A DNA stretch of 32,000 nucleotides from an uncultured Acidobacteriota bacterium (GTDB lineage Bacteria > Acidobacteriota > Vicinamibacteria > Vicinamibacterales > CAVVIG01), in contig CAWGDD010000012.1 of assembly GCA_963821285.1 (NCBI GenBank), positions 9,027-41,026 on the forward strand. The letters run 5' to 3'. Positions within the stretch are counted from its first letter, which is position 1, and the number at the start of each line of letters is the position of its first letter. Shown here piece by piece: positions 1 to 32,000 of this stretch. The position numbers and the translations under genes were made by a program. The notes under the pieces were generated by a model. The model made no database searches and was not told the origin of the DNA. It saw nothing but the letters and a program-made list of their open reading frames with translations.

Positions 1-301
1 TGCTGGCGGTATCGAGGATCGCCGCGTAGGTGACGTTGCTCGAGTAGACGCTCGACTCGAGGATGGATCGGAGGCCCGGGTCCGCACGCAGAGCGGCGAT
101 CGGGTCGCGACCGCCTGCCGTCGCCACCACCTCGCGGGCACTCTGGTAGACGGCGCGGGCCAGCAGGTCGCCCCGCGCCTTGCTCTCCACGAGGTAGATC
201 CGCGCGAACGACGCCACGTAGAAGCCGCCCAGCACGACGACGGCGAGGCCGACGATCGAGGTGACGCCGAGCACCTGCTTGGTCTTGATGCTCAGGCGCA
301 T
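1..301 (-). CDS. probable sensor histidine kinase, N-terminal ~100 aa only (gene continues past window start)
   Basis: Minus-strand ATG at 301-299, 4 nt after the stop (308-306) of the NtrC-type regulator. The frame stays open to position 1. Translation MRLSIKTKQVLGVTSIVGLAVVVLGGFYVASFARIYLVESKARGDLL... shows one N-terminal TM helix. The kinase domains lie outside the window, so the call rests on operon position only. Confidence 0.4.
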   Translation of the reverse strand, partial: MRLSIKTKQVLGVTSIVGLAVVVLGGFYVASFARIYLVESKARGDLLARAVYQSAREVVATAGGRDPIAALRADPGLRSILESSVYSSNVTYAAILDTAS

Positions 302-305
302 ACGA

Positions 306-1700
306 TCAGGCGACGCCTTCCTGCTTCTTGATCTTCAGGCGATTGAGCTTGTTGTGCAGAGTCTTGAGGCTGATGCCGAGCAGCTCGGCGGCGCGCGTCT
401 TGTTGTCGTTGGTGTGCTGCAGCGTCAGCTGGATCAGCTGGCGCTCCGCCTCTTCGACCGTCGTGCCCGCATGGAGGCCCGCGGCGGGCGCGCCCGCGTG
501 CCCGCTGTCCACGAGCGTCGGGAGGTCCTTGACTTCGATGAACCGGCCATCGGCCACGATCGTCGCGCGCTCCATGACGTTGCGCAGCTCGCGGACGTTG
601 CCGGGCCACGAGTACCGCTCGAGGATCCGCATCGCCCGTTCGTCGACCGCGGCCACCGCCCGGTTGTTGCGGGTGTTGAACTCGCTGATGAACGCCTGAA
701 TCAGAAGCGGCAAGTCCTCCTTGCGGTTCCTGAGCGGCGGCAGGCGAATCGCGAACACGTTCAGGCGGTAGAACAGATCCTCGCGCAGCCGCCCGCGCTG
801 CACCGCTTCGGGCGGGTCGGCGTTGGTCGCCGCGATGACCCGGATGTCCACGGCCTGCTCGTTGCGGCCGCCGAGCCGCCGGAAGGAGCGTTCCTGCAGC
901 ACGCGGAGGAGCTTCACCTGCGTGGGGGGCGTCATCTCCGCGATCTCGTCGAGGAAGATCGTGCCGTGGTTGGCCAGCTCGAAGCAGCCCGGCCGGCGCT
1001 CCATCGCCCCGGTGAACGCGCCCTTCTCGTGACCGAACAGCTCGCTCTCGAGCAGCGTTTCGGGAATCGCGGCGCAGTTGATCGGGACGTAGGGCGAGTC
1101 GCAGCGCGGGCTCAGCCGGTGGATCGTCTGCGCGACGAGTTCCTTGCCCGTGCCGGACTCGCCGCTGATGAGCACGGACGCGTCGGTCGGCGCCGCCTGC
1201 TCGATGATGTGGTAGATCTTCCGCATCTCGGCGCTGTTGCCGATCATCGCGCCGAACGCGCCCTGCTCGCGCAGCTGGCGGCGCAGGACCTGAACCTCGC
1301 GCAGCGTCTCGTGCCGCTCGACGATCTTCGCCAGCAGAATCCGGAGCCGCTGGAGATCGACCGGCTTGGTCAGGTAGTCGTAGGCGCCTTCCTTGATCGC
1401 CTGTACGGCCGTTTCGACCGTGCCCTGGGCCGTCAGGATCACGGTCGTGGTGTGCTCGCCTTGCTCCTTGAGCGCCCGCAGCAGTTCGAGGCCGCTCATC
1501 TTCGGCATCACCAGGTCGGTGAGGACGATCCCCGGACGGAAGACGCCGACCTTCGCCAGCGCCTCGTCGCCGTCGCCGGCGGCCTCGACGCTGAAGCCCC
1601 AGCTCCTGATCAACTGCTCCATGCCCACGCGCGCGGCCGCATCGTCCTCGACGATCAGCACGCGCTCGTGGAACTTGTCGCCAATCTCTTTGCTTGACAC
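306..1700 (-). CDS. sigma-54-dependent two-component response regulator (NtrC/AtoC family bacterial enhancer-binding protein)
   Basis: 464-aa ORF. Receiver domain (VLIVEDD...LTDLVMPKMSG). AAA+ sigma-54 interaction domain with Walker A GESGTGKE and an intact GAFTGA loop (GHEKGAFTGA). C-terminal Fis-type HTH (AAELLGISLKTLHNKL). GTG start at 1700 with GAGG upstream. Confidence 0.95.
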   Translation of the reverse strand: MSSKEIGDKFHERVLIVEDDAAARVGMEQLIRSWGFSVEAAGDGDEALAKVGVFRPGIVLTDLVMPKMSGLELLRALKEQGEHTTTVILTAQGTVETAVQAIKEGAYDYLTKPVDLQRLRILLAKIVERHETLREVQVLRRQLREQGAFGAMIGNSAEMRKIYHIIEQAAPTDASVLISGESGTGKELVAQTIHRLSPRCDSPYVPINCAAIPETLLESELFGHEKGAFTGAMERRPGCFELANHGTIFLDEIAEMTPPTQVKLLRVLQERSFRRLGGRNEQAVDIRVIAATNADPPEAVQRGRLREDLFYRLNVFAIRLPPLRNRKEDLPLLIQAFISEFNTRNNRAVAAVDERAMRILERYSWPGNVRELRNVMERATIVADGRFIEVKDLPTLVDSGHAGAPAAGLHAGTTVEEAERQLIQLTLQHTNDNKTRAAELLGISLKTLHNKLNRLKIKKQEGVA

Positions 1701-1714
1701 GCAGACCTCATGGT

Positions 1715-1738
1715 GGCGGGCGCTGCCGGGCGCCCGCC
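1715..1738 (-). terminator. GC-rich hairpin (9-bp perfect stem GGCGGGCGC / GCGCCCGCC, 6-nt loop) between the OmpA-like gene and the regulator start; function uncertain
   Basis: The inverted repeat is read directly from the sequence. It lies 60 nt downstream of the OmpA-like stop and 15 nt upstream of the regulator GTG. No U-tract follows on the minus strand, so it is not a canonical intrinsic terminator. Confidence 0.25.
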
Positions 1739-1798
1739 GACCTCTTCAATCTAGCGTGTTTTCGCCGCGGGGAACAATTAAAGCGGCGTGGGAGGGTC

Positions 1799-2482
1799 CT
1801 ACACGAGCACGCGGATCACGACGCGGCGATTCAGCGCGCGCCCTTCCCGCGTCTTGTTCGACGCCACGGGTTTGTCCATGCCGTAGCTGATCACGTTGAT
1901 CCGGTGCAGCGGGATCTGGTGCTGTTCGAACAGGTAGCGCTTCACGGCCTCGGCGCGCTCGAGGCCGATCTTCTCGTTCATGACCTTCGGGCCGAGCGCG
2001 TCCGTGTGCCCTTCGACCTCGAAAAACGCCCCGTTCGGATCCGCCTTGAGCTTGGTGACCAACTCGTCGAGCTTGGCTTTCGCGTCGTCCGGCAGCACGG
2101 CCTTGCCGGATTTGAACTGGCCTTCGTCTTCGCTCAACACGACGGTGTACACGAGGCGCTTGTAGGCCTTGTCGAAATCGTCGGCCTTCGTTCCCACTTC
2201 GTTGGCGCGCGCCCGCGCCGCCTTCGCTTCCGCGTCGGCGCCGCTCGCGGCCTGGCGCGCGGAGTCGGCCGTGCTCTGCGCCGCCTGCGCCTTCCGGTCG
2301 ACGTCGCCGATCGTGCCTTCGTTCCGCCGCGTCCGCTCCTGCGTTTCCTCGATGGACCTGCCCATCGAGTCGGCCTTGTCATTGACGTCCTTGACGTTGG
2401 TCTTGACGAATGTTTTCGTCGCGCACGCCGCTGATCCGGCGACGAGAACGGCCACTGCCACCGCGGAGAATCTGTTCACCAT
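1799..2482 (-). CDS. OmpA-family peptidoglycan-binding lipoprotein
   Basis: Start placed at ATG 2482 (GGAGG 4 nt upstream) rather than the ORF-track start 2554. Lipobox LVAGSAAC. Ala/Lys/Asp/Glu-rich coiled-coil-like middle. C-terminal OmpA domain (FEVEGHTDALGP...ALNRRVVIRV). Confidence 0.85.
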   Translation of the reverse strand: MVNRFSAVAVAVLVAGSAACATKTFVKTNVKDVNDKADSMGRSIEETQERTRRNEGTIGDVDRKAQAAQSTADSARQAASGADAEAKAARARANEVGTKADDFDKAYKRLVYTVVLSEDEGQFKSGKAVLPDDAKAKLDELVTKLKADPNGAFFEVEGHTDALGPKVMNEKIGLERAEAVKRYLFEQHQIPLHRINVISYGMDKPVASNKTREGRALNRRVVIRVLV

Positions 2483-2531
2483 ACTGCCTCCTGCCGGGCT
2501 CGGGACAATCGACGAGCCCCGGCCGGAGTCG

Positions 2532-2547
2532 TTCAACTCTCCTGCCA
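2532..2547 (-). promoter_or_regulatory. weak sigma-54 promoter-like motif upstream of the OmpA-like gene
   Basis: The minus strand reads TGGCAGgagagTTGAA, with the same spacing as consensus TGGCAC-N5-TTGC. The -24 GG is present but the -12 GC is GA. It lies about 50-65 nt upstream of ATG 2482, next to a sigma-54 activator gene. Confidence 0.2.
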
Positions 2548-2620
2548 ATCTCAACGTGGTGTGAACAAAGGAACGAAGCCGGATGAGGTCAGTAAGATGC
2601 GCGCAAGGACCGTGTAAGAC

Positions 2621-3319
2621 TTACCGGTTCACGGCCTCGCCGCGCCGGCCGCCTGCCTGCCTGAAGACCGCGGCGCACACCTTGAACAACGACGCCCGCG
2701 CCTGGCCGGGCTGGCCGGCGCGCCGCTCCCCGGGGGCGGGGGCGAACAGCGATACGCCCGGTGTGTTGCCCAGCAACAGGATGCCGGACGCGTAGTAGAC
2801 GAGCGTCGCGATGGCCAGCGGCATCCAGAACCGGTTGAACGCCGCGAAGAACAGGAGGCCGATCGCCAGCAGGACGCACACGTCCCACGACGCAGCCGCC
2901 CACCGCGGCCCCATGCCGAAGAGCAGCGTGCCGCGGGCGGACGCCGGCTCCAGATCCGCCAGGTTCAGGCGCAGAACTGGCTCGTTTCCGGGGGTTCTTC
3001 GCGCCTCCGGCGTGGGGAACTCGAAGGGCAGATCGGCCGGGTCGGGAAACCGCGCGAGGAACTCCCGGGTGATTGCATCCGGGTCGAGGCCGACTGCCTC
3101 CGCATATGCCCGGATGAACGAACGGCGGAAGATCCCCGAGGGCCAGCGCGTGACCTGGCCGCGCTCCAGCCCCTCGAGCAAGTGCAGGCCGATCTTCGTG
3201 TTGGCGGCGATCGAGGCAAGCGTGATCCGCCGCCGCTCACGCTCCATACGCAGGCGCGCCCCGAACATCGCATCGGACGCCGACGATGGGTCTTCCGGGT
3301 GCTCAGAGAATACGTTCAT
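2621..3319 (-). CDS. helix-turn-helix (RodZ/HTH_25-like) protein with C-terminal two-TM domain
   Basis: Only the C-terminal 232 codons of the 812-aa track ORF look real. ATG at 3319. HTH region: FGARLRMERERRRITLASIAANTKIGLHLLEGLERGQVTRWPSGIFRRSFIRAYAEAVGLD. Two hydrophobic helices follow (WDVCVLLAIGLLFFAAF, WMPLAIATLVYYASGILLLG). Confidence 0.7.
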   Translation of the reverse strand: MNVFSEHPEDPSSASDAMFGARLRMERERRRITLASIAANTKIGLHLLEGLERGQVTRWPSGIFRRSFIRAYAEAVGLDPDAITREFLARFPDPADLPFEFPTPEARRTPGNEPVLRLNLADLEPASARGTLLFGMGPRWAAASWDVCVLLAIGLLFFAAFNRFWMPLAIATLVYYASGILLLGNTPGVSLFAPAPGERRAGQPGQARASLFKVCAAVFRQAGGRRGEAVNR

Positions 3320-3376
3320 GGGCGAATACACCAAGGGCTGTGGATGACTGAGAGCAAATCCGGTACCGGGACACAG

Positions 3377-3466
3377 CTGACTGTCGACTATCGACTGCTG
3401 ACTGCCGACTGCCGACTGCCGACTGCGACTGCTGACTGCCGACTGCTGACTGCCGACTGCTGACTG
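3377..3466. repeat. 13 tandem heptamers, core GACTG (CYGACTG phase), direct orientation only
   Basis: Read unit by unit: ctgactg tcgacta tcgactg ctgactg ccgactg x3 cgactg ctgactg ccgactg ctgactg ccgactg ctgactg. Lies in the divergent gap between the HTH gene start (3319) and the PBP1A start (3500). Confidence 0.95.
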
Positions 3467-3499
3467 AATTGGCAGGCGAGTTGCACAGATCGACGCTGG

Positions 3500-5806
3500 A
3501 TGTCCCTCAGGTCCGACCTCCATGGGGCGCTGCTCCATGGCCGGTGGCGTCGCGCGTTCCACCATCAGCGCCGGCTGATAGCCGGCCTGGCCGTCGGTGT
3601 CACGGTCCTCACCGCGTCCCTGGTGGGCAGCGGCGTCTGGCTGCTCGCCAGCGTGCGCTCCGGGCTTCCTGCCAGTGAGGCGCTCGGGCGCATCGGCGAG
3701 ATGGCCGAAGCCACGCTCGTGTACGACGTCCACGACAAGCTGGCCTTCACGATCTTCAACGAACAGCGCATTGATGTCCCGCTGACGGATGTCTCTCCGC
3801 ATCTGGTCCACGCGATCATCGCGGTCGAGGATCAGCGCTTCTACACGCACCACGGGTTCGACCTGATTCGCATCGCGTCGGCCGCGCTCGTCAACGTCCG
3901 GCGCGGTCGCGCCGCGCAGGGCGGCAGCACGATCACGCAACAGCTCGCGCGGCAGAGTTTCCTCACGACCGACAAGACTCTCCGGCGGAAACTTCAGGAG
4001 CTCATCCTCGCCGAGCGCATCGAAGTGCTGTACCAGAAGACCGAGATTCTCGAGCTGTACCTCAACAAGGTCTACTTCGGCGACGGCCTCTACGGCGCCG
4101 AGGCGGCCTCGCGAGGCTACTTCGGCAAGCACGCGTCCGAGTTGTCTTTGTCGGAGGCCGCGCTGCTCGCCGGCCTCGTGAAATCCCCGACGGCCTACGC
4201 CCCGACCACCAACCTCGATCGCGCCATCACCCGCCGGAACCTCGTGCTCCAGGTCATGCGCGACACGGGCGCCATCGACCGTGAGGACTGGCAGCGCGCC
4301 CGTACCGCGCGCGTCGTCCTGCGCGATACGCTTCGGAGCAGCGACTTGCGCGGGCAGTACTTCCAGGAACAGCTGCGGCAGGAGCTCGTCGAACGCTTCG
4401 GCTGGGAGCAGGTCTACCGGGGCGGCCTCCGCGTGTACTCGACGATCGACATGGACGTGCAGGACGCCGCCGAAGCGTCGGTGGCGCAGTCGCTGAAGGC
4501 CCTCGACGAGAAACGCCAGGCGCGGACACGCGCGCGCGACGAGCGCGCTGTGAACGAAGCCCGCGCCAACACTGCCGGCCCGCTGCAGGCCGCGCTCATC
4601 GCGATGGATCCGCGCACCGGCCACGTCCGCGCGATGGTCGGCGGACGCGACTTCGCCGAGAGCCGCTTCAACCGCGCCGTGCAGGCGCGACGTCAGCCCG
4701 GCTCGGCGTTCAAGCCGTTCGTGTATGCCGCGGCGCTCGAGGCCGGGTACACCCCCGCGACGATCCTGGACCACCTGAACGATCAGGTAGCCACACCGCA
4801 GGGGAACTGGGCGCCCGCAGACGGACACTCGACGGCCGAATCGATGTCTCTGCGCACGGGGCTCAAGACCTCGAGCAACCGCGCCGCCGTACGGCTGCTG
4901 CAGCAGGTCGGCATCCCGCAGACGGTCGAGTACGCCAAAGCCATGGGCATCGGCGACGTGCCCAGCGTCCCGTCGCTCGCGCTCGGGTCCGGCGAAGTCA
5001 CGCTGCAATCGCTCACCGCCGCCTACGGGGCGTTCGCCAACCACGGCCTGGTGTCGCAACCGATCCTCATCAGGCGCGTCGAGGACACGGGCGGCAAGGT
5101 TGTGTACACGAACGAGCCCTCCACCGTTCGCGCGATCAGCGACACGACGGCGTACCTGATGTCGACGATGCTGGCCGATGTGATCAACGGGGGTACGGCC
5201 GCGAGCGCGCGCAGCTTCGGCTTCACGCTGCCGGCCGGCGGCAAGACCGGCACGACCAACGACTACAACGACGCGTGGTTCGTCGGGTTCACGCCGAACC
5301 TGGTCGCAGGCGTCTGGGTGGGGTTCGATCAGCCGCGCACGATCCTGCCGGGCGGTTTCGCGGCCGAAGTCGCCGTCCCGCTCTGGGCGCGCTTCATGAA
5401 GACGGCCACGAAAGGCGACAAGCCGGAGTGGCTGCCGATGCCCCCGGAGATCACGGTCGTCAACGTCTGCCGCCTGTCAGGGAAGCTCGCGACCGGCGGC
5501 TGCGAACACCTCGACGTCGTCGACGGCCACATCGATCACCAGCCGGCCGTCTATGCCGAGTACTTCGTGAGCGGGACGGAACCGACCGCCTACTGCGATC
5601 TGCACGGGTCCCGCGGTCTCGTCGGCGTCCTCACCTCGATCTTCCGCAGCGAGCCGCCGCCGCCCCCGCCGCACGTCGCCGATCATCAGCCACCGGCCGC
5701 GGCCGCCACCGACAGCACGCCCGCCACAGCCGCTCCGGCCGCCACCGAGGAGCCCGTCAAACAGAAGCGCGGCTTCTGGTCCAAACTGTTCGGACGCAAG
5801 AAATAG
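3500..5806 (+). CDS. mrcA: class A penicillin-binding protein 1A (glycosyltransferase GT51 + transpeptidase)
   Basis: 768 aa. N-terminal TM anchor. GT51 motifs EDQRFYTHHGFD, GGSTITQQL, RKLQE. Transpeptidase motifs SAFKP (SxxK), SSN, KTGTT. Pro/Ala-rich C-terminal tail. Confidence 0.95.
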   Translation: MSLRSDLHGALLHGRWRRAFHHQRRLIAGLAVGVTVLTASLVGSGVWLLASVRSGLPASEALGRIGEMAEATLVYDVHDKLAFTIFNEQRIDVPLTDVSPHLVHAIIAVEDQRFYTHHGFDLIRIASAALVNVRRGRAAQGGSTITQQLARQSFLTTDKTLRRKLQELILAERIEVLYQKTEILELYLNKVYFGDGLYGAEAASRGYFGKHASELSLSEAALLAGLVKSPTAYAPTTNLDRAITRRNLVLQVMRDTGAIDREDWQRARTARVVLRDTLRSSDLRGQYFQEQLRQELVERFGWEQVYRGGLRVYSTIDMDVQDAAEASVAQSLKALDEKRQARTRARDERAVNEARANTAGPLQAALIAMDPRTGHVRAMVGGRDFAESRFNRAVQARRQPGSAFKPFVYAAALEAGYTPATILDHLNDQVATPQGNWAPADGHSTAESMSLRTGLKTSSNRAAVRLLQQVGIPQTVEYAKAMGIGDVPSVPSLALGSGEVTLQSLTAAYGAFANHGLVSQPILIRRVEDTGGKVVYTNEPSTVRAISDTTAYLMSTMLADVINGGTAASARSFGFTLPAGGKTGTTNDYNDAWFVGFTPNLVAGVWVGFDQPRTILPGGFAAEVAVPLWARFMKTATKGDKPEWLPMPPEITVVNVCRLSGKLATGGCEHLDVVDGHIDHQPAVYAEYFVSGTEPTAYCDLHGSRGLVGVLTSIFRSEPPPPPPHVADHQPPAAAATDSTPATAAPAATEEPVKQKRGFWSKLFGRKK

Positions 5807-5966
5807 GTTCCGGAGGTTCCAGGGGTTCCCGAGGTTCCAGGGGTTCCCGAAGTTCCGGAGGTTCCCGAGCAGCTGCGGATTCGCCTGACAAGGGACCCGG
5901 GAGCCTGGAACCTCCCGAGCCTTCGGAACCTGGGGAACCTCCGGAACTCCGGGAACCCCTGGAACC
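5806..5966. repeat. inverted pair of nonamer arrays: 7 x GGTTCCNNN, 23-nt spacer, ~8 x NNNGGAACC
   Basis: Left arm 5806-5868 (ggttccgga ggttccagg ggttcccga ggttccagg ggttcccga agttccgga ggttcccga). Spacer 5869-5891. Right arm 5892-5966 with GGAACC/GGACCC cores. It runs from the last base of the PBP1A stop to 2 nt before the stop of the convergent GGDEF gene. Confidence 0.95.
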
Positions 5967-5968
5967 TT

Positions 5969-8233
5969 TTATTGCGTGGCGTCCTGCGTCCCTTTGGCGC
6001 GGTACATCTCCAGATCGGCGGCGTGCAGGAGATCTTCCGGCCGGTTCGCGGAGGAGCCGAACGCGATGCCGAGGCTGGCGGTCGCCACCACGGAAATCCC
6101 ATCGAGGTTGAACGGCGATCCCAGGGCCTGCTTGATGCGTTCGGCCACGGTCGCCACCTCCGCGTGCGTCGTGACGTCCTCGATCAGGATCGCGAACTCG
6201 TCCCCGCCGAGGCGGGCCACGGTGTCGGAGGGACGCACGCACCCGTGCAGGCGCCCGGCCATGGCGACGAGCAGCTGGTCGCCGACGGCGTGGCCGTAGC
6301 GGTCGTTGATGGTCTTGAACTGATCGATGTCGACGAACAGCACGGCGATCGACGGCTCACCCTCGCGCGCGCGGTTGACCGCGATCCGCAGCCGATCCAT
6401 GAACGCCGTGCGGTTCAGCGACTGCGTGAGGCCGTCGTGCGCGGCCCGGTATGACAGCTGCTCGAGCATGCGCTTCTGCACGGTGATGTCGCGCAGAAAA
6501 CCCGTGAACATGGGCGGTCCCGAGGACGGAATGCGCACGAGGGACAGCTCGACGGGGAACTCCGTGCCGTCGGCTCGCATCGCGGTCGTCTCGAAGCGGC
6601 GGTCGATGGCGCCGCCGGTTCCTGCAGCCAGGTAGCGCGCCAGCCCCTCGCGGTGCGCCGCGCGCAGCGCCGGAGGGATGATCAGCTGCGCCATCTCCTG
6701 GCCCATGACCTCGGACCGTTTGTACCGGAAGGTCCGCTCCGCCGCCGGATTGAATTCGATGATGCGCCCGCGATGATCGATCGTGATGATGCAGTCGAGC
6801 ACCGCCTCGAGGATCCCGGCTTTCCGCGCCTCGCTTTCCGCAACGTCCTGTTCGACCTGCTTCCTGGTGAGGAACTGGCCGACTTCCGCGCCGATCGTCA
6901 CGAACATCTGCAGGAAATCGGCGTCGGGCTGGCGGATGCTCCGGCGGTAGAAGAACTCGAGCACGCCGAGCAGACTGCCGCCGATACCGACGGGACAGGC
7001 AAAGGCCCCGCGCAGGCCTTCGGCGGCCGCGGCGTTCAGGCGCGCGAACGCGGGATCGCGGGGGACATCAATCAGCCACGACGGCGCGTCGCTGGCCCAT
7101 ACGCGACCCGGCAGCCCAACCCCGAGACCGAAGGATCGGCCCCGGCTGATCCGCTCGAACTCGGAAGCCAAGGCCGGCGGCTGGCGCCAGACGTTCGCGC
7201 AGTGCAAGTGCTGCGACGGGCGATCCAGGCTCCAGAACAGCCCGACTTCCCATTCCATCTGATCGCCGATCACCTCCAGAACCCGCTGCATCGCAGTGGA
7301 CGCGTCGGAGGCCTCCGCCAGCACTTGGGTGATCGCATGTTCGACGCGGCGCCGGCGCGCCGAGGCATCGCGCTCCGACACGGCGGCGCCGAGCAGGAGC
7401 CCGGTGCCCGCCACGATCCCCATGAAGATCTGCAGGAGCATGAGCCGTTCGCCGACCTCGCCGACACCGTACGGCCCCCAGCCGTGCACCGTGCCCCACA
7501 CAGCGATGGTCGACGCAAGGACGTTGGCCATGGCCGCGCCGGCAATGCCGAAGCGGATGGCCGCCCAGATGAGGAACGGAAAGACGGTGTATTCGAGCGT
7601 GTAGAGCGGCGCGCTCCCGGCGTACGAGCTGGCGAACACCGCGGTGCTCACGGAGAGCAGCCCCATCAGCAGCACGGCGGCCTCCGCCGCGCGGCCGTCT
7701 CGCCGCAGCCGGGGCCAGGCGCCCAGCGTCAGCAGCGCCGGGGCCACCAGCAGCGCGCCCACGGCGTCACCGAGCCACCACGTCCACCAGAGCTGACGGT
7801 ACGCCGACCAGGGCTGCGTGCCGCTGATGCACAGGCTCATGACGCCGATGGTGGCGCCCAGCATGGTGCTGAGAAGCGCACCGAAGACGACGAGGCCCAG
7901 GGCATGGCGGAGCCGGTCGAGCGAGGCGCCGAGGCCGGTGAAGCGGCGGAGCAGGTACGCCGCCGCGATGGCTTCGAGCGTGTTGCCGGTGGCGATGCAG
8001 AACGCCACGGGCAGCGTCTCGTTCGCCGTCGCATTGGCGATGAAGGCGCCGATGAAGACACCCGGCCAGGCCTGCCGGCCGTACAAGAGCAGGGCCGCGA
8101 GGGCGAGGCCCGTCGGCGGCCACACCAGCGTGACCTGATCGGCCGTGAAGGCCATCGTAAAGCCGAGCTTCGCCGCGGCCACGTAAACGACGGCCGTGAC
8201 GGCAGCGGTAGCCAGCGCTGACCGAGTGGGCAT
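5969..8233 (-). CDS. membrane-bound diguanylate cyclase, MASE1-like / GAF / PAS / GGDEF architecture
   Basis: 754 aa. The N-terminal ~300 aa form multiple TM helices (MASE1-like). GAF-like and PAS-like middle regions. C-terminal GGDEF domain with active-site RLGGDEFAILIE. Confidence 0.9.
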   Translation of the reverse strand: MPTRSALATAAVTAVVYVAAAKLGFTMAFTADQVTLVWPPTGLALAALLLYGRQAWPGVFIGAFIANATANETLPVAFCIATGNTLEAIAAAYLLRRFTGLGASLDRLRHALGLVVFGALLSTMLGATIGVMSLCISGTQPWSAYRQLWWTWWLGDAVGALLVAPALLTLGAWPRLRRDGRAAEAAVLLMGLLSVSTAVFASSYAGSAPLYTLEYTVFPFLIWAAIRFGIAGAAMANVLASTIAVWGTVHGWGPYGVGEVGERLMLLQIFMGIVAGTGLLLGAAVSERDASARRRRVEHAITQVLAEASDASTAMQRVLEVIGDQMEWEVGLFWSLDRPSQHLHCANVWRQPPALASEFERISRGRSFGLGVGLPGRVWASDAPSWLIDVPRDPAFARLNAAAAEGLRGAFACPVGIGGSLLGVLEFFYRRSIRQPDADFLQMFVTIGAEVGQFLTRKQVEQDVAESEARKAGILEAVLDCIITIDHRGRIIEFNPAAERTFRYKRSEVMGQEMAQLIIPPALRAAHREGLARYLAAGTGGAIDRRFETTAMRADGTEFPVELSLVRIPSSGPPMFTGFLRDITVQKRMLEQLSYRAAHDGLTQSLNRTAFMDRLRIAVNRAREGEPSIAVLFVDIDQFKTINDRYGHAVGDQLLVAMAGRLHGCVRPSDTVARLGGDEFAILIEDVTTHAEVATVAERIKQALGSPFNLDGISVVATASLGIAFGSSANRPEDLLHAADLEMYRAKGTQDATQ

Positions 8234-8297
8234 GACTCCGGGTGCGCGTGCGCAGCCACGCGCGTGTTTGGGGGGCTGAACTTAGGTTACGGGAAAC

Positions 8298-8396
8298 ACA
8301 GGGCTAAAGGCAAAGGGCAGAGCGCACAGGGCAGGTTTTTGCCCTCTGCCCTTTGCCCTTTGCCCTCTGCCCTTTGCCCTCTGCTCTCTGCTCTTC
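8298..8396. repeat. inverted pair of heptamer arrays: 5 x ARAGGGC, loop GTTTTT, 8 x GCCCTYT
   Basis: Left arm: acagggc taaaggc aaagggc agagcgc acagggc. Loop 8335-8340. Right arm: gccctct gcccttt gcccttt gccctct gcccttt gccctct gctctct gctcttc. It ends 2 nt before the stop (8399-8401) of the minus-strand OMP gene. Confidence 0.95.
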
Positions 8397-8398
8397 TC

Positions 8399-9004
8399 TT
8401 ACTGGAGGACGAGGGCCGCGCTGGCGCGCCCGAAATTCAGCTTCGTCCCGCCGCCGGGAGAGAGGCTCAGAATATTCAGTTCCTGAAACGAGTTGAAGTG
8501 GCGGATGTCGCCGCGGATGCCGACGTGCTGGCCGAACATCACGAACAAGCCGGCGCCCGCGTCCCACGCGAACGTGTTGTTGCTGAAGGAAACGATCGCA
8601 ATGGGGTTCAGGTTGACGTGGGCTTTCATCAGGCCGACGCCGAACAAGCCGTACGGACGCACCGGGCCAATCTTCGGCGCAATCATGAAGTTGCTCATGA
8701 CCGTGAGGACGTTCGAGTCCGCTCCGGACTCGCTGCTGCCGAAGAAGTCCTTGGCCCACGCGATTTCCTCTTCGAACCCGCCGGCCTTCCCCAACTTGCC
8801 GAACGAGAACCCGATGTTGAGCTTCTTCTGTTCGCAGCCTTTCAGCGTCTGGCAGAGCGAGTCGCCGCTGTAGTCGTAACCGAAGAGCGCGGTGAAAAAC
8901 CCCTGCGCTCGAGCGTCCGTAGCCGTGCACGACAGAAACGCGAGAACGGTCGCACTCAGCGCGCAGAGACGTTTGAGGTGCGCGAGCCTGGTTTTGGTGA
9001 ACAA
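8399..9004 (-). CDS. small outer-membrane beta-barrel protein (OmpW/porin-like), putative
   Basis: 201 aa. TTG start at 9004. Signal peptide ending DARAQG. Glycine/aromatic-rich alternating pattern typical of small beta-barrels. No specific family motif recognised. Confidence 0.5.
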   Translation of the reverse strand: MFTKTRLAHLKRLCALSATVLAFLSCTATDARAQGFFTALFGYDYSGDSLCQTLKGCEQKKLNIGFSFGKLGKAGGFEEEIAWAKDFFGSSESGADSNVLTVMSNFMIAPKIGPVRPYGLFGVGLMKAHVNLNPIAIVSFSNNTFAWDAGAGLFVMFGQHVGIRGDIRHFNSFQELNILSLSPGGGTKLNFGRASAALVLQ

Positions 9005-9022
9005 TTTACGCAGTCTCCTGTA

Positions 9023-9427
9023 TCAATCTTTCGGTTGTCCGGTCTGCGTCAGCACCCGGCCGTCCGCGAGCGTCGCCCGCACGAACATGCCGCCGTTCTC
9101 CCCGCTCCTGAGCGGCCGGACGGCAATCGTCACCTTGTCACCGGGCTTCAGCGTGGTTTTGGTCCAGCCTCGACGCGCCAGGTAGTTCGGGCTCATGCCT
9201 TCGACCGCCCAACTGTCGACGCCGCCCTTCTCGTTCGGCACGTCCACCCAGATCCACGAGTGCGGGTTCGTCCACTCGAACTTGCTCACCGTCCCCGTGA
9301 TGGTCTTTTCCATCGTCAGGTCGAACGGCGCGAAGGAGTGGTGAGCCGTTGCGGTGGTGCCGGCGGCGAGCACGAGGCCGCACAGCGTGAGCACCGGTAC
9401 AATCAGGTATCGGAAGATCGCCCTCAT
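9023..9427 (-). CDS. small exported protein, DUF6152-like
   Basis: Start moved to ATG 9427 (MRAIFRYLIVPVLTLCGLVLAAG, a signal peptide). The mature part begins AHHSFAPFD and contains WTNPHSWIWVDV, which I recall as characteristic of DUF6152. This is memory, not a search. The start lies 4 nt after the upstream gene stop. Confidence 0.6.
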   Translation of the reverse strand: MRAIFRYLIVPVLTLCGLVLAAGTTATAHHSFAPFDLTMEKTITGTVSKFEWTNPHSWIWVDVPNEKGGVDSWAVEGMSPNYLARRGWTKTTLKPGDKVTIAVRPLRSGENGGMFVRATLADGRVLTQTGQPKD

Positions 9428-9431
9428 GGGG

Positions 9432-10214
9432 TTAGTCCTTCTTGCCTGATGCAGACTCAGGCTTCGCAAGGTTGATGCCGGCCTTCCCGCTCGCATCCAC
9501 GGAATTCCTGTTGTTTTCCTCACACACGTACTCGGCAATCGTCCAGTTGCGGTGACGCTTCAGCACCCGGGTCGAGGTGAAGGGCTCCGTCAGCACGTCC
9601 GGATCGACGATCGTGGTTTCGATGGACATCGTGTCAGGATCGGTCAGGCGGAAGCGTTCCCGGATGCGCATCCGGTCGCCGTGCGGAACGCCGCGCTCGA
9701 GCTGCGTCAGCGGCGAAAACCCGACCGTATCGACGACGAGCGCGTCGCCTTCCCATCGCCCGACCGACGTGCCGTGAAACGTGAGGTCCGGATCCTGCGG
9801 GAGCGGACGGCCGTCTGTGTAAATGTGCCGCACCTGCGTGTAGGCCTCGATCACGATCGTCACCTGGCCGGGCGTTAGGAGAAACTCCATCGGATACGGC
9901 TGGCCCATGATCCCCGGCATGCCGGGCGGCAGGCAGTTGGCCGTCTCGCTGTCCTCGGGCGGGTGGGCGTCGAACGCCTGCTTCTTCGCGGCGTACGCGG
10001 GCGTGAGTGAGGGGCCCGCGGGCCCGCGGCCCCGGCCGGGCGCGGCCGGGGCGCTGCCTCGAGGCGGCGGCGCCCCAAACGACAGTTCCCACACGCCGTT
10101 GAAGTCGGGCAGCTTCGCGAGGTTCGACCAGTCCGCCGCCGTCGGCGCCGGGCGCTGCGCGACCACGATGGCGGACATGCCGGCAAGTGCCAGGCAGAAC
10201 AGGAATCGAGTCAT
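9432..10214 (-). CDS. exported protein of unknown function
   Basis: Start moved to ATG 10214 (MTRFLFCLALAGMSAIVVAQ, a signal peptide). 260 aa. C-terminal YVCEENNRN motif. No family recognised. Forms an operon with the two downstream genes. Confidence 0.55.
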   Translation of the reverse strand: MTRFLFCLALAGMSAIVVAQRPAPTAADWSNLAKLPDFNGVWELSFGAPPPRGSAPAAPGRGRGPAGPSLTPAYAAKKQAFDAHPPEDSETANCLPPGMPGIMGQPYPMEFLLTPGQVTIVIEAYTQVRHIYTDGRPLPQDPDLTFHGTSVGRWEGDALVVDTVGFSPLTQLERGVPHGDRMRIRERFRLTDPDTMSIETTIVDPDVLTEPFTSTRVLKRHRNWTIAEYVCEENNRNSVDASGKAGINLAKPESASGKKD

Positions 10215-10243
10215 AGCATCACCACACTGCGATCGTGCCTTAA

Positions 10244-10315
10244 CGAACCACAAGGATCACCAAGGCCACCAAGCAATCGTGAACCCTTTGTGAGCCTCGT
10301 GGTCTTTGTGGTTCG
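10244..10315. repeat. inverted pair of degenerate nonamer arrays (CACCAAGG-type) closed by a perfect 10-bp outer inverted repeat
   Basis: cgaaccacaa (10244-10253) is the exact reverse complement of ttgtggttcg (10306-10315). Inner units are ggatcacca aggccacca versus tgagcctcg tggtctttg. It lies between the cyclase-family stop (10328) and the start of the next minus-strand gene (10214). Confidence 0.85.
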
Positions 10316-10327
10316 TACGTTCGTCCA

Positions 10328-11374
10328 TCAAAACATCGCGAGCGGGTTGACGATCGAGCCGGTGCTGCCCGGCACCTGCAGCGGCGCGACGACAAGCATG
10401 AACTCCCAGCGGTTCAGACGTGCGGCGGCCTCGGCCAGGCCGTCGAGCGCGACGCCGTCGAGCAGATAGGTGCCGAGTGCCACCAGCACGAGCCGGTGAT
10501 CGGCGTGACGATCCTCCGCGATCGCCATCACGTTGCTGGTCACGGCCACCCCGCGCGCCTTCATCCACGGCACCACCGACAGGTCGAACCCGGCGGCGGG
10601 CGCAGGCGGCTGTGCGCCGGCGCTCCTCGGGTTGTAGACGAACAGGGCGTCGCCCGCCGACACCTTCAGACCGGTCTGCATCTCCCAGGCTTCGATGTCT
10701 TCCGTATACACTCGCGTTCCCGCTTCGTTGTTTCCACGCGTTCCCGCTTCATTTCTTCCACGCGTTCCGGCTTGGCCGGAACGCGGATTCTTCAGGCGCG
10801 TCATGTCGATCAGAATCCCGCGCGTGACGATGCCCTCTTTGACGTTGTCGAGTCCGAGCTTCGTGCAGCCGATCTCCTGGCTGACGCTCTCGAGCGGGTA
10901 GCCGTTGTAGAGTTTTCCGCCGGAGCTGTCGTGGCAGAGTGCGTCGAGATGCGTCATCGGCCCGTGGACGTGCGACTCCTGGATGTCGCTGCTGAACCCG
11001 TCGTTGCCGCGGGGATCGCCGGCGGGAAACGTCTTGAAGCGGATGTCGAAGAACGCGACGCCGTGCGGCTTGCCGTCGGCTTTCGTTTCATCCGGCGCCT
11101 TCGACGGCACAATCCGCCGTTCGAGGGACACCACGGTGCCCGTTTTCGCAAGGGCCATCGCCTGACGCCGCTTCTCCGCCGTGATGAGGTTCAGGGCGCC
11201 CAGCTGATCGTCCTTGCCCCAGCGGCCCCAGTTCGACAGCTCGGTCATCCACCGATCGGCCTCGGCCTTCGTGACCGGCGGATGCCCGGGAATCGGGGAC
11301 GCGGGCTGCTGCGCGTGTCCTGCCGTCATTGGCAAGGTCAGTAGCGCCGTGAGAACGATCGCGCGAGGTGTCAT
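10328..11374 (-). CDS. cyclase-family protein (kynurenine formamidase-like fold), exported
   Basis: Start moved to ATG 11374 (AGAGGA upstream). Signal peptide MTPRAIVLTALLTLPMTAGHAQQ. HVHGPMTHLDALCH resembles the HxGTHxDxxxH metal motif of the putative cyclase family (PF04199). It carries an internal 24-nt repeat. Confidence 0.75.
   Translation of the reverse strand: MTPRAIVLTALLTLPMTAGHAQQPASPIPGHPPVTKAEADRWMTELSNWGRWGKDDQLGALNLITAEKRRQAMALAKTGTVVSLERRIVPSKAPDETKADGKPHGVAFFDIRFKTFPAGDPRGNDGFSSDIQESHVHGPMTHLDALCHDSSGGKLYNGYPLESVSQEIGCTKLGLDNVKEGIVTRGILIDMTRLKNPRSGQAGTRGRNEAGTRGNNEAGTRVYTEDIEAWEMQTGLKVSAGDALFVYNPRSAGAQPPAPAAGFDLSVVPWMKARGVAVTSNVMAIAEDRHADHRLVLVALGTYLLDGVALDGLAEAAARLNRWEFMLVVAPLQVPGSTGSIVNPLAMF
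10708..10786. repeat. three copies of a 24-nt unit inside the cyclase-family CDS; the last copy forms a perfect 11-bp hairpin
   Basis: The core cgcgttcc(c/g)gctt recurs at 10713, 10737 and 10761, exactly 24 nt apart. cgcgttccggc (10761-10771) / ttg / gccggaacgcg (10775-10785) is a perfect inverted repeat. The region encodes GQAGTRGRNEAGTRGNNEAGTRV in frame. Confidence 0.9.
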
Positions 11375-11435
11375 GGTTTCATCCTCTGCTCCCTGCCCGC
11401 CCGCTACGATAACATGTCGGATAAGCGCCACCGAC

Positions 11436-11470
11436 GACTGGCGACTGGCGACTGACGACTGACGACTGAT
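11436..11470. repeat. 5 tandem heptamers GACTGRY abutting the aminotransferase start codon
   Basis: Units: gactggc gactggc gactgac gactgac gactgat. The last unit overlaps ATG 11469. Same core and orientation as the arrays at 3377 and 13774. Confidence 0.9.
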
Positions 11471-13772
11471 GAAAATGACCCACGCATATGACGCCGCGAT
11501 GTCGCAGGCTGCGGCCTCGCTCGAACGCATCGACCAGCTGAACCAGCAGTATCGCGCCGGCCTGGTGCACGTGAACGTGCCCGGCGCGCTCGCCGACGCG
11601 GACCGGTCGGTCGACGCGCTGGTCGAACAGCACCTGCCGGCGTCCTGGGCCGCGCTGCAGGCCGCCTCGCGCGGGCTCTTCTTCTCGCTGCCGGTGGCCT
11701 TCAACCCGGCCGAGTCCGTCGGGCCTTACCTCGCCGCCGTCGATCGCGACGCCGCTGGCCAGCCGTACCGCTTCCTCGATATGGGCGCGCTCATCGCCAC
11801 GCAGGCCTTCGGCGAAAACGATCCGGCCATCGTCTCGGCGATCCTCGAGTCGCTGCCGTTCGTGACGACGCGGTACGCGCATTCGGAGTACCAGACCGTC
11901 CTGTCGCTGCGGCTGAAGGCCGAGCTGACGCGCATCGCGCCGGCAGGTACGCCGAGGCACTTCATCGTGAACACGGGCGCCGAGGCCGTCGAGAACGCGA
12001 TCAAGTCCGTCCTCATGAACCGCGTCATGACGTCGCCGGATGGCGACGGCGGCTTCATCGTGTCGTTCGACGGCGCATTCCACGGCCGCACGCTGGGCGC
12101 GCTGGCCGTGACGCACCGGAAGCGGGCACGCCTCGGCTTCCCGACGTTCGACTGGCCGCACGTACCTTTTCCAGTGGAAGCCGCGAAGTCGCCGAAAGAA
12201 ACAGCCCGGCGCGAGGAGCGCACCCTCAAGCAGTTATGGGACCTGCTCGTGTCGGGGCGGCTGCCGCGGGCGGAGAAGAGCAAGGACACTTTCAGGCGAG
12301 AAATGGATGCGATCGACACGTTTCTAGAGGTCCGAGGGGTCCAAGAGGTCCCAGGGGTCCAAGGGGTCCAAGAGGTCCAAGGGGTCCGAGAGGTCCGAGA
12401 GGTCCCGGACGTCCAGGCGTTCGTGCAGGAGCAACGCGCGAACCTGACGCCCGATGTGTTGCGTCGCGCGAAGCGCGTGGCGGCGGTGCTCGTCGAGCCG
12501 ATTCAGGGCGAGGGCGGGGTGCGCATGGCGAGCGCGCGCTTCATGCGGAAGCTGCGGCTGCTGACCCGCATCTACGACGTGCCCCTGGTGTTCGATGAAG
12601 TCCAGACCGGCTGGGGCATGACCGGCCGGCTGTGGGCCCACGAGCTGTTCGACCTGCCGTGTCCGCCTGACGTGGTGACCTGGGCCAAGAAAGCCCAGAA
12701 CGGCGTGCTGTTTGTCAGCGAGGAGCTGGCCACGTTCTTCCAGGAAGAAAAGAAGTTCAACACGACCTGGGAAGGCGACTCGGTCGGGATGGTCAGGCTG
12801 CTGGCGCTGCTCGACAAGCTGAACCTCGAGCAGGTCCGCGAGACCGGCGAGCGCGCGCGGGCCGGCCTCGAAGCGCTGGCGCGCGAGCACCGCGAGATTG
12901 TCAGAAACGTCCGCGGCGCGGGCGTGATGCTGGCCTTCGACGTCATCCGCGCCGACTGGTGCGAGGCCCTGCGCGACCGGGCGTTCCGGCGCGGCCTGAT
13001 CCTCCTAGGCGCGGGCGAGCGCAGCGTGCGCTTCTATCCCCGCTACGACACCGAGCCGTCCGCGATAGACGAGGCGATCGCGATCCTGCGCGCGGCGATC
13101 GACGACCTCTTCACGACGGGCGATCGCACTGCCGCCGCGCCCGCCCCACCGGAGGCGTCAGGGACCGGAGTCAAGACGCGCGTGGGCACGCTGGCCATCC
13201 CGCTCGACACGGTCGAGAACGTGGATCTCACGCCCGCGAACTTCGATGCCTGCAAACGTCAGATTCTCGCTGTCGAGCAGGAACGATACGGGACGGCCCC
13301 GCCGGACGCGGCAGGCGCCACCGAGCCGCACGAACACGGCCCGCGGTCGCCGCTGCAATTCACGATCGACACCCTCGAAGCCACGATGGCCAACCCGCAG
13401 GCGCTTGGTGTGGCGGTGCGCGACCGCGTGTCGGGACGCCTGGTCGCCTACGCGCTCGGCAGCGCGCTCGAGAACCACGACGAAGAAGGCGTCAGCTCGG
13501 ATCCGCACTTCGGCGAGAACAACACGTTCTACCTGCAGGCCGCCGCCACGCTGCCGACCGTCCAGAACGCGTCGGAGATCGAGAACTTCCTGCTGGAATC
13601 CCTGCGCGAACGCGCCCTGGCCGCGGACTTCGAGTACCTGTCCACGTTGATCGAAGAGCGGCTGCTCGAGACGGGACCACCATGGCTTCGTCAGGCGGTG
13701 GTCGTCGAGCGGATCGAAAACTACCTCGGGAGCGGCAGCACGTTCGCGTACCTGCAGGCGGCGCTGAAATAG
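11469..13772 (+). CDS. class-III PLP aminotransferase (L-lysine 6-transaminase-like) fused to a ~230-aa C-terminal domain of unclear function
   Basis: 767 aa. Core motifs GAEAVENAIK, VLVEPIQGEGG and FDEVQTGWGMTGRLWAHE...VTWAKKAQNG resemble Lat-type class-III transaminases. Residues after ~550 (…RLVAYALGSALENHDEEG…FYLQAAATLP…) are extra; a GNAT-like fold is only a guess. An alternative start is ATG 11475. Confidence 0.8.
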   Translation: MKMTHAYDAAMSQAAASLERIDQLNQQYRAGLVHVNVPGALADADRSVDALVEQHLPASWAALQAASRGLFFSLPVAFNPAESVGPYLAAVDRDAAGQPYRFLDMGALIATQAFGENDPAIVSAILESLPFVTTRYAHSEYQTVLSLRLKAELTRIAPAGTPRHFIVNTGAEAVENAIKSVLMNRVMTSPDGDGGFIVSFDGAFHGRTLGALAVTHRKRARLGFPTFDWPHVPFPVEAAKSPKETARREERTLKQLWDLLVSGRLPRAEKSKDTFRREMDAIDTFLEVRGVQEVPGVQGVQEVQGVREVREVPDVQAFVQEQRANLTPDVLRRAKRVAAVLVEPIQGEGGVRMASARFMRKLRLLTRIYDVPLVFDEVQTGWGMTGRLWAHELFDLPCPPDVVTWAKKAQNGVLFVSEELATFFQEEKKFNTTWEGDSVGMVRLLALLDKLNLEQVRETGERARAGLEALAREHREIVRNVRGAGVMLAFDVIRADWCEALRDRAFRRGLILLGAGERSVRFYPRYDTEPSAIDEAIAILRAAIDDLFTTGDRTAAAPAPPEASGTGVKTRVGTLAIPLDTVENVDLTPANFDACKRQILAVEQERYGTAPPDAAGATEPHEHGPRSPLQFTIDTLEATMANPQALGVAVRDRVSGRLVAYALGSALENHDEEGVSSDPHFGENNTFYLQAAATLPTVQNASEIENFLLESLRERALAADFEYLSTLIEERLLETGPPWLRQAVVVERIENYLGSGSTFAYLQAALK
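12329..12418. repeat. 10 tandem nonamers GGTCCNRGR inside the aminotransferase CDS, in frame (30 codons)
   Basis: Units: ggtccgagg ggtccaaga ggtcccagg ggtccaagg ggtccaaga ggtccaagg ggtccgaga ggtccgaga ggtcccgga cgtccaggc. Translated as VRGVQEVPGVQGVQEVQGVREVREVPDVQA. Confidence 0.95.
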
Positions 13773-13773
13773 C

Positions 13774-13808
13774 GACTGCCGACTGCTGACTGCTGACTGC
13801 TGACTGAC
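13774..13808. repeat. 5 tandem heptamers GACTGYY immediately after the aminotransferase stop
   Basis: Units: gactgcc gactgct gactgct gactgct gactgac. The array starts 2 nt after TAG 13770-13772. Confidence 0.9.
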
Positions 13809-13907
13809 ACGTTGCGCCCGTGACCACGGACGCCCGTTGGAAACCGTGGCCACGAGAGCACGTTGCTCCCGTGACCAACTTGAGCACCTTGAAAACGGTG
13901 ACGCCCG

Positions 13908-14243
13908 TTAGAAGTCGATCGTCGCGTTGAACCGCAGGAACCGCACGTTCAGGATCGCGGTCGGACGCAGCCACGCTGACCCGTCCGCTCCATACGCCTG
14001 GTTGAACGTGGTCCCCGTGTTCGCGTTGAACAGGTTGTAGAGATCGATTCCGACGTTGCTGCGGGTTCTCCCGAACTTGAGGATCTTCGAGAACCGCATG
14101 TCGACGGTGTTGAGCCGGTCGGGGTAGATGTCGCCCTGCTTGCTCAGGTTGACAGTGATGTTCTGTCCGTTGCCCGCCAGCGGACGGCCGGCGGCGGCAA
14201 TCACCTGGGCGTTGGTCATGACGTTCAGTCCGTCAGTGTTCAT
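13908..14243 (-). pseudogene. 3' remnant (~105 codons) of a TonB-dependent receptor / outer-membrane beta-barrel gene
   Basis: The translation ends ...DMRFSKILKFGRTRSNVGIDLYNLFNANTGTTFNQAYG...ILNVRFLRFNATIDF, with the terminal-Phe beta-barrel signature typical of roughly 1000-aa TonB-dependent receptors. An in-frame TGA lies 6 codons upstream of the first Met. An AT-rich junction and an opposite-strand gene follow immediately. Confidence 0.6.
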
Positions 14244-14277
14244 TTTAGCTAAAAATAAGTTTCATGAGAGTAAACAG

Positions 14278-15138
14278 TTGACCATAGCCACCTCGACCGC
14301 CGATTTCCCGGCCCGCCGCCTGGCATTCCGGGCACTGCACGAGCACGGCTGCTTCGTCATCCCGAACCCGTGGGACCCGGGGTCGGCTCGCTACCTTCAG
14401 CACCTCGGATTTCAGGCGCTTGCCACGACGAGCGCCGGATTCGCGTTCTCTCGAGGCCTGCCCGATTCGTCCCGCGCGGTGAGGGTGGACGCGGTTCTCG
14501 GCCACATCGCGGACGTCGTCAGCGCGGTTGATCTGCCGATCAACGCGGACTTCGAGTCCGGCTACGCGGACGATCCGGACGGCGTCGCCGCCAGCGTTCG
14601 CCGGTGTGTCGCAACGGGCGTGGCGGGGCTCTCGATCGAAGACGCGACGGGCGATCGCGCACGGCCGCTCTACGATCTGCCTCGGGCGGTCGAGCGGCTC
14701 GAGGCCGCGCGCGCCGCGATTGACGAGTCCGGAGCCGGCGTGCTGCTGACGGCAAGGGCCGAGTGCTTCCTGGTGGGCCATGAGGACCCACTGCGGGAAT
14801 CGATCCGCCGGCTCGCGGCGTACGCCCAGGCCGGCGCCGACGTCCTGTTCGCGCCGGGCATCTACCAGCGCGACGACATCAGGGCGCTCACGGGCGCACT
14901 CGCGCCGAAGCCGGTCAACGTCCTCGTCGGCCGGAACATCGGGCTGACCGTGGCCGATCTGGCCGCGCTCGGCGTCCGCCGCATCAGCGTCGGCTCGGCG
15001 CTCGCACGGGCCGCGTGGACGCGGTTCATCGAAGCCGCCAAGGACATCGCCGCCGAAGGCCGGTTCACGAGCCTTGATGGTCTGACGCCGTTTGCGGATC
15101 TGAACGGCTTCTTCAAGGGGCTGGCAGACCGGGATTAA
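14278..15138 (+). CDS. isocitrate lyase / PEP mutase superfamily enzyme (2-methylisocitrate lyase or carboxyvinyl-carboxyphosphonate phosphorylmutase-like)
   Basis: FVIPNPWDPGSARYL, LATTSAGFAF, INADFESGY and GLSIEDA are typical of the ICL/PEPM superfamily. The track ORF start (14128) overlaps the receptor remnant. The only plausible in-frame start after the AT-rich junction is TTG 14278, so the start is uncertain. Confidence 0.75.
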   Translation: MTIATSTADFPARRLAFRALHEHGCFVIPNPWDPGSARYLQHLGFQALATTSAGFAFSRGLPDSSRAVRVDAVLGHIADVVSAVDLPINADFESGYADDPDGVAASVRRCVATGVAGLSIEDATGDRARPLYDLPRAVERLEAARAAIDESGAGVLLTARAECFLVGHEDPLRESIRRLAAYAQAGADVLFAPGIYQRDDIRALTGALAPKPVNVLVGRNIGLTVADLAALGVRRISVGSALARAAWTRFIEAAKDIAAEGRFTSLDGLTPFADLNGFFKGLADRD

Positions 15139-15150
15139 GGGCTGCCGCCT

Positions 15151-16533
15151 CTACAACGCGTTCAGAAAAGCGACCAGATCCTCCTTCTCGCGGCGCGTGA
15201 GGCCGATGGTGAACCGGGTGTCGTAAAAGTCCACGACCTCCTCGAGCGTCGCCGCCGATCCGTTATGGAAATACGGTGCGCGGGCCGCGAGGGCCCTCAG
15301 GATCGGCCCCTTGAACTTGCCGACGTCGTCCCACCTGCCCGTCACCATCGCCCGGCCTGGATCCGTGGTCGTGACGGTCTCGTTCGTCGTTTTGCGCCTG
15401 AGGTAGTACAGCGGCAGGTCGGGCGTGCGGCGCGACGCGTCCGTGAGGCCGATGTTCAGCGCCATCGAGACGGAATGGTTGCCGGCGTTTGGCGTGTCGT
15501 GGCACACGGTGCAGGTCCCGGTGAGCTCACCGGCAACCGGATCGGTCGCGTCCCGGTTCAGGCCGCCGACCTTGTCGATGACAAAGGTTTTCGTGTTGAA
15601 CAATTGCTCGCCCCGCGCGATCGCCCGCCGATCTGGCGACTCGTGACGGTCCCAGCCGGAAAACAGCGTGAAGACATCCGGATCCAGACCGCCCGACGGC
15701 GCCGCGCAGGCCCCGGGCATCACCGGGAGCATGTTCAGCGGATCGTTGATGCCGATGCAGAAGGGCTGAACGGCGAGCGCCCGCGGGCCTCCCTGCGCGC
15801 CGTGCGCACGGAGGCTTCCGGCGCCGCGGTCGTGCGTCTGTGCGGTGAACAGCCCGAGCTCGAACTCGACGATCGCGTCAGCCTGCGCCGGCGACAACGG
15901 CGCACCTTGCGCGTGTCCGGTCGTCGCATCGATGGCCTGGGTGACGAGATCGGCGCGAATCGCCTGGCCGCTGACGGTCTCGCGGCCGTCCCACATGACC
16001 GTGCTCAGGAAGCTGAGGTTGGTGGAGGGCAGCGGCCGGCGGAACATCGAGGCTTCCGACAGCGGAGCGCCGCAGGAGTACGGATCGTCCACGTCGTTGA
16101 TCGTGAACTCCGCGTTCGCAGGAACGGCCAGTTCGACACGGATCAGCCCTTTGGCCAGCAGCAGGCTGAAGGCCGCGCGGCGCTTGCCCGTCGTCGAGGT
16201 GTCGGCCCCTTCGCAGTTCGATCCGTCGTTGGTGCGGAAGATCGGGTCGCGCCCCCTGGTCTCCTCGAATCGTTCGCGAATGCGGGCCGGCGTCACGGTC
16301 CAGGCCTGATCGGGCTGGTGGCACGTGAAGCACGTCCGCCCGTTGGTGCCAAGATCCTGGAAGAACGGATTCTTTAGATCGAACGAGTCCGCCGTCGTGA
16401 TGGTGCGCTGCAACCCGGCTTGATCGGCGAACGTCAGCTGGTTGTGCAGCGGTTCGTCATCGGTGTGTGCAACTGCGGCCAGTCCACCACCCACGATGCA
16501 GATCGTTCCGATGATACCGGCTGCTCGTCGCAC
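15151..16533 (-). CDS. di-haem cytochrome c peroxidase family protein (CCP/MauG-like)
   Basis: Two CxxCH haem motifs (TCFTCHQPD, TCTVCHDTP). C-terminal APYFHNGSAATLEEVVDFY is typical of the CCP family. Start placed at GTG 16533 (AGGGAG 7 nt upstream), giving an N-terminal TM/signal segment RRAAGIIGTICIVGGGLAAVA. Confidence 0.85.
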   Translation of the reverse strand: MRRAAGIIGTICIVGGGLAAVAHTDDEPLHNQLTFADQAGLQRTITTADSFDLKNPFFQDLGTNGRTCFTCHQPDQAWTVTPARIRERFEETRGRDPIFRTNDGSNCEGADTSTTGKRRAAFSLLLAKGLIRVELAVPANAEFTINDVDDPYSCGAPLSEASMFRRPLPSTNLSFLSTVMWDGRETVSGQAIRADLVTQAIDATTGHAQGAPLSPAQADAIVEFELGLFTAQTHDRGAGSLRAHGAQGGPRALAVQPFCIGINDPLNMLPVMPGACAAPSGGLDPDVFTLFSGWDRHESPDRRAIARGEQLFNTKTFVIDKVGGLNRDATDPVAGELTGTCTVCHDTPNAGNHSVSMALNIGLTDASRRTPDLPLYYLRRKTTNETVTTTDPGRAMVTGRWDDVGKFKGPILRALAARAPYFHNGSAATLEEVVDFYDTRFTIGLTRREKEDLVAFLNAL

Positions 16534-16639
16534 GGCGTCGCTCCCTGGTGTTCTAAAGACCTTGAAAAACCGCTGACGAGAACTGAACGCCAGCTGAAAG
16601 CTGGTGCGTGGCGGGAACGCTTCGTTACATGTCCAGACT

Positions 16640-17224
16640 TCAGGCCATCCGCCGCGGTACGGCGCCGTCCTTGAACGAGCCGACGCCATACTGCCTCGAC
16701 TGCCCCTTCGGGATGCTCAGCGTGGTCCACCGGTCGCCCGCCACGTGCCGCGCGACGTAGACGATCTGACCGACGTGATAAGCCACGTGCGTCACCAGGC
16801 GGTTGAGCGCTTCGACGACGAGGAACGGCTCGCGGCGGATGTAGACGGTGCGCGTCAGATCGCCCGGCTCGAGCGCGTCGATCGACGCGAGGGCGACAGC
16901 GAACCCCGATTCCCACCACTCCAGGATCTCCGCGCGGGACGGCGCCGCCGCATCCAGGGGCATCTCGAATTCCCCGTCGCGGTCGCGGTCGGGCTTCTCG
17001 CCGTCGGTCGTCAGGAAATCCCGGAAGCGGGAGCGCAGGTTGCCGCCGATGTGCTTGACGACCGTCGCGATGCTGTTCGAGCCCGCGTCGATTTGGCGCA
17101 GGAGGTCGGCGTCGGCAACGACCTGGGCCATCGCCGCGTCGCCGAGCTTCTTGTACATGCGGAACGACCGCAGCGTGTCGGCGAGATACGCCCTGGACAG
17201 CGCGTCCGATGCATCGGCTTCCAT
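16640..17224 (-). CDS. DinB/DUF1572-family protein
   Basis: Start moved to ATG 17224. 194 aa. The pattern ...VVKHIGGNLRSRF...LVTHVAYHVGQIVYVARH... is typical of DinB-like four-helix-bundle proteins. The upstream part of the track ORF only translates a repeat array. Confidence 0.75.
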   Translation of the reverse strand: MEADASDALSRAYLADTLRSFRMYKKLGDAAMAQVVADADLLRQIDAGSNSIATVVKHIGGNLRSRFRDFLTTDGEKPDRDRDGEFEMPLDAAAPSRAEILEWWESGFAVALASIDALEPGDLTRTVYIRREPFLVVEALNRLVTHVAYHVGQIVYVARHVAGDRWTTLSIPKGQSRQYGVGSFKDGAVPRRMA

Positions 17225-17262
17225 GATGCCGATCGTTATACACCCATCGGGGTAGAATCTTT

Positions 17263-17436
17263 CCGGTCCTCGGGCCTTGGTACTGGTCCTTGGTCCGTTC
17301 TTGGTCCTTGGTCCGTCCTTCGTCCGTGGTCCCATGGTCCATGCTGTCCGCTGCAGATCGCCGTGCCGCGCACCAGGAACCAAGGACCGAGGATGGACCA
17401 GGGACCAGAACGAAGGCCCAAGGCCCAGAGACCACC
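17263..17436. repeat. inverted pair of GGTCC / GGACC-core arrays (18-nt super-period in left arm) with 27-nt spacer
   Basis: Left arm 17263-17343: ggtcctcgg gccttggta ct ggtccttggtccgttctt ggtccttggtccgtcctt cgtccgtggtcccatggtccatg. Spacer 17344-17370. Right arm 17371-17436: ...aaggaccgaggatggaccagggaccagaacgaaggcccaaggcccagagaccacc. It lies in the divergent gap between starts 17224 (-) and 17459 (+). Confidence 0.9.
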
Positions 17437-17458
17437 TTCAGAAAACGAGAGGACAGGG

Positions 17459-19936
17459 ATGACCGACCGCGAGCGCATGGAAGACGTAGGGTTCATGACG
17501 TGCATGACCCTCACGCTGCTGGGAAACTACGCCCAGACGGGGCATTTCGGCGGGCCGCTGGCCTACACGCCGTTCAACGTGGCCACCCACCTGGCCGGAC
17601 CCGACAACGGCGGGCTGCGCTACGACTACCGGCGCCCCAAGCACCCCTACAGCGACAAGTTCATGCTCGCGGCCGGACACTGCGCGCCGACCTGCTACGC
17701 GCTGTGGATGATCATGGGCGAGGCCCTCGCCCGGCGGCATCAGGCGACCGGCGACAAGAAGTACCGCGTCGCCCCCGACGTCGCGATGCTGTCGATTGAC
17801 GCGCTGGGCTTCCGGCGCGGCGCGGGCGCGCTGAAGACGCTCCTCGCCGACAACGGCCTCGCCGATCACCCGCGGTTCGCGCAGGCGAAGGGCCGCGGCA
17901 TCCGCGCGCTGTCCGGACACATCGAGTCCACCGACGTCACCAACGATGTCAACGGCGGACCCTCGGGCGTCGGCGTCGCCACGGCGGCCGGCAAGGCCGC
18001 GTTCTGGGACATCGTCGGCGCGCCCATGGGCCGGCCGAAGATCGTCGCGTTCGAAGGCGAGTTCGCCATGTGCGCCGGACACGCGCAGGAACTGAAGACG
18101 CAGGCCATCGCGCTCCAGACCGGCAAGCGCCTGCGCGTGTTCTTCTCCGACAACAACGCCGGCATCGACGACGCGCTTATCGGCGGCGTGGTGCACAGCA
18201 AGTTCGAGGGCTACAAGCTGAAGGAGCAGTGGACGTCGTACGGCTGGAACGTCTTCACGATCGCCGACGGCCACGACTACGGCCAGATTACGGACGTCCT
18301 GAAGAAAATGGAAGGCTGGGATCCGGACGACCGGCGGCCGATGATCGTCATCGGCAAGACGACGAAGGGCTACTGGCCCACAGCCGTCGGCGGGAAGATT
18401 CTAGGCGCCGGCGACCAGATCGTCGGCTACCAGAGCCATCCGTTCGCCTTCAAGATGAACACCGACTACATCGTCGCGCTCGCGCGGACGTTCGAGGAGC
18501 GGTACGGCGTGAAGTTCGAGGGGATGGAGAAGGGGCCCGTCACCGACACGAAGGAACGGCTGCTGCAGTTCAAGACGAACATGGACGTGGCGATGTCCGT
18601 GCTCGATCGCAACGGCCTCGGCGACTGGCTGTCGGATCGGCTCGTCGAGCTCGGCGACATGGTGAAGGACGAGTTCCCGCTCCGCATCGATGTAACGAAG
18701 GATCCCTTCCTCGACGATCGCCTGCGCGTCGCCAACCTGCCCGAAGGCACCCAGACGCTGGCGGTGACGAACCCGAGCGGCGCGAAAAAAGACGTGAAGG
18801 TCGCGCTGTTCCGCAAGGCCGGCGAGACGGCCGGCGCGCGGCGGGCGATCTCCGAGATCATCAAGTGGCTGAACTACGTGACGGACAACCGCGTGCTGAC
18901 CGTCGCGGCGGATCTGTCCGAGTCCGTGAACCTCGAGCACGGGAGCCTCTGGGGCCACTACGATCCTGACACCAACCCGAGCGGCACGAGGCTCAAGGCC
19001 GCGATTCAGGAAGCGGGCAACGTCTCGACCGCCATCGGCCTCGTCAGCCAGAACGCGTCGGTCGATCCCGACAAGTTCGCCGGCGTCTGGGCGTTCAGCG
19101 GCACGTACGGCGCGTTCACGCCGCTGATGTATCTGCCCGCGCGTGTGTGGAGCCAGCAGAACCAGGACAGCCGTTTCCGCACGGGCGTGCTGCACATCCT
19201 GTCGGCGCACTCGGGCCCCGAGACGGCGGCCGATGCCCGCACGCACTTCGGCATCTTCTCGCCGCAGGTGTGGAAGCTGTTTCCGCGGGGACAGGTCATC
19301 AACCTGAGCTTCTGGGACTACAACGACGTGGCGGCCGGCTACTTCGCGGCGGCCGAGATCGCGGCGCGCGACAAGAAGGTGGGCATCATCACGATCGAGG
19401 TCGCGCGGCCCGACTTCCCCGTCGCCGATCGCAGCACATTCGCGGACACGGACCTCAAGGCCGCGGCCAAGGGCCTGTACGTCATCCGCGACTTCGCGCC
19501 CGGCAAGCCGACGCACGGCTACGTCGTCGCGCAGGGCTCCAGCGCGACGTTCAACCTCGTGACCATCCTGCCGCGGCTCGAGCAGGCGGGCATCAATGTC
19601 AAAGTCGTGTCGGCGATCAGCGAGGAACTGTTCGATCGGCAGCCCGAGGCCTACCGGCGGTCGGTGCTTCCGACGGAGGCGCGGCAGGACCTGATGTTCG
19701 TGACCGGCGGCACGCGGCGCATGTGGCCGCTGCGCAACGTCGGCGCGCAGGCCGACGACTATTCGCTCACGGCGGACTGGGACAACCAGTGGCTCACCGG
19801 CGGCCTCGAACCCGACGTCATCGCCGAGGCGCACCTGGACAAGGAGTCGATCTTCGCCGGCGTTCAGCGCTTTGCGAGGGAGCGCGAGCAACGCCTCGAC
19901 GCGCAGCGCTCAGCGCTCGACGCGCTCACGGTGTGA
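17459..19936 (+). CDS. transketolase-like thiamine-diphosphate enzyme, unusually long (825 aa)
   Basis: ATG 17459 with GAGAGGA upstream. QTGHFGGPLAY and SDKFMLAAGHCAPTCYAL align with transketolase SGHPGxxxG and RDRFVLSxGH. The ThDP/Mg motif region reads FEGEFAMCAGH...FFSDNNAGID where transketolases have GDG...DDNxxxID. Confidence 0.75.
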   Translation: MTDRERMEDVGFMTCMTLTLLGNYAQTGHFGGPLAYTPFNVATHLAGPDNGGLRYDYRRPKHPYSDKFMLAAGHCAPTCYALWMIMGEALARRHQATGDKKYRVAPDVAMLSIDALGFRRGAGALKTLLADNGLADHPRFAQAKGRGIRALSGHIESTDVTNDVNGGPSGVGVATAAGKAAFWDIVGAPMGRPKIVAFEGEFAMCAGHAQELKTQAIALQTGKRLRVFFSDNNAGIDDALIGGVVHSKFEGYKLKEQWTSYGWNVFTIADGHDYGQITDVLKKMEGWDPDDRRPMIVIGKTTKGYWPTAVGGKILGAGDQIVGYQSHPFAFKMNTDYIVALARTFEERYGVKFEGMEKGPVTDTKERLLQFKTNMDVAMSVLDRNGLGDWLSDRLVELGDMVKDEFPLRIDVTKDPFLDDRLRVANLPEGTQTLAVTNPSGAKKDVKVALFRKAGETAGARRAISEIIKWLNYVTDNRVLTVAADLSESVNLEHGSLWGHYDPDTNPSGTRLKAAIQEAGNVSTAIGLVSQNASVDPDKFAGVWAFSGTYGAFTPLMYLPARVWSQQNQDSRFRTGVLHILSAHSGPETAADARTHFGIFSPQVWKLFPRGQVINLSFWDYNDVAAGYFAAAEIAARDKKVGIITIEVARPDFPVADRSTFADTDLKAAAKGLYVIRDFAPGKPTHGYVVAQGSSATFNLVTILPRLEQAGINVKVVSAISEELFDRQPEAYRRSVLPTEARQDLMFVTGGTRRMWPLRNVGAQADDYSLTADWDNQWLTGGLEPDVIAEAHLDKESIFAGVQRFAREREQRLDAQRSALDALTV

Positions 19937-19943
19937 ATACGAA

Positions 19944-20051
19944 TTTGGTCATCTGGTCATTTGGTCATCTGGTCATCGTTGTGTGATTGAACCAGTTGTT
20001 CAATCGAACAGAAATGACCAGATGACGAGATGATCAAATGACCAGATTCGA
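19944..20051. repeat. inverted pair of octamer arrays (4 x GGTCATYT / 5 x ARATGAYC) with a nested 8-bp hairpin in the spacer
   Basis: Left arm: ggtcatct ggtcattt ggtcatct ggtcatcg (19947-19978). The spacer contains gattgaac (19985-19992) / cagtt / gttcaatc (19998-20005). Right arm: aaatgacc agatgacg agatgatc aaatgacc agattcga (20012-20051). It lies between convergent stops 19936 and 20058. Confidence 0.95.
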
Positions 20052-20057
20052 GTGTCG

Positions 20058-20414
20058 TCACCGCCATTCGGGCGCGTAGTGGCGGTTGCGCATCTGGCGC
20101 TCGACGCGCAGGCTCCAGCTGAACAGGATGACGACCTCGAGCAGCGCGATCGCGGCATAGATGGAGTACCGAACGAAGGCACTCGGCACCGGCCAGCAGG
20201 TGTAGCCGGCGTCGATGCACCTGGCGATCACCCCGTTCAGCTCGATGGACTCACGCACGATCAGCGCGACGCCGGCGCTGAAAATCAGGATCGTGCCCGT
20301 CAGGTTCCCGAGGATCATCTCGCCCTTGCGCCAGAGCGGCAGGGCGATCAGCCAGCCAGCCAGCGGCGGCACCGTCAGCATCAAGCCGATCCAGCGCCAG
20401 TTCAGTTCAGTCAT
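20058..20414 (-). CDS. small integral membrane protein, unknown function
   Basis: 118 aa with three or four hydrophobic helices (WIGLMLTVPPLAGWLIALPLW, ILGNLTGTILIFSAGVALIV, YSIYAAIALLEVVILFSW). No family recognised. Confidence 0.5.
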   Translation of the reverse strand: MTELNWRWIGLMLTVPPLAGWLIALPLWRKGEMILGNLTGTILIFSAGVALIVRESIELNGVIARCIDAGYTCWPVPSAFVRYSIYAAIALLEVVILFSWSLRVERQMRNRHYAPEWR

Positions 20415-20437
20415 GCGGCCCGGGCGAGGAAGCGCCC

Positions 20438-20692
20438 CTAGGCGGCCCGATCAAATGCGACGCTCCGGGCCGACATGTTCGGCGTGGCCGTCCGGCTGGC
20501 GAGCGTCCAGGAATCCGAGTGATCGCGCCCGGCCGGGTTGACCGCGGCGTCCGTCCACCACTCCTGGTGAAGGCGCGCCTGGTCGGGCAGCGCAAAGCCC
20601 AGCAGGTCTTCAATCTCCGCGAACGTCAGGACCACCGTGTTCGCATATCGCTCGTTCAGGTACTTATAGAGCAGCAGGTATTTTCCCGACAT
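20438..20692 (-). CDS. small conserved-motif protein of unknown function (KYxxLxxYL...LTFxEIExLLGxxLP...WW type)
   Basis: The core MSGKYLLLYKYLNERYANTVVLTFAEIEDLLGFALPDQARLHQEWW...VAFDRA matches a small domain I recall seeing widely in bacteria; I cannot name the family with certainty. No convincing RBS. Alternative upstream starts are at 20791 and 20845. Confidence 0.45.
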   Translation of the reverse strand: MSGKYLLLYKYLNERYANTVVLTFAEIEDLLGFALPDQARLHQEWWTDAAVNPAGRDHSDSWTLASRTATPNMSARSVAFDRAA

Positions 20693-20852
20693 GGCGCGGG
20701 CGGGCGGCTTCACGATCGTCGCGACCGGTAAGTCGACTTCGCGCTGACGGCGCACGGTCCATCGTTTTTGTCGTTTCAGCCAGTCCAGCATGCCAGGCCC
20801 AGTGTACCAGCCATTGAGCCCCCCGCACTGCACAGAAAAAGGCAAGGATTCG

Positions 20853-20881
20853 TCGACAACCCCCGGGCAAATCTGTAGAAT
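20853..20881 (+). promoter_or_regulatory. sigma-70-like promoter candidate for the S8 protease gene
   Basis: TCGACA (20853-20858), a 17-nt spacer, then TAGAAT (20876-20881). It lies about 43 nt upstream of ATG 20924, which is preceded by GAGGAGG. Confidence 0.3.
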
Positions 20882-20923
20882 CCGCGCTTCATCGATTCAC
20901 CCACGCCCATCGAGGAGGTCGCA

Positions 20924-23559
20924 ATGCGCACATTTCTCGGCGCTACCGCCGCGAGTCTTCTGCTCGCCAGCATGATCGGGTACGCGCAGACCGAGCAGTC
21001 CGTGTCGAGACTCGATAACGAATCGTCCGATTCCTGGTTCGTCGAGCTGGCGAGCCCCCCGACCACCGAAGGCACGGCCACCGCCACGCTCGAACGCGAG
21101 GAAGCGACGTTCCACGCGGCCGCCGCGGGCGCCGGCGTCCGGTACTCGCGCGGACGCAGCTACCGTGACCTCTGGAACGGCGTCACGGTGCGCGCGACGG
21201 CCCGCGAAGTGTCGAAGCTGCGCTCGCTCCCGGGTGTACAGGCGGTGTATCCGGTCGTCAAGATCTCGATACAGCAGGCCGAAGAGCCGCCGGGTGACGT
21301 CGCGGATCTGGTGACGGCGATCAAGATGACCGGCGCCGACGTCGCGCAGAGCGTGCTCGGGCTGTCGGGCCGCGGCGTGAAAGTCGCCGTGATCGACACC
21401 GGTATCGACTACAACCATCCAGACCTCGGCGGATGTTTCGGCCGCGGCTGCCGCGTCAGCCTCGGCTTCGATTTCGTGGGCGATGACTTCAATTCGAGCT
21501 CAGCCGACCCGGCGAAGCTGGTCCCCACCCCGATCCCGACCCCGACGACTGCAACGGCCACGGCACACACGTGAGCGGCATCATCGGCGCCAACGGCGTC
21601 ATCAAGGGCGTCGCGCCCAACGTCAGGTTCCGCGCGTACCGTGTCTTCGGCTGCGAGGGCTCGACGACGGCCGACATCATGCTCGCCGCCATGGAGCGCG
21701 CGCGGGCCGACGGCGCCGACGTCGTGAACATGAGCATCGGCAGCGCGCTGTCGTGGCCGCAGTACCCGACCGCGAAGGCCGCCGACCGCCTCGTCCGCCA
21801 CGGCGTCGTCGTCGTCGCGTCGATCGGCAACGAGGGCGCGCTCGGCCTCTACGGCGCCTCCGCGCCCGGCGTCGGCAGGAACGTGATCGGCGTCGCGTCG
21901 TTCGACAACTCGCACGCGAATCTCGTCGCGTTCACGATCTCGCCCGACGCGGCGAAAGTCGGCTACGTGGACGCGGCAGGCGCGCCGCCGACGCCCCTGG
22001 CTGGCTCGTTCCCGATGGCCCGGACCGGCACCACCACGACCACCGACGACGCGTGCGCGGCGCTGACGCCGGGAAGTCTGACAGGCAGCGTCGTCCTGAT
22101 TCGGCGCGGCACCTGCTCGTTCTACCAGAAGGCGTTCAACGCGCAATCGGCCGGCGCGGCGGGCGTCGTGCTCTACAACAACGCCCCGGGCTTCATCTCG
22201 CCGACCGTGGCGGGCACACCGGCCATCACGATTCCCGTCGTCTCCATCAGCGCCGCCAACGGCGCCGTGATCAACGGACGCCTCGCCGGCGGCAGCGTGA
22301 CCATGACGTGGACATCGCTGGTCACCAGCGAAGCGCAGCCGACCGGCGGCCTCATCTCCAGCTTCTCGTCGTATGGCCTGCCGCCCGATCTCAGCTTCAA
22401 GCCGGACATCGGCGCGCCCGGCGGCTCAATCCGCTCGACACTACCGCTCGAGCAGGGCGGGTACGGCAACCTGAGCGGGACGTCGATGTCGTCGCCGCAC
22501 GTCGCCGGAGCCGTCGCGCTCCTGCTCGAGGCACGGCCAGACGCCCGCCCGCAGGAAGTCGAGCAGCGCCTGCAGAACTCGGCGCGGCCGGCGGTGTGGT
22601 GGGGCAACCCCGCGCTGGGCTTCCTCGACAACGTCCATCGCCAGGGCGCGGGCATGCTGCGCATCGACGACGCGGTAAAGGCCGACGCGATCGTGTCCCC
22701 GAGCAGCCTCGCACTCGGCGAGATCGAGACGGGCTCTGTCACGAAGCGGCTCCGCGTCTCCCTGGACGATGACGACGATCACCGCGACCATCATCATTGG
22801 GGCGACAAGCACAAGGGACGCGGCCACGACGATGATGACGACGATACCCCGGTCACGTACACGCTGAGCCACGAGCCGGCGCTCTCGACCGGCGCGAACA
22901 CGTTCACGCCGTCGTTCCGCACCGGCTTCGCGACCGTCACGTTCAGCGCGCCGACCGTGACCATCGGCGGCGGCCACCACCATCACGAGGACGTCGACTC
23001 GATCGACGTCACGATCACGCCTCCTGCGGCGGATCCGGCGACCCGGCTATTCGGCGGGTACATCGTGTTCACCCCTGACGACGGCAGCGGCGTGCTGCGC
23101 GTGCCGTACGGTGGATACAACGGCGACTACCAGGCGATCGTGGCCGTGACGCCGACGCCGGCCGGATTCCCGTGGCTGGCGAAGATCGTCGGACCGAACC
23201 TCGTCAACCAGCCGGGCGGCGCCACCTACACTCTCGTAGGCGACGATGTCCCGTTCCTCCTGCTGCACCTCGACCACCAGGTCAGGACGCTGAAGCTGGA
23301 CGTCATCGACGTGGCGACCGGCGAATCGGCGGGCTTCGCCGACATCGAGGAGTTCCTGCCGCGCAACAGCACCGCGACGTCGTTTTTCGCGTTCACGTGG
23401 GACGGCACCGTGATGCATCGGCCGGGGGGCATGCTCCGGCCGGTCGCCGACGGGGCGTACCGGATTGAACTGTCGGTGCTCAAGGCGCTGGGCGATCCCG
23501 ACAACCCCGCCCACACCGAGCACTGGACGTCGCCGAACATCACAATCGATCGGCCATAA
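20924..23559 (+). pseudogene. secreted subtilisin-like (S8) serine protease with PA-domain insert and C-terminal Fn3-like region; frame broken once near 21528-21534 (possibly a sequencing artefact)
   Basis: Signal peptide. The catalytic Asp (VAVIDTGIDYNHPDL) is in frame 1. DPDPDDCNGHGTHVSGIIG (catalytic His) and GTSMSSPHVAG (Ser) are in the next frame. Frame 1 stops at 21574. The frames can be joined by adding one C to the C4 run at 21528-21531. PA-domain segment: SVVLIRRGTCSFYQKAFNAQSAGAAGVVLYNN. Confidence 0.85.
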
Positions 23560-23562
23560 CTC

Positions 23563-23667
23563 GAGGTCCAAGAGGTCCAAGGTCCGAGGGGTCCGAGGGG
23601 TCCAAGCCCAGGTGGACCTCTCGGACCACTCGGACCTAATCTCTTGTGGTCTTGGACCTCTCGGACT
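23563..23667. repeat. inverted pair of GGTCC / GGACC nonamer arrays
   Basis: Left arm: gaggtccaa gaggtccaa ggtccgagg ggtccgagg ggtccaagc (23563-23607). Right arm: gtggacctc tcggaccac tcggaccta ... ggtcttggacctctcggac (23612-23667). The reverse complement of 23611-23637 matches 23581-23604 with 2 mismatches. The array starts 4 nt after the protease stop. Confidence 0.9.
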
Positions 23668-24914
23668 TTTTGCCTCCCTCCGTTTTGCGCGTCGTCGTCG
23701 CGGCCCTTGGCGGCGCGGCAATCGGCTTCGAACGCCAGTGGTCCGGGCACGCGACCGGGCCCCGTGCGCGATTCGGGGGAATCCGCACGTTCACGATGCT
23801 CGGCGGCCTCGCCGGCCTCGCGGGCTGGCTCGTCACCATCAACCTGACCGGCTTCGCCATCGTCCTGACCGCTGGAGCCGTCGCGCTCGTCATCGCGGGC
23901 TACGTCGCAGCCAGTCGCGTTGAGGTGGACGCCACGACGGAGACGGCGGCACTGATCGTCGTGGCCGCCGGAGTCGCCGCCGGCTTGGGCTGGCTCGCGC
24001 TGTCGAGCGGTATCGTCGCCGTGACCACGCTTCTGCTCGTCGAGAAATCCAGGCTCCATGCGATGGTGGGGCGGCTGGACGACGAGGAGATGCGTGCCGC
24101 GGCGCGCTTCGGCGTGATGGCGATCGTCGTCCTGCCGCTCCTGCCCGAGGGACCGATCGGGCCGTTCGGCGGCTTCAGGCCGCGGGCGCTGTGGCTGCTG
24201 GTGCTGTTCTTCACGGGCCTGAGCTTCGCCGGCTACCTGGCCCGCCGCACCTTTGGCGCCGGCAAGGGCTATCCGCTAGCGGGGATCCTCGGCGGCCTGA
24301 TTTCGTCCACCAACACCACGTTCACGTTCGCGCGCCTGAGCCGCCGCGAGAAGGCGCTCTCCGGCCCGCTGGCCGCCGGCACGATCGGCGCGTGCGCGAT
24401 GCTGTTTCCGCGCGTGCTCGTCGCGGCCTCCGTGCTGAACCTGCCGGTCGCACGGCTCCTGCTCCCGTACCTGGTGGTGCCATTTGCGATCGGAGCGCTC
24501 GCGCTGGCGTTCTGGTGGAGAAGAAGCCGCAAAGAGCTGCGCGGCCATCACGAGCCGCCCGCCAATCCCCTGCAGCTCTTTCCCGCGCTGCAGATGGCGG
24601 CGGTCTTTCAGATCGTGCTGTTCGGGGTCGATGCGGCGCGCCGCGCGTTCGGGAACCCAGGCCTGCTCGTGTCGGGTGCCGTGCTCGGGCTGACCGACGT
24701 GGACGCGCTGACGATTTCCATGACTACCACGCCGAGCGCCGGCAGCGCGCCCGCCGTCGCCGCGCAAGTGATCGCGGTCGGCATCCTGACGAACTGCCTG
24801 TTGAAGATGGGCGTGGCCGCTGCGCTCGGAAGCCCGCGCTTCGCCAGGGCGACGGCGGGCCTGCTGGCCGCCATGGCCATCGCCCTCATGGTCGCGCTCG
24901 GCGTTCTTCGCTGA
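23646..24914 (+). CDS. MgtC/SapB-type N-terminal domain plus DUF4010 polytopic membrane protein
   Basis: AALGGAAIGFERQW...GIRTFTMLG is the MgtC-family N-terminal signature, followed by about 10 further TM helices as in DUF4010 proteins. The track start (GTG 23646) lies inside the repeat array. TTG 23670 or TTG 23685 are equally plausible starts. Confidence 0.75.
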   Translation: MVLDLSDFLPPSVLRVVVAALGGAAIGFERQWSGHATGPRARFGGIRTFTMLGGLAGLAGWLVTINLTGFAIVLTAGAVALVIAGYVAASRVEVDATTETAALIVVAAGVAAGLGWLALSSGIVAVTTLLLVEKSRLHAMVGRLDDEEMRAAARFGVMAIVVLPLLPEGPIGPFGGFRPRALWLLVLFFTGLSFAGYLARRTFGAGKGYPLAGILGGLISSTNTTFTFARLSRREKALSGPLAAGTIGACAMLFPRVLVAASVLNLPVARLLLPYLVVPFAIGALALAFWWRRSRKELRGHHEPPANPLQLFPALQMAAVFQIVLFGVDAARRAFGNPGLLVSGAVLGLTDVDALTISMTTTPSAGSAPAVAAQVIAVGILTNCLLKMGVAAALGSPRFARATAGLLAAMAIALMVALGVLR

Positions 24915-24921
24915 GATCTCA

Positions 24922-24975
24922 GGACCCCTGGGACCCCTCGGACCTCTCGGACCCCTCGGACCCCTGGGACCTATC
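24922..24975. repeat. 6 tandem nonamers GGACCYCTS, single arm
   Basis: Units: ggacccctg ggacccctc ggacctctc ggacccctc ggacccctg ggacctatc. It lies between convergent genes, and the last unit overlaps the ppc stop codon (24971-24973). Confidence 0.95.
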
Positions 24976-27799
24976 CCGTGGCGCCAAGCCCCCCGGCGAT
25001 GGCGTTGACGGTGAGCAGGAGCGGCGGGAGGACCGCGGCGGCAGCTTCAGCGTCGCCCACGCGGTTGGCGCGCCGCCAGTCGCGCAGGAGCGCGATCTGC
25101 CGATCGTGCAGGACGCGGAGCGGCGCCCGCCGCATCTGCACGGTCGCATGGATGTTCGGGCGGCGCTCGGCGAGCGTCCCCCGATAGATCCGCTCGAGCA
25201 TCAGCGACGTCCGCTCGAACTCGCGCGTGATCAGCCCGAAGATGTCCGCACGGCACACCTCGTCTTCGACGAGGCAGGCGTAGGCCCGCATGACGTCGAG
25301 GTCGGCCGCCGCGATGCACGTGGCGGCGTTGCTCAGCGCGTAGTGCAGCGGCGCCCATGTGTAGAGATGCTGCAAGAGCCCGGCGAACTCGTCCGGGCGT
25401 TCCGCCTGCAGCGCCTCGAGCGCGCTCCCCACGCCGTACCAACCCGGAATGACGTACCGGGCCTGGCTCCAGCTGAACACCCACGGGATCGCCCGGAGGT
25501 CCTCGAGCGCGGGCTGCCCGGTCCGGCGCGACGGACGCGACCCGATCCGGCTTTCCTCGATCGCATCGATCGGCGTGGCCTGCCGGAAGAACGCAAGGAA
25601 CCCCGGCGCCCTGCCGCAGATGGGTGTACGTCTGCCGGCTCCGCTCGGCGAGCCAGTCCATCGTCGGCTCCAGCACGTGCGGCGGCTCGGGCGCGTGCTG
25701 GTCGAGCAGCGTCGCGCGGGCCACGCCCGCGAACAGCAGCTCCAGGTTGTAGACGGCCGTCAGGCGGTTCGCGAACTTCTGCTCGATCGCCTCGCCCTGC
25801 TCCGTCACCCGCAGGTCGCCGTTCAATGCCGACGGGTGGATCGCCTTCACGAACCGGTGCTCGGGCCCGCCGCCGCGCGACATCGTTCCCCCACGGCCGT
25901 GCAGGAACCGGATCCTGACGCCCGACTCGCGTCCGGCGCGGACGAGCGCGGCCTCGGCGCGGTAGAGACTCCAGAGGCTCGCAAGGATGCCGCCGTCCTT
26001 GTTGCTGTCGCTGTAGCCGACGACGACCTGCTGAATATGTTCACTGCCTCCGGGCCCCTTGGGCCCTCCGGCCTGGCGGCGCTGCTGTTCGAGGCTCCGG
26101 CGCGTCATCGGATGCCGGAGGAATGCCCGGAGGATCTCCGGGCTTCGCTCGAGGTCCTCGATCGTCTCGAACAGCGGCACCACCGGCAGCCGGCACGCCA
26201 GCCCCGATCCGTCGTTCGTCGTCAGGCCCACTTCGCGGGCGAGCAGATACACGCCGAGCAGGTCGGACGCGCTGCGCGTCATGCTGACGATGAGCGCGCC
26301 CAGGCCGTCCGGGCCGTGGTCGCGCACGTGATCCGCCAGCACGCGGAAGGTCGCCAGGGCCGCGTCGGCCTCCGGACCCGCCGACAGATCCGCGCGGAGA
26401 AACGGCCGCGGCGACGCCAGCTCGCGATCGAGGAACTCCAGCCGGCGCTCTTCGGTCCAGCGCGGGTAGTCGGACGGCTCGAGCCCGGCGGCCCGCTGCA
26501 ACTGCCCGATCGCGCGTTCGTAAAACGCGCTGTTCTGGCGGATGTCGAGCGACGCCAGATGAAACCCGAACGTCTCCGCCGTCCGAATCACCGGCGCGAC
26601 GGCGGCGTCCGCCACGCGCCAGGCACCGACGGCGACGAGCGACTCCTGCAGCAGCCGCAGATCGGCGATGAGTTCGGCGGCGCGCTGGTACCCTCCTGAA
26701 CCCGGTCGCAGACGTCCGCCTTCGGGGTAGACGCTTTCGAGCGGCAGCTGCGCCAGCATCAGGCCGACAAACCGACGCCAGGTCTCGCCGGCTTCGATAG
26801 TGTCTCCCCCGCCCTGCAGCGGGCGGGGTACGCGCTTCCACGAGATCGCCGACGCGGGCGATCAACGCCGGTGGCGGCGGCTCGAGGCGATCCGACAGGC
26901 TCACCTGCCGGCCGAGCGCGACGAGCTGACGCTGGAGCAACAGCAACGCGTGCAGGCGCAGATCCTCGAGCGTCTCCCGCGTGACGTCCGGCGTCACCAG
27001 TGGGTGCCCGTCCTGATCGCCGCCCACCCAGGTTCCCAGACGGCACCGCGGCAGCTGCTCGGGAGCCCGAAGCAGATCCGGGTCGAAGCCCAGGTGCTCC
27101 CAGCTCTGACGCAGCCGGCCGTCGAGCGCCGGCAGGACGTCGGGAAAGACGCGTGTAGAGGTAGTGCATGACGTTCCGCCGCTCGGCCGCCACGTCGGGC
27201 TTGTGCAGGAAGATTTCGCCCGTGCGCCACAGGAGCGACAGCAGCGTCTTGAACTCGTCGCGAATCGCGCGCTGCTCGTTGGGCGTCCACACCTGGTTCT
27301 CGCGCTTCACGAGCAGCAGGTAGAGGCTGCGATGGTGCTCGAGGACGATGGTGCGCTTCGCCTCGGTCGGGTGCGCGGTCAGCACCAGCTCGACCTGCAC
27401 GCGCTGCAGCGTCGCCGCGATCTGATCGGCCGTGAGGCCGCGGTCTCTCAACTGCTCGAGGCTCTGTCCCCACAGCGCCTGCAATGCCGACGGTCCGTGC
27501 GCCGCCTCGGTGGAGCGCTGCTGCTGGATCGCCGCGTTCTGCTCCACCAGGCTCAGCAGGTGAAACGCGATCGAGTACGCGCGCGACAGCCGGTCGGGCG
27601 ATACCGAGTCGTCGCCCGCGGCCGCATCGGCGATGCGCCACGGCAGCTGGCGCGCGAGGCGGTGCTCCTGCGCCTCGACCAGGACCTCGGACAGGCAGCC
27701 CATCACGAAGGCGAGATCGCGTTCGACCTTCTGCGGATCGAGAACCAGAATCGGCGACAGGATCATGTTGGGAGCCGATCCGGCCGACGCAACGAGCAT
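24971..27799 (-). pseudogene. ppc: phosphoenolpyruvate carboxylase, reading frame broken three times as given (possible sequencing artefacts)
   Basis: PEPC motifs are spread over four track ORFs or frames: VLTAHPTEAKR (26759..27799 ORF), GGDQDGHPLVTPDVT (26041..27027), VVVGYSDSNKDGG and LHGRGGTMSRGGGP (25047..26759), FSWSQARY...LLTVNAIAGGLGATG (24971..25480). Frame switches are needed near 27149-27160, 26795-26845 and 25601-25604. Confidence 0.9.
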
Positions 27800-27859
27800 G
27801 CCGCGCGGATCCGGGGCATGAATCGACCCCGCGCACGCGATTCAGACATTCCTGTGGTG

Positions 27860-27881
27860 TTGTAAGACCCCACCCTTACAA
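27860..27881. promoter_or_regulatory. perfect 7-bp inverted repeat TTGTAAG-N8-CTTACAA in the ppc/pfk divergent gap (candidate operator)
   Basis: Read directly: ttgtaag (27860-27866) accccacc cttacaa (27875-27881). It lies 59 nt upstream of the pfk ATG 27940 and 61 nt upstream of the ppc ATG 27799. Confidence 0.25.
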
Positions 27882-27939
27882 GAACGTTGCACACGAGCGC
27901 CCGGGCCGCAGTCGCGATCCCGCGCTAAAATTGGACAAG

Positions 27940-29344
27940 ATGAAGCGCATCGGCATCCTCACCGCCGGCGGCGACACGCCCGCCCTCAACGCGGCCATTC
28001 ACGGCGCGGTGGTCCGCGCGAACAAGCTGCGGATCGAGATCTACGGGCTCATCAAGGGCTTCAACTGCCTGTTCAACCCGCGCGTGCCGCATCTCCATCT
28101 GAATCCGCTGTTCCAGGAGATCCCGGAGCTCGATCCGACCAAGGGCGGCACGCTCATCGGCTCGTCGCGCGACTACGTCGATCCGGAGAAGAAGGCCGAT
28201 CTCGATCTCATTTCCTCGCGCCTCACGAAGCTCGGCATCGAAGGGCTCATCTGCGATCGGCGGCGACGGCACGCTCAACGCGCTGCAGCCGCTGGCCGAG
28301 CGGCTGCCCACCGTCCTCGCGCCCAAGACGATCGACAACGATCTCGGGCTGAACTACCCGAGCGAGCCCGACGAGTGGGTCCGCGTGAAGGATCCCGACG
28401 CGACCCACGGCTATCGCTACACGCGCACGCCGTCCAACGCCAACTTCGATCTCAACCACATCGTGAACTACGCGACGCCGGGGTACGCGACCGCCGTCTT
28501 CGTCACCGCGCAGGGCGTCGAGCGTCTCCGGACGACGGCGGAGAGCCATCGCCGCATCGCGATCATCGAGGTGATGGGGCGGCATTCGGGCTACATCGCG
28601 CTCGGCACGGCGTACGGCCAGCCGGACATCATCCTCGTCCCCGAGCATCCGCTCGACATGACGCTGCTCGTCGAGCGCGTCAAGCACCTCTACGAGCTCC
28701 AGAAGAACGTCGTCATCGTCTGCGGCGAGGGCATGGTCGACGAGGAGGGCAACGAGCTGGGCGCCGTGTCGACGTCCATCGACCCGGCCGGCAATGTGCT
28801 GTTGTCCGGCGCCGCCGAGGCGCTGCGCGAACGGATGATCAAGGAGCTGGGCGATCGCTACTTTCAGCTCTATCGCCGCGGCAGCTCGGCGCGCGAGGCG
28901 ATCTTCACCAGAAAAGTCGGCCACACGCAGCGCGGCGGGCGGCCGATTCTGTTCGATCGGTTCTACGCGGCCGCGCTCGGCGCCAAGGCCGTCGATCTGC
29001 TCGTCGAGGGGCGCAACAACGCCGTGTCGGTGCTGCAGTACCACGCCCAGAACGGCTTCCACGTCGAGGGGTACGACGCGAACCGGTTCCGCGACCGCTG
29101 GGGCCTGATTCACGCCCGGCAGATGCACCCGGCGTTCTACGATCCGCTGATGATGAAGCCGTCGCGGATCGGCATCGAGTACCTGCTGCCGATCTTCACC
29201 GACGCGATCGGCAGCGACGATGCGGAGCACATGCGGCAGACGCTGTTCGACCCCGGCAACCTCGCGCAGCCGTATCACTCGATCAACACCGACATCCACA
29301 AGCGCATCCGCTACCTCGACGCCGACCACGACGCTCGCGACTAG
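27940..29344 (+). pseudogene. pfk: 6-phosphofructokinase (PfkA family, long form; ATP versus PPi dependence not resolvable), frame broken once at 28252-28255 (possible sequencing artefact)
   Basis: MKRIGILTAGGDTPALNAAI is in the first frame. After ...IEGLIC the conserved IGGDGTLNA...PKTIDNDL...VMGRHSGYIAL continues in the +1 frame. Removing one nucleotide from tgcg (28252-28255) restores one 467-codon ORF. Confidence 0.9.
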
Positions 29345-29351
29345 CTGCCAG

Positions 29352-29439
29352 CGACGTGGAACGCAGAGATCGCGGAGATCGCTGAGATCCCGATAGATAG
29401 ATAACTCTGCGTTCTCGGCGGGCTCTGCGTTCCACGTCG
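29352..29439. repeat. nonamer arrays (ATCGCNGAG / CTCNGCGNN) enclosed by a perfect 17-bp inverted repeat
   Basis: cgacgtggaacgcagag (29352-29368) is the exact reverse complement of ctctgcgttccacgtcg (29423-29439). Inner units: atcgcggag atcgctgag atcccgata gatagataa ctctgcgtt ctcggcggg. It lies between the pfk stop (29344) and the ABC ATPase start. Confidence 0.95.
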
Positions 29440-30434
29440 TGACTGGCGCTGAAAATGGGTATGCTGTGCAGGTGCTCGCGATCCGCTGCGCGAATCTGGT
29501 CAAGACGTACGCGGCGAAGCCGCCGGTCGAGGCCGTACGCGGCCTGGACCTCGCCGTCGAACGGGGCGAATGCTTCGGCCTGCTGGGGCCGAACGGCGCC
29601 GGCAAGACGACCACCATCGAGATCATCGAAGGCCTGCTCGACGCGACGTCCGGCGAGGTCGAGGTGCTCGGCATGCGCTGGGGCCGGCAGGACGACGACA
29701 TCCGCCAGCGCATCGGCATCTCGCTGCAGGAGACCAAGCTCTCCGACAAGCTCACGGTCCGCGAAACGCTGACCCTCTTTCGCAGCTTCTATCGCCAGGG
29801 GCTCACGCCGGACGAAGCCATCGCGCGCGTGTCGCTCGAGGAAAAGGCCGGCGTGTGGGTCGGCAAGCTCTCCGGCGGGCAACAACAGCGCCTCGCGGTC
29901 GCCTGCGCGCTGGTCGGCGACCCGGAGGTGCTGTTCCTCGACGAGCCGACGACCGGCCTCGACCCGCAGTCACGGCGCCAGCTGTGGGACATCATCCGGA
30001 CGCTTCGTACGCAAGGCCGCACCGTCCTGCTGACCACTCACTACATGGACGAAGCCGAACGCCTCTGCGATCGCGTGGCCATCGTCGATCACGGGAAGGT
30101 CATCGCGCTCGGATCGCCGCGCGACCTGATTGCGAGCCTGGGCGGCGAACACGTGGTGGACATCACGCTGATGAACGGCGAAACCCGCGATACGACCGCG
30201 TCAATCGACATGTCCGAGCTCTTCCGCGAGACGCCGGCCGTCACCGCGGTGCGTCAGGAAGCCGATCACTATGCCCTCTCGGTCACCGAGCCGCACCTGG
30301 CACTGCCGGCGATCCTCGAGCGGCTCCGCCAGAAGCAGCTCGAGCTGGCCAGCCTCACCACACGCCACGCCAGCCTCGAGGACGTCTTCGTGACGCTGAC
30401 GGGCCGCCATCTCCGCGACGAGGCGGCGTCATGA
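29439..30434 (+). CDS. ABC transporter ATP-binding protein (ABC-2 / DrrA-like exporter subfamily)
   Basis: Walker A GPNGAGKTT, Q-loop, signature LSGGQQQRL, Walker B VLFLDEPTTGLD, H-loop TTHYMDEA. The start is uncertain (GTG 29439 touches the inverted repeat; GTG 29466 is the alternative). The stop overlaps the permease start (ATGA). Confidence 0.9.
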   Translation: MTGAENGYAVQVLAIRCANLVKTYAAKPPVEAVRGLDLAVERGECFGLLGPNGAGKTTTIEIIEGLLDATSGEVEVLGMRWGRQDDDIRQRIGISLQETKLSDKLTVRETLTLFRSFYRQGLTPDEAIARVSLEEKAGVWVGKLSGGQQQRLAVACALVGDPEVLFLDEPTTGLDPQSRRQLWDIIRTLRTQGRTVLLTTHYMDEAERLCDRVAIVDHGKVIALGSPRDLIASLGGEHVVDITLMNGETRDTTASIDMSELFRETPAVTAVRQEADHYALSVTEPHLALPAILERLRQKQLELASLTTRHASLEDVFVTLTGRHLRDEAAS

Positions 30435-31480
30435 CGCCGCTCGTCCAGCTCGTGCTCGCGCGGCTGCGGGCGTTCTACCGGGAGCCCGGCGCGGTGTTCT
30501 GGGTGTACGGCTTCCCGCTGCTCATGGTCGTCGCGCTGGGCATCGCCTTCCGCGCGAACCCCGTCGAAAAAGTGACGGTCGACGTGCAGGCGGGTCCGCG
30601 GGCCGAACAGGTTCGCGACGCGCTGCTCCAGCAGTCGACCGGCAAGAGCCTGACGTTCGCCGTCCGCATCGACGACGAGGAGACCAGCCGGCGGCGCCTC
30701 CGCACCGGCAAGACGGATCTCGTGGTGCTCGTCTCCTCCGACGGCAGCTATCAGTACCGTCTCGACCGGAGCCGCGCCGAAAGCCGTCTCGCGCGGACCG
30801 CCGTGCACGAGGCCCTGCAGCGCGCGGCCGGCCGGACCGATCCGGTCCCGACGCTGGCCGACGAGGAGATGCTCGAGCCCGGCAGCCGCTACATCGACTT
30901 CCTGGTGCCCGGGCTCGTCGGCATGGGCCTGATGGGCGGCGGGCTGTGGGGCGTCGGCTTCGCCATCGTCGACATGCGGATCCGCAAGCTGCTCAAGCGG
31001 TTCGTCGCCACGCCCATGCGCCGCAGCGATTTCCTCCTCGGCATCATGATCAGCCGCCTGGTGTTCATGATCCCGGAAGTGGTCGTGATCCTGATCTTCG
31101 CGCGCGTCTTTTTCGGCGTCGTCGTGGCCGGCAGCTTCGGCGCGGTGCTGGTGCTGATCCTCGTCGGCGCCTTCACGTTCGCCGGCCTCGGGCTCCTGGT
31201 CGCGTGCCGTGCGAAGACGCTCGAGGCCGTGTCGGGCCTGATGAACCTGACGATGCTGCCGATGTGGCTGCTGTCGGGAATCTTCTTCTCGCCCGATCGG
31301 TTCCCTCAGGCCGTGCAGCCGCTCATCAGGCTCGTCCCGCTGACGCCGCTCATCGAAGGCCTTCGCGCCGTGATGCTCGAAGGCGCATCCCTCGCCTCAC
31401 AGAGCCTGAACGTCGCCATTCTGCTGGCGTGGGGCGCCGTCACGTTCGCCCTCGGGATCAAGCTGTTCCGCTGGAACTAA
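30431..31480 (+). CDS. ABC-2 type transporter permease
   Basis: 349 aa. ATG 30431 overlaps the upstream stop by 4 nt. One N-terminal TM, a large loop, then five C-terminal TM helices. This is the typical ABC-2 membrane-protein layout. Confidence 0.85.
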   Translation: MTPLVQLVLARLRAFYREPGAVFWVYGFPLLMVVALGIAFRANPVEKVTVDVQAGPRAEQVRDALLQQSTGKSLTFAVRIDDEETSRRRLRTGKTDLVVLVSSDGSYQYRLDRSRAESRLARTAVHEALQRAAGRTDPVPTLADEEMLEPGSRYIDFLVPGLVGMGLMGGGLWGVGFAIVDMRIRKLLKRFVATPMRRSDFLLGIMISRLVFMIPEVVVILIFARVFFGVVVAGSFGAVLVLILVGAFTFAGLGLLVACRAKTLEAVSGLMNLTMLPMWLLSGIFFSPDRFPQAVQPLIRLVPLTPLIEGLRAVMLEGASLASQSLNVAILLAWGAVTFALGIKLFRWN

Positions 31481-31492
31481 CGTCTACGAAAC

Positions 31493-31572
31493 GCACGGAG
31501 CCACAGAGGCACCGAGAGCACCGAGGGTTTCTACATATGAGAAATGCCTCTGTGATCTCTGTGCCTCCGTGG
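31493..31572. repeat. inverted pair of nonamer arrays (CACNGAGNC / GNCTCNGTG) around an AT-rich loop
   Basis: Left arm: gcacggagc cacagaggc accgagagc accgagggt. Loop: ttctacatatgagaaat. Right arm: gcctctgtg atctctgtg cctccgtgg. It lies between convergent stops 31480 and 31592. Confidence 0.9.
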
Positions 31573-31591
31573 CCAACGCACGTGGCAGTCG

Positions 31592-32000
31592 CTACAGCGA
31601 CATTCGTGCGGGGCTGGAGCGCTGCGTCAAGCCCTCGGTATGCTGGAACGGCGGCAGCGCATGGCGGACGCTCTGATCCTTCGTGCCGGGAACCAGGCCG
31701 GCGTTCTCGCAGGGCGTCGCATCCAGGTAGATCAGATTGAGGCGGTACAGCAGCCCCTCGAGGAAGCGGCCATCGTCCACGAGCGGCCGCAGCGGGACCG
31801 ACGAGACCGATACCACCTGCGGGCAGTCTTCCCTGACGGACAGCCAGTCGTAGAGCCGCATCTGCTGACCCAGGCTCATCATGGCCACGTCGGCCAGGAC
31901 GAGCGTGCCGCCTTTGACCTCGGTCAGGTCCAGCAGGCCCGGCAGCGCCACCATGTGAAACGGCGGCTCGCAGTACGAAACGATGTGCCGGACGGCGGCT
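31592..32000 (-). CDS. partial protein with a degenerate sigma-54-interaction (AAA+) like domain lacking the GAFTGA loop; N-terminus outside window
   Basis: The frame is open to the window end. ...AAVRHIVSYCEPPFHMVALPGLLDLTEVKGGTLVLADVAMMSLGQQMRLYDWL...GRFLEGLLYRLNLIYLD aligns by eye with the regulator at 306..1700 (PYVPINCAA...GGTIFLDEIAEMTPPTQVKLLRVL...GRLREDLFYRLNVFAI), but the ESELFGHEKGAFTGA segment is missing. Confidence 0.4.
   Translation of the reverse strand, partial: AAVRHIVSYCEPPFHMVALPGLLDLTEVKGGTLVLADVAMMSLGQQMRLYDWLSVREDCPQVVSVSSVPLRPLVDDGRFLEGLLYRLNLIYLDATPCENAGLVPGTKDQSVRHALPPFQHTEGLTQRSSPARMSL

Follow-up and report, generated by a model that had tools for sequence, protein, structure and literature searches.

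Fast-changing arrays of 7-9-nt units, usually paired as inverted repeats, occupy most gene gaps in a soil acidobacterial genome

Results

The window analysed here is a 32,000-nt stretch of one contig of a Vicinamibacterales-like acidobacterial metagenome-assembled genome (MAG). Tandem Repeats Finder (TRF) detected arrays of short tandem units at or adjoining all 14 coordinates at which a preliminary description had placed them. After merging, 18 arrays were obtained with 916 nt in total; the window shuffled 50 times under a second-order Markov model gave a mean of 0.54 and a maximum of 2 arrays per shuffle. The 14 loci comprise eight inverted pairs, four intergenic direct-only arrays and two in-frame intragenic arrays. 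The claim that the arrays are mostly inverted pairs is thus correct for 8 of the 12 intergenic loci and does not extend to the four direct-only, unstructured ones. Likewise, "almost every gap" has to be reduced to about two thirds of the gaps of at least 40 nt (10 of 16 by automated count; 12 of 18 by a manual map, which adds 10243 and 31493, two hairpins of weak periodicity). Arm pairs were located with an inverted-repeat finder (IRF) at 5802-5970, 8297-8395, 10243-10316, 17262-17429, 19940-20050, 23580-23637 and 29352-29439. The gene map agrees with the gap classes described earlier: all convergent gaps are occupied nearly stop-to-stop, four arrays are found past stops between co-directional genes, and divergent gaps account for another three. 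Units of 7 and 8 nt occur only outside genes, and the intragenic units are of 9 and 24 nt. As described, no transposase, RAYT or cas gene is present in the window. Five apparent frameshifts were seen in its conserved genes; they suggest an error-prone long-read assembly, and exact unit counts in the window are uncertain.

The divergent gap between an HTH_25 gene (2621-3319, minus strand) and a PBP1A gene (3500-5806, plus strand) contains a direct-only GACTGCY heptamer array of about 12.7 copies (3379..3466, plus strand; TRF), which is unstructured as judged from its RNA fold (z -0.38). The PBP1A/GGDEF convergent gap is filled stop-to-stop by a nonamer inverted pair (5802..5970; TRF and IRF), about 7 copies of GGTTCCNNR being followed by about 7 copies of the reverse complement. 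Its first unit begins within the TAG stop codon, the RNA fold is -110.5 kcal/mol (z -8.4), and the only hairpin-plus-U-tract match at a gene end in the window is found here. An asymmetric inverted pair with a GGGCARA-type arm of 38 nt and a TGCCCTY arm of 58 nt (8297..8395, minus strand; TRF and IRF; -65.6 kcal/mol, z -6.7) lies 3 nt past the stop of an outer-membrane beta-barrel gene (8399-9004, minus strand); in the related loci L001 and L003 an ordinary hairpin occurs in the orthologous gap, without an array. A weakly periodic hairpin of CACMAAGG-like units (10243..10316, minus strand; IRF; z -5.1) is situated 11 nt past the cyclase gene stop. A non-repeated stretch of L001 is homologous to the left arm; the right arm is confined to the window. 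Inside the cyclase gene, about 2.5 copies of a 24-nt unit (10713..10773, minus strand; TRF) encode an AGTRGxNE repeat and add 16 residues relative to L001, with no excess RNA structure (z -1.7).

Adjoining the aminotransferase start codon, in a divergent gap, is a direct-only GACTGRC heptamer array of about 5 copies (11433..11469, plus strand; TRF; z -1.25), which was not found in the orthologous gap of L001 and L003. The aminotransferase linker carries about 10 copies of the in-frame nonamer GGTCCNAGR (12326..12415, plus strand; TRF); here the L003 sequence is (GGTTCAAGC)n, read in a different frame, and that of L001 encodes a short Ser/Gly run. Beginning 2 nt past the aminotransferase stop, about 4.7 direct-only copies of GACTGCT (13774-13806; z -1.5) are followed by about 2.8 copies of a 26-nt repeat (together 13774..13877, plus strand; TRF), and the whole segment 13773-14277 is missing from L001 and L003. 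The divergent DinB/transketolase gap contains an inverted pair with GGTCCTT-like arms (17262..17429; IRF; -111 kcal/mol, z -9.35). A conserved TAGAAT motif lies shortly upstream of the pair, which is therefore probably within the transketolase 5' leader. The convergent gap 3' of the transketolase gene is occupied by an octamer inverted pair of TGGTCATY with 4 copies per arm and a unique inner stem (19940..20050; IRF; -69.8 kcal/mol, z -12.3), which was found in all relatives examined.

The pair that begins 3 nt past the subtilase stop (23563..23666, plus strand; TRF and IRF; -54.6 kcal/mol, z -7.05) consists of about 5 copies of GGTCCRAGR, about 3 copies of the reverse complement and a third short arm; L002 carries its ortholog. 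About 5.6 direct-only copies of the nonamer GGACCCCTS (24917..24972; TRF; z +1.0), which is the GGTCCNAGG family read in reverse complement, occupy the DUF4010/PEP carboxylase convergent gap and extend into the stop codon of the PEP carboxylase gene. Seven nucleotides past the phosphofructokinase stop begins a hairpin whose partly periodic stem has about 3 copies of GAGATCGCN (29352..29439, plus strand; TRF and IRF; -57.6 kcal/mol, z -7.15). A weakly periodic hairpin of CACNGAGNC-like units, below the TRF score threshold, lies in the convergent gap that follows the ABC-2 permease gene (31493..31572; -43.7 kcal/mol, z -6.2).

In 85 related loci (1.44 Mb), arrays were enriched 15-fold outside genes. 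Intergenic arrays had periods of 7 (40), 8 (21) and 9 (12), and the period of intragenic arrays was a multiple of 3 in 41 of 53, so that the intergenic enrichment and the period and frame rule noted for the window hold for its relatives as well. Fifteen of 21 adjacent array pairs were mutual reverse complements, allowing one mismatch at most; there was no direct pair. Many arrays begin 0-8 nt from the upstream stop; the median distance to the next start is 83 nt. Arrays were present in 67% of the convergent gaps of array-rich loci, as against 31% of the co-directional and 28% of the divergent ones. Because of this last class and the four unstructured direct loci of the window, terminator function cannot explain all arrays, as had been argued. 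In different species hairpin arrays are present at the same gene ends (both transketolase flanks and downstream of phosphofructokinase) with unrelated units.

The arrays change rapidly. Over 14.5 kb the sole indel between L003 and L005, two contigs that represent the same population in different samples, is of 27 bp and amounts to exactly three GAACCTCTA units of one hairpin arm; the unit-number polymorphism that had been anticipated is thus observed. Among 95-97% relatives the DinB/transketolase hairpin is absent, direct-only or complete. L001, L003 and L091-L093 have no array in this gap, L002 has a direct-only array, and L094 and the window have the full inverted pair with unit numbers differing per arm. 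Downstream of phosphofructokinase, a small central hairpin is conserved in L001 and L003, flanked by arrays of GGTCCACA (period 8) in the former and GGTTCGAGA (period 9) in the latter. In orthologous gaps, arrays have grown in place from non-repeated seed, as expected from the earlier proposal of local generation rather than insertion of one mobile element. A mirrored order of unit variants between arms, predicted by block-wise inverted duplication, was limited to 5 of 13 pairs, in a test that is weak because it favours irregular arrays.

RNA folds of the eight inverted-pair loci (z -5.1 to -12.3) were far more stable than controls, none of 200 dinucleotide shuffles being as stable. The direct-only arrays at 3379-3466, 11433-11469, 13774-13806 and 24917-24972 were no more structured than the shuffles (z -1.5 to +1.0), and the idea of long hairpins accordingly applies to the paired loci and not to these four. 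Classical hairpin-plus-U terminators were not enriched in the window (11 observed, about 14.5 expected), and the array hairpins lack U-tracts. Sense and antisense folds were equally stable (15 versus 12 gaps; mean difference -1.2 kcal/mol), and in the transketolase-downstream hairpin compensatory change was seen in just 2 of 39 pairs. By these measures of strand symmetry and compensation, RNA-level selection is not detectable. Between window and L001 the arms of this hairpin share 81-88% identity (manual count from the alignment), as against 64% at fourfold-degenerate sites; over its whole length, it diverges at about the rate of such sites. Convergent gaps of array-poor relatives are still structured, 46% of them having z < -3.

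Although several distinct units are present, as described, the statement that they differ between loci does not hold throughout. GACTGNN recurs at three window loci, all on the same strand, and GGTCCNAGR at three (12326, 23563 and, as reverse complement, 24917) that have identical 9-mers in common, with a GGTCC-core relative at 17262. The recurring units thus form small dispersed families, and a purely local origin fails to explain one unit family at several loci of one genome. Adjacent gaps have common units in L046, L038, L076 and L037. The aminotransferase-linker array matches the intergenic core of its own genome, GGTCC in the window and GGTTC in L003, and in L001 GGTTC and GGTCC arrays are mixed. 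In high-GC metagenome contigs, GGTCCNAGR arrays were found at 45 intergenic places. The density of GGWCC is 26 per kb within the window's arrays and 1.9 per kb outside, where its 59 occurrences, with about 71 expected, indicate neither avoidance nor enrichment. Related genomes have quite different units, some of them AT-rich; the suggested AvaII-type significance of GGWCC is therefore not borne out. A search for a core shared among units yielded no dominant 4-mer and none with statistical support.

Discussion

In this soil acidobacterial genome, fast-changing arrays of 7-9-base units lie in most gene gaps, usually inverted-paired as long hairpins. On balance, they are probably long simple-sequence repeats (LSSR) with 7-9-nt units, made locally by replication slippage at ordinary 3' hairpin positions. 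Slippage would create and turn over the arrays on the spot, and they would persist where selection tolerates them, that is in non-coding DNA from the stop codon outward and above all in convergent gaps; within genes, an array would be tolerated only if its unit is a multiple of 3. Since most intergenic arrays are inverted-paired, a long DNA or RNA hairpin with many pairing registers is possible. The second arm may have originated by template switching or by outward extension of a pre-existing small hairpin. Once a pair had formed, each arm would gain and lose units independently and unit variants would sweep through the array (concerted evolution), so that the unit sequence would drift while the hairpin stays. 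Paired arrays would take the position of ordinary 3' stem-loops and, if transcribed, could plausibly serve as U-tract-less terminators, pause sites or 3' exonuclease barriers insulating transcription units. Arrays with direct units only probably represent neutral by-products or serve as spacers. Several observations count against this explanation: the missing U-tracts, the lack of detectable RNA-level selection, the divergence of the transketolase-downstream hairpin as a whole at about the fourfold-degenerate rate, the strong hairpin at 17262..17429 in a divergent 5' region, the one third of intergenic arrays that have no inverted partner, the recurrence of one unit family at several loci and, weakly, the small share of pairs with mirrored variant order.

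It is possible, with a lower probability, that function came first: selection would have favoured the hairpin arrays as RNA elements that serve this lineage as its chief factor-independent terminators, as insulators or as stabilisers of mRNA 3' ends, with repeats building and tuning long stems. The preference for 3' ends and convergent gaps, the abutting of stop codons, the use of the same gene ends by unrelated units in different species, the lack of enrichment of canonical terminators and the conservation of hairpin arms above fourfold-degenerate sites would all fit. However, such elements are hard to reconcile with folds lacking strand asymmetry, few compensatory changes, missing U-tracts, gain and loss among close relatives, and arrays that are divergent or direct-only and unstructured. 

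It is unlikely that a few families spread between loci in the manner of REP/REPIN, MITEs or cyanobacterial STRR, through transposition or through ectopic gene conversion. Such spread would account for the GACTGNN and GGTCCNAGR families, the units common to adjacent gaps, the linker arrays that match their own genome's core and the 45 metagenomic places. The arrays nevertheless have no terminal inverted repeats, target-site duplications or common non-repeat sequence, the window has no transposase or RAYT gene, growth started from local seed, and two cores are mixed in L001; moreover, the metagenome collection is so large that any given unit could arise independently. Still less credible is that a sequence-specific protein binds or methylates the GGWCC or GGTTCC cores. 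The high density of GGWCC in arrays favours this, but its frequency outside them is near expectation, the core is missing from most units, no 4-mer dominates, and the units of relatives are unrelated. An assembly or sequencing artefact, to which the frameshifts might point, has a negligible probability, because orthologous arrays are present in independent assemblies of relatives (several JGI samples and NCBI MAGs), and the existence of the arrays is thereby upheld.

The preferred reading, slippage-made LSSR, has precedents, and the earlier view that such arrays had not been described has to be withdrawn. In Xanthomonas, GGGAATC heptamers are arranged head-to-tail, are 89-93% intergenic and lie near or overlap the upstream stop codon; 70-75 cases per genome are two convergent arrays with a possible stem-loop, and the length of an array varies from one related species to another (Rehm et al. 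2015, PMC4692102). The window arrays are likewise intergenic, stop-proximal and inverted-paired. Xanthomonas, however, has one genome-wide G-rich unit with G-quadruplex potential (PMC4692102), whereas the window has many unrelated 7-, 8- and 9-nt units in 32 kb, most without G-runs, with inverted pairs as the majority form and about two thirds of gaps occupied. Prokaryotic LSSR, as Mrazek et al. 2007 are summarised in PMC4679880 and PMC4692102, have units of 5-11 nt, heptamers being commonest and multiples of 3 preferred in genes; polymerase slippage was the proposed cause, and Burkholderia, cyanobacteria, Actinobacteria and Xanthomonas were richest. The heptamer excess, the multiples-of-3 rule and slippage-type unit change of that summary are reproduced in the window and its relatives, whereas inverted pairing does not figure in it. 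A search of the accessible literature found no description of such arrays in Acidobacteriota.

Several heptamer families dispersed in intergenic DNA are also known as cyanobacterial STRR (Calothrix, Nostoc) and as TAACTGA of Beggiatoaceae (MacGregor 2015, PMC4679880), which the AACTGAA or ACTGAAA arrays of some Vicinamibacterales loci resemble. Most TAACTGA arrays are found immediately before start codons, with only one inverted case reported (PMC4679880); those of the window are instead biased to 3' ends and inverted pairs, and a common core lacks statistical support. Borg tandem repeats are pervasive, fast-evolving and independently originated, with a different unit per locus, divisible by three in all intragenic and a minority of intergenic cases (Schoelmerich et al. 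2023, PMC9879509). The window arrays are similarly pervasive, fast-evolving and frame-ruled inside genes, but the Borg repeats studied are perfect and rich in A, span 50 nt or more (units of 18-21 nt being among the examples), belong to an archaeal extrachromosomal element and have no reported inverted pairing (PMC9879509). Like intrinsic terminators and REP/BIME-type 3' hairpins, the paired arrays are GC-rich stem-loops directly past stop codons, commonest between convergent genes; unlike them, they have no U-tract, arms of 25-64 nt built of tandem units and no common REP consensus. The architecture is not new and is already known from Xanthomonas and cyanobacteria.

Tandem arrays and inverted pairs in the window

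The window has a G+C content of 67%. Its genes, mapped by third-codon-position G+C and a small codon-usage gene caller, are ordinary chromosomal ones by Pfam and by the JGI annotation of syntenic loci; on L001, a syntenic locus of a relative, the caller reproduced the JGI stop coordinates exactly and most of the starts. They encode an NtrC-type regulator, OmpA, an HTH protein, PBP1A, a GGDEF protein, an outer-membrane barrel, a cyclase, an aminotransferase, PEP mutase, DinB, a transketolase-like protein (17459-19936), a subtilase, a DUF4010 protein, PEP carboxylase, phosphofructokinase and an ABC-2 transporter. Neither Pfam nor the syntenic JGI annotation revealed a transposase, RAYT or cas gene within the window, as the preliminary description of the arrays had stated. 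Five apparent frameshifts interrupt conserved genes: three in PEP carboxylase (24971-27799), one in phosphofructokinase (27940-29344) and one in the S8 subtilase (20972-23559), which is split near 21520-21545. PEP carboxylase and phosphofructokinase are unbroken in L001 and in a second relative, L003, and several of the frameshifts lie near short C or G runs. They are probably long-read consensus indels, not pseudogenes, and the exact unit counts of the arrays may therefore be slightly off.

TRF detected arrays at or adjoining all 14 coordinates of the preliminary description, and the observation itself is real: after merging, 18 arrays (916 nt) were obtained, compared with 0.54 (maximum 2) in 50 Markov shuffles of the window. 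Like long simple sequence repeats, a class with units of 5-11 nt, they consist of head-to-tail copies and exceed chance length. About ten distinct units occur within 32 kb, and G-runs are absent from most. Eight of the 12 intergenic loci are inverted pairs, in which an array is followed by a spacer and the reverse-complement array (5802-5970, 8297-8395, 10243-10316, 17262-17429, 19940-20050, 23563-23666, 29352-29439 and 31493-31572). Their predicted RNA hairpins (-35 to -111 kcal/mol) are more stable than every shuffled control (z -5.1 to -12.3). The other four are direct-only arrays (3379-3466, 11433-11469, 13774-13806 and 24917-24972) without excess structure (z -1.5 to +1.0); the earlier characterization as mostly inverted pairs amounts to 8 of 12 intergenic loci. 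Both intragenic arrays preserve the frame; one, with a 9-nt unit, lies in the aminotransferase linker and the other, with a 24-nt unit, adds 16 residues in the cyclase gene. By automated count and manual map, arrays occupy about two thirds of the gaps that measure 40 nt or more, and every convergent gap has one, so that their placement in almost every gap had been slightly overstated.

Distribution of arrays in relatives

The same kind of array is present in syntenic contigs from independent JGI metagenomes, whose transketolase is 92-97% identical to that of the window. Some of these arrays are orthologous to those of the window, among them the GGTCCGAG pair and the TGGTCATY hairpin that follows transketolase. 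The arrays are thus neither an assembly artefact nor confined to the window genome. A further 80 loci around the transketolase-like gene were sampled in GTDB species genomes. Array density per 10 kb is 5.6 in the window and 1.3-4.8 in most loci labelled Vicinamibacterales. One MAG of groundwater Acidobacteria reaches 5.8 and one of Acidobacteriales 4.9, and most Bryobacterales and Terriglobia have 0-0.5.

General rules were computed on 85 non-redundant loci (1.44 Mb). Intergenic DNA holds 93 arrays in 151 kb and coding DNA 53 arrays in 1,294 kb, a 15-fold enrichment that bears out the intergenic preference. The proposed rule of period and frame also held: outside genes periods of 7 (n=40) and 8 (n=21) are commonest, followed by 9 (n=12), and within genes the period is a multiple of 3 in 41 of 53 arrays. 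Where two arrays lie less than 150 nt apart, their units are reverse complements (at most one mismatch) in 15 of 21 pairs and direct in none. Among gaps of at least 40 nt, the 15 array-rich loci have arrays in 67% of those that are convergent, 31% of those between co-directional genes and 28% of those that are divergent, against 2-4% of gaps in array-poor loci. Between co-directional genes, many arrays start 0-8 nt past the upstream stop; the distance to the next start has a median of 83 nt.

Arrays change length, arms and units

L003 and L005 represent one population recovered from different JGI samples (99.8% identity across 14.5 kb). Apart from 8 substitutions, the sole difference is a 27-bp indel corresponding to exactly three 9-nt GAACCTCTA units, located in a single arm of the phosphofructokinase-downstream hairpin (L003 18178-18213, L005 10206-10268). 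Unit number is therefore polymorphic, as would be looked for in a slipping repeat. The arms also change independently. The gap between DinB and transketolase holds no array in L001, L003 and L091-L093, a direct-only (CTTGGGN)5 array in L002, and a 150-170-nt inverted pair in L094 and the window, where unit number differs per arm and the arm lengths of the two genomes are unequal. These states do not track transketolase identity, and so imply either that arrays were gained and lost repeatedly or that recombination took place.

Growth occurs in place: in the hairpin at 10243 the left arm is homologous to non-repeated sequence of L001, and the right arm is new in the window. Units also turn over. 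After phosphofructokinase, L001 and L003 have in common a small central hairpin, GGCGGAAAA...TTTCCGC, and the arrays around it differ in unit and even in period (GGTCCACA versus GGTTCGAGA), as would be expected from concerted evolution within arrays.

Upstream of transketolase the motif TTATACACCCATCGGGGTAGAATCTT is conserved in all relatives (window 17235-17262, L001 9945-9972, and L002, L003 and L091-L094). The motif probably represents a promoter whose -10 box is TAGAAT. The window, L002 and L094 carry an array or hairpin as an insertion immediately past this motif, an arrangement that would put a hairpin of about 170 nt in the 5' leader.

Units are shared between loci of one genome

The preliminary description had unit sequences differing between loci. 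About ten units in 32 kb agree with this, but GACTGNN recurs at three loci (3379, 11433 and 13774, all on one strand) and GGTCCNAGR at another three (12326, 23563 and, as the reverse complement, 24917), with identical 9-mers. Units common to neighbouring gaps are found in four other sampled loci as well (L046, L038, L076 and L037). Local slippage alone is insufficient to explain such recurrence within a genome, which hints at exchange between loci. When units were clustered by shared 6-mers, all were chained into a single, uninformative cluster. The GGWCC core, earlier raised as a restriction or methylation signature, occurs at normal frequency outside the arrays and does not support that idea.

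A metagenome scan for (GGTCCNAGR)3GGTCC returned at least 120 stretches, and in high-GC contigs at least 45 intergenic and at least 20 coding places; the collection is so large that the scan shows the unit to be widespread and does not separate dispersal from independent origin. Among the 120 matches listed, 43 lie in contigs below 60% GC, many of them marine. Read as GGT CCN AGR (Gly-Pro-Arg/Ser), these could be collagen-like coding repeats and not acidobacterial arrays.

The aminotransferase linker and local gene content

The aminotransferase linker of the window (12326-12415) consists of EVRGVQ-like repeats encoded by (GGTCCNAGR)n. In L003 (5515-5574) the same linker consists of SSG repeats from (GGTTCAAGC)n, in a frame other than that of the window, and in L001 (5571-5591) of a short Ser/Gly run. 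As read from these sequences, the protein linker is being rewritten by the repeat array. The core of the linker array, GGTCC in the window and GGTTC in L003, is in each case that of the intergenic arrays of the same genome; L001 contains both cores.

The aminotransferase gene lies between GACTGNN arrays in the same orientation (11433-11469 and 13774-13806), and the DUF4010 gene between GGTCCNAGR arrays in opposite orientation (23563-23606 and 24917-24972). Such flanking repeats could favour deletion or inversion of the enclosed gene. Gene content also varies among the relatives. The segment 13773-14277 is missing from L001 and L003, in which aminotransferase and PEP mutase are 8-15 bp apart. 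It comprises a GACTGCT array, a repeat of 26 nt and, at 13908-14243 on the minus strand, a C-terminal fragment (111 residues) of an outer-membrane receptor-like protein, and it looks like a rearrangement remnant. In L002 a CarboxypepD_reg/OMP gene of full length (1037 residues) lies nearby. Past a 118-residue membrane protein the window carries DUF7662, subtilase and DUF4010 genes (20924-23559), and L001 (13068-13703) and L003 a VIT1 gene. An ABC-2 transporter pair between phosphofructokinase and a sigma-54 activator-like gene is present in the window and absent from L001 and L003.

Hairpins at gene 3' ends

The hairpin downstream of transketolase was present in each of the eight lineages examined. 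Measured end to end, it is about as conserved as fourfold-degenerate sites (85.5% versus 85.6% between window and L002; 79% versus 81% between L001 and L003). Between the window and L001 its arms are 81-88% identical, compared with 64% at fourfold sites, and the loop is scrambled. Compensatory change was seen at only 2 of 39 pairs. The structure is thus maintained. Sense and antisense folds of structured co-directional gaps showed no asymmetry (15 versus 12 gaps), and do not demonstrate RNA as the level of maintenance.

At eight loci (z -5 to -12) a GC-rich stem-loop stands just 3' of a gene, as in a terminator. The U-tract is another matter: only one consensus match falls in an array (5948-5963), and the window has no excess of hairpin-plus-U terminators (11 matches versus about 14.5 expected). 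Convergent gaps are structured (z below -3) in 46% of cases in array-poor relatives versus 62% in array-rich loci. Taken with the lack of a U-terminator excess, the structured gaps of array-poor relatives indicate that arrays sit where ordinary 3' hairpins sit. A role of heptamer arrays as three-frame stop codons was rejected, sense stops being present in 15 of 31 stop-adjacent units, antisense stops in 12 of 31, and 45% in shuffled sequence. In a test for block-wise inverted duplication, the order of unit variants was significantly mirrored between arms in only 5 of 13 pairs, the test being biased for irregular arrays.

Origin and possible role of the arrays

The arrays are most likely slippage-generated simple-sequence repeats whose units measure 7-9 nt. 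Repeats of this kind would be tolerated from the stop codon outward, and within genes only if the frame is preserved; where an inverted partner is present, long hairpins pairing in several registers would result. The second arm could come from template switching or from outward extension of an existing hairpin. Once transcribed, the hairpins may terminate transcription or stabilise 3' ends. A wider reading, which we consider improbable, is that in Vicinamibacterales-like Acidobacteriota self-extending tandem-repeat hairpins take the place of the U-tract terminator as the main factor-independent 3'-end signal, that terminator or insulator strength varies within populations because slippage alters hairpin length, and that the sharing of units within a genome (GGTCC for the window, GGTTC for L003) reflects a trans-acting factor or an undescribed templated copying.

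Vicinamibacteria rank with the most abundant bacteria of soil, and to our knowledge little is known of how their transcription units end. If the hairpins mark 3' ends, operon boundaries would follow a simple sequence rule in this lineage, in which no excess of U-tract terminators was found, and the hairpins would exemplify regulatory structures that vary in length within populations. Even if neutral, the arrays are strain-typing markers and likely sites of short-read assembly breaks, offer a natural system to study slippage and palindrome formation, and are able to create new protein linkers, as in the window aminotransferase.

Comparison with known repeat systems

Several known classes of element were weighed against the slippage-generated repeats. 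REP/REPIN elements were rejected, as the loci have no common consensus and no RAYT gene lies within the window. CRISPR arrays have unique spacers of similar length; here the units are contiguous, and cas genes are likewise absent from the window. A MITE would have terminal inverted repeats, a target-site duplication and shared internal sequence, and the orthologous loci instead show growth from local sequence with flanks not duplicated. Rfam covariance models gave no match at gathering thresholds. Integron attC sites, compared by description only, are imperfect hairpins after a cassette gene, with GTTRRRY core sites and an integrase, whereas the genes here are syntenic housekeeping genes of both orientations, with stems made up of tandem units. 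Further relatives are the cyanobacterial heptamer families, the Beggiatoa TAACTGA repeats and the Borg tandem repeats. A core in common with the cyanobacterial and Beggiatoa heptamers (ACTG/GACT) was not borne out: ACTG is found in 8 units versus 4.4 expected, a count inflated by orthologous loci, and no 4-mer dominates.

The architecture had not been recognised as a described one, but it has been reported for the GGGAATC heptamer arrays of Xanthomonas (PMC4692102). These are 89-93% intergenic, have a mean distance of 28 nt to the upstream gene and often overlap its stop, form convergent inverted pairs in 70-75 cases per genome, are not conserved in length between species, and are places where transcripts tended to start or stop (PMC4692102). 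The present arrays resemble them in being intergenic, in adjoining the stop codon of the upstream gene, and in the convergent orientation of nearby arrays (15 of 21 adjacent pairs being reverse-complement). They differ in that Xanthomonas uses one G-rich, G-quadruplex-capable unit genome-wide, which is not the case in the window. For long simple sequence repeats, Mrazek et al. 2007, as summarised in PMC4679880, described an excess of heptamers and a preference for multiples of 3 in genes, and explained them by slippage. Both features are present here, together with slippage-type change in unit number (the L003/L005 indel; the arms of window versus L094).

The arrays are therefore a real, strong and lineage-wide feature, and a bacterial repeat of known but functionally unexplained kind. 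They differ from the described systems in their phylum, in having many unrelated units per short stretch and a mixture of 7-, 8- and 9-nt periods, and in being predominantly inverted pairs at very high density; our literature search found no paper describing such arrays in Acidobacteriota. The occurrence of such repeats in a third lineage besides Xanthomonas and cyanobacteria, with many units in place of one, suggests that structure or mutational mechanism outweighs a sequence-specific factor.

Follow-up and report, generated by a model that had tools for sequence, protein, structure and literature searches.

A variable nine-nucleotide tandem repeat in a class-III aminotransferase gene of an uncultured Acidobacteriota lineage

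In a Vicinamibacterales (Acidobacteriota) genome, ten 9-nt units stand head to tail inside the coding sequence of an aminotransferase. We describe this array within a window (the whole 32 kb stretch of DNA that was analyzed) and in related loci. The array is a real and fairly ordinary variable repeat, of modest novelty; it is probably a coding-region variable-number tandem repeat that arose in a permissive loop, where slippage multiplied ancestral [D/E]-V-x codons. The genome is unusually rich in short repeat arrays, and its repeat-rich spacers are more unusual than the coding array itself.

The array and its host gene

The gene, the part of it that is specific to its family, and the array are located as follows.

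11469..13772, + strand: host gene, a 767-aa class-III (Lat/GABA-AT-like) aminotransferase (ORF; Pfam, NCBIfam and PDB matches)
12261..12461, + strand: family-specific insert, residues 265-331 (gap in the HMMER alignment to 4y0i; AF2 model)
12329..12418, + strand: in-frame tandem array of ten 9-nt units (TRF, sequence, unit phasing, shuffle test of the pattern)

The initial annotation had reported ten GGTCC-core nonamers, in frame, within a class-III aminotransferase gene, and TRF, the ORF and Pfam all bear this out. The unit reads GGTCC-N-A-G-R, the final two of the ten being degenerate. From 12329 the first five units are GGTCCGAGG, GGTCCAAGA, GGTCCCAGG, GGTCCAAGG and GGTCCAAGA, followed by GGTCCAAGG, GGTCCGAGA, GGTCCGAGA, GGTCCCGGA and CGTCCAGGC. 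By TRF the array spans 12326-12415 and has period 9 (8.9 copies, 85% matches, score 104), and it is detected also at periods 18 (score 110) and 27 (score 128). Across the window the pattern GGTCC-N4-GGTCC is seen 18 times versus 0.21 expected, a count that none of 100 shuffles reached; all 18 matches are confined to the coding array and to two intergenic arrays, at 23565-23636 and 24922-24971. A head-to-tail array of GGTCC nonamers is not a chance occurrence.

With Val codons from 12330, the array encodes residues 288-317, VRGVQEVPGVQGVQEVQGVREVREVPDVQA, which indeed read as (V-x-x)10. The ORF stays open through the array, whose period is a multiple of three, and no stop codon occurs in any of its six frames. 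Codon usage differs from that of the remainder of the gene (CAA 4/5 in the array versus 2/25 elsewhere; CGA 3/3 versus 2/62; GGG 4/4 versus 8/48), as does GC3 (0.73 versus 0.88). Such rare codons point to a repeat at the DNA level, not to an optimised coding sequence. A collagen-like or structural repeat was considered and rejected: the Gly-Pro-Arg frame is noncoding, and the V-x-x frame is fixed by GC3 and homology. One example of a tryptic peptide spanning the array is EVPDVQAFVQEQR. The array had been described as having only one arm, and we agree: no complementary GGACC run was found in the aminotransferase gene, and the RNA fold of the array is no better than that of shuffled sequences (z = -0.67).

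The host protein matches Pfam Aminotran_3 (PF00202) with E = 1.8e-64 and 218.4 bits (gathering threshold 30.5), in two stretches divided by the family-specific insert; its C-terminal domain of about 200 aa matched no Pfam family. The top-scoring NCBIfam family is LAT_fam (TIGR03251, L-lysine 6-transaminase), at 215.6 bits versus an equivalog cut-off of 520.8, a score that makes the protein a distant relative and not a true LAT. Initially labelled 'Lat-type', the protein is a member of a separate family of aminotransferases that has an additional domain at the C-terminus. Its nearest solved structures are GABA-AT (4y0i) and Lat (2cin). Outside the array, dN/dS is 0.156 against the relative L001 and 0.154 against L162. 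The gene is intact and under purifying selection with the array present, and appears functional.

The HMMER alignment to 4y0i skips from query residue 264 to residue 332, and the insert thus delimited has no counterpart in the solved GABA-AT and Lat structures. Our AF2 model rests on 72 close homologues and is of low overall quality (mean pLDDT 62.8, TM 0.42 to Lat 2cin), and we used only its local pattern, that is, confident helices on either side of a low-confidence array. In this model the insert comprises a helix at 272-291, the array as a disordered tip, and a helix at 313-324; pLDDT is below 50 for residues 292-312 and about 72-90 for the flanking helices. The segment, initially assigned to a surface loop, is thus modelled with low confidence as apparently disordered between two helices of an insert absent from GABA-AT and Lat, and is presumably exposed at the surface. 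The array ends 22 residues upstream of the VLVEPIQGEGG motif (residues 340-350), not just before it as first described. The insert is a permissive site for the array.

Loop length and unit number in orthologous loci

At the position of the array, 74 of the 145 orthologous loci carry a loop of 10 aa, LAQPGQDVNA, where the window has 32 aa. A homologous non-repetitive segment of equal length, which would have marked the 30 codons as ancestral sequence, was found in none of the 145 loci, and the 30 codons are lineage-specific. One lineage (L005, L141) carries a non-repetitive insert of 35 aa at the loop.

Unit number varies among relatives: the window has 10 units, L001, the closest relative, has 7 (93.6% nucleotide identity), and L162 and L163 have about 3 (2-3; 81% identity). 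The single indel between the window and L001 across the whole gene measures 27 nt, exactly three units, and lies at 12365. Both L162, with 3 units of GGTCCCAGG, and L163, with 3 units of the GGTTCAAGA type, are in the same frame as the window. The initial annotation had anticipated changes in unit number without frameshift, and this is what these relatives display. Copy number follows the relatedness of the loci.

The last unit, CGTCCAGGC, corresponds to the ancestral GAC GTC CAG GCG (DVQA). In outgroups, loops 13 and 16 aa long retain 9-nt duplications of [D/E]-V-x in decayed form, such as GTGAACGCC/CTGAACGTC, and the loop length classes (10, 13, 16 and 19 aa) differ by steps of three residues. 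In a loop-masked tree, all repeat-bearing loops (EVx, GPQ and GSS) form one clade, the outgroups being short-looped. In the G-S-S lineage (L164, L165, L160), a GGTTC-core nonamer lies at this loop too and is read in another frame; a GGTYC-core nonamer is also read in two frames within L164-L166. The GPQ repeat (P0002, P0005; JGI sample 3300047160), known to us as peptide, may be the same nonamer in the same frame. If its unit were CCCCAAGGT, with CAA framed as in the window's GTC CAA GGG, the sister lineages would share one ancestral array. Across the 1.34 Mb of related loci, arrays of GGTYC nonamers are confined to this loop and to spacers of the window itself; the coding array is therefore older and more widespread.

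Related arrays in intergenic spacers

Four intergenic loci of the window contain arrays to be compared with that of the coding sequence.

5805..5967, + strand: inverted nonamer arrays with GGTTCC/GGAACC core, ending TTTTATT (sequence, fold, gene map)
17263..17420, + strand: inverted arrays with GGTCC/GGACC core, periods 7, 11 and 18 (sequence, TRF)
23563..23640, + strand: hairpin of nonamer variants GAGGTCCAA and GGTCCGAGG with their complements, then a T-run (sequence, fold, pattern matches)
24922..24971, - strand: single-arm array of 5.6 units, GGTCCCAGG, GGTCCGAGG and GGTCCGAGA (sequence, ORFs, fold, pattern matches)

The hairpin at 23563 (-70 kcal/mol, z = -7.29) begins directly after the stop codon of gene 21487..23559, and the array at 24922 takes up the space separating two stop codons in convergent orientation (24914 and 24971). 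Within these 32 kb of genome, GGTCCGAGG, GGTCCGAGA, GGTCCCAGG and GGTCCAAGA of the coding array recur in these two intergenic arrays, 11-12.6 kb away. The initial claim that the nonamer family is shared with intergenic hairpins holds in part: it stands for 23563 and 24922, which have identical variants, and fails for 17263, which is related to the coding array through the 5-nt core alone and does not have period 9; moreover, no hairpin was found at 24922, where the array has a single arm and its fold scores z = +1.39. One array-forming or array-copying process may lie behind the identical nonamers of the two arrays. The GGTTCC/GGAACC nonamer is a unit type sister to that with the GGTCC core; its arrays at 5805 fill a spacer between convergent genes and give a fold of -110.5 kcal/mol (z = -7.58).

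Over the approximately 6 kb common to the window and L001, almost all indels fall in short tandem arrays. The neighbouring cyclase gene has an in-frame repeat of its own, of 24 nt, whose copy number is 1, about 2.5 and about 3.3 in three relatives. The long array hairpins are predicted terminators, on the basis of their folds and T-runs; a simple terminator scan misses them because their loops exceed 8 nt. Hairpin arrays that may end transcription are those at 5805-5967, 19946-20047 and 23563-23640. A three-unit nonamer pattern also matched 20 contigs of a viral collection, several of them with matches hundreds of bases apart. These are probably unrelated and, to judge from the pattern, may be collagen-like Gly-Pro-X coding repeats.

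Cyanobacterial STRR heptamer arrays and REP/BIME-type intergenic hairpins offer a comparison for these spacers. As in those systems, the spacers of the window contain tandem 7-9-nt units, often as inverted pairs, and long hairpins beside stop codons; unlike them, they belong to Vicinamibacterales, in the Acidobacteriota, and their units are locus-specific instead of forming one conserved family. A literature search for tandem or hairpin arrays in Acidobacteria or Vicinamibacter returned nothing relevant.

Origin of the array and comparison with known systems

The initial annotation had proposed an insertion or expansion, and we consider expansion in place from ancestral [D/E]-V-x codons better supported than the arrival of a complete array from a spacer. 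The 9-nt unit would have started as a single [D/E]-V-x triplet of ancestral codons (GAS GTS NNS), in the 'DVNA/EVQA' tail of the loop, at the tip of the family-specific helical excursion in this Lat/GABA-AT-like aminotransferase. This triplet would then have been duplicated repeatedly, likely via replication slippage or unequal recombination. Each gain or loss of a unit preserves the frame because the period equals three codons. The product would be a flexible 30-residue (E/G)-V-(Q/R/P) linker, tolerated by the enzyme and not needed by it, in which units may be gained, lost and reshuffled fast relative to the remainder of the gene, in a lineage whose genome would form and turn over 7-9-nt arrays everywhere, mostly as intergenic hairpins. 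Three points sit less easily with this reading. Identical unit variants in two intergenic arrays go beyond a purely local process, and recurrence of exact variants at distant arrays would additionally call for ectopic copying or a motif-biased process. The GGTYC nonamer in another frame, in the G-S-S lineage, would imply a double frameshift or an independent expansion. Finally, neutrality of the loop is something that we infer, and the structure model is weak overall.

Alternatively, the array may have been copied ectopically from a family of intergenic arrays spread over the genome and, like an RPE or MITE, have landed in the loop, where it survived by virtue of a nonamer open in every frame and a permissive site. 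The variants shared with the arrays at 23563 and 24922, the atypical codon usage and the lack of stop codons in six frames would all fit such an origin, as would the reading of the GGTYC nonamer in two frames, both in sister lineages and within L164-L166, which implies that the repeating entity is a DNA motif and not a peptide. We nevertheless consider it unlikely: relatives at 81% identity already carry 2-3 units at the position and in the frame of the window, outgroups have older 9-nt D-V-x duplications at the same spot, and the array merges into the DVQA codons of the ancestor, showing neither distinct ends nor an inverted arm nor a target duplication; the greater age and spread of the coding array in the 1.34 Mb of related loci also speak against copying from the spacers. 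Somewhat less doubtful, and put forward tentatively, is a motif-biased array-forming process in this Vicinamibacterales lineage, favouring GGTYC-core nonamers plus other 7-9-nt units. It would build hairpin spacer arrays and write peptide segments into permissive loops in any frame, and would thus explain why the same DNA unit is read as E-V-Q or as G-S-S, depending on the lineage.

A functional linker of variable length, favoured by selection and with a unit number that tunes activity, oligomerisation or partner binding, would account for repeated expansion of the same loop in the clade. EVx, GPQ and GSS repeats do recur at this loop in several sub-lineages, loop lengths step by three residues, and the gene is kept by purifying selection with the array in place. 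However, the EVQ, GSS and GPQ peptides are wholly different and the insert of L005 and L141 is not repetitive, a 10-aa loop suffices in most orthologues, and the segment combines predicted disorder with rare codons. Turnover of intergenic arrays is equally fast in the same genome, so a mutational bias is enough to explain the pattern, and selection on the linker seems to us improbable. Least credible of all is an artefact of metagenome assembly through collapsed or expanded repeats. Short-read assemblies are error-prone at short tandem repeats, and the number of 10 units is as assembled; yet homologous arrays in the same frame occur in independent assemblies from other samples (L001, L162, L163), the array of 90 nt is below typical read length, and the ORF is intact.

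Tandem repeat polymorphisms in the coding regions of prokaryotic genes (SSR/VNTR) have been surveyed (PMC3315296). Our array resembles coding VNTRs in its head-to-tail units, its multiple-of-three period, its nature as an indel hotspot and its location in a dispensable protein region, as well as in a copy number that varies among close strains (10, 7 and 3 units) between conserved flanks. It differs from classical SSRs (1-6 nt) in its 9-nt unit, and it resides in a cytoplasmic PLP enzyme and not in a surface or contingency gene. Also unlike coding VNTRs, its unit variants make up further arrays between genes of this genome, and a sister lineage reads a related unit in a second frame. In-frame insertion into genes is known from Rickettsia palindromic elements (RPEs) and other MITEs (PMC10969869), and here too an intergenic repeat family is found within an ORF, adding a peptide segment compatible with the fold. 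RPEs, however, are discrete palindromes that measure about 150 bp and are mobile as whole units, whereas our array has one arm, no hairpin or self-complementarity, and neither discrete ends nor a target-site duplication; its gradual variation in unit number points to amplification in place. Dispersal of the sequence family at other loci, intergenic ones included, is an RPE/MITE trait that was observed within the 32 kb. Phase-variable contingency loci of Haemophilus and Neisseria, switched on and off by SSRs (PMC2651432, PMC4085013), likewise have slippage-prone tandem repeats within a gene. In contrast, gain or loss of units with period 9 always leaves the frame intact and provides no on/off switch, the gene encodes a metabolic enzyme, and the array lies wholly within the ORF, with relatives of 3, 7 and 10 units all in frame.

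As a coding VNTR, the array offers a clean natural case of a 9-nt slippage hotspot that lengthens an enzyme loop stepwise (3, 7, 10 units) with the gene unharmed, and it may help to tell apart strains of an uncultured lineage of soil Acidobacteria. The same short units in intergenic hairpins and in coding inserts, with a related unit in two frames, suggest a driver at the DNA level. If true, a phylum that ranks among the most abundant in soil would harbour repeat biology that is so far undescribed, and this would be one way in which new disordered protein segments originate. A motif-biased process, should it exist, would represent an undescribed class of bacterial intergenic repeat and the tandem-amplification counterpart of RPE-type 'selfish DNA in proteins'.

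A nonamer array in a divergent aminotransferase gene

Ten 9-nt units with a GGTCC core stand head to tail inside a class-III aminotransferase gene, in frame, as the initial annotation had proposed. The sequence, the TRF result (period 9, 8.9 copies, 85% matches, score 104; higher-order periods of 18 and 27) and pattern counts all agree: the window contains 18 matches to GGTCC-N4-GGTCC, a number that no shuffle reaches (0.21 expected), all of them confined to the coding array, 23565-23636 and 24922-24971.

Gene and coding array
11469..13772, + strand: host gene, 767-aa ORF, Pfam Aminotran_3 (E = 1.8e-64)
12329-12418, + strand: array, units 1-10 in order GGTCCGAGG, GGTCCAAGA, GGTCCCAGG, GGTCCAAGG, GGTCCAAGA, GGTCCAAGG, GGTCCGAGA, GGTCCGAGA, GGTCCCGGA, CGTCCAGGC
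Residues 288-317: array product in the aminotransferase frame, VRGVQEVPGVQGVQEVQGVREVREVPDVQA

The ORF has the codon-position GC profile of a real gene (GC3 0.88), and the nearest solved structures are pig GABA aminotransferase (GABA-AT; 4y0i) and Mycobacterium tuberculosis Lat (L-lysine 6-transaminase; 2cin), with E ~6e-43. The Lat-type name first given to the protein has to be dropped: its top NCBIfam match, LAT_fam, scores 215.6, far under the equivalog cut-off of 520.8, and the protein thus belongs to a separate family. Members of this family measure 728-782 aa, carry an additional C-terminal domain and are found mostly in Vicinamibacterales and other Acidobacteriota MAGs, with orthologues of 56-66% identity in Anaeromyxobacter, Gemmatimonadales and Rokubacteria MAGs. 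No Pfam family matches the C-terminal domain (13170-13769, residues ~568-767, ~200 aa; best E = 0.17); the family as a whole conserves it, and the model gives it a confident alpha/beta fold (pLDDT 80-94). With the array excluded, dN/dS comes to 0.156 for the comparison with the closest relative, L001, and to 0.154 for that with another related locus, L162, so the array-bearing genes are functional, with the array presumably translated.

GABA-AT lacks any equivalent of residues 265-331: the alignment skips from 264 to 332 opposite GABA-AT residues 243/244. The AlphaFold2 model, for which 72 homologues were used, is weak as a whole (mean pLDDT 62.8); it has helices at 272-291 and 313-324 (pLDDT roughly 72-90) and falls below 50 at residues 292-312. 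The alignment gap and this local pattern place the array at the predicted tip of a helical excursion peculiar to this family. Such a position would make the segment surface-exposed, as large insertions in conserved folds generally are. The conserved VLVEPIQGEGG strand does follow the array as annotated, although not directly, since 22 residues lie between.

Loop expansion and unit number among orthologues

In each of 145 orthologous loci we cut out the loop segment bounded by two conserved anchors. It measures 10 aa in 74 (consensus LAQPGQDVNA), 13 aa in 30 and 16 aa in 16, against 32 aa in the window, and none of the 145 holds a homologous non-repetitive segment of the window's length. The proposal that the repeat is an addition and not an ancestral segment thus withstands this comparison. 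In a neighbor-joining tree with the loop masked, repeat-bearing loops all fall in one clade (~81% identity to the query), the outgroups being short-looped. Loop lengths in L002-L161 (equivalent to window 12324-12419; kinship not controlled) cluster at 10, 13, 16 and 19 aa, spaced by three residues with hardly any intermediate, and the longer classes show decayed 9-nt duplications of [D/E]-V-x. Two loci carry an unrelated, non-repetitive 35-aa insert, LAQLPSQGFGEPRRSSPEQPASGGGPAPGADAVNA, in the same loop (L005 3148-3252, L141 1972-2076); different kinds of insertion are thus tolerated at this site.

The L001 gene (93.6% nucleotide and 95% amino acid identity) has 7 units, and its sole indel relative to the window gene is 27 nt, exactly three units, at 12365. 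Three units in the window's frame are found in L162 (GGTCCCAGG, GGTCCCAGG, GGTCCACGA) and in the related locus L163 (GGTTCAAGA-type). Unit number therefore changes without frameshift, as anticipated (10, 7, 3 and 3). A phase-variation switch is ruled out, since a period of 9 never changes frame. The array agrees with coding-region variable-number tandem repeats on every testable criterion (survey PMC3315296). Its likeness to gene insertions of Rickettsia palindromic elements and MITEs (PMC10969869) is solely that an intergenic repeat family also occurs within an ORF; it lacks their palindrome and discrete ends.

The initial interpretation is supported with one refinement: the array more probably expanded in place from ancestral codons than entered the gene ready-made. 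The ancestral DVQA tail (GAC GTC CAG GCG) forms its final unit, relatives hold short arrays of 2-3 units in the window's frame, and outgroup loops of 13 and 16 aa contain decayed 9-nt [D/E]-V-x duplications, for example GTGAACGCC/CTGAACGTC in L023. A sister lineage encoding G-S-S (L164, L165, L166, L160) has nonamers GGTTCGAGT and GGTTCAAGC in this loop, their core falling in codon phase 0, and the tail GAG GTT CTC GCG of these genes is still in phase 2, as in the window. To account for the frame difference, either two frameshifts that cancel out must have flanked an ancestral array or the motif must have expanded a second time.

The 8-mer GGTTCAAG is common to GGTTCAAGA of L163, read as E-V-Q, and GGTTCAAGC of L164, read as G-S-S. 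Array codons are rare in the rest of the gene (CAA 4/5 vs 2/25, CGA 3/3 vs 2/62, GGG 4/4 vs 8/48; GC3 0.73 vs 0.88), and all six frames of the array are open. Because of these features and the second frame of the sister lineage, we regard the array as a DNA-level entity and not a selected peptide. It has a single arm, as first noted, and no RNA structure (fold z = -0.67).

Nonamer and other arrays between genes

The annotated occurrence of the same nonamer family in three intergenic hairpins holds in part. The unit variants of the coding array recur at 23563-23640 and 24922-24971, but only the first of these two forms a hairpin; the array at 17263 has only the GGTCC core in common.

Other repeats and genes
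23563-23640: two-armed hairpin, -70 kcal/mol, z = -7.29, followed by a T-run
24922-24971: single-arm array that takes up the spacer between the stop codons of two convergent genes, z = +1.39
21487..23559: 691-aa ORF, extra relative to L165/L166
23646..24914: MgtC/DUF4010 gene, extra relative to L165/L166
5805-5967: inverted-array hairpin, z = -7.58
19946-20047: inverted-array hairpin, z = -10.63
10713-10773, - strand: in-frame 24-nt repeat encoding AGTRGxNE, in a Cyclase (Pfam) gene (10328..~11392)
Array-filled spacers: 3379-3466, 5805-5967, 8297-8395, 10220-10327, 11433-11469, 13774-13877, 17263-17420, 19943-20047, 23563-23640, 24917-24972

The two extra genes lie within 20879-24971, between the gene following transketolase and the PEP carboxylase gene, and are absent from L165/L166 (~18346-18994); both intergenic GGTCC-nonamer arrays stand exactly at their junctions. 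A three-unit GGTCC-NAGR pattern also occurs in several viral contigs of ~24-29 kb (IMG/VR; L168, L171, L172, L173, L175, L177), three times per contig and several hundred bases apart; these matches could be coding repeats of the collagen-like Gly-Pro-X kind and have nothing to do with the coding array.

Across related loci totalling 1.34 Mb, this loop and the spacers of the window are the only places with GGTYC nonamer arrays of at least three units; the coding array is thus older and more widespread than the intergenic ones. Local slippage alone does not account for unit variants being identical in coding and intergenic arrays, and from this 32-kb view of the genome we infer some ectopic copying, or a process of array formation with a motif bias.

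About a dozen 7-9-nt arrays occur in the window, mostly adjoining stop or start codons. The spacers are largely tandem arrays of 7, 8 or 9 nt, with a unit particular to each; several are inverted pairs forming long near-perfect hairpins (z -7 to -10.6), in some cases with a T-run after them, and look like array-built terminators. Our literature searches turned up no description of arrays like these in Acidobacteria. Over the ~6 kb shared with L001 (8300-14400, ~93% nucleotide identity), almost every indel is the gain, loss or replacement of a short array. The 108-nt hairpin array at 10220-10327 is present in the window and not in L001; downstream of the aminotransferase stop, L001 has a hairpin array of CACGAAG units and the window GACTGCT heptamers. 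The 24-nt repeat of the neighboring cyclase gene has 1 copy in L162, ~2.5 in the window and ~3.3 in L001. The 8-mer inverted array TGGTCATC/ATGACCAG at 19946-20047, which separates the transketolase gene from the convergent gene after it, keeps its position and unit in L165 (17757-17859) and L166 (17841-17876) at ~81% identity, which suggests that this hairpin is maintained and functional. More unusual than the coding array itself are the array-rich spacers of this lineage, together with the reading of one DNA unit in two different frames.
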